A DNA stretch of 61,722 nucleotides, counting the filler, from Dugesia japonica (lineage: Eukaryota), in assembly GCA_001938525.1 (NCBI GenBank). It is 5 parts of 5 records of this genome, joined end to end, with 100 filler letters (N's around TTAATTAATTAA, not from the genome) between each part and the next. Parts side by side here need not be neighbours in the genome. Positions count along the whole stretch, not along the records: positions 1 to 10,324 come from MQRL01549608.1; positions 10,425 to 25,372 come from MQRL01596441.1; positions 25,473 to 34,931 come from MQRL01400521.1; positions 35,032 to 43,823 come from MQRL01553304.1; 1 more part is not named here. One strand, written 5' to 3'. Of the stretch, positions 1-61,722 are shown in pieces. The notes under the pieces were generated by a model. That model was given only the letters and a program-made list of their open reading frames with translations, searched no databases and was not told the DNA's origin. Within the stretch, counting starts at the first letter, position 1, and each line of letters begins with the position of its first letter. The position numbers and the translations under genes are program-made.

Positions 1-49
1 TAATAGTAATAGTGTGGTGATAAAATCAGGAAAGGCTTTTTTCGCAACC

Positions 50-460
50 TCTTCAGATTTGAGCATTAATTTTTGTATCATAAGATCTAATCATCAATGC
101 TTCGCACATGATTGTTTCCCAATAATCTTTCAAACTTCTGCACAGAATTTTAAAATTATTAAAATGTTTAAAGCAATCGGAGTAAGGAATATTATATATC
201 TTATCCATTGTTACATTTTATAATTAGTATTATTTTATAATGAATATTACGAAGGAAGAAAACACTATTGTATCTAGAGTTACATAAAAAAAACTTTAAA
301 AAGCGTATATCTATGGAAAACTCATTTTGTGGAAGAACTTTTTCTTCAGACCAGTACATAGATGCTTTAGAATAAATATTCCAGCAGTTTTTTCTGGATA
401 TTTTGTTATTCTAAAAGAATAATTAAATGGTTTGAAAACTCATTTCAATTCCTTTTATTA
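50..460 (-). pseudogene. Possible degenerate GIY-YIG endonuclease C-terminus (Penelope-like retroelement relic)
   Basis: Minus-strand translation ...FNNFKILCRSLKDYWETIMCEALMIRSYDTKINAQI* resembles the PLE endonuclease C-terminal pattern NFxIL...ExLxI...LN; upstream AGIFILK may be a decayed GIY motif; frame is broken. Confidence 0.4.
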
Positions 461-530
461 TAGTCAAAACTTGAAAATAGTGACCAGCAATTTTCAATCA
501 AATATTTAAATCGAGACTAGATTATTGTCA

Positions 531-711
531 AGATTATTGACGAAGACAAGGTCGAAATATTGAATTGTTATCCAATATCAATAAAAAAANNNNNNNNNNN
601 NNNNNNNNNNNNNNNNNNNNNNNNNNNNNNNNNNNNNNNAAATGAATTCTATAAAACGATCAATGGTTATGTCCAACAATTATTCTCGCAATAATTGCAA
701 TTGTAAAAAAA
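531..711 (+). mobile_element. 5'-truncated copy of hammerhead-bearing Penelope-like non-coding element (subfamily A)
   Basis: 13-bp TSD TAGATTATTGTCA at 518-530 and 712-724; degenerate core TTGACGA-A-GAC-AAG-GTC-GAAA-TA-TT-GAAT starting at 537; shared tail GATCAATGGTTATGTCCAACAATTATTCTCGCAATAATTGCAATTGTAAA; contains an N gap. Confidence 0.8.
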
Positions 712-1127
712 TAGATTATTGTCATTTATTTATTTTATTTTTGTCTGTTATGAATGTCATATATTTAAAAGAAATCAAATAAATATTTCTATAGGTCACT
801 GGAGCAATAATTACAGTAATATTCAACAAGCTTAATTATTGTTTAAATGCATATTGATTCCGCTCAGTAATTAATGCAAAATGGGTCATATGGCATGAAT
901 ACGCTTCTAACCACAATGCCATTTAGACGAGTTCATGAGTTTTGAAAAATATAAATATATTTATAACTTTTTTATTATATTATTTAATTCTTGAAAGGAA
1001 TTTGAAATAATTCATCAAACTCCAGATCCAATATTCGCAACACATAGCTAGGTTAACGGGACTAGAAATGTAAATAATTTGTACATGATTTTAAAAAAAA
1101 ATTTATGTTTATCTGAATAAAACGTAC

Positions 1128-1279
1128 TTTTACTCTACCAACTGCTTCTTGTGCTTGAATCATTCTTGTATCTTTTGATGGTCTATTATCGGAAGTAAGT
1201 TGTGTGCTTCCTAAGTAATTGGCACGAAAAAGTAGTCCTTCAATTAATGTGGTCGGGTAATCAGGATGCCGAACTTTAA
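1128..1279 (-). CDS. lin-10: X11/Mint/LIN-10 (APBA family) adaptor, exon encoding start of the PTB domain; gene continues off the left edge
   Basis: [51 protein letters not shown] matches the X11 PTB motif LIxGxxFxAxYLGSTQL...RMxQAQEAVxRxK; AG acceptor at 1281-1280, GT donor at 1127-1126. Confidence 0.93.
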
Positions 1280-1729
1280 CTATTTGCAATTTATAGAAAC
1301 AATTTAATATATTAAATTATATAATAATAATATATTAATAACTGAGTCTTTTGTAACTTGGAATTATTATATTGATAAATTTTTCATTATTAGACACAAT
1401 TAAAGAAAAATGCCCACAGCATAAATAGAAAATCAATATTAGATAGAAATTTTAATGTAAAAAGTTATCCAAACTGATTAATAAACATAATTTTGAAAAT
1501 TAAATAATGAAATTTCTTTTTAAGTCANCAGATTTATATTATACTTACCAAAGATTTACAACCTATTATAATGATTTCTTTATAATAATTTCTTTACATT
1601 AATAAAAGTTATTTAAAAAATTTATAATTTTAATTTATTTTGAAAACTGCAATTATCATTTTAATTATAAAAAATTTTATGTCATAGAAATTTTTATTAT
1701 AAATATAGAAAATATAAAATTAAATCTAC

Positions 1730-1757
1730 CTTCTTTTCCTTTTCTTTTCTTTTCACA
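1730..1757 (-). CDS. Probable micro-exon of the X11/LIN-10 gene (CEKKRKGKE)
   Basis: ttttag|...|gtag boundaries; phase 0 in and phase 1 out, compatible with the flanking exons. Confidence 0.6.
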
Positions 1758-3456
1758 CTAAAAATATTTAAAAATACGTTAAAAATAAATTAAATATAAA
1801 TATTAAATAGTTCTTTACTACTGTGTGCTTTATTCTTTTAGATTAAGTGGCACTTATTTTATTTTGGTTTCTTACTTAGCAAAAAATCGAAATTTTGTAG
1901 CACTAGCATCCTACTAAGTAATTCACGGAAGAAACAATACGAAAGATCCATTGAGATCAACTAAGCTTTATGGAATTATGTGATAATGTAAATCTACCTT
2001 TCCAAATCAATTACTATCTTCCGTGAAACCATTCCATCCACAATAATTATAAGAATAGATATGCCAAAATTAAAAAATGAAATAAAAATTTCTAACCCAC
2101 TTTTTACAAAATATTTTTTACAGATTTTTTTGTTTATCAATCGGATTTCAGCATATAAAATACTAATAAAATTTTTGGAACAAGTGAAAGTGTCCGTAAA
2201 ATACAATTATGCTATCAATCACCCGTTCAGTTTGAATATATTGAAAAAATATAGATTTATCTCGAAATGTCACAATTGGCCGACGCATGACTTGTGGCAA
2301 TTAGAATTGACTAAGCACAAAATAGGATATAAGGAACTGACTAAAAATTAAATATATCTAACAGTAATACCATCATTCAAACCACCGTCACACAAACAAA
2401 CAAATTAATAAAGAAACTGAAACTAACTCCTATTTACAAGTTAATTAGAGTAGCATTATAAGGGTCCCATTTTCATAAAATAATTATGCTAATAAATAAT
2501 AGTTATTAAGAGAATTTACAATTCAAACTTAATTCATTAAAACAAATTGATTCTTATTATATTCAAAACCTTATCTGAACTTTGCAATTTTCTATCTATT
2601 ATTAATTATTTAAACAAATTTTTAACGCCTTTAAAAATTTAAAATACTAAAATATTTTAAAATATATTTATGGAAAATTTTCAAAAAATATTCTAAATTT
2701 ATAATTAATTTTTCCAAAATATATTTACAATATTTTTTTATTAAAATATAAAACAATTAGAAAATTCTAAAGGCATTTCCTTATAATTATAAATTGGTGT
2801 TTGTTGGAAGTATATTTTTTGTTTGTTATTTGTAATATCTTATTTGTAATCTGTTACTTGTAATATATGATTTGTAATGCTATTTTATATTAATATTTAT
2901 AATATTATTTCATCTTTTAAATTCATTAAATAATCTATTTTACTATAATTACACCACCTTTTTTATTTNNNNNNNNNNNNNNNNNNNNNNNNNNNNNNNN
3001 NNNNNNNNNNNNNNNNNNNNNNNNNNNNNNNNNNNNNNNNNNNNNNNNNNNNNNNAATTGATTTATTCCAAATTGAAAGTGTTTAGTTTTTATGATAAAC
3101 TTATACCTCAACATCTTGTTACTTGAATTTTTATTTTTTAAAATTGAATTTTTAGTCCGACAATAATTTATTTTAAAATATTTTAAGTAATAATGAATTC
3201 TCTAAGATGAAAGTTATTAACTAAACTTAATCAGTATTGTTAATTGTTTTAATCTAAATATTTCAACGACTTAAAATGAATTGAAATATTCTCTTAGAAA
3301 TATTGAACTAGTTTCTCATTATTTCTTATCAACAAATAAGAATTCATATTGATATTTTTCAGAACAAACAATATGTTAATTTATCAAGAAATATACAATA
3401 TTTTACTGATGAAACAATTCAAAATATTTTTTATATACTTAACTGAAACATTTATT

Positions 3457-3477
3457 AATAACAATAATAATATTAAA

Positions 3478-3523
<46 letters not shown>
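3457..3523. repeat. (AAT)n microsatellite running into a gap
   Basis: Direct reading. Confidence 0.95.
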
Positions 3524-4234
3524 NNNNNNNNNNNNNNNNNNNNNNNNNNNNNNNNNNNNNNNNNNNNNNNNNNAATTACAGAATTAATCATTTAAATTAA
3601 TCATTATTAATAATTTAATAGGTTAAAATTAATAAATCAATATTCCAACTTATTGACTTTAAAAAATAATTTTTAAAGCGTCACCAATAGATTTATTTTA
3701 TTATCTGACATCGAGCAACAACTAAAAGAATTCGAATTACAAATTAATATTGTATAAATAAATATATTAAAGGTTCTGTCAATGGTTAAACAAATATTAT
3801 TTTCCTTTTCAAAAATTTTAGACCAAAAGAATNNNNNNNNNNNNNNNNNNNNNNNNNNNNNNNNNNNNNNNNNNNNNNNNNNNNNNNNNNNNNNNNNNNN
3901 NNNNNNNNNNNNNNNNNNNNNNNNNNNNNNNNNNNNNNNNNNNNNNNNNNNNNNNNNNNNNCCTCACACTAATATTCTTGTCAATAGCAAAAGTTCTCAA
4001 CTTTAAAAAACACGATATTCTTAAACCACGCGAAAATTTTTATATCTATATAAAACCGAAGTACGTGCAATTTCAATACCATTATGTTTACAGTTTGAAT
4101 CTATTAAAAATTGCTGCAGGTTTTCACCCTAAAAGATTCCCTAAACATAGAAGAAATACAAAATCCTGAAAGAATTGCGATTAGAACATTATTCGTACCA
4201 TTAAAAAAAATAAAATAATTAAACTATTTCATAC

Positions 4235-4335
4235 TTCAAGGTGTTTATTTTCCTTCAGTTCAGGAATTTCCATCTTTTCATTTCGTTCATACTGTTTCAT
4301 TAATAGCTTATCTGTATCTTCGTCACTTTCATATT
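4235..4335 (-). CDS. Probable upstream exon of the X11/LIN-10 gene (EYESDEDTDKLLMKQYERNEKMEIPELKENKHLE)
   Basis: Open frame bounded by ttcag| and |gtatga; higher GC than flanks; phase-compatible with neighbouring exons. Confidence 0.65.
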
Positions 4336-5293
4336 CTGAAATCCAAAAATTTAAAAATGTATTAAAAATTATAAATTATTATTACAATAAAGTACCATTT
4401 AATATATTTATGTCTTTTGATTATTTATTTTGTGCATTATTTAACCATCTTATATTTGAATATATTGAATGATACTTTACTGTAATAATTAAATTAAACT
4501 AATTGACGATATTCAATTTAGACAACAAATATAAAAATGAGATAAAATTTACATAAATTATATTAAAATAAAAAATGATTTAAAAATTTAATTAGAGGAA
4601 ACATTTTGTTTACTAACTTAAATTTAACCAATAACACAACATTTACTTATACAGCTAAAATATATTAATTTAGTAGCTTTCAGTATTAGTTTTTATAAAA
4701 TCGATATATATATATATATATATATATATGAATTTACGAGAATTTTTAGCGAAAGTATAAATTGAATAATGTAACTTATGTTAAAAGAAAATTATAAATT
4801 TATATTTTTAACTCTTATTTGTTGCAATTAAAGATTAGTTAATTTTTAACCTTTAAACTTTAAATGAAGCTTTCTTTAAGTGTTCACTATTTAGAGAAAG
4901 TATACACAAATTCATATGTACAATTTCACTGATTAAATTAGTGAATGTATACATCATCTGAATGAACACTATTTATAACATAAATTACTATTTTGTTAAA
5001 TTTCATTATTTTAAAATAATTTTTAATTCTTCCTTGTCCTTAAAATATTGTTAGAAATCAACACCAGTAATTTTCAGATAAACTTGTAATAGTTAAAAAT
5101 GTACACATTAAAAAATATTTAAAGTCAATGAATTCCTGAAAATTTAGAAAGTTTTGAAAATTACTAATTAAAATCTGTGCTTCATTTCTAATACAACTTA
5201 ATAAAATTTGATAAGATACTTAAGTCATAAATTGATGAAATTTTTAAGTAAAATTGATTTTTCTAAAGATTCGATTTAAAAATTGATTGCTTG

Positions 5294-5697
5294 CAGTGTC
5301 GGTTTTAGGGGGTTGTAAAACGTAACGGCGACCCAGGATCTCAAATGAACTAGGGGTACCTAAGGCGGCTTAACTTGCTTAGAATAGTTTTTTAATATTA
5401 TCATAAATAATATTTATACACAAGAAACACAATCGCCCTTTCATATTTCAACATTCATATCATATAAAAATAATTTTGTAGTTTAAACTTGTTTTAGTAT
5501 TTATCGCGAAGCATTTTGCGAAATATTTCAAGTGAATGCGCGCTCTTTCTTTGGCAATAATACAGCACACATTTCCATACCTTCTTGAACGACGAATGGC
5601 GTATAGGAAAAGTAAATGTTTTTTCATTTAATATCAATTATAGGGAGTACCTTAATAAATTTTGCCATAAGGTACGACAGGGCTAAAACCGACACTG
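5294..5697. mobile_element. hAT-type MITE
   Basis: Perfect 15-bp TIR CAGTGTCGGTTTTAG / CTAAAACCGACACTG; 8-bp TSD ATTGCTTG / ATTGCTTT. Confidence 0.85.
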
Positions 5698-6198
5698 ATT
5701 GCTTTGATTTTATAAATTAATGAAAATTTATAAGATCATTTTTTTTCTTAATAGAAGCACAAAGAATATATATCTGTCTGAAATCATAACAAGTATCCAA
5801 TTAAAACAAATACATTTGAAAATTATAATCTAAAATTAGACTTGGCACTAATACGAAACTGATAGGAATATTGATATTTAAAATATTTCCACTGATATAA
5901 ATTTTAATATTGGCTTTAATATTATATATTTATACAAATTATGCATTAATATAAATTATTTATCTACGTATCGATACTAAATATGAGAGTTATGTTTAAC
6001 CATAAAATCTTGAAGTTGTATAATCAAGAAGAAATTTCCAGTTACATTACAATCAAATGAAGTCTTTGCGGTAAATATTTACTCAGTAAATGTGATATTT
6101 CTCGATATTGACCAATAATTAAATATTTTGAAATTCTATATTTATTAAAATGTGATGAAAATTAATATTATTTAATACCATAACCATATTAGATATTA

Positions 6199-7364
6199 CA
6201 GAGTATTTCATTTTTATATTAACATAGTTGCAATATTATATTAACATTATTTCAATATTATATTGACATAATTTCATTTTTATATTAAGACTTATTTTTA
6301 AACCTAAAATATTTGTTATTATGATAAGCCGAAGAAAAACAAGAAAAGCAGTAACAAAATGAACATGAAATAATTAAAAATATGCTAGGTGATGAAAATA
6401 ACACTTTTGCATATATATCCAAATCTGTTAATCTTTGTAGGCAGTGTTTATAAAATTGCTGAACATATAAAAAAGGAGATGATTTTATTTCTGTTCCAAA
6501 AATATTAAGAGAATTAATAAAACAATAAAACTCACAATTTAATTATTACGGTGCTTTCTAGTAATACATTGACAAAGTGAAATACGAGAAAGCTTGGAAA
6601 GATTGCATGAAATTAAAAAATCTATTTCATTTATCAACAGAACAATTAAAAATTAGAATTTCTAGAAAAAGATTGAAAGAAACTCAGAAACAAATTTGGC
6701 AGATCGTCTTCAATTTGCAGAACTCTCGAGGGTCAGCACAATGAATATTGTTTACCTTGATGAAACTTGTATAAACAAGCATAAATTCAGAAAATATTGA
6801 TATTATCTTAAAAATTACAAAGCTTATCGTACAGTACCTACAAATAAAGGTATTAATACTAGTTCATTGGTAGCTATAAATTGTTATGGTGTTGGTTTTA
6901 AAATTAAATCGCGTCTTTTTAATAGTGAAGATTTCAAAGATTTGGATGAGACGATTAATTATGTGCTTTAGAAGCAATCAAAATAATATTTTAATAATGG
7001 ATAAAGAAACAACTCACCTAAACCCAAATAAATAGAGATATTTCATCTCAAACCATATATGTTATAAGTATCTTTCATCATATTCTCCTCAGCTAAATCC
7101 AATTAAGGAAGTTTTTACAATATTTAAAAGTTAATATTGTGCAAGAAAGGGGGAATTCGAATAGATAGAAGAATGTATAAGAGTTGTTTTAAAAGACGAT
7201 TTTAGTGTTGAATGTAAAAAAATGTTATTTAAATATGATTGGTTGATTGGAAAAGGCCCAAAATAAAATATCTTAAAAATATATGTTTATAATTAATTTC
7301 TTTTTATTTAATTTTATGTTAATATAATATTGCAATCATGTTAATATAAAAATTAAATATCCGG
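6199..7364 (+). mobile_element. Decayed IS630/Tc1-mariner (DDE_3-type) DNA transposon
   Basis: ~50-bp imperfect TIRs flanked by TA; broken transposase with IVYLDET, ILIMD and YSPQLNPIKEVF motifs. Confidence 0.85.
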
Positions 7365-8071
7365 TAAAAGATTCGCTTAAATCAGAAAATTAGCAGTTCT
7401 CCAGAAAAATATTTAGAATTAAATTAATAAATATTGGATATTTTTACAAATATTTCTTTGCTATTTTGATGTAACCCAAATTTATTCAGACATAAAATTC
7501 AAATATTTTTAGTAGTTAAAATTTAACATTTAGTGTTAATTAATTTTGACATTGATGTAGTCAAGCATTATTTAATGATTTTCGAAAGATATTTAATTAT
7601 TTTTTCATTAGACATTTGACTAAAAATTTAATATTTTGTATAAAATATTTTTTTAAATAATTTATTTAAATTTTTTGTTTTTGATCCAATATATTATCCA
7701 ATTTAATTCTTTATTTCTACTTTTTAATAATCAAAAGTAGATTGTCTAACTAATTTTCTCTATTACTAAAAATCATAATTCTAATGTTATTGCAATTTTA
7801 TTTTTCATTTTTTTAATCAGTTTTATTATACCGCACTGATTATTAGTAAAATTGAGATTTCAGATTCGAAATTCCAAGAAAGGTTATATTAATGCATAAC
7901 TATGTAAAAATAAAAACATCAAGCATGCAAGTACTTATTAATAATTAAGTAATCGTCAGTTTGGGTAATTTTATTAAAATTAGTAAATAGTTAATTGATA
8001 AGGATATTTAAAACATCAACAACTATAACACAGGGTGAAACTAAATTATTTGCACAGACGACTTGCTGTAC

Positions 8072-8488
8072 CTCCTGTCGGCTTGGATTTATGATTTTCA
8101 ATGTCGCAATATTTTTGATCTGAGACTGGAAATTCTGATGACGTTTGAAATTTATATTCTTTAGGGAAAAAAAGAATTTCATTTTTAGACGTTATGTTTA
8201 TTTGATTATTTATATTCAAAGATTGTTCATTTTGAAAATTTTTCTCATCATCATTATCTGAACTACTGGAACTATAAATAGTATGACTAGCGATTGGAAA
8301 AGTCCAATGTTGTGCTTCTAATGCTTCATTGTCAATATTTTTCTTATTATGACAAAAAACATTAAGCTTATCACCTTTTTTAGGACATTTAGTGTCTGAA
8401 ATTTTAGTTTTCCTCCCAACTTTGTTAGAGGTAGCACAAAATTTGAAAAAATTATTGTCTTTTTCTTCGTTTGCGATTACAGGTAAGA
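8072..8488 (-). CDS. Probable large N-terminal exon of the X11/LIN-10 gene (low-complexity region)
   Basis: Part of ORF 8046-8561 bounded by tagcag| and G|gtacag; same strand and phase-compatible with exon 4235-4335; no recognisable domain. Confidence 0.5.
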
Positions 8489-9148
8489 CTGCTAAATAAT
8501 ATCCAAAACATTTAACCAAAATTAATAGATTTATAATAAATATAAAATCAATGTTTAACAAAAATTAAATTAAATTATAAACTATGATAGTTAGAAAACA
8601 AATATGTTTGGTGATAAAATACATTTATTCTCCAATTTACATGAAAGAAACTATCCTTCAAAATACCGTGTAAATCGATGTTTAAATCAGTTTAAATCGT
8701 TTAAATCACAAACTAATGAAAATACGCATATATACTAATGATATAATTCGAATTGTTATTGCAACGTAAAAATTAATATACATTTTAAGAGAATAGCTAA
8801 AAGTTTTTAAAATTTATTAAATTTTTTTTACAAAAAAAACAAAAAATTGAAATTAAAAAAAATTTTAAATTTTAGAAATTATTTTAGATTGAAAAATTTT
8901 AAATATCAAATTTAATCCGTTTAAAAAATATCAAATAAAACCGTATTTAGTTTTCATTTTTCAGTCAAATAATTTTATTGATTTAATAAATGGATCAGAT
9001 TTTAATAATCAAGCGCCAGTGAAGATTTTCCATATCACACTTTATTAACGAATCAACTTATTTATAAAACTATATCGAATTCATTCATATATTAAATTAT
9101 GACTGTATAAAGCTCTATATGCTAATATTATCAGATAAATGAACTCTT

Positions 9149-9255
9149 TCATTAAAATAAGATAAAACTTCGATCGAAGCTTTATCTTATTTTAATGAAA
9201 TCTCAAATGCGATCAATGGTTAAGTCCAACAATTATTCTCACAATAATTGTAATT
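9149..9255 (+). mobile_element. Minimal fold-back copy of the Penelope-like non-coding element (subfamily B)
   Basis: 14-bp TSD ATAAATGAACTCTT at 9135-9148 and 9256-9269; near-perfect palindrome TTTCATTAAAATAAGATAAAACTTCGA|TCGAAGCTTTATCTTATTTTAATGAAA followed by the shared tail. Confidence 0.85.
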
Positions 9256-10324
9256 ATAAATGAACTCTTCTTTAACGGGTTATAGTTAAAAAAAAAGCAT
9301 AAAATTAATGTGATTTATTAATGAGTAAAAACTAATTTTTATTGAGGTATTTTTATGTGATAATTCAAGTTCTAAGAGAAGAAATATAGTAAAATCTCTT
9401 TAAAATATCACCTCATTAAATATTCGAGTGTTTTTTTGAAAATCGTGTAAAAGCGGAAATGTGTCAATAAAATACCGAGTTCATTGAAAGATGTGTGTTA
9501 AAAATATTACTAATTTAATAACTTTATGAATTGTTAAAGTGTAATGAATTTTGAAATAGGAGATTTTCTTTTAATTTTAATCTATGAAATTTCAATTAAA
9601 TTAAAATTTAGTGAAATTGATTGTAAATACAAACCCAAAAATACAGGTGAAATATTAACACAAAAGCGGCAAATTTAAATTTAATTTTTTACATATTTTA
9701 TTTTAAAAAAAATTATACGCATCTGAGTTGATATCCGGTTTATGAGTCAAGAAATTAATTAAAACAGGTCTAAATTTCTTATTGATAATAAAAATTTAGT
9801 TTTTTGGAGAGAAAATATGTGAAATTCAATTTTAATATCTTTAAGAAAATCGAAATAATAATTATGAACAAATTTATAAACATAATATATAGAAATTTTT
9901 ATGAAATAAAGGAAATAATCAATTTTAACACACAAACATAATACATAAAGTTTAGACAAATTACAATAAAAAGATGATTTATAACAAATAAGATATTATA
10001 TATACATATATAACAAAAATATGTAACGAAAATAAAATAACAAAAGAAGTAGAATAAGACGAAATTATTGGCAATAATGAATTCAATTTTAAGTAATAAT
10101 GAAAATGAGATTAACAGTTATATTCTATTTACAGGGATAAAACTTTTTAAATAAATTTCAATTTATTTATTTATGACATTGGCTGTCCATTAATTATGTT
10201 AACAATTTTCGTGCAATTTTTAACACCTCCTCTCACTTTGTTAACTATCAAATTTTCAGTGACCCTCCTTATACAATTATATCAACAAATATATAGTCGG
10301 ACTGAGTGAAAAACAAAACAATAT

Positions 10325-10424
10325 NNNNNNNNNNNNNNNNNNNNNNNNNNNNNNNNNNNNNNNNNNNNTTAATTAATTAANNNNNNNNNNNNNNNNNNNN
10401 NNNNNNNNNNNNNNNNNNNNNNNN
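10325..10424. other. Artificial scaffold-concatenation linker
   Basis: N44-TTAATTAATTAA-N44 (stops in all six frames), identical at four positions. Confidence 0.97.
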
Positions 10425-10517
10425 TTTCATCAATAAACTAATAACTCACGCAATTGCTGATTTGCTTTGGCAACAATCCCCAAAGCATCTCAACACTTCT
10501 ATTAACACTTGGTTTTC

Positions 10518-11444
10518 TTAATTTATCATTGGTTTAAAATTATAGATGGCTCCGATGAGTTCGGCTGTTTTGGTTGAAATTAATTGCTTATTTTCACTTA
10601 TCACTTTGATGATCTCCTGGATTTTATTTACCCAATATATTTCTGCTTCCACTTTTTTGGTTATCACCCCGGTTTTTATATCCATAATTTCTTTAGTTAA
10701 GCAATTTTGGCCTTGATCATCCAGAATGTTACGGTCTTTTTCCGGATTTGTATTAACGTGATTCACTTCTTCCATTTTCTGGCTTAATTGCAACATGCTT
10801 ATTGTTTCTAGTCTTGGTTTTTCTATTTCAATTTGAAATGTATTAAAATCCAATTTTGTCCTAATTAACAGTTTTGGCATTAAGTCGGTCCCTAGTCCTG
10901 CATCCACATTAGTTTTCATTACAAGGAATTGGTGCTTTATTATTTTTCCTTGGAGTTGTGCATTGCATTCTAATGTTCCAATGATCTGCACGGTTTCCCC
11001 GTTAATCCCTGTTGCTCTGGTTGTATAAAATATTTTTTCTTTCCTCTTGTTTTGGGATATATTTTTTATATTCAACACTGATCGCGATGCTCCTGTATCC
11101 AACAGTGTTTTCATTGTTCGGTTGTTAATTCGTATTATTAGTGACAGGCTAAATCCGCCATTCTGTGTTTCTATTACTGCTATATGCTCATTCTGTTCCT
11201 CTTCATTAGGTTCCGTATTTATTTTCTCTTCCGGAGTTATTTTATCCTCATTTTGTATGATGGCTTCTGGTGCGTTTTCTCCCGCATTGAGTTTCAGTTT
11301 AGCTAGGGCTTCTCTTAGTCGAGTGATTTTTTGTTGATTATTTTTCATTTGTTTACGTAACTGGTAGTTTTCTTCGGATAGTGTTCTTGTTACCTCTTTA
11401 TTCCTTGTATTATCATCATCTTTATCTCGTCTTATTTGGTACAA
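10518..11444 (-). CDS. Retropepsin (aspartic protease) ORF of a Ty3/gypsy-like element
   Basis: IRINNRTMKTLLDTGASRSVL ... TGINGETVQIIG ... DAGLGTDLM: DTG active site, flap and G-x-D motifs. Confidence 0.88.
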   Translation of the reverse strand: MYQIRRDKDDDNTRNKEVTRTLSEENYQLRKQMKNNQQKITRLREALAKLKLNAGENAPEAIIQNEDKITPEEKINTEPNEEEQNEHIAVIETQNGGFSLSLIIRINNRTMKTLLDTGASRSVLNIKNISQNKRKEKIFYTTRATGINGETVQIIGTLECNAQLQGKIIKHQFLVMKTNVDAGLGTDLMPKLLIRTKLDFNTFQIEIEKPRLETISMLQLSQKMEEVNHVNTNPEKDRNILDDQGQNCLTKEIMDIKTGVITKKVEAEIYWVNKIQEIIKVISENKQLISTKTAELIGAIYNFKPMIN

Positions 11445-11498
11445 TTTTTTATATTTAACTGGAAAACAATTTTCCTCGTAATTACGACTTCTTTCGAC

Positions 11499-12313
11499 TT
11501 AAGTTACATTCCTTGGTCTTAAAATGTCTATTCTCTGTTGATATAATCTTGCAATATAACCCTGCTTTCCACAGACATAACATACCCTATTTTTTGTTTG
11601 ACAATCTTTAGCTTGGTGTCCTCGTTTGTTGCAATTGTAACACTTTTGTACTCGTTGGGCCTTNNNNNNNNNNNNNNNNNNNNNNNNNNNNNNNNNNNNN
11701 NNNNNNNNNNNNNNNNNNNNNNNNNNNNNNNNNNNGCTTTGGTTTATAATTTGTTGGTTATGAGTTTCGTTAACTTCGTTATCGTCTCTTGAACTTTGAT
11801 CCTCTTCTGCTTTGATTCTTTTAAGTTGGCATCTCTCTTCTGGGTGCCCCTTGTTTCCGCATTTGCTACAATATCTTTGCCAGCATTTATCTATGGTGTG
11901 ATTTTGCCGACCGCGAATGCTGCAAAATAAATAGATGATTGTACACTGCTTGGTATTGTGGTGAGTTCTTCGACAATTCTGGCATTTATTTTGTTTGTAT
12001 ATTGTTCCTTGACCAACGGTTTCCTTTCCGATAATTAGTCTTTGTTCTGCCAATACTTCACTCATTGCTTCTGCTTCTAATATAGAGGTTTACTTGAAAC
12101 CACGTAACCTTTTATTAATGGGTCTCGTAAACCCAATCCAAAATATTCTATTATTCTTTGCTCATCTGTTATATTTGCAACTTTTGCCCACTCCTTTATT
12201 GTGGCCGCGAATTCTTGATAAGTTTCGTTCTTTTTTTGTTTCCTTTTCCTAATTTGTTGAAATGCACCCCACCAACATGCGTACTCTCTACCCTTTGCTT
12301 CTGTCTCCTCCAA
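11499..12313 (-). pseudogene. Gag module 2: capsid C-terminal-like segment plus about five CCHC zinc knuckles (frameshifted)
   Basis: RKQKKNETYQEFAATIKEWA...IIEYFGLGLRD; CSKCGNKGHPEERC, CYNCNKRGHQAKDC, CYVCGKQGYIARL and two degenerate knuckles. Confidence 0.85.
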
Positions 12314-12529
12314 TTTCTTCCTGATTTATGATGATCCCGTTAGTTTTGCAAGATGATTGATTATTTCCTCCTACTGTAACAAAAATTGTTGGTTCAATAA
12401 CCCCTTTCGGCGGTTCTTCAGAATTTATGCTCAACATGTACAATCTTTTCTCTCACCTATCCGTGGTTTCTTTTGTACATATTTTTAGCTTTCTGTTTAC
12501 CCAACGCACTTCTTCTCCTTCTTTCATGT

Positions 12530-13265
12530 TATTTCTACTGTTACGACATCCTTTTTTAGGACAGTTTAGTACTTGATGGCCAGTTTTTCGGCAGTAATAA
12601 TATTGTAACGTTGGGTTCTTACATTCTTCCTTTAGATGTCCCTTTCTTCCATTTTTTCCCCATTTTTTCTTTATCTAACGACAGTCATTTTCTTGATGTC
12701 CTTTTTGCCGACATTTATTACATTGTCTTGGTAGTACAACTAGTTGTCGCGTTGCTGGTTCATATTCTCGATGCATTTTGATGGCTTCTTCTAAAGTTTA
12801 GGGTTTTTATTCTTTATGAATGGTTGTATTTGTTTATCCCAAATCCCTTTATATAGGGATTGATACATGCACTATCTTTTTCGGGAGACCAATGTTCCGT
12901 CGGAAGGAGTTGTCTAAACCTGATGGCATAAAGGGTCGAGTTTTCTCCTGCTTGTTGTTTACAGTATAATATTTCTTTCAATGCTTCTTGGAATTCTTTT
13001 GGAATTTTGAAATTTTTCCTTAGTAATTGTTCTATCTCATTCCATGATTTGAACGATTCTCCTGTAGCCCGAATGTGCTGTCTATATAGCATCTTTGCGA
13101 TTCCTTCTAGATGAAGTGGTATCATAAGAGTCTTATCTTCCTCTTCCCATTTGAATGCTTTTGATAGCTTAAAAGGAATTCGTTTATTTCCTCCGAATTT
13201 CCTCTGAATGCCTCGCCGTGATAGCGCTTTACTGGTTTTCTTCTTATATAATGTTCGTTGTTCAT
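12530..13265 (-). pseudogene. Gag module 1: retrotransposon capsid plus three CCHC knuckles (stops and frameshifts)
   Basis: IPLHLEGIAKMLY...SWNEIEQLLRKNF...CKQQAGENSTLYAIRF; CNKCRQKGHQENDC, (x)GRKGHLKEEC, YYCRKTGHQVLNC. Confidence 0.82.
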
Positions 13266-15249
13266 AATTGTTTTCTAAGTTACAAATGATTATAAACTAA
13301 TTACTTGGATAATGCTAAGAATGCTACAACGATTTCCGACTGGATTGTGCTTGCTCCATTGAAGACTTTGAATCTAAACACATTTTAATTTACCCACACT
13401 GCCCAATTTGATTTTACCCTTAGTGTTTATTTTATACCCCCTTATCGTAAGGTCTAGCTAAAAGCTTATATTTTTAATGGTACTTGTTGAAATCACGTCT
13501 GCTTACTCTCCATCTCCGGTTTGTTTTAAATTCGACGTCCTCGTCGAACTCTTTATTAGTTAACTCGGATAGGGCTGTTCATTATCACAGTACTCCTAGG
13601 TTACGTGTATTTCCTATTGGCATCTCCCACTAAAAGGTAAATTCTAATTATTTGTTAATATAACCAGTTTCCCTTATTGCTTGAGTTAACATTTTAGCGT
13701 TTTATTCGCTTATTTTTTTTTGTCCAACCCCAGACTTCCAATTATTTCAGTCATTATCTTTTTGACATCGTTAACATATTTATTTAATAGTTGAGTCATA
13801 GTCCCATTATGTAATTACTATATCATGGTCGTGTTAAATTAAAATTCCTCTAGATAAAATCCAATAAATAACTGAGTCTTGATTGTTTTCCATTAAAATC
13901 TCTTTATTAATTACCATCGTATTTCACCAGGGCCCTCCTTTTAATATTTAAGTCATAATTTGATTAAAATCCATTTCTTTAGAATCGGTTTATTATTTAA
14001 AGTTAATCCTCCTTACTATCATACTCATCAAAGTTCTTTTAATAACTATTTCAATTCTAGCAAACTTCCGAATTTATCTAAAGTGGATTACTATTTACAC
14101 TGTAATCATAAATTAATCATGTTAATGGCTATAATCATGTAAAATCTTTTCAAGGTTTGGGTTATCATCATCTTTGTTTCATCTATCGATCTTATTTTAA
14201 TCATATTTTCCCTAATAACCATTATAATTTATTTAATCGTAATCACTTATGTAAAATCTGTTTAATATTCGTTTTCACATTACATCCAGTTAAAGTATCG
14301 TAATTAACAAAATCCGTCAATATCTAAATCAACATTCAATTCACTATTATATCTTTCTCGCCAAAGTCTCTTTAATCATAATTATGCTCCCTTAAATTGT
14401 GTTGTCTTGTCTGTTCATTTCAACTAGGTTTCTTTTTAATCTTCCTTTATTTTTCATTTTAATTTCCTTAATTAAGTCTTCCTTTATTCTTTCTTTTAAT
14501 TTCCTTAATTAAGTCTTCCTCTATTTCGAAATTACCTATGAAAAATCCTTTTAAACATTTGTATCATAATTTTAGTATGTCATGNNNNNNNNNNNNNNNN
14601 NNNNNNNNNNNNNNNNNNNNNNNNNNNNNNNNNNCTTCCTCTATTTCGAAATTACCTATGAAAAATCCTTTTAAACATTTGTATCATAATTTTAGTATGT
14701 CATGAGTTGTGATCATTATATATATACCTAATCTTTTAATAACAAGGATGCACCAATGAACCATTTCTTTCGAAATCTTTACTAATTTGGCTTTTGCCCT
14801 GCTCTACCGTAAGCGCAATTTAGATAGTTATTACCTTTATGACGTAGTCAATATACCAGCAGTCTCAATCGGGACGGGTCGACGTTTCTTGATCAGATCT
14901 CGACCTATCTGTCCGGCACGTGATTTGTTCAGTGGACGTTCAGATTATCTTTGCAGATCATGAGTAGTCGAGCTACCTGATGTTTCATACAGGTGATCAT
15001 CCATTCCCTGTCGCTCCCTCTTTTTTGTAAGAATCATAAATACTTGGTTGGCTCTTTGTTGCGGACAACAAAGCTGATCGTAACTTTGAAGTCTGGTTGA
15101 TCAGACCAATTTCACAACCTCCAATTCAATATGTATGATTACTGGGATCCCTTATCGCAGAAGGACTTATTACGCTACCAGTGTTCAACATAATAGAGTA
15201 CCCTTTCTAAGTGCAGGCAAACTTTTTATCGTGGCATGCCTAACTGCTC

Positions 15250-15561
15250 TTCCATATTCAGTTTACTTTTTTGATTACACGTGAAGTACCCAGAATAAAT
15301 ATTTCCTTTGATTGTTAACTGTATCACCTTTGTTTAAACATTATTACAAATCAAATTTCTTAATTTTCATAATCTCTTACTAAACTACTTACTTTCTTAG
15401 TCTCCTAATTCTATTTCTTAACTTCTTGCCAGGCTGCTAACAATTTTAAAAGTGGGAGTACCCATTTTGCTGTAATTACATTACATTTAATGGGTGTAAC
15501 GCCACATACATTGGAGAGACTTCCCGTCATCTCTGCACCAGAGTTCAAGAGCATTGTCGAA
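15250..15561 (-). pseudogene. Second, highly degenerate retropepsin-like fragment
   Basis: TMLLNSGAEMT (cf. LLDSGA) ... NVITA ... IFILGT; frames disrupted. Confidence 0.4.
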
Positions 15562-16499
15562 NNNNNNNNNNNNNNNNNNNNNNNNNNNNNNNNNNNNNNN
15601 NNNNNNNNNNNNNNNNNNNNNNNNNNNNNNNNNNNNNNNNNNNNNNNNNNNNNNNNNNNNNNNNNNNNNNNNNNNNNNNNNNNNNNNNNNNNNNNNNNNN
15701 NNNNNNNNNNNNNNNNNNNNNNNNNGACGGATTCAACATCGCTCTTAAAATTATTTTATTGAAATTTTTTATTGAGATTGCACAATTGAAATTATATAAA
15801 CATGTATACTGATATGTTTATATTCATTTGTGCATTTTACGTGTACTAATTATTCGGATATGAAATTCTATTTTACGTTTATTTAATAATTTATTTTTTC
15901 TATTTGCATTACTTAATTTGATTCCATTATTTTATTTTATTACAAATATTTAGCCATTACAAAAGTAAAGATTCTATATATCTTTGTTGGCGGAATTTTT
16001 AGTCTAAAGGATGCATTTTGAATTGAAAATTGTGGATCCTCTTTAAATGCCTCTTGAACAGCTCACTTCAGAAATTCTTGAATGTCAGAAATTTCCTTAT
16101 CAAAGACAGATCTAGTCCTAATAAAACTTTTACTAATTCAAAAATAGCCTTGACGATGGGACCTGTTTTATAATACTTTCTCTCAAACTTTTCACAGTTT
16201 TTAATGTTTTTCGTGGATTTTATATTGTTTATCCTTACAAAAAATCCGTTCTTCAGATTCATCATCACTAACATGAGCCTAAAAGAAAAATAAAATTAAT
16301 GACATGTACAACACTGCCTGAGAAAGAAATAAAAAAAATTAAAATCTCTAATTTATTGATTTCAATTAAATCATTGTTTAACAGAATGTGTGGTTTGTGA
16401 AAAAGTTGATCTCTTTAAGGTTTGGAGACATCGAAGGTTGCCATTTAAAACATTACAATTAAATATGTTCATATATTAAAGGTATGTATCGTATTTACT

Positions 16500-16705
16500 C
16501 TTATTTCCTAAAATAGATAGTCAATTTAGAAACATCATGTATAAATATTTAATGACAAAAACCTTGCTTAGAAAAGGAATTAGGAAAAACCAAGACAATT
16601 TCATTAGCATATAATTTTTTGGCATTACTGGGCTATGAAAAATTTACAAAATTTGGTTTATTGGCTAAGAATTTTTTATGTATTCCTGCTACATCAGTTT
16701 GGTTG
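16500..16705 (+). pseudogene. hAT transposase dimerisation-domain relic
   Basis: EKFTKFGLLAKNFLCIPATSV matches the hAT C-terminal motif FPxLxxLAxxxLxIPATS. Confidence 0.7.
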
Positions 16706-16849
16706 ATCATTTTGTAAATATGTCACGTTGATTGTTAAAAACCAAATACGGTTATACTATTTAAGAAAAGGTTTTAAAAATTTCCTATTTTATAGATGTT
16801 TATTTTTATATTTAACATTTGACAGTATTTCCTATTTTTGAAAAATAAA

Positions 16850-17510
16850 GTTAATGATCTGAAAGTGATCCTGCACTTTTTGATGAAAACCTTTTCAAAT
16901 AGTTCATCGACCATCGTTATTTTCTCTTTTCCGACTCGTTCAACTAGTTTCATGTTCTCTCACAAGAGTCTGATTATGTACGGTTGGTTCATGTCAAATA
17001 TTTATGAGTTCAGATGAGAGGAGCATTTCTGCAAATGTAAATCATTATATTTAAAATTTTATTACAAACCTAATAAGGTAGTCTCAATTCATCAAACAGA
17101 TGTAATATAAAACTCTTACAACAAAACAAAACATCGTGTGTACACTTGATTTGTACGATCATTAAAATCGCAAAAATTGACTATTTTTCTTGCTTAGAAG
17201 TCTCTGCATTGTTAAAATTGCTAAATCTGGCGTCGCTTTATAAAGATTGAATTTTCTTCATGCCGTTTAATATCAACCGTTTGATATTAACTTTCCGGAA
17301 AGAGTTAAAATAATTAATTTTCTTATATTATGGCACACAGTCTATCTACATTCCAATTTTGCTGTTAGCTATTTTGTTGATTGCAAGAAATTCAAAACAC
17401 TAGCATTACTATTAAGACAATAATGCTATGCCAACAGAATGTACGTGATATTTAGTATGCTGAGCATAATTCTTCGATGAATTCATCTCTATAATTAAAA
17501 CAGTATTTCT
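16850..17510 (-). pseudogene. Possible Buster/Charlie-like hAT transposase relic
   Basis: Fragments such as FNYRDEFIEELC and SSELINI weakly recall ZBED5/Buster; heavily decayed. Confidence 0.3.
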
Positions 17511-18422
17511 TATTTACACTATTATTGATAAAAAATTTGTACATCCTATAGCAAAAATAAAACTATTTTTTTTATTTTATATTTTATTTTTAAAATTTAT
17601 GATTTTATAATAAATTGTATGACCAATTCAACGGAAAAACATTTATATAGGAAAAATTCTCAAGTACCTTAATACATCACATAAAATTTTTAGTGAAAGG
17701 TTTATATCGAAAAGAAAAATAAGTTGCTAATTTCGAAAACTTAGTTTATGAAAACTTAATGCATTTCATTCTTGTAGTTTATATTTGTTTGTTAAATCAA
17801 ATTGGAACAAGTTATATTTATCCGGCCGTTTGTTTGATTTTATCCGACCCTAAATAATTTGAAAACTTAAAAATTAAGCCTTAAAAACTTAGAGTATTAA
17901 TGTTACTTTAAATTTAATTTTATTTTAACTAAATACACTCATATTTGAAATGATTTAAATTATTTTATCCCTCTCTACAATTTTATACGCTTCTAATAAT
18001 ATTTCTTGAAACAATTCGAAAATTTCTCTTTTATGTTTTTAAATTCGAATTATAAGTCAAACCTACTATTTGATGTGATATATATTTTCCAGCCCGTGGT
18101 CACGACTTAGTGGCATATACCTGATAAAGAATGTAAAAATTGATATATCTAATGATTTTAAAATAAAATTAAGTAATTTTCGTTAAGAGTTATTCGTAAG
18201 TATATCTCAATATAAATAAAAATTAAAAAGAAACCTCAATTACAATTTTGAAACAATATTTTGAGTAAATTCAATTTTGTATTATTGAATCAATTTATTA
18301 TTTTCCTAAAATAATTGTTTTCGTGAAAATTTTATTTATTTTCTTCATTTTATGTTTATTGCGTTGTTTAAATCTTTGATTTATATTAGTTATCATAGAA
18401 ACTGAAAAATTTGAAAATTTAA

Positions 18423-18983
18423 ATGGCAACAGAAAAGAAAAAAGACGAAGAAGTAGGATATAATTACACAGCACAAGATCAGATATGGTAATATATAACA
18501 GTTTTAGTAATATAATAAAGATATTAATGATAATAATAATATTAACAACAATAATAATAATAATAAATCAATTTATTTTAGGAAAGATCATTGCACTCAA
18601 GAAATGAAAAAAGCCGAAATTTGGGAGCATAATTGGAGTTTTTTGAAGCAGCCTTATAAAGAGGTACTAAACTTTGTATTTTTTATCTATGTATCTATAA
18701 ACATAAATTTTATTAGATTATCAAAGATGATATGGATAATTTGGTGGACAAAAACCGACCTAAAGCAGAATTACCTATGCATATGCGGGTTCAACCAGCG
18801 ACCCCGAAGAGTAAATACATTTCAGTCAAACCGTCACATACATCATATCCGAAAACTACAAGTGGAGAAGTTGGATGGCGATCTGCTCATAAAGATTTAC
18901 AATTGGAAACGTTTGGAAAATCGAGATTTGCTAAGGGTAGTATTTTGAAACAATTAAATTGGCCAGCTGAAGCTATTGGATAA
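18423..18983 (+). CDS. CIMIP1: Ciliary microtubule inner protein 1 (C20orf85/LLC1 family), 137 aa, 3 exons: 18423-18487, 18582-18663, 18717-18983
   Basis: Spliced product MATEKK...AQDQIWKDHCTQEMKKAEIWEHNWSFL...ELPMHMRVQPATPKSKYI...PKTTSGEVGWRS...KGSILKQLNWP aligns by eye with C20orf85 motifs QDEIWK, NWGFL, PQTTQGFIGWRS, LCWP; GT-AG introns; AATAAA downstream. Confidence 0.92.
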
Positions 18984-19344
18984 ATGATATGAATATATAT
19001 TTCTTATGTCTAATTGCCATTAATCAATAAATTTCAGTTTTATTTCATTTTTTCATGAAATTGATCAATTTGTCATGATGCAGCAAATTCTTTTTTGATT
19101 GGATAATATCATAATACACGTCTAGCCATCAATTTAATTTAATATTTATCATTATTTAATATTGGATATTATCAGAATTAAATATTTGGAAATTTCATTA
19201 AAATAAACTCTTGATTTACTCTTATTAATTTATTTTATTATTTTCCGGCCCAATACAATCAATATTTCAAACGAGAAGAAATAATCATAGAAAATTATAT
19301 AAATAATTAAAATAAGTTAAGAATAACTAAAACTCTATATTTAA

Positions 19345-20554
19345 TGTTGTTAGGGACCTGGTTGACTCATCCATTATTAATAACGATTTCCCTTTCTTCA
19401 ATCATTTATTAAAATAAAAACTACAATCGATAGTAGGTTACAATAATAATTTAACAACAAAAATACACTTAAAACAATACAAAATCTCAAGTTTGAAACT
19501 GTATAAAAAGGACCATACTAACTTATGAAGTTTCCAATAAATAAAATGAACTGACACTGAATTAATTCCAACGAAATATCAAAATCATATTTAATCAATA
19601 TTTAAACAAACGAATTTTACAGAAAAAATTAACATTTAATTTAAAATAAATTTCCTAAAATTCAATTAAACATGAAAACTTAAACTATTCTAAAATAGTG
19701 TATCTTACACCCTATCTTTAATAATAGTTTAAATTTTTCAAGATTATGTTTGATTCTTCTGCCATCTTGGTTTACAAACACTCGTGGGTTTTGTCTACCT
19801 TTCTCTACTGATCTTCATATTTATCCATCCCTTTGTCGATAATAGGTTATTATTTCCCTATAGCTTCAATTTTCCATTCGTTTCATTTCATATCCCTTGT
19901 TTACTGCTCGATCTCGCTCAAAATTTTGATTTTTTATTTTTCTTTCCCTAACAACCTTAGAAAAGCACATAATATTCTTTGAATTCCTTCTGTCTTTTAC
20001 CTTTTCCAACAACCACAGTGTCTCCTTAATATCTTTTACTTTATCGACTTTGCAAAGTAGTATTTCTTTATCAACTCTATTGTTTTCGGAAAATATATCA
20101 ATAACTTGACCGACAGTTTCTCTCTGGTAGAGTCCTAATCTGAAAATAAATTGTTTACGAATTATTTGACTGTCGACATATAAATATCAATATCTTCATT
20201 TTCTAATTTCATGCATGATATCTCGTTCCTAGTCGAATGCTGCTCTTAACTGTTACTGAAACCCTTCTACCTTTTTTAAAGTTATAATATATTTCTCCAG
20301 CAAATCTTCATCAGTAAAACAAGTGACGAACCGCTCCTATTCTTTCTTATTTGTTATCTCTTTGACTTCGGAATAGAGTTCACATTTTTTATGAGCTTAT
20401 CCAAATTTTCATTGTTCCCATAACCTTCTGGTAACATTTTAATATTTAAACAAACGAATTTTACACAAAAAATTTGACACTTAATTTAAAATCAAGTTCT
20501 TAACATTCAATTAAACATGAAAACTTAAACTATTCAAAAATAGTGTATCTCACA
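19345..20554 (-). mobile_element. Short non-autonomous LTR retroelement (gypsy-like, decayed gag only)
   Basis: ~113-bp direct repeats 19597-19709 and 20441-20554 starting TGT on the minus strand; purine tract AAAGATAGGG before the left (3') LTR; internal gag-like remnants (ELYSEVKEIT). Confidence 0.65.
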
Positions 20555-20657
20555 AACACGATTACTCATTTTTTAATATATAGTAGTATAAATATCAATA
20601 AATAATTTTAAAAATAAATGGCAATTCTTCCATAAAAAATAACACCATTTAAACATA

Positions 20658-21990
20658 AACTCCATCCCATAAAAAGTGAATTTTTAAAAAAATTAAAACA
20701 CAAATTAAAAGAAAATTTTTATTTTTCAAATACATTGAAATACGAGATAAAATATTAATATTAATAATTTATGAGTAATATTGACAGCTATTCATCTTGA
20801 TGCAATAATCTGGTTAACAAAGCAAGATTTTTTCTCTAAGAGAGAAGTTATTTTTTGTTCCTTAGTAGACCACAATACATCTAGGTCACTGCACATAAAT
20901 TTCTGGCATCACTTATTCAAGGAATGAAATAATCTAAGATCCTTGATGTTTAAATTAATAGATTGGGCGGGCTGGTTCATAACAGTGACTGTTGAATTTC
21001 GACTGTCATCAAAATCATATAATTTTTGGACTTTGCTTTTACCAAAATGTGGACGAGTAATATCCATTTGTATAAAAATATTTTTGCACTAATACATCTT
21101 GCTGCAGACTGCAGGCATGATTTCATTATGCATCAATTCATAAAAAGAGTCAGAAGTGATTGTGTGATCAACTTTGTACACCTCACATTTTTTGTCATTT
21201 TTCGACGATCCCTGGGCGTCGTAGTCTGACTGAGTTCTTCAAATGCCAACGAGACCGTTAAAATTCTTTTCAGAGTTCGGTTTCGCAACAGCAGTTAGTA
21301 TCATTATTTTAGGTATATTGGCCTTGTTTAATACAGGAATTTTCTTTCTGGGACTCTTGTCATGATATCTTTCGCGAGTGATTGAATGTAGCATGAACCA
21401 TTTTTTATATATGCCCATACACGTGCCCCATGTGTAATAGCGGTGTTCTCAGAATCATTTAAACCTTTTATCCTATTGATCATCGGTTATGACAGGGCAC
21501 ATTTTCCAATGGACAAGTCTGAATTGTTCATCTACAACATTTCTTTGCACGCTGCTCTTTGGGATTTCAGTAGCTTTAGAAATATCGGAGATGCAACAAT
21601 TACGGTGCTTACGAATAAAATTCAACACTGCTGCCAGTCTCTCTTCATAACTTTTAACATAAGGTTTTCCAGAACCCTGCTTTCTATTAATGCATCAGTT
21701 CGCAAAACATGTCCTGCAACTTTCTAGATACTTTTTGTTTACTTCGAAAGCTTGATAAAATTCTTTGACAGAACAGTATTCGGGTTCCACCTTTCCCATT
21801 TTGACCAACAATCTTTCATAATGTAATTGAAGCAATAATTTTTGGTTTTTCGAAAGATTTGCGATTTTAAAATTCAAAATTTTTCAAAAAGAAAAAATAG
21901 TTAATTAAAACAAATTTCAATTAGAAATAAAACAATTTATCCAAATTAAAATTAAATTTATTACATCCACTTTTTTTATGAAACGGAATA
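20658..21990 (-). mobile_element. Decayed Tc1/mariner transposon of the plant/oomycete-type (DD39D-like) group
   Basis: TIRs CTCCATCCCATAAAAAGTG and reverse complement TTCCGTTTCATAAAAAAAGTG; transposase remnants KKWF, IPKIMILTAVAKP, FNGLVGI, IFIQMD, QPAQSINLNIKDLRLFHSL. Confidence 0.75.
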
Positions 21991-22730
21991 ATAATTTATT
22001 GTGAAATATTCCGAATAATCAACTGTCATCACCATAAAATATTTTATGATTTAGTATATATTATTTAAACAAATATTTAAACAATTAAATTTAATATAAA
22101 ATGGCAATTTAATGATAAGATTTATTTAAAAAAAAATTTCTAAATTTTTCAAAGTCTATTATTTTCCAATGTTTTATAATTTTCTATATCAATTTACTGC
22201 AGAGATAGAAAGAAATTGATTTTAACATTTTTTAAATATTTGAAATGAAAGAGAAGCAACATATTGTGAAACTGAAACCTATAGAAAGAAAATTGATACT
22301 GGTTTTAATCTGAGGGTGTTATAGAATTCAAGTATTCAATTCTAAAAGCTGCTAAAGACATTTCAACTTTAAAAATTTTATCTATCTCACATAATGCGAA
22401 ATAAGTAATTGTGACAAAAAGTTTGTATTGGTTTACAATTCTTTAGATGCAGACAAAGATGTGGACCAAAGAGAATTTCGATGGTACATCAATTTTGGAA
22501 ATGAATAAAACACTCAGTAAAGTGAAATCCGCTCATTTGAGATTATAATTAATAATGAAATTGTTAATAAGTACTTAAATAGCCGTAATTCTAGAATATG
22601 TATAATGTCTTAAATATATAGCTTTCCGAGTATTTGATGACTTTGCTTCAACGAAGTCATCTATATTAAAGTTTAAATACTTTCTACCTATAAATAATGA
22701 TTCTAATTGATTGTTCTTGGAAATTAACTA

Positions 22731-25073
22731 CACCCATACCTCGCTATACGGGCGCTCTTTATACGGCATTTCGCTATAACGGCCCTCTTAAATTAAGGTA
22801 CGTTTTCGATTTACGTCCTAAAATCTTTCGCTATAATGGCAAAAAAAACTTTTTTTCGATGTCGATATATCTACATGTTGCCAATCTTGCGCAAGCACAA
22901 TCTCGATGCACACTCTTTTTTATTTCCTCTTGTTTACGAGCGTTATTCAGTGTGTGCTCATAAAGCGGCTGCTTTAAACTTGTCTGTGAGTGTTTTATGT
23001 ACATATTTATTACTGATTGTTACACATTAACACATTTTTGGTACGTAAGTACATATGTTTGTATGTACAGATTAAAAATTTTTAAAATGTATTTTTTTAT
23101 TAAACTTATTTTATAATTTCATTATTTTTTAAATAAAATGCCACCGAAACGATTATCGACTTCAGAGACTGATAAAAAGAGATGTCGAAAATCAGTCACG
23201 CTAGGAACTAAACTAGAAGTATTACGTCGTATAGAAGCTGGAGAGAAAATTATAGAAATTTGCAAGACAATGGGACTTGCGAAATCTACCATTCAAACTA
23301 TTCGTGATAAAAAAAGAAGACAGTAAAACATATGTGCAATCTGCTGCACCTTTAAATGTCTCGAGATTAACACGCCAAAGAAACTGGATTATGGAAAAAA
23401 TGGAAAAACTATTGATTATATGGATTGAGGACAATAACAAACGGAGAATGCCAATGAGTCATATGACTATCCAGCATTAAGTATTTTCGAAAATTTGAAG
23501 AATGGAGATACCGATGAATCTGCTGAAGATGTCATATTCCAAGCAAGCCGAGGATGGCTTGAAAAATTGAAAAATAGAATATTTTGCATAATTTGAAAAT
23601 GAAAGGTGAAGAAGCTAGCGCCGATGAGGCCGCATCTAAGGAATATCCAAACATTTTAAAGGGACTTATTGAAATAGGTGGTTATAAACCTGAACAAGTG
23701 TTTAATTTAGAAAAACAGGGCTTTATTGGAAGCGAATGCCTGATCGCAGGTACATTTCAAAAACCGAAAAATCTGCCCCTGGTTATAAAGAACGATTAAC
23801 TTTGATACTTGGTGCAAATGCGGCGGGTGATTTTACGCTTAAACCACTTTTAATATATTTGTCCAAAAATACAAGGCCTCTTAAAGGACTAAATAAAAAT
23901 CAATTACCCGTCATATGGAGATCCAACAAGAAAGCTTGGATGACTAAAGCTACTTTTGAGGATTGGTTCAAAAATCACTTTTGTACAGAAGTGAAAAAAT
24001 ATTTGCGAGACAATAACTTAGGCAACAAGGTTTTGCTAATTTTGAATAATGCACCAGGGCATCCTACTAATTTATCCAAACTATCTGAAGATGTCATGAT
24101 TAAGTACCTTCCGAAAAATACATCAGCTCTAATTTAACCAATGGATCAGGGTGTATATTACCTATTAAGGCATATTACCTACGCCGAACTTTCCGACAAC
24201 TTATAAGGGAAATCGATGATAAATCTTCAATTAAAACATTTTGAAAAAACTATAACATCAAAGATGCTGTTGACAGCATCAGTGAATCATGGAAGGAATT
24301 AAAATTAACAACAATGGACCATGTTTGGAAAGAAATATGGCCAGAATGCGTAAAATGTACTGATGCAGATGTTAATTTCCTTCCTGAAATTAAGCAAAAC
24401 ATTTTGAATCTAGCACATGATCTCGGCTTTGAAGGTTTGAACGAACGTGATGTGCTTGATTTACTTGAAGCTGATAGGGAACCCTTTTCATATGAGGAAC
24501 TCATTCAGTTGCAAGCAGAACCGACATTTGACAAAGAGACAGAGCTACTTGTATCCAAACAGCTAACATCAAAAAATTTGTCAAAAGCTTTTTACTATTT
24601 CAAACAAGGAATAAACATCCTCCTTGAAAACGATCCTGACGTCGAATGTAGCGTTAAAGTTTCTAGAGGAATTAAATCAGCCGTTAGCTGTTATAAATCA
24701 CTGAAGAAATAAGAAGGCAAGTCAAACAACGTTGGACAATTTTTTTAAGTCAGTCCCATCCTTACCAGCGAAGAATGATGACGACAGTGATCTACAGGTT
24801 ACTATTTCTTCATCGTCTTCAGATTAAAGCCATTTAAAAAAGAATTATGTCTATTATTATTTTATGTACAAATGTATGTACTAGTTATCTATGTATTTTT
24901 GATTTAAATGAAATAAAAAGATAAAATGCATTTTGAATGATAAACCATGTTACATATTTAACAAATTTGGAACCGATCCCATCGAATTTGTGTAAATTTG
25001 TATTAGAATAATTGATTCCTTATACGGTTTTTGGTCGTGGAACGTATCTAGGCCGTAAAGCGAGGTATGGGTG
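22731..25073 (+). mobile_element. Full-length pogo/Tigger DNA transposon
   Basis: 21-bp TIRs CACCCATACCTCGCTATACGG / CCGTAAAGCGAGGTATGGGTG (1 mismatch), TA TSD on both sides. Confidence 0.95.
23138..24827 (+). pseudogene. Tigger/CENP-B-like transposase, frameshifted
   Basis: [23 protein letters not shown]; FQASRGW; KERLTLILGANAAGDFTLKPLLIY; WRSNKKAWMT; LILNNAPGHP (catalytic D replaced by N); LI*PMDQG; several stops and frameshifts. Confidence 0.93.
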
Positions 25074-25372
25074 TACTTATAAAAATGTATACCATATAGA
25101 CTATGTATTCGTTAAAAAAGAGGCAGTGTTTTGGTTTCTTTTTATCATGTTTTTTCATCTGAGAAGTAACGAGATTATTATAAATACTGAAATGCTTGGT
25201 GTATGCTATCTACATTAGAAAAACATATGAATAGAATAATATCTGTGAAGAATATTAATTTATTAGATTGAATTTCAATAGAGAAATTTAATAAACCCTA
25301 AATCTGGCCTAAGACGATAGTAGATAGATAGTAGCGGAAATAGCCAGCACACATTCAGCGAACCCCCCCCCC

Positions 25373-25472
25373 NNNNNNNNNNNNNNNNNNNNNNNNNNNN
25401 NNNNNNNNNNNNNNNNTTAATTAATTAANNNNNNNNNNNNNNNNNNNNNNNNNNNNNNNNNNNNNNNNNNNN
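25373..25472. other. Artificial scaffold-concatenation linker
   Basis: N44-TTAATTAATTAA-N44. Confidence 0.97.
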
Positions 25473-25832
25473 GTTGTATTCAGAATGCGGTTCGATCAAG
25501 CTATTTTGATTGAAATTTTTCTTTTGAATACACATTTATTTCAAAGCATGAGCAATTGAGTCTTTGAAGAACGGGAAGCTCAAGCAATAAGCCAGGATAA
25601 CTTATCCTTCGATTTTATCCTTGAAGATGACGAAAGGGCCTTGTATTGAATAAATATTTTAATATATTTCTTTTTATTTTATTGATAATTTTTTTAATAA
25701 TGATTTAATATATAATAATATTCGCAATAGACTAAATAATTTGTCTCAAAAATTTTAAATTAAGTTTCAGGCGCGAAATAAATTATTTTAATTATTAAAG
25801 TAATTTTTAAAAAATGTGGTTTTAGAATTCAG

Positions 25833-28800
25833 ATTCAAAATTAATCCAACGTAGTCCTTCAAAAAGAAGTGCAAGTAGTGAAGGTCGAAAATCAGTATCA
25901 AATTCGTTTTCAATAAACGAATCTCATAATCAGTTATCACCACATTATATTAGGAGTGGAATAGGATCGGTGCCATCACAATTAAACATTCATCCATGGT
26001 CTGATGATACTAATCATAATACATCTCTAAATCATACCGCTGCTGCCTGGGTGACATATGCTCAGCAACAAGCTGCTGCTGCTGCTTATATGGATCCACA
26101 AGTAATATTAATTTTTAGAATTTTCTTTGGCTTGTAAATTATTAATTTTTGCTATTTTGTAAAACTTTAGNNNNNNNNNNNNNNNNNNNNNNNNNNTTAA
26201 ACATATTTTTAGTTAAAATTTGATGTCTGTTGATTTTATAATGTTTTATATTAATGAAATTTGAGAATATGTAAAGCAAATATCTAATTTCTTTAATTTA
26301 AATTTCTTTAGTCCCTATAAAATGTCGTCAGTTTAATTCAGGAAAGGTTTGCTGGTTGTAATAGCTGTAAATTTTACAAGTGAAATATTTTTATATTTTA
26401 TTGGCTGGTTTCAGTTTGTGTCTCTATAGAGTCCAAAATTTTCCAATTTCTTGTGCTTGTTTTCAACGGAGTGCAATTTTTATCGGAATTACTTATATCT
26501 CTGTGAGAAAAGCAAAAATCGTAGATTTGGATTGTTCTAAATATGCTAAAAAATATTGATAAGTTGTGTGCTGAATTTATAGGCAGATTTTAGGAAATAT
26601 GAAAGTATTTTCTCAGTTATTATATGTTATTAGATAATAGTTATTAGACTGTTATCAAAGTGAGCTAATTGATTTGAAGCCTGATATGAACTTGAAAAGA
26701 GCATATGGTAACTTTCTACAAAAAATTATGTATCTTAGGAAGATGACGTCACTTTTTGGCAGTAAATATTGCTTCAAAGTAGATAGCGAATTCAGCGCAT
26801 AGAAGAACATCCCGCATTCAGTTTCGTATTGCCACCACATCAGTCAAAGTTGACATTAATAAATTGTACCAAAATACAAAATACCAAATTTCGTATTAAT
26901 TAAAGTAAATGGTGTTTAATTACCTTTTTGATAACTAGTGCATTGTACTTCATAACTCAATACGCTAGTTATCAATAGATTATAATCTTTACATGTTTTT
27001 ACGGTAACTGGTACCAGTAGTTGTTCCAATGCTCGAATGAGCCCTATCAATGGAAAATATTGCATACCCCTGTTTTAATTGCTTTCGATTCTCTTGTTCA
27101 TTATGTTAATTATGTATTTTCCTTGATTGTCGTTCATTGTATTTGAGGTATGATGTTCTTATATTCTATATTAGTTGCTAGGTTTCTGTTTTGACTGATA
27201 ATTGCTTATTACCATGGATTTCTTTTCTTAATCATGTACTGGTATGTCTGATCCATTTAATCTGATTTCTACTTAATTTTCTCTGGTTAAATTCCAATTC
27301 CACAATTTTTATTTAAAATATTTACTTAGTGGCCATAAATTTTGCTTTTATATCTTAATTGAAATATCTTTTATTTAGAATTCATTAAAAATAAAAGCTT
27401 CGATCAAAAAATTTTATATTGTTTTTTTGAGATTGATTCGATATTTCGACTAATGTCTTCGTCAGGAATTGACTTTTCCTGAGTCAATTCCTGACGAAGA
27501 CATAAGTCGAAATATCGAATCAATCTCAAAAAAACAATAAAAAAATTTTTTGATCGAAGCTTTTATTTTAAATGAATTCTAAAAAATGATCAATGGTTAC
27601 GTCCAACAATTATTCTCGCAATAATTGCAATTGTAAAATCTTTTATTTGATATAGAATTATTCCTCGCATAATGTTTATTATGTTATTTAGTTTCCATTA
27701 TATTTTATGTTTACATTTATTGAAATAAATAATAACTTCAATTCGTGAGTTTATTATTAAATAATTAAAGATAACAATATATGATTATAGTGTATTCCGT
27801 ATACTTAAAAATTGTACTCGTTTGAAATGGTAACAGTCCTTATTAATTAACTTGAGTATAAGTAAAAATATCTAAAATTTTGACAAACATGGGCATTAGT
27901 AATTTATTTAGTAAATAACAATTAAATAATTGAATGTCACAAATAATTAGGAAATATGTAAATACATACGAACGTGTCGACACATACAGCAGAGAAAAAC
28001 CACTTGCGATATTTTGATAGAAAGGAATAGAAGAAAGTCTTGAGATGAAACTTGGATTACTTTAGGATTACATTTTGGTAATCCTAAGCGTGAAAGATCG
28101 TGGGTTGATCCAAATTATTCGACAAATTCAATCGCAAAACGCTAATTTTCATGGGGAAAAGTGCTATTGTGTTGGTAGTGGGATCAAAAATGTATTTTGT
28201 ACTAGGACCTACTGAAACCATTAGAAACAGTTACTGATAATCGTTATGAATATCAAATAATGAAATTAAATCATAAACAATTAAATCCTCGCAGCAAAAT
28301 GACCAGAATAGGCTACCAAGCATGGAACAGTGATATTGCTGCACGATAACTTCCGGGCTCATATTGCAAAACCTGTCAAAGGCAAGTGGAAAGAGCTGAA
28401 ATAGGAAGTCGTACCATACCCCATCTACTCAGAAGACATTGGTCCGTCGCATGTTCACTTGTTCCAGTCGATGGCACACGGTCTATTGGAGCAGAGCTTC
28501 ACGAATGATGAAGATTTCAAAAAACGGGTAGATAATTGAAATGCTTCGAAACAAGATCAATTCTTCCATGATAGAATGCATAAATTATCCAAAATTTTGG
28601 GAAATGTTTGAAATTATATGTAAGAAAAATTNAACTTGACTTTTTTCCTTGTCATTGATTTTTTAAATCGTAAAAATCGGTAGTCATACTGTACATCTAA
28701 TAAATAAAGAATAAGATAATGATGAAATATAATCATCTCTGGATGCAGTGGCGTAGCTACAGGGAAGCAATGCTTTCGGGCCCCCGGCTTTAAGGAGCCC

Positions 28801-31148
28801 ATTTAAAAATTTATTTATTTATTTATGAAAAAATCATATATTTAATTAGCTTTTTTTGTTTAATAAATAATAATTAATAATAAATACCGTTTCTAAATAT
28901 TAAAATATCAAATACATTTATTTATTTTAAATTAAATTATAACTACAAAATGATATTATTAAATTATCATACACGTAACTTCATCTATTGGTTTCTGAAT
29001 AAATAAAAAAAATGTTAGTTTGTATTTACTAATGGGCGTAAAAAATCTAGTTACGCCAGTGGCTGGATTATTAAAATATAATTGCTAATCAAATTCTGCT
29101 ATATCAATTAAAACTTTCTTAATTTGAGTTGAATAATTTATTACTTAGTTTGGTTTCTTTGATGGAATATTGAATAGATTATTTTACTTCCATCTATTTG
29201 TTATTTTGTGTACATTTAGTTGTGTTAATCGATGTTTTGTACTTTATGGCTACACATTTATATGATTTTATTATCTGTATATTTTATTGATAGTGATTTT
29301 GCTTTCCAACATATTTAAAGTTCTCAAATTTCACTTTCTTTTAAACGCATTTCTTAATTCTTATTATGGATGTCTATAAATTTAATGGTAAGTACTAGAC
29401 TATTTTACAACCAACAAAATTGTATAGAAATTCACACAAATTTCTGGGGTTTTCATATTACTGTTTAAATACCTAATTCTTCAGAAATTCTTGTAATTAC
29501 ATCATACAAGCATCCATTATTTTAGTGGAAAGTATGATTGATTTATTTTTTCGATTTTTATTTTCTTTGTATTTTTAAATACTTTCACTCTTGTATGTTT
29601 AAAATGTAATATTTTTTATTCTTTTTACGTAATTTTATAATTTACATTTGAAATGTTTGCTGTGGAAATTTATCGTGACTAAATCGTAGAACCTTCTTAA
29701 ATTTAATTCTACTTTTAAAAATTTTTTTATATTGTTCTATATTGGATATATTTTTGTTAGTCATCATAGTTATAAAGTTTTCTTACGGTGGCAATGTATC
29801 AAAACATTTTTAAAGAAATTATTTTTGTTCATCAAGTAAAGAGTAAATTGATAATAATAAATACGATAATTGTGAATAATTTTCTCAGCATTACAATTTT
29901 AAATTCAATTTAATTAATTACTAATTATGAATTAAAATTTATCTAATCATTTAGATGAAAGCCTATTACAATTTGGCTTTGTCGCAGTCTATGTTGAATA
30001 ATCCATATTGTGGGTCTTATGGAAATCCTGCTGCCAATTCAGAAAATTTTTATTCTTCTCTTCATTCTCAGTATTTGAATAATTCAAAAGAATCAAGTGA
30101 AAAAATAAATATATCAAACGGTGGTGTTAGAAATCACAATGATCCCATGGGAACTTTCATGGAAGCTGCCCAAATGTCATCCTGGGAACATTTTTATTCT
30201 GCTGCAGCTATGGCCGGCTATCATAATTCATCACAGGGTGCAATGGATGAATATGCTGGTAAATAATTTAGTAGTATGTTTTAAATATTAATTTTAAAAA
30301 ATTATTTTCACAAATTTCCTTAAAACAATTTACCCTGAGTCATCCAGCTTTTTCTCTACAAATTATTTAAATTCACTATAAACTTTGTCTATCCTACAAC
30401 TAATTATGCTTAAGCTTGTAAAGAAACAAAAATCTTTAATAGTCAAAATTTAATGATAGTTGATGGTAAATCATGTTTTGGCTTATTTGACGACAAGGCC
30501 TTATTTTCAGAGAAACATGGTTATAAATTTAAAATTTCCAAATAATTTAAGTTATGCGTAATAAATACTCACATTTATTATAGTTCTGAAATAAGACTTG
30601 CAAGAACATTCATAATAAATGTACACTATAAAATAATGTTATAGTTATAACATTATTTCAGAACAACATATTTTGAAAAGATCAAAAGCGCTTTTTGAAG
30701 CAAAAATTAATATAGAACCGAGCTTATTTAACATGGTTTTTATTTTCGATAAATAACTTTGTTCTTTTTGAATTTGTTGATTTACTTGACGTATATCGAA
30801 ACATTTTTCTAATTACATTCTTAATGTTCAAACTTTGATGATACTATTTTAAAGGTCGAGCTGGAAATATGTTACAAGCTCATCATATGCTTGCGAATGG
30901 ATATCCTGGTTCAATGCTTGGAAGGGACCATTTTTCTATAGAAAATAATAAACCACCACTAGCACATCAGAATCAGTCTGGATCAACATCCCCAATTAAA
31001 TTAACTGCAGCTAGTTCAACTCCAGTGTCATCTTCACAGGCGGCGTATTCTCATGTTCAAATGCCTTATAGTCACTTCAGTGGTACAACTGTTGGTAATT
31101 TAGTTAATTTATGGAAATAATATTTTAACTACTTTAGGTTTTTTCTAA
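25833..31148 (+). CDS. 3' part of an unidentified gene with S/A/Q/Y/H-rich low-complexity C-terminus (transcription-factor-like); exons 25833-26101, 29955-30258, 30855-31094, 31138-31148
   Basis: Four phase-compatible AG/GT-bounded exons give ...AAAWVTYAQQQAAAAAYMDPQ|MKAYYNLAL...MDEYAG|RAGNMLQAH...YSHFSGTTVG|FF*; 5' end lost at the scaffold edge. Confidence 0.75.
27377..27637 (+). mobile_element. Fold-back Penelope-like non-coding element (subfamily A) with a hammerhead in each arm
   Basis: ~100-bp inverted arms (27374-27474 / 27482-27583) plus ~55-bp tail; 11-bp TSD ATCTTTTATTT at 27366-27376 and 27638-27648. Confidence 0.9.
27487..27520 (+). ncRNA. Minimal type I hammerhead ribozyme motif
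   Basis: AUUC-CUGACGA-A-GAC-AUAA-GUC-GAAA-UA-UC-GAAU: stem I AUUC/GAAU, stem II GAC/GUC, palindromic AUAU stem III, AUC cleavage triplet; mirrored on the minus strand at ~27436-27469. Confidence 0.78.
27940..28620 (+). pseudogene. Mos1-like mariner transposase relic
   Basis: LLKPLETVTDNRY...HIAKPVK...EVVPYPIYSEDIGPSHVHLFQSMAHGL...FFHDRMHKL. Confidence 0.85.
28746..29061. mobile_element. hAT-type MITE
   Basis: TIR CAGTGGCGTAGCTA / TAGTTACGCCAGTG; degenerate 8-bp TSD TCTGGATG / GCTGGATT. Confidence 0.75.
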
Positions 31149-31476
31149 TAATCTCAATGTGATGAAACTCGACAAAGCATAACACTTTTCCTTTATTAAA
31201 TGATCTCGTTTTGTACATAATTGTATAGCTTGATATTGATTTAATAACATGTATTATTTTAACTGCAAATTATCAGAATGTCATTGTTTTCCCATGATAC
31301 AGTGTTAAATTCGTATATGGAATTTTCAATGTATTTAAAAATTTCTAGTCATCAAAAATTGAAATTTTATTAAAATTTGTATTTTGATTTTTATTATACA
31401 TTATTAAATACAAAATAAATTCAATTATAATTTGTAATGAGGCATTCAAATCACTTAAAATATTATTATTTATAAA

Positions 31477-32201
31477 TCATTTAGCAATATTTTGAGCAGC
31501 ATTGTTTGTATTTATTGGTTCTTCATATTCTTCGTCTGAAATTGGTGGAGGTCCATAAGCAGCAAAGAAAAAGGCATCCTTTAGTTAACAAATATTAATA
31601 TTATGAATCGTAAATTTTCTAACCCGCATAGTAGACACTAAAGATCCCACTTTACTTTCAACCTCTTTATAAGCATTTGATTCCCTTGAAATTAATTTAG
31701 AAAATTAAACAAAGTGACAAATATATAACTTTGCTTCATGTAATTTTTTGCTCACAATATCTTTAGTTTCTAAAACAGCATTGGACGTTTTATCTTTGGC
31801 AGATGACAATACTTCAACAGTTTTATGATATCTATCAAAAATTAATACGCAACAACTTTATCAATTACATACGTAGCAGATTCCTTAATACTTTTAATAC
31901 CAGTTTGCAAATCTGTTTGTATTTCATCAAGAATGGTGTAACCCAATTTGCTTTTCAGTTCAGCTTCATGGTGTAGTTTTAAAGATAGATTAATGCGTAA
32001 TTCAGAAATTTCTTCTTGGGTCTATAAATTGCAACAATTATCATAAAAAATCTACGCATTTTACTCTTTTTAATTCTTCCTCTAATTTGTCTCTATCAAT
32101 TAGTTTGGAGTTAGTCTAAAAATATTTAAGCACAAATATTTTCAATATCTTTTTACATTTACAGATGAACTTTCAATTAAAGAATCATATGAATCTAACA
32201 T
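31477..32201 (-). CDS. TPD52: Tumor protein D52-family coiled-coil protein, 6 exons with ~40-45 bp introns
   Basis: Spliced: ...DRDKLEEELKRTQEEISELRINLSLKLHHEAELKSKLGYTILDEIQTDLQTGIKSIKESATYHKTVEVLSSAKDKTS...VSKKLHEAKESNAYKEVESKVG...; matches the D52 pattern EEIxTLRQVLxxKExxxxELKRKLG and YxKTxExLS; all introns GT-AG. Confidence 0.9.
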
Positions 32202-32949
32202 AATTAACGAGGCAATCTTTAATCTAAACTTTGCAGCTAAACAATAATTCAAATATATTTTCTTATAATTTGCTATAAACAAATTTACTTTAAATGAACA
32301 AAACATAAAAATTTGCTTTTATTGAAAGTAAAAATTTCAATAAAATTCATTTTTAAGATCCAACTTTACTTTTAAACTTAATATGAAAAATGTTGGTTTC
32401 AAAAAAAATCTTAATTTTTATAATAAATGATTTATTCTCTTATCGAATAAATTAACTTGTTTCTTAAATAAAAATTAATGCAAATTCTATTTATTAAAAA
32501 CATGATATCATGGACGCACGTTCTCTCCATCTCGATTGCAATCTTTGTGATTTTGTCCTGCAGTTGCGAGTCCATTTGATTAGCGCTGCTAGTTGACCTT
32601 TTGTGATATCGCTAAAATTCTTCATATCTTGCGGTGTATACCCATTAAGTAACGTTTATTGGTATAATTAAACGATAATCAATGTTGCAAGAATTAATGA
32701 CGAACAAATTTTGAACTCCATAAATTGTGAACGACCATTATTCGATAGCTAATTTGTTAACTATACCTATTAGTACGAAAATAATAGTGATTGAATAGTA
32801 ATGCAATGATGATTTCAATACGATTTGAGAATGTTTGAGAAAATCAAATTAAAATCGACTAAATATGCATGCGCTCACATACATGAACAAAACTTTTATA
32901 TTGTTATTTAATTATTGTTATTTAATTAATTGTAAACTAATATTAGAAA

Positions 32950-33792
32950 ATCTCAATTAATCATGAACGAATATTAAGAATTTTGACATATATTCTGAAT
33001 AAGTACGGTTTTCGAAGTTATTCAGCAATTAAGAAGCCATATTTGAAATTGCATCAACATTTCAGAAGACTTTCCTGGGCCATGACTTACAGTTGTTAGG
33101 ATGCAGATAAATGGGGTGATGTTGTATTCAGCGACGAGTGTATCTTTCAGTCATTCGTCATCAAGTAAATTATTGATTCGAAGAAACACATTGTAAAAAT
33201 ACAATACTACCTTTATCCAAGCAGTTATGCGACATACATGTATGGGGCTGCTTCAACAGTAAAGGAGTTGGATTTCTGAAAAGAATCAATGGAAATATGA
33301 ATGCTGAGAAATATCAAAAAGAGATACTTCATGATATAGACATAGTTGGTAAATTTTTAGTCTTTCCAAAAGCAGCATTCGTTTTTCAACATGATTTGGC
33401 TCCATCACATATCGCCAAAAGTTCATAAGCATTCCTAAAAAATAAAAATATTGATGTCTTATCCTGGCCAGGTAATTCTCCTGACCTGAATCCTATTGAA
33501 AATATCTGAGGTATCTTTAAACGGAAAGTAAGACCAATGATATACAATTCTGCTGAAGAATTATGGAATGAGATCCAAAGTGACTGGTAAAAACTTTCTA
33601 GTAATCTATCCAGGAAAATTATATTCTCGATGTCAAAAAGATTAGAATTGGTCAAAAAATCAAAAGCACATCCTATTAAATATTAAGACTATCATGTATT
33701 TATTTATTTATTAAATTTCCAGGCTGAAAAAATTCATTCCAATTAAAATTTGTATTTGTTATAGGGGGTGAACAGACTTTTTACGAGTACTG
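32950..33792 (+). mobile_element. Tc1 (DD34E) transposon relic, 3' half
   Basis: FSDEC...NMNAEKYQKEIL...FQHDLAPSH...WPGNSPDLNPIENI with 34 residues between D and E; right end ...GAGTACTG followed by TA. Confidence 0.88.
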
Positions 33793-33899
33793 TATAAACA
33801 TTTTATACGACTGGATAAACTCAATTAATATTTGAGAACAGAATCTTTTATGGAAATGAGTTTTGAAATTAATTATCCAATGAGTACTTTAAACTCATC

Positions 33900-34790
33900 T
33901 TACATGGTGGCAGCGGTTAACACCGATGCAATCACAGATAGATTGTTGATAAAAATATTTTTCAGAAGCGATTATCTAAGGAAGTTTATTAAATATATTT
34001 GAAATATATTTCGGGGCGAAGAACATAGTAATTAAGAAAGATCAGGAGCGTTTAATAACATTTGTGGCTGATGAAGATTTAATGGAAGCATTTGTAAAAA
34101 TATTGAAGAAAGCTGACGGATATCGGAGAGTTTGCGATTAGCTTTAAAGGGCAATAGAAAGGCAATAAAACATTTTGCAACTATTGGGGTGGTGGTGAAT
34201 ACTTTGTGGTGTTCTTCAAAAAAGTGGAAGATTTGGTCTATAAAATTTTAGCAAATGGAGAGCTGACGAAAGATAAACTCTTATCAAAAATGCTAATAAT
34301 TTGTGTAGATATTAAAAATGCATAAGAAGAAATAATCATGCAGAAATGGGAGAAAGTAGAAGATATTAAAGAAACACTGTCATTAATTAAAAAATTAGAA
34401 AGAAAAGAACCTAAAGACGCAGTCAAGAGTTATGCAGGTGTAGCACATGGAGAACGTACGAGAGAGAAGAGACAAAATATTGAGAGAGTTACGAAAAGAA
34501 CAGTGTTAGACATGCCAGAGTTATGGGCACACAAAACGAGAGTGTTTAAAAAATCACAAGTGGAATGTTAAACTTGCAACAAGAAAAGGCAAAAAGTGAA
34601 GTAGAAATTTCGCCGACAAGAAGCCACCAAAATGTTTTGGGTGTGGTAAGATTGGTAATATCAGAAGGATGTGTACAGAAATTGTATGCGGTAGATGTAA
34701 ATGACCAAGTCACAAAGCAGAAGAATGTCATTTGAAACTTAATAAATTAAGATTAGAATAAAGAAGATACAATTTTAAAAGCAGGCAACA
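33900..34790 (+). mobile_element. Gypsy-like LTR element relic: LTR end, PBS and decayed gag with CCHC knuckles
   Basis: ...TTACA followed by TGGTGGCAGCGG (tRNA primer-binding-site-like) at 33905; CFGCGKIGNIRRMC and CGRCK*PSHKAEEC. Confidence 0.72.
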
Positions 34791-34931
34791 AACGAAAGAT
34801 TAAGTCAGACCTAACAAATCCATGCTTTCTCTCTTTTATTCGTTTTCGTCATCATTGCTTTTGTTGGGGTTTAACTTAGGTGGGCTGATTTTTTAAGATT
34901 AGGTCTAGGGCCTTAAAAAAACCCGTGAGTA

Positions 34932-35031
34932 NNNNNNNNNNNNNNNNNNNNNNNNNNNNNNNNNNNNNNNNNNNNTTAATTAATTAANNNNNNNNNNNNN
35001 NNNNNNNNNNNNNNNNNNNNNNNNNNNNNNN
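34932..35031. other. Artificial scaffold-concatenation linker
   Basis: N44-TTAATTAATTAA-N44. Confidence 0.97.
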
Positions 35032-35302
35032 AATTTTTAATAATTTTTAATGAAAATCCAAGATTTATTTTTTCAACAAATCTTTTATATCTAATTATGA
35101 TTTCATGGTTTTTTAAATAATTTAACACGCCATTTAATTAAAAAAATTTTTGACACAACAAGTTTCGACAGTGTATATCTCTGTCATCTTCAGGCAAACT
35201 GTTTAAAACGACGAATAGAGTATATATACTTAAGTTCCGAATTATGTAATCAATTATGCAATAGTCTCAATTGATTACATAATGTGGAACTTAAGTATAT
35301 AT

Positions 35303-36162
35303 TTCATTAAAATAAGATAAAGCTTCGATCATAACAAAATTTATTTGTAAAAAAGTTCAAATTTTCGACAATAGNNNNNNNNNNNNNNNNNNNNNNNNNN
35401 NNNNNNNNNNNNNNNNNNNNNNNNNNNNNNNNNNNNNNNNNNATTCTTTAAATTTTATCAAAATTTTATTGGTTTATTTTTTTTAAATTTAATAATTTTT
35501 ATTTTTAAATCAACTCAAAAAATTTTCAAAAAACTTTTTTTGATTAATACAGAGAAGTCTTTTAGATATTATTGATATATTATACTTAGAATTTTTTAAT
35601 TTTAATTTTTTTGTAATTATTTTTGAAAATTTTTAATTTTTTAAAATGTTTTTTTAATTTTTAATTTTGTTTTGTGTTTTTTATACATATAATTTATGTT
35701 ATAAATATTATTTTTTAGAAAAATTTCTTTATTAAAATTCATTCAAAAATGAACTAATTTTACACAATATTATAAAATTAATTTTTTTCTGAACTAAAAG
35801 TTTTTAAAATTTCTTTAAAATTAGTATTAGGATAACTAATTAATATATTAATCAAAAAAATTTTTTTGAAAATTTTTTGAGTTGATTTAAAAATNNNNNN
35901 NNNNNNNNNNNNNNNNNNNNNNNNNNNNNNNNNNNNNNNNNNNNNNNNNNNNNNNNNNNNNNNNNNNNNNNNNNNNNNNNNNNNNNNNNNNNNNNNNNNN
36001 NAAGAAGCCAACATGTTCCTGAAGAAGACTATTGTCGAAAATTTGAACTTTTTTACGAATAAATTTTGTTTTGATTGAAGCTTTATCTTATTTCAATGAA
36101 ATCTCAAATGCGATCAATGGTTAATTCCAACAATTATTCTCACAATAATTGTAATTATAAAA
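35303..36162 (+). mobile_element. Long fold-back copy of the Penelope-like element (subfamily B) nested in the second family
   Basis: 12-bp TSD TTAAGTATATAT at 35291-35302 and 36163-36174; inverted arms 35303-35374 / 36029-36100 and 35501-35549 / 35846-35894; shared tail. Confidence 0.88.
36015..36048 (+). ncRNA. Minimal type I hammerhead ribozyme motif (variant)
   Basis: GUUC-CUGAAGA-A-GAC-UAUU-GUC-GAAA-AU-UU-GAAC: stem I GUUC/GAAC and palindromic AAUU, both covarying with the 27487 copy. Confidence 0.72.
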
Positions 36163-37497
36163 TTAAGTATATATACTCTATTCTTCGTTTTAAGCAGTTT
36201 GCCTGAAGAAAACAGATATACTGTCGAAACTTGTTGTGTCAAATAAATATTTAATTGAATGGCGTGTTAAATTATTTATTATTTTTTGTTGTATAATTTA
36301 AAATTTATTTATTGAAAATGACTATTAATTTCAAATAATAATAATTCGTTAAAATTTCTAAACAAAATTGAGAATGTGTAAAATAAATTAAAATCCGAAA
36401 TTTAAAGGAAAAAATAGATTTTCCAGGAAAGATTTAATCCGAATTACTCATCGTTAAGTTGAAGAAATATCGAAAACTATCTGAAAATAACAGTTGTTGA
36501 TAACATTTTGAAATTTCTTTTTCCTTCATCAATTTAAAATTAAGTGATTTTTAATTAATTTCAAATAATTTAAATAGTTATTTTTAATAATTGTAAATTT
36601 TATGAAAATAAATATTTCAATAATAATTTTCAGGTGTAAATGTTTTCATTAAATTATATTTTACATGTTTTATAATCGGAAACAATTACATTTTCTTTTC
36701 GTATAATTTTACAATGGTTTTTAATATGGAGAGTAAATTATAATTATTATTATTATTAATTAAAATGAATACTTAGGCAAAAAAATTTCTGAATTTTTAA
36801 TAGAAAATTTTAATCAATAGGCTGTCATTTAATAATAATAATAATAACAACAATAATAATAAGAATAATAAGAATATTCTTAATACAAACAATAATTAAA
36901 AATCAAACATATTAACGAACTCTTAATAATATATTCTAATATCATAAAATAATTCATAATTAAATATGCTAACAAAGACTCAGAAAAATTAACCAGAATT
37001 ATTTTTGTTCGTGAATAAATAGATTATTTCCTCCTTAAAATACGACCTACGTCATATGAAAACTGTAGATCTGTAAATAAGATTAAATATAACCCCAATT
37101 CTTACTAAATTGGCAAATACATCGGCGTGTCGCCGTGAATAATAAAATTTATTATTATCAATAGAAATATTTTTAGTTTGTTTTAGTTTTATAACATATC
37201 TTCGTTTTTATTTTATTTAGCTTCCTTTGATAATGAAAATCAGTTATAAGAGCAAATAAAATAAGCGTTAAGTTGAAGTTATTATGTTGGTGATAAGAAA
37301 TAAATGTCAACTTAAATTTCACGGATATTCAATGAATCAATTGATTTTCAATATTGAGAATTTAGATTTATTGATCAGGAAGTTTTATTTCAAATTAATA
37401 CGCTAATTTACCTTGTTAAGTAATAATATGTAGCTTACTTTCCTTTTAATTTCAATTTATTTCCATTTTAAAAGTAATACTTTTATTATATTTATTA

Positions 37498-37498
<1 letters not shown>

Positions 37499-37559
<61 letters not shown>
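37499..37559. repeat. (ATT)n microsatellite next to a gap
   Basis: Direct reading. Confidence 0.95.
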
Positions 37560-38760
37560 NNNNNNNNNNNNNNNNNNNNNNNNNNNNNNNNNNNNNNNNN
37601 NNNNNNNNNNNNNNNNNNNNNNNNNNNNNNNNNNNNNNNNNNNNNNNNNNNNNNNNNNNNNNNNNNNNNNNNNNNNNNNNNNNNNNNNNNNNNNNNNNNN
37701 NNNNNNNNNNNNNNNNNNNNNNNNNNNNNNNNNNNNNNNNNNNNNNNNNNNNNNNNNNNNNNNNNNNNNAATCATTTTTTTAAACAGATCTATCCAAAGC
37801 GTAATGATAAAACTATAATTCAATTTTTAAGCATGTTTAAATTTCAAATTCAAGTTTTATTTTATGTTACATTTCATAAAATGTTTAATGATATAATGAT
37901 ATATAAAGTATTTTAGTTAATTATTATAGTAATATAAATTGATACATAAATTTAAATTAAATTAATAATTTATTTAATTATAATCACCAAAACATTTTAA
38001 CTATTTACGATTACAATTTTCTGATGTTTATTGCAGAACTTTAAAATTGATTGCATTTTTCAAGTTTTCTTTAAGAATTGTTCAAATCTAAATTGAAAAC
38101 CTTTATCATATACGACATAGAATAATGTTTATTTGGTTTGAGGATAATAATGTATTATAAATCTTATTTATTTCTTGTGAAAATGAATTTTATGAACAAA
38201 AACATACTTCGTCTTTTTTCATATAATAATAAATAAATTTATTTATATTTTATATTAATTTAAATTAATTATTTATCTTATGAATTACATTGAATTAAAT
38301 TGAAGCAAATATAAGGTTATGTCCATTAGTCGTATTTTTTTCTCTTTTAGATAAATCGTTTATTTTTCTGTAAAATTATCAGTAATTGGAATTTATGATT
38401 TTCCATTTATGTTTTATCAAAATTTCTTATAATAGTTGATATTCTCCGCCCTAATGAATTGACCAGTCAAACTGTTTCTACTAAATGTTATCAAACAATC
38501 ATTTTTCAATCACATTTCGTTCAAATATATTTTGTGAAAGTTAAAGATTATTTCTTAATTATGTTTGAATGCTTATTTTAATAATAGAATTGTAGAAATA
38601 AGTTGATAATAATACAATTGAANNNNNNNNNNNNNNNNNNNNNNNNNNNNNNNNNNNNNNNNNNNNNNNNNNNNNNNNNNNNNNNNNNNNNNNNNNNNNN
38701 NNNNNNNNNNNNNNNNNNNNNNNNNNNNNNNNNNNNNNNNNNNNNNNNNNNNNNNNNNNN

Positions 38761-38799
<39 letters not shown>
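38761..38799. repeat. (AAT)n microsatellite next to a gap
   Basis: Direct reading. Confidence 0.9.
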
Positions 38800-39679
38800 C
38801 ATGATGATAGAAATTATTCTATTATGAATAGGATCCAAACCAAATTTTATATGCAATAAATTTGGAAAATAATTTAATAATAAAATACATTTTCATCAAC
38901 ATAAAGAAAGAAACAAAACAAAGAAAAACTTTGAATACAATTTTTATTTTGATGTCCAAATGGTGATAATAAATTTTACGCATTAGCCAAACAAAAATGT
39001 AATTTAAATATCAAATTTTGTTAGATTATATTAAATAATTTAATCGCGAAGAAAACACTTGAAAGTAAATGTTTTTACACTAAATAAATATAAAGCGATA
39101 ATTACAATAATTAGTCTTTTTAAATAAAAGTAAAAGCAACAATCGCGCTTTTCCATGTTTAAATTGTATAATAGCAGTTAGTCCATCTCAGGATTTATTA
39201 TATTGTTTCTAAATAATAAAATTGCAGAAATTACTGTTCTCAAAGAAGATAATTCACAATTTAATACATTTCATTTATTAATAGTTAGTATTAATTATTA
39301 ATTTCGAGGCATGTGATATAGAACAAGAAGACAGTGAAGACAGTGAAGACAGTTCAGAACCAATGAAAACATTGTGTATATAGAAATCATTATGATTTGG
39401 AATTGATATTAAAAGTAATTAAAAAACAAAATTTTATTATATCAGAATATATAAATTACTACGGCGAAGATTCTGATAGTTTTTGTTGGAACAATTTTTT
39501 AATTAGAAAATAAATTAAAAAATGTTTTTAAAACAAATATTTTAGTAAAAAGAAAATTCCTCATCTTTCAGGAGAAACATGATTATGTTATTATTGACAT
39601 ATCTCACCCGAGGAAAGATTTGAGTTATTTGTAGGTTGAAAATTCGTTTTATCTCTCCGAAAAAATGTATTTGGAATCC

Positions 39680-39680
<1 letters not shown>

Positions 39681-39748
<68 letters not shown>

Positions 39749-39798
39749 NNNNNNNNNNNNNNNNNNNNNNNNNNNNNNNNNNNNNNNNNNNNNNNNNN

Positions 39799-39865
<67 letters not shown>
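39681..39865. repeat. (ATT)n microsatellite spanning a gap
   Basis: Direct reading. Confidence 0.95.
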
Positions 39866-39866
<1 letters not shown>

Positions 39867-40371
39867 TTGTGAATTGATTATTTATAAATTTTTTAGATAT
39901 CGATAAGACTTTTAAACTCGAGCCTAATTCTGCCACACTTTATTTAGGTCGATACGTAAAACTAACATGTATTCCACCGGACGGAAATCCAAAACCGAAG
40001 GTAACATTTTTAATAACAAAAGTAATAGCCATTCTGTAATAAAGAAATGTAAAGTTCTTATATATTATTATCAAAAGTATTAAATAAAATAAAATCAATA
40101 ATGTCACTTTTCATATTTTTCTGTGCGGAAACATTATTTCATTTATAACTATTAATTATTTGATCATTTCGTTTTCAACATTATAAAATCTATTATATCA
40201 TTCAAATATAATAAACTAAAGAGAAAATAAATTTACGAAGAATTTTTAAAAGCACTCATTATATAATTTTAAAATAAGTTTATTAATAATATATAAAGAT
40301 AATGATAAAATATCATTTATAAAATATAAATTATAATAAATAAATATATATTATAATAGATATATAATATA

Positions 40372-41458
40372 TTAGGTAGGTGCATAAATTTGTGATGTTA
40401 TTTCAAGACATAAAACATTTTTATTATACAAAGTTTATCAGTTAAAAATTTTACTTCGTGTGTAGTACTTCTTCTCACCTTTAGACAAGCTTTTCCCATT
40501 CCATACTTGAGTTTGAAGCGAAGCATTCATGTAGCTAATATTTTATATCTATGTCCCCTTTTTCAGGAAATTCTCTAAAGAAAATGCAGAAAGTTTCAGA
40601 AGTGATAAAGCAAAATCGGGAGCGTAGAGTGGATGTAGGAGAATCTCTCAATGAAGATTTAGAATATCCGTTTTTTGTTCAGTTAGTAGGGTGCGGCCTA
40701 GTGATGCGTGCAAGACAATGATTTGATGTTTTAGACGCGGTCGTTTGAGTTATATTGCTTCTTTCAGGAGTGCAAACTGTTGACAGAATATTTCAGAATT
40801 GATTGTAATGTTTTGCGGAAGCAGATCGTTATAGATAACATCATGCACATCCCACCAGATACACAACACAGTCATCCACGATGAAGATCTGAATTTTTTG
40901 AAGTGTTGCTTGCTTGTCAGAGATACGCCATTATTTCCTTTGTTTTAAATTAGCACACATGCATCATGATTCACCACGGGTGATTACACGAAACGATTGA
41001 TGTTGCAGTTCAGCAATACGTGGACGGATAAGGAAATAATCGCAAATATTACCTTGTTAAAATTTGCTCTTTTAGGACAAAACGTGTGGCACTCCCAGTT
41101 TCTGCACTATGACCATGAACTTCATATTTTGGACAATTGTTGAGGGACCGTATTTCATTGTTCTAATCAAGTTTCACGTAATTTGATAAGGATTTACATG
41201 GATTAATTCTTTAAGCTAGTCGTCATTCAAGTTGGAAGAACGCCTAGTGTAAGAATTATAACATAGATCAAAGTTGCCCTGCTTAAAGTGTGCATAACAC
41301 TTTTGCATCGTCTTTTGAACAAGATAGTTTTTACCATACACAGTGAAAATATTTTTGGCGGCTTCAATTTCTGTGCAACCGCGGTTGAAATCATAGAGAA
41401 AGAGATGCTGGCAAAGTACTGTTTTTTTTTCATTATGGCACTCAGTCAGATTTGTCAT
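40372..41458 (-). mobile_element. Mariner (Hsmar/SETMAR-like) transposon relic
   Basis: N-terminal HTH HLFLYDFNRGCTEIEAAKNIFTVYG...FKQGNFDL; VLCIWWDVHDVIYNDLLPQNITINSEIFCQQF; LLHPLYAPDFA; TIR-like TTAGGTAGGTGCATAA. Confidence 0.87.
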
Positions 41459-41708
41459 GAAAAATTGTTATATTTCTTTTTACTAGTTTTCTAGAAAAGG
41501 AAAAATCAGTTATATAGTAAACAGGATAACATATGCTACTTGGAGATAATTTTGAACTTTAAATTTCAAAGCAATTTTATTGTTTTACAAAAGCCACAGT
41601 AACCTTTAAACCAATCCCCCTTTGCACGTGAAAAATAAAAATATGTACTTTATAAGGATGGTATGCCTATTATAGAGATTTTAACATAAAAATTGGATTT
41701 ATTGAATC

Positions 41709-42140
<432 letters not shown>

Positions 42141-43147
42141 TCTAACAAAGGATTTTTAAATAATAATATTTTAAATTGGATTTTTAGAATCTTATGCAAG
42201 TTTATAAATCAAATTTGACTTCTTAATTAGAAAGCTGTATGAAAGAAAATATGAAATGAATAAAATATTCCGATTTTTAAAAAAATGACTTATAATAATG
42301 TTTTTTTCCTTTTGACTTTTCATTTATTCTTATTATTTGTTTACTCCATGTTTAAACTTTCCATAAAAATTAAACATAACAATTAAAAACCTTTTATGTA
42401 AATATACTTCAAAAATCTACAAAACTCAAAAATTCATCAAATTGTTGTTTGTCTTTTATTGACTTCTTGGAGTTTTTCTAAATTTGATTAAAATTCTGGC
42501 AGATTATGTTAATCGTTTATCAAGAACCTATCTTTACCAAACTCATTAGGTTTATTAATATGCAACTTGACTTCAAAAAATGTTATTGTTGGCTCCATAA
42601 TAATTTTTTGGATTGTATTTTTCTTTTCAAAGCAATCCACCGCGACAGTCTCTTCTTCTTCCTAACGCTTATCAAAAAGTCGACTATTAATGATTTTTAG
42701 AGCTCATTTTCATTTTTAAAAATTCTTCAAAAACAACATCTTTCCCATCAATTCCGATAGTTCAGCACTTGTTGTTTCGGACTTGCCAAGTTTCAATGAT
42801 TGGAAAATTGTTTTTATAGCAACTAAGAACTAAGATTTTGATGAAGATGTGAAGATTTCATTTCTCTTTTATTTTTTTCTGATTTGTTTCTTCATTGAAT
42901 TTTCTACTGGAGCAATAGTTATATGTTTAATCCATTCTATCGTTTGTTGCTTTGATTGGTTTTATACAAACTAAAAGATTTTAGTTTAAAGAAATATTCT
43001 GAGAAATATCATTTTTAAAATGACATTGGAGTGTTTTGATTTTAGAATTCTTTTTGAAATCATAAGAAAAAGCAATTTTTTTTCTATTTAAAATTTATCG
43101 TGTTCTTTTTTGATTGAAACTATTTTATCTAAACTATTTATATTTAA

Positions 43148-43358
43148 CACGTTGAGTTCCGCAATGTTAAAGAATTTTTACTCCCAGGATCACCCTATTT
43201 CTTCTTTTAATTAACTCAAAATAAAGTCAAAAAATAATATTGCANTGATTTTCATTTTACTTTTAAATTATGTCTTTTAATCGTGAAACACCTATGTACC
43301 ATGCTGTTTTCTAAGTATCTACTTTGAATCATACGTAATTCATACAGCACTCAGCGTG
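43148..43358. mobile_element. piggyBac-type MITE
   Basis: TTAA on both sides; TIR CACGTTGAGTTC / GCACTCAGCGTG (10/12). Confidence 0.75.
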
Positions 43359-43607
43359 TTAAGGATGTGAAACAATGAAATTTGAAATTAAAACAAACAA
43401 ATACAAATATTTTATTTCAAGAGTGAATTTAAATTAAAAGACATAGTATTTGGAAATTTTTGCTTTTAATAATAAAACTTTTATATTAAACCACTAATTT
43501 GTTTAAAAGATGGAAAATGAAAAGTATTTATGAACGTAATTAGATTGTAATTTTTCCTTTGCTGCCAAAAATTAGAATTTAATACTTTATGCAGATCTGT
43601 ATCTTTT

Positions 43608-43700
43608 AGATTTCATTAAACTAAATTAATAGCTTTGATCAAATTAAATTGTTGTTTTATAGATATTCAAATTTCCGACAATTGCTTTCTTCAGGAATAT
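43608..43700 (-). mobile_element. Degenerate inverted arm of the hammerhead-bearing element
   Basis: Reverse complement reads ATTC-CTGAAGA-A-AGC-AATT-GTC-GGAA-AT-TT-GAAT ... TTGATCAAAGCT...TAATGAAATCT; partner arm probably lost at the scaffold end. Confidence 0.65.
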
Positions 43701-43823
43701 GATGATGTTTTGATAGATTTAATCGATATTAGAAAATTGTTACAAAATTATTTATATTCTATTAAAATTTCATTGGCTTTATTTAAATTATAAATTTGAT
43801 TTTAAATTAAATTAAATTTAATC

Positions 43824-43923
43824 NNNNNNNNNNNNNNNNNNNNNNNNNNNNNNNNNNNNNNNNNNNNTTAATTAATTAANNNNNNNNNNNNNNNNNNNNN
43901 NNNNNNNNNNNNNNNNNNNNNNN
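43824..43923. other. Artificial scaffold-concatenation linker
   Basis: N44-TTAATTAATTAA-N44. Confidence 0.97.
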
Positions 43924-46900
43924 TTTCTATTGCATTGAGTATTTTTTAACTCTAAACCTTTGAGTAAATATTAACTTTATTGCATTGAGTAACTTAGTAC
44001 TATATACCTTTGAGTAAATAATAACTATATAGCATTGGTACCTTATATTTATATACCATTGAGTAAATTATAAAATTATCGCATTAAGTAACTTAAAACT
44101 ATATAGCATTGAGTAACGTATAACTATATATCAGTACGTAAACAATAACTTTATAGCACTGAGTAACTTATAACTATATAGCATTGAGGAAATAATTCTT
44201 ATGTAGCATAAAGTAGGTTATAAATATATACTATTGACTTAATAATAATTGTATAGAATTAAGTACCTTATAACTATATTACATTGAGTAAATAACTATA
44301 TAGCATTGAGTAACGTATAATTATATAGCATTGAGTAAATAATAACAAACAAGCATTGAGTAACTTATAGCTATATAGCATTGAGTAACCAATAACTGTA
44401 TAGCATTGAGTAACTTATAACTATATACCATTGAGTAAATAATAACAATATAGATTGAGTTACTTATAACTATATACTTTTAAGAAAAAATAACTATATT
44501 GCGTTGAGTAATTTATAACTATAAAACATTGAGTAAATAATACCTATTTAGCATTGATGAACTTATACCTATATACCTTTAAGAAATTATAACTATATAG
44601 CATTGAATAACTTATAACTATAATCATTGAGTAAATAATAACTATATAGCACTGAGTAACTTATAACTATTTATCATTGAGAAAAAAACAACTATATACC
44701 ATTGCGTAACTTATAGCTATATACCATTCAGTATAAAATAACTATATATAACATAAAGAACGTTATAACTTTAAACCATAGAATAAATAATAAATATAAA
44801 GAATTAAGTAACTTATAACTATATAACACTGAGTAAATAACTATATAGCATTGAGAAACTTTTTATTGTAAATCAATGAGTATATAATAACTATATAGCA
44901 TTGAGTAACTTATAACTATATTTACGATTAAGTAAATAATAACTCTATAGAACCGAGTAACTAATTACTATGAAGAATTGAGTTAATAATAATTGTATAT
45001 AGCATAAAGTACGTTATAACTATAAACCATTGAGTATATAATAATTATATAAAATTAAGTAACTTATAACTATATTACATTGAGTAAATAACTATATAGC
45101 ACTGAGTAACTTATAATTATATAGCATTGAGTAAATAATAACTAATTGGCATTAAGTAACTTTTAACTATATAGCAATGAGTTACTTATAACTATATAGC
45201 ATTGAATAACTTATAACTATATACCATTGAGTAAATAATAACTATATAGCATTGAGTAACTTAGAACTATATACATAAGAGTAAATAACAACTATATAGC
45301 ATTGAGTAACTAATAACTATATGTCATTAAGTAACTTATAACTATAAAACATTGAGTAATTTATAACTATATAGCATTGAGTAACTTATAATTATATGCC
45401 ATTAAGTAAATAATAACTATTAAGCACCGAGTAAGTTACTCAACGCTCTATAGTTATTATTAACTCAATGGTATATAGTTATAAGTTACTCAAATCTAAA
45501 TATTAATTATTTACTCAATGGTTAATAGTTATACGTTACTTAATGCGATATCGTTATTATTTACTTAATGGTATATAGTAAGACGTTACTCTATGCTATA
45601 AAGTTATTATTTACTCAATGGTATACAGTTATAAGTTACTCAATGCTTTAAAGTTATTATTTACTCAAATGTATATAGTTATAAGTTACTTAATGCTATA
45701 TAGTTATTATTTATTCAATGGTAAATATTTATAAGTTACTTAATGCGATATATTTATTATTTACTCAATGGTATATAGTTATATGTTACTCAATGATATA
45801 TAGTTATTATTTACTCAATGGCATGTAGTTATAATTTACCTAATGCTTTATAGTTATTCTTCACTCAATGGCATTAAGTTATAAGTTACTTATTGCTTTT
45901 TAGTTATTATTTACTCAATGGTATATAGTTATATACTTATATAGTTAAATAACTATATAAGTATAAGTTACTCAATGCTTTATATTTATTATTTACTCAA
46001 TGGTTTATAGTTATATACTTATATAGTTATACTAGTATATAGTTATAAGTTACTCAATGCTTATCAGTTATTTTTTACTTAATGCTATATAGTTATTACT
46101 TACTCAATGCTATATAGTTATAATTTACTTAATGCTTTATAGTTATAAGGATCTTAAATACTATATAGTTATTATTTACTCAATGGTATATAGTTATAAG
46201 TTACTCAATGATTAACAATTATTATTTACTCAATGCTATATAGTTATTATTTACTTAATCCTATATACTTATAAGTTAAGCAATGCTATATTGTTATAAC
46301 TTACTCAATGCTTTACAGTTATTATTTACTCAATGCTATATAGTTATACGTTTCTCAAGGTTATATTTTTATTATTTACTCAATAGTATATATCTATACG
46401 TTACTCAATGCTATATCGTTGTTATTTACTCAATGCTATATAGTTATACTTTACTCAATGATCTTTAGTTATTATTTACTCAATGCTATATAATTATAAT
46501 TTATTCATTGCTATATACTTATAAGATACTTTATGCTATATAATTATTATTTACTCAATGGTATATATATATAAGTTAATCAATGCTATATAGTTTTGAT
46601 TTACTTAATGCTATATAGTTATAATTTACTCAACGCTATAAAGTTATTATTTACTCAATGGTATATAGTTATAAGTTACTCAATTCTTTATAGTTATTAT
46701 TTGCTCAAAAGTATATAGTTATTAGTTACTCAATGCTATATAGTTATTATTTACTCAATGGTATATAGTTATAAACTAGTCAATGCTATATAATTATTAT
46801 TTTCCCAATTGTATATAGTTATAAGTTAGTCAATGCTATATAGTTATTATTTACTCAATGGTATATAGATATAAGTTACTTAATGCCATATAGTTATTAT

Positions 46901-49900
46901 TCACTCAATAATATATAGTTCTAAGTTACTCAAGGCTTAAGAGTTATCATTTACTCAATATTATATAGTTCTATACTTCTATAGTTATATAAGTATATAG
47001 ATAAAAGATACTCAATGATATATAGTTATTATTACTTAATGGTTTAAAGTTATAAGCGTCTAAAGTTTTTATAGTTTTTATTAACTCAATGGTAAAAAGT
47101 TATTATTTACGCAATGCTATACGTTATTATAAACTCAATGATCTATTGTTATACGTTACTCAATGCTATTAATCTATTAATTAATAAATGCTTTATACTT
47201 ATTATTTACTCCATGGTTTATAATTATATACTAATATAGTTATACTAGTATATAGTTATAAGTTACTTAATGTATATATAGTTATAAGTTACTCAATGCT
47301 TTATAGTTATTACTTACTCACTGCTATTTAGTTATTATTTACTCAATGCTATATAGTTATAAGTTAATCAATGCTTTAAAGTTATAATTTACTCAATGCT
47401 ATAAATTTTTAGGTTACTCAACTCTATATAGTTATTAAGTACTCAACAGTATATAGTTATAAGTTACTCAATGCTATATCGTTATAAGTTACTCAATATA
47501 ATAAAGATATTTTTTACTCAATGCTATACAGTTATTATTTACTCAATGATATATAGTTATACGTTTCTCAATGCTTATAAGTTATTATTTACTTAATGCT
47601 ATATAATTATTATTTACTCATTGCTATACAGTTATAGGGTACTTTATGCTATATAGTTATTATTTACTAAAGAGGTATATAGTTATACGTTCCTTAATGC
47701 TATATAGTCATACGTTACTCAATGCTATATAGTTATCATTTGCTCAATGGTATATAGTTATAAGTTACTCAATGCTATTTAGTCATTATGTACTCAACGG
47801 AATATAGTTTTAAGTTACTCAACGCTATATAGTTATTATGTATTCAATAGTTTATAGTTATTATTTACTCAATGCTATATAGTTATAATTTACTCAATGC
47901 TATATAGTTATAAGTTACTCAATGCTATATAGTTTTTATTTACTCAATGGTTTATAGTTATAATTTACTCAATCCTATATAGTTATAAGTTACTTGATGC
48001 TATATAGTTATAAGTTACTCAATGGTAAATAGTTATTATATACTTAATAGTATATGGTTAAAGTTACTTAACGCTATATAATTAATTTTTTCTCAATAGT
48101 GTATAGTTATAAGGTACTAAATGCTTTAAAGTTATTATTGTCTCAATGGTATAAAGATTTTAGTTACTCAATGCTATATATTTATTGTTTTCTCATTAAT
48201 ATACAGTTATAAGGTTTTTTTTATATAGTTATTAGTTACTCAATGGTATATAATTATTATTTACTCAATGGTGTATAGTTATAACCTACTCAATGCTATT
48301 AGGTCATTATTTACTCATTGGTATATAGTTTAAAGTTACTCAATGCTATATAATTATCATTTGCGCCATAGTATAGATTATACGTTACTCAATGCTATTT
48401 AGTCAATATTTACTCAATGGTATATAGTTATATACTTATATAGTTATATAAGTATATAGTAAAAGGTTACTCAAAGCTATATAGCGATTATTTACTTAAT
48501 GCTATATAGTTATAATTTACTTAATGCTATATAGTTATAAGTTACGTTATGCTTTTTAGTTATAAGTAACTTAATCCTATATAGTTATAAGTTTCTAAAT
48601 GCTATAAACCTTTATTTTACTCAATGGTATGTAGCTATACGTTACTCAATGCTTTATAATTATTATTCACTCAATGATATTTAGTTATAAGTGACTTAAT
48701 GCTATATAGTTATTATTTACTCAATAGTATATAGTTGTAATATACTTAATTCGATATAGTTATTACTTACTCAATGGTATATAGTTCTATACTTATATAG
48801 TTATATAAGTATATAGTAAAAGGTTACTCAAAGCTATATAGCGATTATTTACTTAATGCTANNNNNNNNNNNNNNNNNNNNNNNNNNNNNNNNNNNNNNN
48901 NNNNNNNNNNNNNNNNNNNNNNNNNNNNNNNNNNNNNNNNNNNNNNNNNNNNNNNNNNNNNNNNNNNNNNNNNNNNNNNNNNNNNNNNNNNNNNNNNNNN
49001 NNNTATAATTATTATTCACCCAATGATATTTAGTTATAAAAGACTTAATGCTATATAGTTATTATTTACTCAATGGTATATAGTTGTAATATACTTAATT
49101 CGATATAGTTATTACTTACTCAATGGTATATAGTTATAATTTACTCAATGCTATATAGTTATTATTCACTCAATGGTATATAGTTATAAGTTACTCAATG
49201 CTTTATAGTTATCATTTGCCCAATGGTATAAAGTTATAAGTTACTCAATGCTATTAAGTCATTATTTACTAAATGGTATATATTTATAAGTTACTTAATG
49301 CTATATAGTTATTATTTACTCAATGTTATATAGTTATACGTTAATCAATGATATATATTTATTATTCACTTAATGGTATTTAGTTATAAGTTAATCAATG
49401 CTATATAGTTATTATTTACTTAATGCTATATAGTTATAATTTACTTATTGCTATATAGTTATAAGTTACTTTATGCTTTTAAGTTATAAGTTACTTAATC
49501 CTATATAGTTATACGTTTCTTAATGCTATAAACATTTATTATACTCAATGGTATGTAGTTATAAGTTACTCAATGCTTTATAATTATTATTCACGCAATG
49601 GTATATAGTTATAAGTTACTCAATGCTATACAAATATTATTTATTCAATGGTCTATCATTATATGTTAATCAGTGCTATATAGTTATTATTTACTTAATG
49701 GTCTATTATTTTAGGTTACTCAATGCTATATTGTTATTATCTTTTCAATAATATATAGTTCTAAGTGTCTTATAAGCTATATAGCTTTTATTTACTCAAT
49801 TGTTTATAGTTATAAGTTACTCAATCCTCTATCGTTATAAGGTAGTCAATGCTATATAGTTATCATTTACTCAATGTTATATAGTTATACGTTAATCAAT

Positions 49901-52900
49901 GATATATTTATTATTCACTGAATGGTTTTTAGTTATAAGTTAATCAATGCTATATAGTTAATGTTTACTCAATGTTATATAGTTATAAGTTACTCAATGC
50001 TTTATGGTTATTATTTACTTAATGCTATATAGTTATATACTTATATAGTTATATAAGTATAAAGTTATAAGTTATTCATTGCTATATAGTTATTATTTAC
50101 TCAATGCTCCATAGTTATAATTTGCTTAATGCTATATAGTTATAAGTAACTCAATTCTATATAGTTATAAGTTACCTAATGCTTTTAAGTTATTTTTACT
50201 CAATGGCATATATATAAGTGTCCTAATGCTATATAGTTTTCATTTACCTAATGTTTTGTAGTTATACGTTACTCAATGCTTTAAAGTTATTATTAACTCA
50301 ATGGTATATAGGTTTAGGTTCTCAATGCTATATAGCTATAAGTTACTCAATGCTTTGTAGTAATAAGTTACTCAATCCTATAAAGTTATAAGTTACTAAT
50401 TGCTCTATAGTTTTCATTTACTCAATGGTATACAGTTATTAGTTACTCAATGCTATATAATTATTATTAACTCAATGCTATAAAGTTAAAAGATAGTCAA
50501 CGCTTTATAATTATTATATACTAAATGGTTTATAGTTTTAAGTTATTTAAAGCTTTATAATAATTATGAACTCAATGGTATATAGTTATATACTTATATA
50601 ATTATATAACTATATAGTTATCCGTTACTCAATGCTATATAGTTATAATTTACAAAATGCTATATAGTTATAAGTTACTCAATGCCATTTAGTAATTATT
50701 TTCTCAATGGCGTATAGTTATAAGTTTCCTAATGCTATAAAAATTTATTTACCTAATGTTTTCTAGTTATACGTTACTCAATGCTATATAGTTATTATTC
50801 ACTTAATGGTATATGGTTATAGGTTTTCAATGCTATATAGTTATAAGATCCTCAATCTAATATAGTTATTATTTACTCATTGGTATATAGTTAAACGTTC
50901 CTCAATGCTGTGTAGTCATAAGTTACTCAACGCTATATAATTATACGTTACTCAATGCTATATAATTATAACTTACTCAATTCTATATAATGATTATTTT
51001 CTCAATGGTATATAGTTATAAGGTACTAATTGCAATATAGTTATTGTTAACTCAATAGTTTACAGTTATTAGTTACTTAAGGCTATATAGTTATAATTTT
51101 TTCAATAGTATACAGTTATAACTTACTCAATGCTTTATAGTTATTACTTACTCAATAGTATATAGTTATAAGTTTCTCAATGCTATATAGTTATCATTTG
51201 CTCAATGCTAGAAAGTTATTATTTACTCAATGCTATATAGTAATGAGTAACTCAACGGTCTATAGTTATGTGTACCTAATCGTATATAGTTTTAAGTTTC
51301 TCAACGCTAAACAATTATTCTTTACTAAATGGTATATAGTTATAAGTCTCCAATGCTTTATAGTTATAACTTACTCAATTCTACATAGTTATTATTTACT
51401 TAATGGTGATTAGTGATAATTTACTCAATGCTATATAGTTATAAGTTACTCAATGGTTTAAACTTATAAGTTACTCAATGCTATACAGTTATTATATACT
51501 CAATAATATATAGTTATACGTTAATCAATGCTATTTAGTTATTATTAACTCAATGCTATGTAATTATTATTTACTCAATGATATATACTTAAAAGATACA
51601 TAATGCTATATAATTATTATTTACTCACTATTATTAAATTAAACATTACTCAATGCTATATAGTAATTATGTACTCAATAGTATATAGTTATAAGTTACC
51701 TAATACTTTAAAGTTATCATTTACTCAATGCTATATAGTTAATCTTTACTCAAGTGTATATAATTCTAAGTTTCTCAATGCTATATAGATACCATTTACA
51801 CAATGGTATATAGTTATACGTTACTCAATGCTATATAGTTATTACGTTTTCAATGGTATATAGTTATAACTTACTTAATGCTATATAATTATTATTTACT
51901 CAATGGTATATAGTTATTAATAACTGAATGCTATATCGTTGTTATTTAATCAATGCAATAAAGTAATAATTTACTCAATGCTATATGGTTAATATTTACT
52001 CAATGGTATATAGTTATAATTTACTTAATGGTATATAGTTATTATTTACCTAATGGTATATAGTTATAAGTTACTCAATGCTATATAGTTATCATTTGCT
52101 CAATGCTATATGTTTATTATTTCCTCAATGCTGTATAGTTATAAGTAACTCAACGGTCTATAGTTATTATGTACTCAATCGTATATAGTTTAAAGTTACT
52201 CAACGCTAAATACTTATTATTTACTAAATTGTATATAGTTATAAGTTCCTCAATGATATATAGTTATACGTTATTCAATGCTATATAGTTAGAATTCACT
52301 CAATAGTATATAGTTATAAGTTATTCAATTCTTTATAGTTATTATTTACTCAATGGTTAATAGTTATGTACTTATATAGTTATATAAGTATATAGTTTTA
52401 ATTTACTTAATGCTATATAGCTATTATTTACTTAATGCTATATAGTCATAATTTACTTAATGCTATATAGTTAGAAGATAATCAATGCTTTATAGTTATA
52501 AGTTACTCAATCCTTTATAAGTTTAAGTTACTCAATGCTATATAGTTATACGTTACTTAATCGTATATGGTTATAAGTGTCTTATTTCATAATAGTTTTT
52601 ATTTACTCAATGTTATAAAGGTATAAGTTACTCAATGCTATATAGTTATTATTTACTCAATGCTTTATCGTTAATTATTACGCAATGGTATATAGTTATA
52701 CGTTACTCAATGCTATATAAATATAAGTGAGTCAGTCCTTTATAATTATTTTTTTTCAATAGTATATATTAATAAGTTACTCAATGCTATATAGTTATTA
52801 TTTACTCAATGGTATGTAGTTATTAGTTCCTCAAAGCTATATAGTTATAATTTCTTCAATGGTATATAGTTTGTAGTTACTTAATGCTATATTCTTATTA

Positions 52901-55900
52901 TTTACTCAATGGAATATAGTTATATACTTATATAGTTATATAAGTATATAGTTATAAGTTAATCAATGCTATATAGTTATTATTTTCTCAATGCTATATA
53001 GTATTTATTTACTTATGGCATTATTGTTTGAAGTAACTTATTGAATTAAAGTTTAAAAATACTTAATCCTTTATAGTTATCGGATACTCAATGGTATATA
53101 GTTATAAGTGACTCAATGCTATGTAGTTATTATTTACTCAATTGTATATAGTTATAAGTTACACAATGCTTTATAGTTATTTGTTACTCAATGGTATATA
53201 ATTATACGTTACACAATTCTATATATTTATTATTTACTCAAAAGTATATAGTTATAAGTTTCGTAATGCTATATAGTTATTATTTGCTCAATGCTATATA
53301 GTTATATAAGTATATAGTTATATGTTACCCAATTGTATATAGTTTTATAAGTAAATAGTTATAAGTTACTTTATGCTATATAGTTATTATTTAATCAATG
53401 GTATATAGTTATATGTTACTCAATTCTTTAAAGTTTGAAAATGCTTAATCCTAAATAGTTAATAGTTACTCAATGGTATATAGTTATAAGTTACTCAATG
53501 CTATATAGTTATTATTTACTCAATGTTATATAGTTATAAGTTATTCAATGATATATAGTTATTATTTACTCAATTGTATATAGTTATATACTTATATAGT
53601 TATATAAGTATATAGTTATAATTTACTCAATGTTTTATCGTTAATTTTTACGCAATGGTATATAGTTATACGTTACTCAATGCTATATAAATATAAGTTA
53701 GTCAATTCTTTATAATTATTGTTTTCTCAATAGTATATATTAATAAGTTACTCAATGCTATATAGTTATTATTTACTCAATGGTATATACTTATAAGTTA
53801 CTCAATGCTTTATAGTTATTATTTATTCAATGGTATATAGTTAGTAGTTATTTAATGCTATATTCTTATTATTTACTCAATGCAATATAGTTATATACTT
53901 ATATAGTTATATAAGTATATATTTATACTTTAATCAATGCTATATAGTTATTATTTTCTCAATGCTTAATAGTATGTATTTACTTATGGCTATATTGGTT
54001 TAAGTAACTTATTGATTTAAAGTTTAAAAATACTTAATCCTTTATAGTTATAAGTTACTCAATGGTATATAGTTATAAGTGACTCAATGCTATATAGTTA
54101 TTATTTACTCATTGGTATATAGTTATAAGGTACTCAATGTTTTATAGTTATTATTTACTCATTAGTATATATTTAGATACTTATATAGTTATATAAGTAT
54201 ATAGTTATAAGTTACTTTATGCTATATAGTTATTATTTACTCAATCCTATATAGTAAAAATTTAATAAATGCTATATAGTTATAAGTTACTAAATAATAT
54301 ATATTTATAATTTCACCAATGCTATATCGTTAATCTTTACTCAAAGGTATATAGTTATAAGTTAATCAATGCTATATAGTTATTATTCACTCAATGTTAT
54401 TTAGTTATAAGTTACTTAATGCTTTATAGTCATTATTTTCTTAATGCTATATAGTTATATACTTATATAGTTATATAAGTATATAGTTATAAGTTAATCA
54501 ATGCTATATAGCTATTATTTACTCAATGCTATAAAGTAAGAATACACTTAATACTATATAATTTTAAGTACTCAATGCTATATAGTTATAAGTTTCTCAA
54601 TGCTTTATAGTTATAAGTTACTCAAAGGTAAGTTATAAGTTTCTCAATGCTTTATAATTATACTTTACTCAATCCTTTATAGTTATTATTTACTGAATGG
54701 TATATAGTCATAAGTTACTAAAAGCTATATAGTTATTATTTACTCAATAGTATATAGTGATATTAGTTATAAGTTACTCAATGGTATATAAATATATATT
54801 ACTCAATGCTATTAAGTTATTTTATACACAATGATATATAGTTATACATTACTCAATGCCATTTAGTTATGATTGTCCTAATGCTGTATAATTATAATTT
54901 ATCAATGGTTTTTAATTAAACGTTACACAATGCTATTTAGTTATTATTTACTCAATGGTATATAGTTATAAGTTACTAAATGCTTTATACTTATAAGTTT
55001 CTCAATGCTATCTAGTTATTATTTTTTCAATATTATATAGTAATAAGTTACTCAATATTTAATAGTTATTATTTTCTCAACGGTATATAGTTATATGGTA
55101 CTCAATGCTATATAATTATAAGTTTCATAATTGGTTTATAGTTATAATTTACTCAATGATATACAGTTATTACATACTCAATGATATATAGTTATATGTT
55201 CCTCAATGCTATAAAGTTATTAATTAGTCAATCATATTTAGTTAGTATTTACTCAATGGTATATAGTAATAAGTTACTCAATATTATGTAGTTATTATTT
55301 TTTCAATGGTATATAGTAATAAGTCACTCAATGCTATATAGGCATTATTGGCTCAATGGTATATAGATATAAGGTACTCAATGCTATATAATTATTAGTT
55401 ACTCAATCGTATAAAGTTATAAGTTACTTAATGACATATAGTTATAAGTTACTCAATGTTATGTAGTTATTATTTACTCAATGGTATATAGTTATAAGTT
55501 ACTCAATGCTTTATAGTTATTTGTTACTCAATGGTGTATAATTATAAGTTACTCAATTCTTTATATTTATTATTTACTCAAAAGTATATAGTTATAAGTT
55601 TCTTAATGCTATATAGTTATTATTTACTCAATGCTTTATAGTTATATAAGTATATAGTTATAAGTTACTTTATGCTATATAGTTATTATTTATTCAATGG
55701 TATATAGTTATTTGTTACTCAATTCTTTAAAGTTTGAAAATGCTTAATCCTAAATAGTTATAAGTTACTCAATGGTATATAGTTATAAGTTACTCAATGC
55801 TATATAGTTATTATTTACTCAATGGTATATAGTTATAAGTTACTCAATGCTGTATAGTTATTATTTACTCATTGGTATCCAGTTATATACTTATATAGTT

Positions 55901-58900
55901 ATATAAGTATATAGTTATAAGTTACTCAATGCTATATAGTTATTATTTACTCAATGATATTTAGTTATAAGTGTCCCTATTCCTAATAGTTTTTATTTAC
56001 TTAATGGTATGTAGTTATAAGTTACTCAATGTTATAAAGTTATTATTTACTCAATGGTATATAGTTATAAGTTACTCAATGTTATATAATTATTATTTAC
56101 TCAATGGTATATAGTTATAAGTTACTCAGTGCTATATAGTTATTATTTTCTCAAAGGTTTATAATTATAAATTACTCAATTCTTTTTATTTATTATTTAC
56201 TCAATGGTATATAGTTAAAAGTTTCTTTATTCTATATAGTTATGTTTTCCTCAATGCTATATAGTTATAAGTTACTCAATGCTATCTAATTATTATTTAC
56301 TCAATTTTATATAGTTATTATGTTCTCAATGCTATATTGTTATCATATACACAATTTTTTATAGTTATAAGTTACTCATGGCTATATAGTTATTATTTGC
56401 TCAATGTTATATAGTTATAAGTTACTCAATGCTATATAGTTATTATTTACTCAATGCTATATAGTTATAAGTTATTCAATGCTATATAGGTATTATTTAC
56501 TCAATTGTTTATAGTTATAAGTTACTAAATGCTGTATAATTATTATTTACTCAATGGTTTATAGATATAAATTTCTCAACGCTATATAATTATTATGTAC
56601 TCAATGCTTTATAGTTATAAGTTACTTAATTCTATATAGTTAATTTTTACTCAATGATATATAGTTTTAAGTTACTCAATGCTATATAGTTATCATTTGC
56701 TCAATGGTTTAAATTATAAGTTACTTAATGCTATACAGTTATTATGTTATCAATGGTATATAGTTATAAGTTACTCAATATTCTATATTTATTATTTACT
56801 CAATTCTATGTAGTTATACGTTACTCAACGCTATATAGTTATTATTTACTCAATGGTATATAGTTATAAGTTATTCAATTCTATATAGTTTGTATTTACT
56901 CAATGATTTATAGTTATAATTTAATAAATGCTATATTGTTATTATTTACTCAATTCTTTATTGTAATAGTTTACTCAATGCTATATAGTTTTGAGTTACG
57001 CAATGCTTTATAGTTATACATTACTCAATGTTTTATAGTTATAAGATACTCAATGGTATATAGTTATAAGTTACTTAATGCTATATAGTTAATTTGTACT
57101 CAATGGTAAATAGTTAAAAGTTACTCAATGCTATATATTTATTATTCAATCACTGGTATATAGTTTTAGGTTACTGAATGCTATATAGTTATTATTTACT
57201 CAATGGTATATTGTTATAAGTTACTTAATTCTATATAGTTAATTTGTACTCAATGGTTTATAGTTAAAAGTTACTCAATGCTATATAGTGATTACTCAAT
57301 CAATGGAATATAGTTATAGGTTACTGAATACTTTATAGTTATTATTTAATCAATTGTATATAGTTATATACTTATAAAGTTATATAAGTATGTAGTTATA
57401 ATATACTCAATTCTATATAGTTATTATTTACTCAATGCTGTAGAGTTATAATTTACTTATTGCTATATAGATATATGTTACTCAATGCTATATAGTTATA
57501 AGTTACTTAATGATATATTGTTTTAAGTTACTTAATTGTACATAGGTATATAAGTTTATAGTTATATGTTACTTTATGCTATATAGTTATTATTTAATCA
57601 ATGGTATATAGTTATATGTTACTCAATTCTTTAAAATTTGAAAATGCCTAATCCTAAATAGTTATAAGTTACTCAATGGTATATAGTTATAAGTTACTCA
57701 ATGCTATATAGTTATTATTTACTCAATGGTATATTGTTATAAGTTACTCAATGCTGTATAGTAATTATTTACTCATTGGTATATAGTTATTTATTTATAT
57801 AGTTATATAAGTATATAGTTATAAGTTACTCAATGCTATATAGTTATTATTTACTCAATGGTATATTGTTATAAGTTACTCAATGCTGTATAGTAATTAT
57901 TTACTCATTGGTATATAGTTATTTACTTATATAGTTATTTAAGTATATAGTTATAAGTTACTCAATGCTATATAGTTATTATTTACTCAATGGTATATAG
58001 TTATAAGTGTCCTTATTCCTAATAGTTTTTATTTACTTAATGGTATGTAGTTATAAGTTACTCAATGTTATAAAGTTATTATTTACTCAATGGTATATAG
58101 TTATAAGTTACTCAATGGTATATAGTTATTATTTACTCAATGGTATATAGTGATAAGTTACTCAGTGCTATATAGTTATTATTCCCTCAATGGTTTATAA
58201 TTATAAGTTACTCAATGCTATTTATTTATTATTTACTCAAAGTTATATAGTTATAAGTTACTTAATGCTATATAATTATTATTTACTCAATTTTATATAG
58301 TTATTATGTTCTCATTGCTATATAGTTATCATATTTACAATAGTTTATAGTTATAAGATACTCATGGCTATATAGCTATTATTTGCTCAATGTTATATAG
58401 TTATTATTTACTCAATTGTATATAGTTATAAGTTACTAAATGCTGTATAATTAATTTTTACTCAATGGTTTATAGATATAAATTACTCAACGCTATATAA
58501 TTATTATTTGCCCAATGCTTTATAGTTATAAGTTACTTAATTCTATATAGTTATTATTTACTCAATGGTATGTAGTTATAAGTTACTCAATTCTATATAG
58601 TTATCATTTGCTCAATGGTATATAGTTATAAGTTACTTAATGCTATATAGTTATTATTTTATCAATGCTATATAGTTATAAGTTACTCAACGCTTTATAG
58701 TTATTATTTACTCAATGGTATATAGTTATAAGTTATTCAATTCTATATAGTTGGTATTTACTCAATGCTATATAGTTATAATTTATTAAATGCTATATAG
58801 ATATTATTTACTCAATTCTTTATTGTAATAGTTTACTCAATGCTATATAGTTTTAAGTTACGCAATGCTTTATAGTTATAAGGTTATCAATGCTATTTAG

Positions 58901-59623
58901 TTATAAGATACTCAATGCTATATAGTCATTATTTACTCAATAGTATATAGTTATTAGTTACTTTATACTATATAGTTATTATTTACTCAATGGTATATTG
59001 TTATAAGTTTCTCAATGCTATATAGTTATTATTTACTCAATGGTATATAGTTATTAGTTATTTAATGCTATATAGTAATTTGTTCTTAATCGGTTATAGT
59101 TATAAGTTACTCAATGCTATATCGTTATCATTTTCTTAATTGTATATAGTTAGAAGTTACTCAATGCTCTATATTTATTATTTACTCAATACTTTATAGT
59201 TATAAGTATCTGAACGCTATATAGTTATTACTTGCGTAATGGTATATCGTTATAAGTTACTCAATGCTATATTGTTATTATTTACTCAAGTGTATATAGT
59301 TATTATTTACTCAATGCTATATAATTCATATTTACTCAATGCTATATAGTTATAAGTAACTCAACGCTATATAGTTATTATTTTCTCAATGGTATTTAGT
59401 TATAAGTTACTGAATGCTATATAGTTATTAGTTTCCCAATGGTATATAGTTATAAGACTCCTAATGCTATATAGTTATCATTTGCTCAATGGTATATAGT
59501 TATAAGTTACTCAGTACTATATAGTTATTATTTACTTAATGCTATATCTTATAAGTTACTCGATGCTATATAGTTATTGTTTACTCAATGGTTTATATTT
59601 ATATGTTACTCAATGCTATATAG
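43924..59623. repeat. Satellite array of 25-bp monomers, commonly as a 50-bp dimer CTATATAGTTATTATTTACTCAATG-GTATATAGTTATAAGTTACTCAATG; roughly 600 units; orientation flips at 45435
   Basis: Direct reading; 43924-45434 carries the reverse complement (CATTGAGTAA...AACTATATAG). Confidence 0.98.
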
Positions 59624-59672
59624 AAACACATAATAACAACACATAACAACAATAACAACAATGTTAACGAGA

Positions 59673-60010
59673 TTATTGGTATTTCAACCATGATAAGCAG
59701 TTTTGTTTACAATAAAATGTACATCGATTTTCGTATTGAATTCTATTGTAGACTACTGGCTTCATCAGTTTCGATAGTTGCGATACTAACTTCGCAAGAT
59801 AATTTAATCCTAATGGATCGAATACGAGTATTTGAGCTGGTTTATTGTAAACTGCAATCCAATGTTCTCCACCTAAGCTTGATGTTTGCGTCTTAACGAT
59901 TATGGCACTGTTCACCGGTAGAAACGGGATCTTTGCTAGTGGATAGACACCTAATTACTTTGAGGTGAGCAACTTTGATCCAATTTTTTCAATCTGAATA
60001 GAACTATTAT
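59673..60010 (-). pseudogene. Polinton/Maverick adenain-like cysteine maturation protease
   Basis: SIQIEKIG...K*LGVYPLAKIP...IIVKTQTSSLGGEHWIAVY...VFDPLG...RIQYEN...YCKQNCLSWL: H, D, Q, C in adenain order; one in-frame stop at ~59954-59956. Confidence 0.88.
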
Positions 60011-60083
60011 ATTTAATACATTAATCTTATAAAATACTTTCTTCATATTATTTCGATCATATTACACATGCACGAGATCTTGT

Positions 60084-61304
60084 TTACATAATTATACTTC
60101 TGGCTGCTGTAAGTTGGATTTCACTTTCAAAAACTCCATATTTTATAACATATCCGGACGCTGTCAACGGTTTTGAAAACTTGATATCTATTCTCAACTT
60201 ACCATTTTGCGGCAATTGGCTTTGATTTACATCGAAATCTGGAGCAAGTACAAATGTGAAGAACGGATATTTGTCTTTGAAGTCTGCAAGTGTTATTCCA
60301 CAATTCATATTCTTATCGAGATATCCCATATTTCGAACATTCCTTTGCATATATGTTGTACTATAATTATTGCCATCAAAGTCCTGAGTATATGTTTCTC
60401 GAAAATCTGTGTTTTTNNNNNNNNNNNNNNNNNNNNNNNNNNNNNNNNNNNNNNNNNNNNNNNNNNTCTTTGAAGTCTGCAAGTGTTATTCCCCAATTCA
60501 TATTCTTATCGAGATATCCCATATTTCTAACTATCGACTGTATATATGTTGTATTATAATTATTGCCATCAAAGTCCTGAGTACATGTTTCTCGAAAATC
60601 TGTGTTTTTTGATACCGATACTGAAACAGCATTGAAATATTGAAACGACGAACTTGAGCTTTTATAACTTCCAATGTACTGTTCTGAGCTTAAAAATGTA
60701 ACTAGAATAAATATTGGCAAACGGCTATAACCAAATATCTGCTCCTTATAAAATGATGAACTATCTTTACTAATTGCAAAAGCAACAATTTCCTTGGTTC
60801 TTATAGGATAAATGGCATTTTACTTATTTAGTCCAATTTGATGTCCTGCTAATACTGATGGTCCAACTCAAACACGTCTAACCATAAGTTTTGCATCAAG
60901 CAATGCATATTCAGGCTCCCCAGCGGCTGATTCCAAACATATTTTGGAAGATGCTCTTTTCATTTCAATTTTTACATTAACTCCCGGAATAAGATATTTN
61001 NNNNNNTCCATAAAGTCCAATTGTATTGATCCACATAAAGACAATGGTTTTCTAATATTCTTCTGTCTATCTGCATCAGCTCCATATCTCATAGCTGTAA
61101 GTCATATATTCTTACTATCACAGTTATAATTGATAATTGTTTCAATCAACGCTTTCTGTATATAAGTACCTTTTCCACCTTCGATTCTGTATGAATTAAA
61201 TGATATAATCAAATCTTTAAACAACGTGTAAAACATAAAGTTTGTGGGTATTACATCAGATTTATCTACCAAATCTTTACCATCTTTATCAGTTACTTTT
61301 ACTC
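60084..61304 (-). pseudogene. Polinton/Maverick double-jelly-roll major capsid protein (PY, F54H12.2-like), copy 1, disrupted
   Basis: VKVTDKDG...PTNFMFYTLFKD...TYIQKALIETIINY; LCGSIQLDFM..KYLIPGVNVKIEMKR; LLDAKLMVRRV; AIYPIR; GITLADFKDKYPFFTFVLAPD...GKLRIDIKFSKPL...YGVFESEIQL; stops and N gaps; directly upstream of the protease as in Mavericks. Confidence 0.88.
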
Positions 61305-61354
61305 NNNNNNNNNNNNNNNNNNNNNNNNNNNNNNNNNNNNNNNNNNNNNNNNNN

Positions 61355-61722
61355 CATTTTGCTTATTTAGTCCAATTTGATGTCCTACCAATACTGATGG
61401 TTCAACTCGAACACGTCTAACCATTAGTATTGCATCAAGCAATTCCTATTGAGGCTCTCCAGTGGCTGCTTCCAAACATATTTTGGAAGATGCTCTTTTC
61501 ATTTCAATTTTTACATTAACTCACGGAATAAGATATTTTGGCTGATCCATAAAGTCCAATTGTATTGATCCACATAGAGACTATGGTTTTCTGATATTCT
61601 TCTGTCTATCTGCATCAGCTCCATATCCCATAGCTGTAAGGCATATACTCTTACTATCGCCGTTATAATTGATAATTGTTTCAATCAGCGCTTTCTGTAC
61701 ATAAGTACCATTTCCACCTTCG
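61355..61722 (-). pseudogene. Polinton/Maverick major capsid protein, second divergent copy (partial, runs off the window)
   Basis: Paralogous to 60816-61182 with many substitutions; LDFMDQPKYLIPxVNVKIEMKR...LMVRRVRVEPSVLVGHQIGLNKQN; carries its own stop codons. Confidence 0.85.

Follow-up and report, generated by a model that had tools for sequence, protein, structure and literature searches.

The window, that is, the whole stretch of 61,722 nt which was analysed, consists of five scaffolds joined by N-spacers. Four insertions with a common 3′ tail (copies A to D) were found spread over three of these scaffolds, together with a fifth, tail-less copy (E), and the coordinates of all features are collected in Table 1. 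A search with the tail pattern, allowing up to 3 mismatches, gave matches at four sites (658, 9211, 27588 and 36112) and none in 100 shuffles, and the last 66 nt of copies A to D were identical in pairwise comparison at 56-65 of 66 positions, forming two tail subfamilies (A with C and B with D). Each copy was flanked by its own exact TSD; when 1,500 placements were drawn at random for each length, matches of at least 11 bp in this geometry arose in 0-0.2%. An earlier note on this DNA had described four insertions with a shared tail, individual TSDs of 11-14 bp and no recognizable ORF, and all of this was confirmed, no ORF being found within or beside any copy. Insertions A to D are genuine and TSD-bounded, and the repeat family to which they belong is very abundant in this AT-rich animal genome. 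No further copies of this or of a second fold-back family (see below) were detected in the window by profile search (E < 0.5).

Table 1. Position of the insertions, their TSDs and associated features along the window
Feature	Position	Strand	Remarks
Copy A TSD	518-530/712-724		13 bp, exact match
Copy A, direct arm only	531..711	+	5′-truncated inside hammerhead core; 50-N gap
Copy B TSD	9135-9148/9256-9269		14 bp, exact match
Copy B, fold-back	9149..9255	+	tail at right; without hammerhead
Decayed GIY-YIG endonuclease fragment	15450..15560	+	related to RT + GIY-YIG proteins
Copy C TSD	27366-27376/27638-27648		11 bp, exact match
Copy C, whole	27377..27637		
Copy C, inverted arm	27377..27474	-	without tail; hammerhead core 27444-27465 (-)
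Copy C, direct arm	27482..27637	+	with tail
Minimal type I hammerhead, copy C direct arm	27487..27520	+	motif/stem test; putative ribozyme
Putative 22-codon frame	27572..27637	+	ATG-started, to 3′ end; spans 54-63-nt tail
Second family, left part	35074..35302	-	hammerhead core 35163-35193 (-)
Copy D TSD	35291-35302/36163-36174		12 bp, exact match
Copy D, whole	35303..36162		
Copy D, inverted arm	35303..35549	-	without tail; 68-N gap over core
Copy D, central spacer	35550..35845	.	about 11% GC; longest stop-free frame 43 codons
Copy D, direct arm	35846..36162	+	with tail, complete hammerhead; 107-N gap
Complete hammerhead, copy D	36015-36048	+	CUGAAGA ... GAAA-AU-UU; motif/stem test
Second family, right arm	36163..36278	+	hammerhead core 36203-36229 (+), weakened stems
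Copy E, tail-less arm	43604..43823	-	degenerate hammerhead 43665-43698; cut by scaffold end

Three of the copies had been described as hairpins. Copies B, C and D were indeed fold-backs, but copy D did not form one hairpin, its arms being separated by a 305-bp spacer (11% GC) which was not palindromic beyond chance (126 of 300 shuffles reached its score). The turn point of copy B was a palindrome native to the element (~9169-9178). The arms of copy C showed 4 differences over about 100 nt, and both carried a 4-nt loop II, a form rare in the family, of which 96% of the depth was one base shorter at 27503; both arms therefore came from one source. The partial fifth copy that had been proposed was recovered as copy E, lacking the tail, with a degenerate core and running into the scaffold end. 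The inverted arms of B, C and D and the tail-less E, four out of four, ended at the equivalents of 27575-27584 and thus lacked the final 54-63 nt of the tail. In copy A, the first 9 nt duplicate target bases 519-527, and the tail terminates in a 7-A run. An AT-rich sequence upstream of the hammerhead was common to D and E (score 58, reached in 0 of 300 shuffles). As for the surroundings, copy C appears to sit between two probable host-gene exons (25826-26137 and 29955-30266); a search with one host exon gave no homologue, only trachealess-like atlas leads, all below 0.9. Copy D was nested within a second fold-back hammerhead element, absent from the earlier list, whose left part contained a centre palindrome (35222-35302) and a ~40-nt extension at its outer end; its candidate 9-bp TSD (35065-35073/36279-36287) was of low complexity and weak.

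With a strict descriptor of the minimal hammerhead, four matches were obtained in 1-43823, at 27491(+), 27444(-), 36019(+) and 35163(-), against none in each of 200 shuffles, the last of the four belonging to the second family. The further statement that every copy except the one at 9149 holds an intact or degenerate core was true of C and D (intact) and E (degenerate) but not of A, whose 5′ truncation falls within the core. Three arms contained the minimal type I motif in complete form, as putative ribozymes. The copy C hammerhead comprised a 4-bp stem I, CUGACGA, one extra base, a 3-bp stem II and GAAA-UA-UC, with the predicted cut after 27516, and the motif lay ~120 nt upstream of the family 3′ end. 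Pairing was retained in 35 of 36 cells (three effectively independent arms), and the subfamilies differed by compensatory changes on both sides, AU/GC in stem I and UA/AU in helix III. The loose CUGANGA...GAAA pattern matched 16 times in the window against 1.75 expected; six of these matches came from the two families, and the other 10 were rejected as they failed the stem test. Rfam gave nothing at gathering level, the best hit being RAGATH-1-hammerhead at 508-583 (E 3). Single-strand folding of monomers did not yield the hammerhead shape, and folding z-scores were not significant apart from values near -1.8 in two stretches. With a palindromic helix III of 2 nt, cleavage is predicted as a dimer only, and weakly. 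Moreover, the arms of fold-back transcripts would pair together and block the hammerhead fold, so that the majority of the stubs are likely inert.

The size of the family was read from public sequencing data, where read and contig alignments covered 4 of 24 listed runs and the right arm of copy C with its flank only. From two DNA runs, 25,830 and 27,720 contigs aligned to copy C, and many ended at 27637-27639 and passed into unrelated flanks (131+496+389 in X2 and 510+426 in X5). These flanks, about 1,000 in number, were mutually unrelated (agreement 0.45-0.46), and the summed depth rose from 2,287 at 27476-86 to 4.0 million at 27608-18, with about 8 in the unique flank. The rise to one sharp 3′ end and the many unrelated flanks therefore indicate a large, 5′-truncated family, and the abundance asserted in the earlier note was borne out by both contig counts and depth. 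One X2 contig aligned up to 27584 and departed there, as the inverted arms do, and opposite-strand joins recurred in the two independent DNA runs. Head-to-tail joins were seen among other copies in the DNA runs (27638>27562, 27638>27557, 27639>27540 and 27624>27482); among the joins listed, a ~175-nt unit spanning the hammerhead was joined in this way in one X2 contig at a depth of 35.9. RNA reads of the family were mostly passengers inside other transcripts. In RNA runs X21 and X22, at least one of them oligo-dT selected, read starts and ends showed no pile-up and no cleavage signal, and among the rows listed for these libraries, which are ill-suited to circles, no go-back joint was supported. 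RNA loose ends past the tail had no common continuation among the rows listed, except for 6 X21 reads (agreement 0.74).

The tail region held an 8-9 bp stem-loop and the putative 22-codon frame, which was open in the tails of A, B and D (three of four) and interrupted by a stop codon in C. The frame is a weak one: 21.5% of random 66-mers were stop-free, and only 2 of the 14 variants listed in it were, by our reading, synonymous. A profile of the tail peptide found no parent protein, and its sole match was rejected as an unrelated repeat protein with a score summed over 11 stretches. No RT/GIY-YIG parent was found with this profile or in scans of metagenome and viral contigs, in which the tail and hammerhead patterns gave 0 matches, these collections being unlikely to include this animal. 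The decayed GIY-YIG fragment at 15450-15560 shows that elements of Penelope-like (PLE) type occur in this genome; it had no detectable DNA in common with the tailed fold-back family. A search of the open-access literature found neither a description of this family nor an account of twin priming in PLEs.

Taken together, the copies are probably what remains, after 5′ truncation, of the 3′ end (pseudo-LTR and tail) of an autonomous Penelope-like retrotransposon with an endonuclease. The TSDs, fixed 3′ end, 5′ truncation, tail-less inverted arm and hammerhead with palindromic helix III fit the PLE machinery, and the insertion anatomy thereby supports the earlier reading of a PLE-dependent ribozyme family or truncated PLE copies. 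Also as in PLEs, an inverted 5′-truncated copy was found in B, C and D, along with partial tandem and opposite-strand joins, and a minimal type I hammerhead lay in the pseudo-LTR; the tail was one-sided, but its length (54-63 nt, against 30-40 in print) counts against the assignment. Mechanistically, an RT/GIY-YIG protein would nick both strands of AT-rich DNA with an offset of 11-14 bp, and reverse transcription would begin at either of two internal RNA sites that bracket the tail, nicking and internal start having a basis in PLE biochemistry (PMC11167929). One nick would prime at the tail end to give the direct arm, while the inverted arm would most likely arise when the second nick primes at the upstream site of the same source RNA (twin priming), and a palindrome or microhomology would then serve to join the two short cDNAs head to head. 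Alternatively, snap-back copying of the first cDNA would produce an identical outcome, and the comparison of arm divergence with TSD identity in three copies did not separate these routes. As the copies retain the entire hammerhead together with upstream sequence, the template was not cut at that ribozyme.

The hammerhead-upstream DNA of D and E, which is ~10% GC and shows no coding trace for up to about 570 nt, also argues against PLE stubs, as do the failure to find a parent in the searches above, the weak tail frame and the lack of a cleavage signal in the two RNA runs. It is possible, though we consider it the lesser likelihood, that the source was itself a non-coding, non-autonomous master, a SINE-like or retrozyme-like PLE derivative composed of pseudo-LTR, hammerhead and tail only, with RT/GIY-YIG supplied in trans; the insertion mechanism would then be identical to that of truncated PLEs. 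The AT-rich non-coding DNA common to D and E would agree with such a master, as would the mostly amino-acid-changing variants listed for the tail frame, the very high abundance, the ~175-nt head-to-tail unit and the loose RNA ends, and non-autonomous PLE derivatives have already been published (PMC8557442; bioRxiv 10.64898/2026.07.22.740005). The five copies, however, lack the fixed 5′ end expected of a short unit-length element, a coding continuation may lie in the 611 loose-end rows beyond those listed, the terminal regions of PLEs can reach considerable length and take up host DNA (PMC3846280), and solitary minimal hammerheads in animal genomes have mostly been judged to be truncated PLEs (PMC4209133). 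More speculative is the reading of a SINE-like non-coding Penelope parasite of ~ten thousand copies, in which selection on the masters would have kept the dimer-only hammerhead, with its compensatory changes in helix I and helix III, and the fold-backs would preserve traces of twin priming at two internal start sites of fixed position.

Other mobile elements appear very unlikely as the source. If this were a DNA-level fold-back element or MITE moved by a transposase, with the arms as terminal inverted repeats and the hammerhead as a passenger, the hairpin shape of three copies would be explained. TSDs of 9-11 bp, too, occur in Mutator and foldback elements. However, such elements have fixed termini that are equivalent on both sides and TSDs of constant length, and neither was found here: TSD length varied from 11 to 14, copy A has a TSD but no inverted arm, the tail is at the right end with none at the left, and depth drops steadily in the 5′ direction from a single sharp end. 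A SINE moved by an ordinary LINE with twin-priming inversions of L1 type, which we hold to be just as improbable, would agree with the variable TSDs, the 5′ truncation and the A-rich 3′ end. L1-type inversions, however, flip upstream sequence and do not duplicate the 3′ region, whereas the inverted arm here is a second copy of that region, ending at one boundary in every case; the 3′ end moreover has no poly(A) or simple-repeat tail past 4-7 A, and the hammerhead is of PLE type. Least credible of all are inverted chimeras from assembly or amplification, despite the fragmented assembly and the N gaps inside A and D, as the arms of copy C differ, the TSDs are exact and the opposite-strand joins were repeated between DNA runs.

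The arrangement as a kind (inverted copy, one-sided tail and minimal hammerhead) is already in print (PMC3846280, PMC4209133 and PMC8557442). The closest comparison is with the insertion units of endonuclease-bearing PLEs, Pen2a and Pen3a of Adineta vaga (PMC3846280; scheme in PMC8557442). They likewise have a head-to-head inverted 5′-truncated copy, a one-sided tail and a TSD, whereas their TSD is 8-10 bp (11-14 bp here) and their tail shorter, and the present arms enclose no ORF and belong to a family of at least about 1,000 copies. The Pen2a tail and pseudo-LTR cover about 22 codons, a likeness to the putative 22-codon tail frame, and Penelope inverted-junction palindromes resemble the turning of copy B on a native palindrome (PMC3846280). 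With the minimal hammerheads of metazoan PLEs, the motif shares the 4-bp helix I, the extra base between 9 and 10.1, the G10.1-C11.1 pair and the palindromic 15.2-16.2 (PMC4209133). In Schistosoma mansoni, opposite-strand hammerhead pairs 100-700 bp apart were read as truncated PLEs, but helix II of the Schistosoma families is 7-8 bp, as against 3 bp in the sequence here (PMC4209133). PAc, the Poseidon of Anolis carolinensis, similarly shows two discrete 3′ boundaries downstream of the hammerhead near a stem-loop, copies retaining the uncut ribozyme and no reads starting at the cut site, and differs in its known ORF and measured activity, neither of which is linked here (PMC11167929). Animal non-LTR retrozymes are alike in being non-coding and low in GC, with a type I hammerhead, long TSDs and a proposed PLE origin; their defining traits are tandem units in head-to-tail order that all contain a hammerhead, and circular RNAs (PMC7229834; bioRxiv 10.64898/2026.07.22.740005). 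The five copies here differ in being dispersed, 5′-truncated and head-to-head or single, none of the five being a tandem of units with complete hammerheads.

The origin of PLE inverted repeats and tails is still termed undefined in PMC8557442. As the family offers at least about 1,000 short copies bounded by TSDs, with two sharp end points, counting could separate twin priming from snap-back, and if the SINE-like reading were true, the formation of PLE inverted repeats could be decided from thousands of junctions within a single genome. Should no coding parent exist, the copies would represent a non-autonomous PLE family, dispersed and abundant in the manner of a SINE, and hairpin copies within host transcripts could be a putative source of double-stranded RNA. 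As a kind, the family is ordinary, since the inverted copy with tail and the minimal hammerhead are described PLE hallmarks, and its value lies in the material it offers.

The common 3′ tail occurred at exactly four places in the window, against none in 100 shuffles, and each tailed copy was flanked by its own exact target-site duplication (TSD) of 13 bp (A), 14 bp (B), 11 bp (C) or 12 bp (D); among 1,500 random placements for each length, no more than 0.2% gave a match of 11 bp or longer in this arrangement. The proposal of four insertions with one tail and individual TSDs, made in an earlier note, was thereby borne out. The last 66 nt split the copies into two subfamilies, A with C (63/66 identical) and B with D (65/66), with 56-57/66 identity between subfamilies. 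An inverted arm was present in B, C and D; copy A had none, and its first 9 nt repeated the target. The arms of D (~245 and ~315 bp) flanked a 305-bp spacer of 11% GC, which held no frame above 43 codons and was no more palindromic than chance (score reached by 126/300 shuffles), and D shared AT-rich sequence upstream of the hammerhead with the tail-less copy E (0/300 shuffles). A profile search of the window found no further copies.

Four of 24 listed public runs (2 DNA, 2 RNA) were aligned, at 80% likeness, to the right arm and flank of C (27476-27790). In the DNA runs, 25,830 of 10.0 million contigs aligned in X2 and 27,720 of 10.2 million in X5, which comes from a different study. X1 or X2 may have supplied the sequence of the window itself, and neither is independent of it. 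The summed depth, in itself not a copy number, climbed from 2,287 (27476-86) through 93,482 (27498-508) to 4.05 million (27608-18) and was at most 70 beyond 27652. Division by 7.8, the depth of the single unique-flank contig listed, and then by 31 for word overlap gave a rough estimate of ~17,000 copies. A firmer floor was provided by the contigs departing at 27637-27639 into mutually unlike flanks (1,016 in X2 and 936 in X5, alleles possibly being counted twice), so that the family was indeed abundant, as previously claimed. The depth profile and these flanks together establish one sharp 3′ end and a gradual loss of 5′ sequence, a pattern characteristic of target-primed reverse transcription. 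The joins listed included head-to-tail ones (27638>27562, 27638>27557, 27639>27540, and 27624>27482 with 33 letters between, depth 35.9) and four on opposite strands.

A strict hammerhead descriptor gave four matches in 1-43823 and none in each of 200 shuffles; three of the four belonged to the family. In these, stem I is 4 bp long and is followed by CUGANGA; a single additional A precedes stem II, which has 3 bp with a closing G-C pair, and GAAA-NN-UH comes next. The four bases of helix III are palindromic, reading AUAU in C and AAUU in D. The earlier note saw an intact or degenerate core in every copy but the shortest; it was complete in C and D, and copy A was truncated inside it. Across both arms of C, D and E, 35/36 cells were paired, and both partners had changed at one stem I pair as well as at the helix III dinucleotide; 20/500 shuffles scored as high. 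Because the two arms of C are not independent, these pairing-preserving changes are no more than suggestive. Predicted monomer folds did not adopt the hammerhead shape, the whole C transcript was predicted to form a single long hairpin (-142.6 kcal/mol), and Rfam returned no matches at gathering level. PMC4209133 describes metazoan PLE (Penelope-like element) minimal hammerheads with the same short helix I, extra base, G-C pair closing stem II and palindromic helix III, which cleaved weakly and only as dimers. In the RNA runs, 2,209 of 13.6 million records (X22) and 64 of 10.5 million (X21) aligned, in both orientations, and 94-95% of them continued into unlike sequence, which fits passengers inside host transcripts. 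No pile-up of read starts or ends was seen in X21 or X22, which is no test of cleavage because X22 was oligo-dT selected and would miss cut or circular RNA.

All four inverted or tail-less arms ended at equivalents of 27575-27584, 54-63 nt before the 3′ end. An ATG at 27572 opened a 22-codon frame to the 3′ end in A, B and D, interrupted by a stop in C; 21.5% of random 66-mers are stop-free, and only 2 of the 14 variants listed inside this frame in the run alignments read as synonymous, 83 further rows lying beyond the listing, so a coding role is no more than hinted at. With the tail variants G27618A, C27628T and G27633A, short overlapping palindromes stayed paired through G-C, G-U and A-U in series, a hint that RNA structure at the 3′ end is under selection.

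PMC3846280 reports Penelope copies with an inverted pseudo-LTR (pLTR), a one-sided 31-bp tail and 8-10 bp TSDs, palindromes at the inverted junctions and 22 codons spanning pLTR and tail, and proposes self-priming as their origin. Copy B turned on the element's own palindrome, where a single cDNA could fold back or two same-sense cDNAs could anneal. According to PMC11167929, a Poseidon protein nicks and extends both DNA strands in vitro, uses mainly uncut RNA as template and starts reverse transcription at two internal RNA sites bracketing the tail. By analogy, staggered nicks 11-14 bp apart would prime one cDNA at the tail end and another at an upstream RNA site, and the two short products would be joined head to head. 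Arm-TSD overlaps of 2-3 nt were seen in B, C and D, weak evidence in AT-rich DNA. A loop variant absent from 96% of family depth was carried by both arms of C, which therefore have a common source. The D spacer is somewhat better accommodated by two cDNAs of unequal length than by snap-back, three copies being too few to decide. Two papers came up whose records mention Penelope-like elements together with twin priming; judging from the titles, neither deals with how PLEs insert.

Copy D was itself inserted into another head-to-head element, unrelated in sequence and absent from the earlier note. This host carried two hammerhead cores of its own with a longer stem II and GAAA-CUUG-UU, together with a one-sided extension of ~40 nt. 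Its candidate TSD of 9 bp would arise by chance about 1% of the time for random 9-mers, and more often for a low-complexity sequence such as this. The recurrence of head-to-head hammerhead architecture in an unrelated family argues that PLE machinery makes such products in general.

With about 25% GC, the window is AT-rich eukaryotic DNA; N-spacers separate its five scaffolds at 10325, 25373, 34932 and 43824. The parent coding element was not found by pattern scans of metagenome and viral contigs, which are unlikely to include this animal, or by a tail-peptide profile search. A GIY-YIG fragment, not tied to the fold-back family, shared 71-88% identity with nine proteins, of which three have a reverse transcriptase (RT) domain on record; two of the RT-annotated relatives, when domain-scanned, contained RVT_1 and a weak C-terminal GIY-YIG. 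This kinship shows that PLE-type elements exist in this genome.

Features located in the window
Feature	Position	Strand	Remarks
LTR-retrotransposon fragments	10518-13296	-	decayed; gag (PF03732), CCHC zinc knuckle, aspartyl protease (Pfam)
GIY-YIG endonuclease fragment	15450-15560	+	frameshifted, then 164-N gap; Pfam E 0.043
DDE_1 transposase remnant	23706-24712	+	PF03184, E 5e-27; presumably pogo/Tigger-like
Three exon-like low-complexity frames	25826-31120	+	look like the tail of a transcription factor; trachealess as atlas lead (score 0.88); copy C between first and second
Family hammerhead, C left	27444	-	strict match
Family hammerhead, C right	27491	+	strict match
Broken frames	32947-33492		Tc1/mariner transposase-like by eye
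Host element of D	35074-35302, 36163-36278		second family
Family hammerhead, D	36019	+	strict match
Copy E	43604-43823	-	arm without tail, cut by scaffold end
Satellite, 25-bp unit	43928-59623		about 620 copies, most of last scaffold; orientation switch near 45435
Repeated, gapped open frames	60084-60819	-	single one scanned, no Pfam matches; presumably resembling Polinton-type capsid-like genes

The fold-back family works like a PLE insertion unit, as 5′ truncation with a fixed 3′ end and TSD, an inverted copy, a one-sided tail and a minimal hammerhead were all found; strict PLE membership is defined by a linked RT/GIY-YIG ORF, and none was located for the family. The family does not fit the definition of a retrozyme in PMC7229834 and bioRxiv 10.64898/2026.07.22.740005, because its copies do not form tandems. 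Literature searches returned no account of the family, and the supplementary species tables of the latter preprint could bear on its novelty. The same inverted-pLTR, one-sided-tail scheme is drawn for PLEs generally in PMC8557442, and inverted pLTRs with short 3′ extensions are treated as routine curation features in PMC8969392. The inverted-copy-plus-tail architecture is thus already known for PLEs, and this family adds a further example of it.

Follow-up and report, generated by a model that had tools for sequence, protein, structure and literature searches.

Here we report that two short motifs in the genome of Dugesia japonica, referred to as A and B, are very probably minimal type I hammerheads lying in truncated, head-to-head end-pieces of a likely Penelope-like family, and that their fold has likely been kept by selection on active master elements, which would cut their RNA as a dimer or with the help of a protein. 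Both lie in a window of 61,722 nt (the whole stretch of DNA that was analysed, made of parts of five records of assembly GCA_001938525.1 joined by filler letters). Minimal hammerheads of this kind were placed in the pLTRs of metazoan Penelope-like elements by Cervera and de la Pena (2014, PMC4209133), who give as general traits covariation within a genome, an extra base, a G10.1-C11.1 pair, a palindrome, and opposite-strand pairs about 100-700 bp apart. For the A/B motif, every feature listed in that source fits.

Two hammerhead motifs and the repeat family that carries them

Copy A consists, in order, of stem I AUUC, the core CUGACGA (N7=C), one extra A and stem II GAC/GUC with the loop AUAA, followed in its 3' half by GAA, the palindrome AUAU, C17 and GAAU. 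Copy B has the same plan, with stem I GUUC, the core CUGAAGA (N7=A), an extra A and stem II GAC/GUC with the loop UAUU, and then GAA, the palindrome AAUU, U17 and GAAC. In both, stem I measures 4 bp, stem II 3 bp and the stem II loop 4 nt, and positions 15.2-16.2 are palindromic with no or only a tiny loop 3. The core letters C3-U4-G5-A6-N7-G8-A9, G12-A13-A14, A15.1-U16.1 and H17, the extra base between 9 and 10.1, and the G10.1-C11.1 pair are present in A, in B and in the inverted arm of A. The original prediction had given these features and coordinates for the copies at 27487 and 36015 correctly, letter for letter, and its 5' ends at 27517 and 36045 agree with the predicted cuts after 27516 and after 36044. 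It compared two clean copies, which A and B indeed are, and left unlisted a third intact copy, the inverted arm of A.

A pattern of core and stem II matched three times in the window and never in 100 shuffles, and a full descriptor (core, stem II of at least 3 bp, palindromic stem III, UH, and stem I of at least 3 bp) matched three times against none in 300 shuffles; in both searches the third match is A's own inverted arm (27436-27469, minus strand). Because of this excess over shuffled sequence, the motif is not a chance occurrence. No hammerhead model of Rfam matches A or B; among the copies only D scores, with RF03152 (26.7 bits, E 3, below the gathering threshold of 56.3). The Rfam rows for mir-1256 and snoRNAs are at chance level and were set aside.

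Self-comparison places both motifs in a dispersed repeat family with five loci in the window:

518..724, plus strand: copy D, 5'-truncated at about the core, with A-type palindrome and U17; 13-bp target duplication (518-530 / 712-724)
9135..9269, plus strand: copy E, lacking a hammerhead and made of the tail and a short inverted arm; target duplication of 14 bp (9135-9148 / 9256-9269)
27366..27648, unstranded: whole A insertion, with an inverted arm without the tail and a direct arm with it; 11-bp target duplication (27366-27376 / 27638-27648)
27436..27469, minus strand: inverted-arm copy of A in the same insertion, loop AUUA, intact
27487..27520, plus strand: copy A, a minimal hammerhead of type I with AUAU as palindrome and AUC as triplet; cleavage predicted at 27516/27517
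27581..27637, plus strand: tail of A, 57 nt, carried by the direct arm and absent from the inverted one; ends at 27637, the shared long 3' end
35291..36174, unstranded: whole B insertion, with self-inverted spacer 35443-35894 and two N gaps; 12-bp target duplication (35291-35302 / 36163-36174)
35303..35374, minus strand: inverted arm of the B insertion, hammerhead 3' half identical to B, 5' half missing in an assembly gap
36015..36048, plus strand: copy B, a minimal hammerhead of type I with AAUU as palindrome and UUU as triplet; cleavage predicted at 36044/36045
36096..36162, plus strand: tail of B, open for 22 codons counted from an ATG; 3' end of the family at 36162-36166
43665..43698, minus strand: decayed copy C, A-type outer stem I pair, AAUU palindrome, A13 changed to G, stem II damaged

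The hallmarks of Penelope-like insertion recur among these loci: a head-to-head inverted arm without the tail at A, B and E, a one-sided tail of 57-62 nt, a shared 3' end, and target duplications of 11-14 bp at four of the five loci (A 11, B 12, D 13, E 14). A duplication of at least 11 bp is expected by chance in 0.2% of pairs of 31-nt windows, a figure that applies to windows placed at ends already seen; at copy C and in a second family, described below, a target duplication was sought and none was convincing. Counted from the cut site, inverted arms extend for about 55-65 nt and direct arms for about 120 nt. From its ATG the tail is open for 22 codons in B, E and D (in D up to its end) and has a stop in A, and this ATG is possibly the start of the element's open reading frame. 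Stem I can also be drawn in a longer form in A, B and D, and this was rejected because the sequences are unrelated and partly span insertion junctions.

No reverse transcriptase (RT) or GIY-YIG frame adjoins any family copy in the window, and so Penelope membership rests on architecture, on which we assign the family as a likely Penelope-like retroelement. The window holds one GIY-YIG-like fragment, at 15450, which is weak (E 0.043) and linked to no copy, and scans of viral and prokaryotic collections with the tail pattern gave 0 matches and no full element.

The B element sits within a second family with hammerhead-like motifs, two copies of which flank it:

35154..35196, minus strand: second-family hammerhead-like motif; stem II of 5 bp, with AUG where it begins; loop 3 a non-palindromic UU
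36200..36238, plus strand: partner copy of the second-family motif, G10.1 lost

Reads and contigs came from four of the 24 listed runs and were mapped on 36002-36330 only, the region of B. On this interval run X4 yields 21,848 contigs, whose summed depth, which was not taken as a copy number, is highest over the hammerhead and the tail and past 36166 is about 70-fold lower. At least 910 contigs break off at 36162-36166 with mixed flanks (four loose-end rows), and the family therefore comprises at least hundreds of insertions sharing one 3' end; the short 3' end is not among the loose-end rows listed. The target duplication and the 70-fold drop together show B to be an insertion into the inverted repeat of a separate, rarer family, and on the same grounds a tandem two-hammerhead unit formed by 36015 and 36200 was rejected.

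Where the two subfamilies differ

Of the 34 positions, 10 differ between A and B, and these are unevenly placed: none of the 11 core positions is affected, six of the seven free positions are, and the four changes among 16 stem positions make up two compensated Watson-Crick pairs. It had been claimed that the differences lie in free positions or preserve pairing and palindromy around an invariant core, and these counts uphold it. When differences were simulated at random, four stem changes formed two compensated Watson-Crick pairs with P 0.0017-0.0038 and broke no pair, G-U being allowed, with P 0.008-0.033; ten differences spared the core with P of about 0.009, and everything remained intact with P 5e-6 to 4e-5. 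The linker just downstream of the motif is identical at only 13 of 30 positions, from which it follows that the two subfamilies are deeply diverged. Identity is 72 of 92 in the tail and 24 of 34 in the motif, which overall is no better conserved than the tail; the signal is where the changes fall. The proposal that selection has acted on the ribozyme structure in both subfamilies draws support from this placing of the stem changes (P 0.0017-0.0038), and the pattern of A/B differences supports a reading in which selection maintained the hammerhead fold.

It could be objected that a pattern arising by chance, free of structural selection, was picked afterwards from two repeat copies. The covariation between A and B amounts to two events only, and the 34-mers taken on their own are no better folded than their shuffled versions (z +0.39 for one and -1.15 for the other). 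Across five window copies, a count of pairs changed on both sides gives two, which 84 of 500 shuffles equalled, and is not significant; a covariation score on the same copies was reached by 9 of 500 shuffles, a figure inflated both because the first five columns of D are probably re-copied target DNA, making its stem I cells non-homologous, and because A and its inverted arm are one event and thus related rows. Against chance stands the fact that the structure was taken from a published template and not derived from these sequences, in addition to the simulated probabilities for the stem pattern and for an intact whole. When pair partners are shifted, moreover, the proportion of paired cells falls from 95.6% to 6-48%. 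The palindrome part is present in six window copies, all of which are still palindromic there and show one of two states, and copy C joins the A-type stem I pair (A-U) to the B-type palindrome (AAUU), so the two pair changes were separate events. We therefore consider a chance origin of the pattern very improbable, and retain selection on the fold as the preferred reading.

Variation among B-like sequences was examined in the mapped runs. The 40 variant rows listed, of 116, include none within 36015-36048, whereas 11 of 52 positions in the flanks vary (Fisher P 0.003, rising to 0.01 once two changes found only in B are set aside), a shortage to be read with the possibility that read seeding near the left edge favours matching reads. 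The remaining rows appear to lie under about 20%, and at most 10 X4 variants of at least 5% could fall in the motif. The table carries no haplotypes, and covariation is not readable from its rows. All six X4 T>C variants of at least 5% fall outside the B motif, and U17 is therefore a state of the B subfamily and not decay of this copy. The UUU triplet, which had been raised as a weak-site caveat, is indeed present and is called a poor substrate in PMC6908138; it characterizes the B subfamily. Similar variants in run X11 (organism B), at a depth about 1% of that in X4, may be carry-over and were not counted as independent.

A metagenome scan in which only the core and stem II were fixed returned at least 123 loci, of which 121 had enough flank and formed 83 clusters, some of them related to one another. 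Among the clusters listed, UH follows a stem III in 22 (against a control mean of 12.8, P 0.007), and stem III is palindromic in 14 clusters against 4.7 in the control among the matches listed. A stem I of at least 4 bp is present in 12 of the 22 stem III clusters, again among the matches listed, whereas swapping the flanks 20,000 times gave a mean of 1.4 and a maximum of 7. On two contigs an RT frame is enclosed by direct repeats that hold the motif, spaced 3.9 and 4.6 kb (loci L031/L032 and L070/L071). The first of these frames matches RT clusters of a protein atlas at 0.97, the two frames share 32% identity, and searches of Pfam, NCBIfam and PDB did not name them. BLAST of copy A against the metagenome loci gave only the 22-nt core or short AT-rich pieces among the matches listed, and the scan therefore tests the class and not the A/B family. 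These loci, which belong to other families, show this core geometry to be associated both with the hammerhead fold and with RT elements. A viral scan with the core pattern gave one match, which lacks stem I.

Cleavage, dimers and the fate of inserted copies

Most probably, active master elements cut their own RNA by means of the motif, working as a double hammerhead or aided by protein (PMC4209133, PMC11167929, PMC6765202), with stems I and III presumably formed between two motifs, and selection on these masters would have kept the core and the pairing while free positions changed. Reverse transcription may have had two start sites, one about 55-65 nt and the other about 120 nt past the cut; the first would have given the short inverted arm, the second the direct arm with its tail. 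Modelled active dimers come to -0.4 kcal/mol for AA, -3.6 for BB and +3.1 for AB; the AA and BB dimers are only marginally stable, with minimum-energy alternatives at -8.3 and -11.0 kcal/mol. This marginal stability agrees with the low activity that has been reported.

The changes between A and B fall in exactly the two helices that are intermolecular in the double-hammerhead model (I and III), and none falls in stem II. The two compensated pairs might then form a self-recognition code, by which each subfamily dimerises and cuts only with its own kind, a suggestion drawn from the modelled dimers that we regard as unlikely. In the literature searched, whose coverage does not extend to Lunse et al. 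2017 (the work likeliest to treat heterodimers), no paper on Penelope hammerhead heterodimers was found. Such a code, if real, would keep the RNA processing of competing Penelope subfamilies apart, and the inverted arm would alongside it silence inserted copies in host introns.

The same Penelope-like origin is compatible with a fold kept for a non-catalytic role, as a protein binding site or a DNA-level palindrome, with a B motif that no longer cuts. Several observations lean this way: UUU is fixed in B-like DNA, as judged from the X4 T>C variants described above, and the RNA reads show no pile-up of starts or ends at 36045 or elsewhere on 36002-36330 (about 470 reads of run X22 and 6 of X21, a weak test). 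The anole element inserts in vitro without cleavage and no reads are described as ending at its cut site (PMC11167929), and the function of the motif is called unclear in PMC8557442. Yet all 11 catalytic core letters have been kept while six of seven free positions changed, the AAUU-U state occurs also in a Penelope-linked oyster motif, with U17 common in Fig. S3 of PMC4209133, and the anole motif does cut once protein is added (PMC11167929). On balance we judge a purely non-catalytic role to be decidedly unlikely, and favour cleavage in the masters.

The copies in the window themselves are a different matter. A and its inverted arm are predicted to form a 110-bp hairpin of -141 kcal/mol, within which the hammerhead stem probabilities of copy A are predicted to be about 0 on both strands of the insertion, and B with its inverted arm gives a predicted duplex of -90.7 kcal/mol. 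The window copies are thus predicted to be silent in read-through RNA, each paired with its own inverted arm. They look like passengers, probably, and cuts at 27517 and 36045 are unlikely to occur in RNA; selection most likely acted on transposing master elements and not on these copies.

Insertion A nevertheless has a potential host context in three candidate exons with matching splice phases:

about 25833-26101, plus strand: candidate host exon 1
about 29955-30258, plus strand: candidate host exon 2
about 30855-31094, plus strand: candidate host exon 3

From these, A would lie in the first intron of a candidate host gene, in the sense direction. A homolog search for candidate exon 2 found none, and a protein atlas match of 0.88 offers, as a lead only, that the gene is trachealess-like. 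The run listing names no RNA run for 26200-28600, which counts neither for nor against transcription there. The sense orientation of A in this intron, the intactness of A and B, and the RNA reads that cover the repeat family could all be taken to mean that the host has adopted A and B as working ribozymes, for instance to cut the pre-mRNA whose intron holds A. We hold this to be most improbable, given that both motifs are predicted to pair with their inverted arms, that they are two among at least hundreds of insertions whose sister copies C and D are decayed or cut, and that 91% of X22 reads run into unlike flanks and are not assignable to these loci. The passenger reading is accordingly preferred for both copies.

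Relation to known elements and significance

The A/B motif shares with the minimal hammerheads of PMC4209133 the core CUGANGA/GAAA, the extra base 9/10.1, the G10.1-C11.1 pair, a 4-bp stem I and the palindromic 15.2-16.2. As in that source, there are many single motifs from truncated copies, opposite-strand pairs, and families with compensatory changes. Fig. S3 of the same work includes AUAU-C in Nematostella 1 and Latimeria 2 and AAUU-U in Crassostrea gigas, and of its 41 entries without a loop, 40 are palindromic when counted by hand. The 3-bp stem II of A and B is at the short end of the range in that figure, in which C. briggsae has 3 bp and most entries 4-8. The A/B family was not identified with any Fig. 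S3 entry, and no open reading frame is linked to it here. The motif, covariation within a genome, opposite-strand pairs, and the AUAU-C and AAUU-U states were thus already reported in 2014 (PMC4209133).

A close parallel is Poseidon PAc of Anolis carolinensis (Frangieh et al. 2024, PMC11167929), with a hammerhead near the pLTR-ORF junction, AT-rich targets, two internal 3' ends that define a tail, explained there by two reverse-transcription starts, and, as described in that source, no RNA-seq reads ending at the cut. The open reading frame of PAc starts at stem II (PMC11167929), in contrast to the candidate ATG of the A/B family, 51 nt past the cut; the second family at 35193, like PAc, has an AUG at stem II. 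PAc has also been assayed (PMC11167929). Penelope insertions described by Arkhipova et al. 2013 (PMC3846280) and Craig et al. 2021 (PMC8557442) likewise have a head-to-head inverted 5'-truncated arm, a junction palindrome, a tail at one end, a target duplication, and cases of insertion into another Penelope-like copy. Their tails are shorter, at 30-40 nt compared with 57-62 nt here, and their duplications span 8-10 bp compared with 11-14 bp. Non-LTR retrozymes (PMC7229834; bioRxiv 10.64898/2026.07.22.740005) are similar in that they are repeats without coding capacity, contain type I hammerheads and are related to Penelope pLTRs. They form head-to-tail tandem arrays, however, whereas the family here is dispersed and head-to-head, with no head-to-tail tandem array at these loci in the self-comparison, and a retrozyme identity was rejected for these reasons.

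The gain is a modest one, in that one more abundant family is added to a documented class. The family provides material for asking whether cleavage occurs at a UUU site when stem II has 3 bp, whether palindrome switches stop subfamilies from cross-dimerising, and whether inverted arms make sense-strand ribozyme copies harmless in introns.

A second hammerhead family around insertion B

Insertion B, a truncated copy of an abundant and likely Penelope-like family, splits a head-to-head pair of arms that belong to a second, rarer hammerhead-bearing family:

35114-35302 (-), second-family arm on one side of insertion B
36166-36278 (+), second-family arm on the other side

The hammerhead of this second family has a stem II of 5 bp, a non-palindromic loop 3 (UU) and a weak stem I that includes two G-U pairs. 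An AUG opening stem II is found in ~99% of the depth of X4, a run represented by DNA contigs, and in this the family is like Poseidon of the anole (PMC11167929).

Among metagenome loci of other families, the L031/L032 and L070/L071 contigs carry a long-stem-III hammerhead in direct repeats flanking an upstream ORF and a reverse transcriptase frame, a layout like that of protist or fungal Penelope-like elements. At L025 and L078, a motif with an AGGCCU palindrome precedes a long unnamed ORF.

Other elements and gene fragments

Further features of the window are as follows:

10518-13296 (-), LTR retrotransposon remnant (gag, protease; Pfam)
15450-15560 (+), short reading frame that resembles GIY-YIG (Pfam E 0.043)
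18717-18983 (+), LLC1-domain fragment (Pfam E 8e-20)
23117-24712 (+), DDE_1 transposase remnant (Pfam)
25833-31094 (+), three candidate exons, low-complexity, splice phases matched
41961-42155 (-), ribosomal protein S23-like fragment; no Pfam match
43928-59623, 25-bp satellite, >600 copies
60084-60819 (-), frame resembling a Maverick/Polinton capsid piece; no database match

The GIY-YIG-like frame enters an assembly gap, and no hammerhead was found past it. The candidate exons are weakly trachealess-like (atlas 0.88), with no conserved domain found upstream of them within the window, and the satellite flips orientation at ~45435.

Transcribed copies of the insertion B family

Several variants, at 36011, 36049, 36062, 36068 and 36085, account for 3-18% of summed DNA contig depth, a poor measure that limits the comparison, and in RNA run X22 their share among poly(A) reads is 58-94%. 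Because these variants are rare in the DNA contigs but major among the poly(A) reads, the transcribed copies seem, as a lead only, to come from subfamilies other than the most abundant one.

Follow-up and report, generated by a model that had tools for sequence, protein, structure and literature searches.

A degraded copy of a Maverick-type element meets an older 25-bp satellite in the window, that is, the whole stretch of 61,722 nucleotides from the Dugesia japonica assembly GCA_001938525.1 that was analysed, and this junction is real but ordinary. The join exists, both of its sides break internally, and the element copy is decayed. Some other copies of the element and two relatives continue past the same region without satellite. 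Probably, a dead copy of a high-copy family of the Maverick/adintovirus type lost its downstream part via deletion or ectopic exchange with the older array. The features of the two sides are listed in Table 1.

Table 1. Features of the satellite array and of the adjoining element copy, with positions along the window.
Feature	Position	Strand	Remarks
Linker	43824..43923	.	44 N + 12 bases + 44 N; left edge of the array abuts it
25-bp satellite, inverted block, 60.6 monomers	43928..45434	-	TRF
25-bp A/B satellite, main block, 565 monomers	45436..59623	+	TRF
142-N gap within the array	48862..49003	.	132-bp overlap, 97%, across the gap
Last monomer, 18/25 bases	59606..59623	+	Perfect unit match, then abrupt break
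AAC/AAT-rich sequence past the protease stop, 49 bp	59624..59672	-	Probably of element origin
Short adenain-type protease pseudogene	59673..60020	-	Stop 59673-59675; in-frame stop 59955-59957
Major capsid, C-terminal piece	60084..60416	-	P0163 residues 297-406, 75%, no internal stop; stop 60084-60086
Second capsid piece	60467..61304	-	Residues 64-343, 71%, three in-frame stops, 7-N gap inside
Third capsid piece	61355..61722	-	Residues 104-227, 75%, three in-frame stops; leaves the window

Capsid and protease of the element copy

An earlier note on this DNA placed the capsid stop at 60084 and the protease stop at 59673-59675, with a gap-free run from there into the satellite. These coordinates are right, the capsid stop codon being 60084-60086. 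The calls of a capsid and an adenain-like protease also hold, on the predicted fold of P0163 and on matches to Peptidase_C5 and adenain, and the protease is a pseudogene. The capsid that the note saw upstream of the protease is borne out for 60084-60416, which is the only capsid piece connected to the satellite without a gap. Further capsid consists of two more pieces beyond N gaps. The overlap of the first and second pieces is 93% identical and that of the second and third 91%. The three pieces are different copies, or the scaffold was tiled from them.

Identity of the capsid pieces to a protein family of 406-409 aa, with 16 hits and P0163 as the reference, is 71-75%. The predicted model of P0163 (pLDDT 78.8) is a double jelly roll that matches the capsids of iridovirus, PBCV-1, mavirus and Sputnik with E values from 1e-15 to 1e-12. 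The first Atlas hit for the capsid carries PF21738, DJR-like, on 30% of its members, and no Pfam hit was obtained for this capsid lineage. Among Maverick features, the window thus holds a major capsid predicted to be a double jelly roll, and an adenain-like cysteine protease adjoins it. Viral contigs gave 26 pattern hits for capsid relatives and 5 for protease relatives, and none of either kind was confirmed.

The protease frame matches Pfam Peptidase_C5 with an E value of 7e-4, below the cut-off. It is 65% identical to the database protein P0002 over 121 columns. P0002 and P0003 both pass the Peptidase_C5 cut-off, and P0002 matches adenain 1avp (E 0.004). The in-frame stop at 59955-59957 falls within the homologous region, and the residue aligned with the glutamine that precedes the catalytic cysteine in adenain is changed. 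Therefore, the protease copy is dead. The closest relatives are very short proteins of 105-150 aa. Ten of the eleven close relatives shown end 6-11 residues past a motif, the eleventh lacking this region, and the window protease ends 3 residues past it. Since the closest relatives are short and end just past the same motif, 59673-59675 is taken as the natural end of the protease. A longer, frameshifted protease was ruled out by the same ten relatives.

Element family and its relatives

The two genes likely belong to a Maverick/Polinton element of the adintovirus type, of which the capsid and the protease are the only parts in the window. A capsid followed by a protease on one strand is the order of vertebrate Mavericks, most copies of which are degraded and lack TIRs (PMC8097293, excerpt). 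Virion genes of adintoviruses are reported to be animal-restricted and often endogenised and degraded (PMC8502044, excerpt). The present copy resembles these elements in having a double-jelly-roll capsid, as predicted, and an adenain-like protease on one strand, and in being degraded. Its lineage differs from them in its capsid of 406-409 aa without a Pfam hit, in its very short protease and in the gene of roughly 150 aa that comes next in the relatives. The protein-primed PolB, rve integrase, packaging ATPase, minor capsid and termini of a Maverick are absent from the window, which ends inside the capsid. The lineage with a 406-aa capsid and a short protease is represented here solely by unnamed proteins of databases, and it appears very abundant in the host.

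A scan of metagenome contigs turned 113 pattern hits into three loci, L001-L003, of 1.5-2.1 kb each. All three have the order capsid to protease. L001 and L002 are near-identical, and L001 ends within the protease. Both relatives that reach further, L002 and L003, carry a related gene that starts 29 and 30 bp past the protease stop; the capsid identity of these two relatives is only about 58%. This gene (L002 1475-1933; L003 1381-1460) encodes about 150 aa, is conserved and carries a DFQ...IKE motif. The L002 gene had no Pfam hit and one homologue. Its Atlas match was to eukaryotic hypothetical clusters (0.97), with Maelstrom (0.86) and 3'-5' exoribonuclease (0.80) as weaker leads. Eight copies of a 7-bp unit, unrelated to the 25-mer, are found at L002 1908-1961, past this gene.

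The join and its support

The earlier note had set the AAC/AAT-rich spacer at 59626-59672. The spacer is there, and its start is corrected to 59624, which gives 49 bp between the protease stop and the array. It is probably element sequence, because contigs of run X2 have a loose end at 59623 and because of the gene spacing in L002 and L003. An ATG lies at 59631-59629, 42 bases past the protease stop, and its frame enters the satellite after three codons. Possibly, the next gene of the element begins at this ATG. There is no N between 60416 and 49004, and the element part that continues gap-free into the satellite is confined to 59624-60416.

Contigs of four public runs, X7 from organism B and X1, X20 and X2 from three studies of organism A, were aligned to 59400-60416 at 80% likeness. 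Record 6 of X1 (180 bp, depth 9.62) covers 59485-59664 with no difference, so that 139 satellite bases and 41 spacer bases stand on one contig. X1 possibly represents the source reads of the assembly itself and is hence not independent, and its contigs were assembled separately from the window. Among the pieces listed, a bridging contig was found only in X1 and none in X2 or X20. An assembly artefact that fused two repeats is very improbable as the origin of the join. The assembly is gappy, with 28 N runs in the window, different copies seem to have been tiled in the capsid region, and the bridging contig comes from what may be the source data. However, a contig assembled on its own crosses the join without a difference, and the join is confirmed as real.

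Maverick ends would be TIRs that finish in (AGT)2 or (AG)3, with a 6-bp TSD, and the other end of the present element lies outside the window. Near the join there is no AGTAGT, AGAGAG or CTCTCT, which is expected of a truncated copy, and the one ACTACT falls within the protease. Two short X2 contigs, among the pieces listed, agree with the window as far as 59623 and continue with 22 letters that are not satellite. Since no Maverick end motif is present at the join and other copies and relatives continue, the join looks like a one-off break inside the element and not an insertion site.

The suggestion of the earlier note that the element targets this satellite found no support at a join of this kind. 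In full, it would mean that the element family prefers inserting into the satellite, or is tolerated only there, and that the copy was truncated later. This is compatible with the truncation of a dead copy, to which it adds targeting, and we consider it unlikely. The copy does adjoin the array, several capsid pieces of diverged copies lie side by side as in repeat-rich heterochromatin, and TEs are known to interrupt satellite arrays (PMC5411766, excerpt). However, this is one case only, and a join that has neither an element terminus nor a target-site duplication is uninformative on the insertion site. N gaps lie between the stacked capsid pieces, whose adjacency may be a product of scaffolding.

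The third suggestion, that array expansion truncated the element, is retained for the truncation at the array, which is the best reading. Expansion as its cause gives way to deletion or exchange, which is the better fit. The breaks are internal on both sides, after 18 of the 25 bases of a perfect monomer and at an internal point of the element without an end motif.

Structure of the satellite array

The satellite of 15.7 kb in the earlier note corresponds to an assembled span of 15,696 bp. Within this span lie the 142-N gap and, at 45435, a flip of orientation, and on the left it starts at the 100-bp linker, so that the real array may have another length.

Main-block monomers are exactly 25 bp in 478 of the 565 cases, and 467 are distinct. 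They fall into two types, A and B, whose alternation is a tendency. Their mean distance from the unit is 11.2%, and pairs of monomers differ by 20% at lags 1-200 and by 18.6% at lag 400. The 20 monomers nearest the join are 9.5% from the unit, compared with 11.2% overall, and 83% of the 20-monomer windows are at least as diverged. Therefore, neither a decay gradient nor a degenerate cradle is found at the join. All 555 hits of monomer-like sequence in the whole window lie in the array.

Mid-array, at 52.7-58.8 kb, stretches of about 0.97, 1.9-2.0 and 2.3 kb have been duplicated (identity 91-97.5%), and 4,385 of the 15,696 array bases belong to segments that have a counterpart of about 93-96% identity elsewhere in the array. 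Some growth of the array is as recent as the element, so the age contrast discussed below applies to the monomers and not to the length of the array. A wholly static array was rejected on account of the kb-scale duplications. No recent duplication was detected in the 700 bp beside the join, where the best in-array matches (0.835-0.875) are within the shuffled range (maximum 0.885-0.90). A recent local duplication of 132 bp was seen near 57673-58011. A variant pair of 57 bp (about 29+28 bases) occurs 18 times across 45911-57958 and gives an irregular higher-order structure.

The mirror identity of the inverted and adjoining blocks is 80-82%, with controls at 75-86%, and no Maverick end motif is present at the inversion point. 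These results reject a palindromic or foldback Maverick derivative with the inversion at its centre, as its arms lack high mirror identity and the end motif is absent. By eye, the orientation flip (45425-45445) is clean, with both blocks in register, and falls at a 7-base near-palindrome of the unit. The break at 59623 coincides, also by eye, with the end of the 8-base palindrome of the unit. Template switching at such mini-palindromes is possible as the cause of both the flip and the break.

The satellite pattern had no match in viral contigs or in prokaryote genomes. Four 15-base monomer motifs returned no paper among main texts, and a supplementary catalogue could already list the 25-mer.

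Relative age and abundance

Copies of the element differ from X7 contigs by 6.1% (22/361) and 2.9% (6/210), and the capsid pieces of the window differ by 7-9% among themselves. If rates are similar, the monomers, being 20% apart, would be older than the split of this element copy from its sisters. In that case, this copy would not have been the starting point of the array. The monomer divergence could also have been inherited from a master copy.

The summed contig depth at the protease end was 138,733 in X1, 25,959 in X20 and 15,533 in X2, and at 59591 in the satellite it was 8,489, 3,940 and 3,173, respectively, sums that give no copy number. They are taken to mean that the satellite and the element are both abundant and that the join, at the depth of its single contig, is rare among the contigs listed; a junction with many copies would be expected in short contigs, possibly beyond those listed.

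The earlier note had also proposed that the satellite grew inside the element and was spread by it. In its strongest form, the 25-mer would belong to the element as a terminal or accessory array of a subfamily, would have been moved beside the protease by an internal deletion, and would have overgrown and spread with the element. We regard this as rather improbable. In X1, X20 and X2 alike, both the satellite and the element are abundant, the array owes part of its growth to recent duplications of 1-2.3 kb, a master copy could account for the monomer divergence, and TE-borne satellites are known for Helitrons (PMC8268682, excerpt). However, the element part of the window (59624-61722) and L001-L003, which cover the capsid, the protease and one downstream gene, contain no 25-mer: the best site there has 7-8 mismatches and shuffled sequences gave 6-8, so a monomer homologous to or embedded in the element was not found. 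Other arrays are only about 81-93% identical to the junction-side monomers among the longest pieces listed, and close to the join the alleles of the window are almost confined to it (at 59562, 54 of a depth of 52,579 in X1). X7 has the element at 94-97% and zero satellite depth, which weighs little at a depth of 3.7. Vertebrate Maverick TIRs measure 46-1,447 bp (PMC8097293, excerpt), compared with more than 14 kb here. The inversion point bears no end motif, and the far end of the array is masked by the linker. The check named in the note, namely whether the 25-mer follows other protease copies, speaks in part against the proposal, as the two X2 contigs, L002 and L003 continue satellite-free. 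Together with the absence of the 25-mer from the element and with an array that looks older than the copy, growth of the satellite inside the element is not upheld.

Discussion

The truncation of a dead element copy could have proceeded as follows. A copy of a high-copy Maverick/Polinton family would have landed in or near the older 25-bp array and would have decayed there. A deletion or illegitimate exchange would then have removed everything past the protease, namely the next gene, the remainder of the element and its terminal repeat. This would have fused the interior of the element with the interior of a monomer. Meanwhile, the middle of the array would have kept expanding through ordinary kb-scale unequal exchange. 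We infer the order of these events, the mechanism of repair and the single-copy status of the join.

The arrangement is like that of the Rsp and 260-bp loci of Drosophila, in which TE fragments stand at array edges, orientation flips occur and breakpoints lie inside repeats (PMC5411766, excerpt). In contrast, those loci involve retroelements and long monomers, whereas a Maverick piece and a 25-bp dimeric unit are involved here. As found, the join means little, since neither a degraded Maverick nor a TE fragment at the edge of a satellite is unusual.

A satellite carried by the element, if true, would make a virus-like, self-synthesising element both the source and the carrier of a host satellite. 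By analogy with Helitrons in oysters and flies, a Maverick subfamily with a 25-bp repeat as cargo or in its ends might have seeded a major satellite family of multi-kilobase arrays, and we hold this to be quite doubtful. Central repeats of oyster Helitrons are TE-carried satellites with recurrent TE flanks, and one satellite with a Polinton match in Repbase is tabled in the same study (PMC8268682, excerpt). The Cast5 flanks of Tribolium are likewise TE-linked satellite arrays with a recurrent flank (PMC4675708, excerpt). However, the oyster and Tribolium cases, as these excerpts present them, rest on many arrays with a common flank, and here there is one join among the contigs listed, no proto-repeat in the element, and copies that continue array-free. 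A worked-out Maverick-borne satellite was not found in the literature searched, where the Repbase similarity of the one oyster satellite was the only lead.

Other observations

Run X7 of organism B carries the element at 94-97% identity and low depth, without satellite, over 59752-60316. Runs X6, X8-X12 and X14-X19, other runs of organisms B, C, D and E, and sediment metagenomes were at 12-17% of words, a share taken as no evidence either way. The element in organism B may reflect contamination, diet, a related host or horizontal transfer.

The window is AT-rich, with a GC content of mostly 20-33%. The same 100-bp linker (44 N, 12 bases, 44 N) stands at four places, 10325-10424, 25373-25472, 34932-35031 and 43824-43923, and the sequences on either side of each copy may not adjoin in the genome. 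A decayed LTR retrotransposon with Retrotrans_gag, zinc knuckles and an aspartyl protease lies at 10518-13296 on the minus strand, and a remnant of a DDE_1 (pogo/Tigger-type) transposase at 23706-24712 on the plus strand. An exon at 18511-18948 (plus strand) has a weak match to LLC1 (PF14945; E 1.8e-5, below the cut-off). Two further stretches on the minus strand, at about 40400-41450 and 41850-42150, look by eye like a mariner-like transposase remnant and exons of ribosomal protein S23, respectively.
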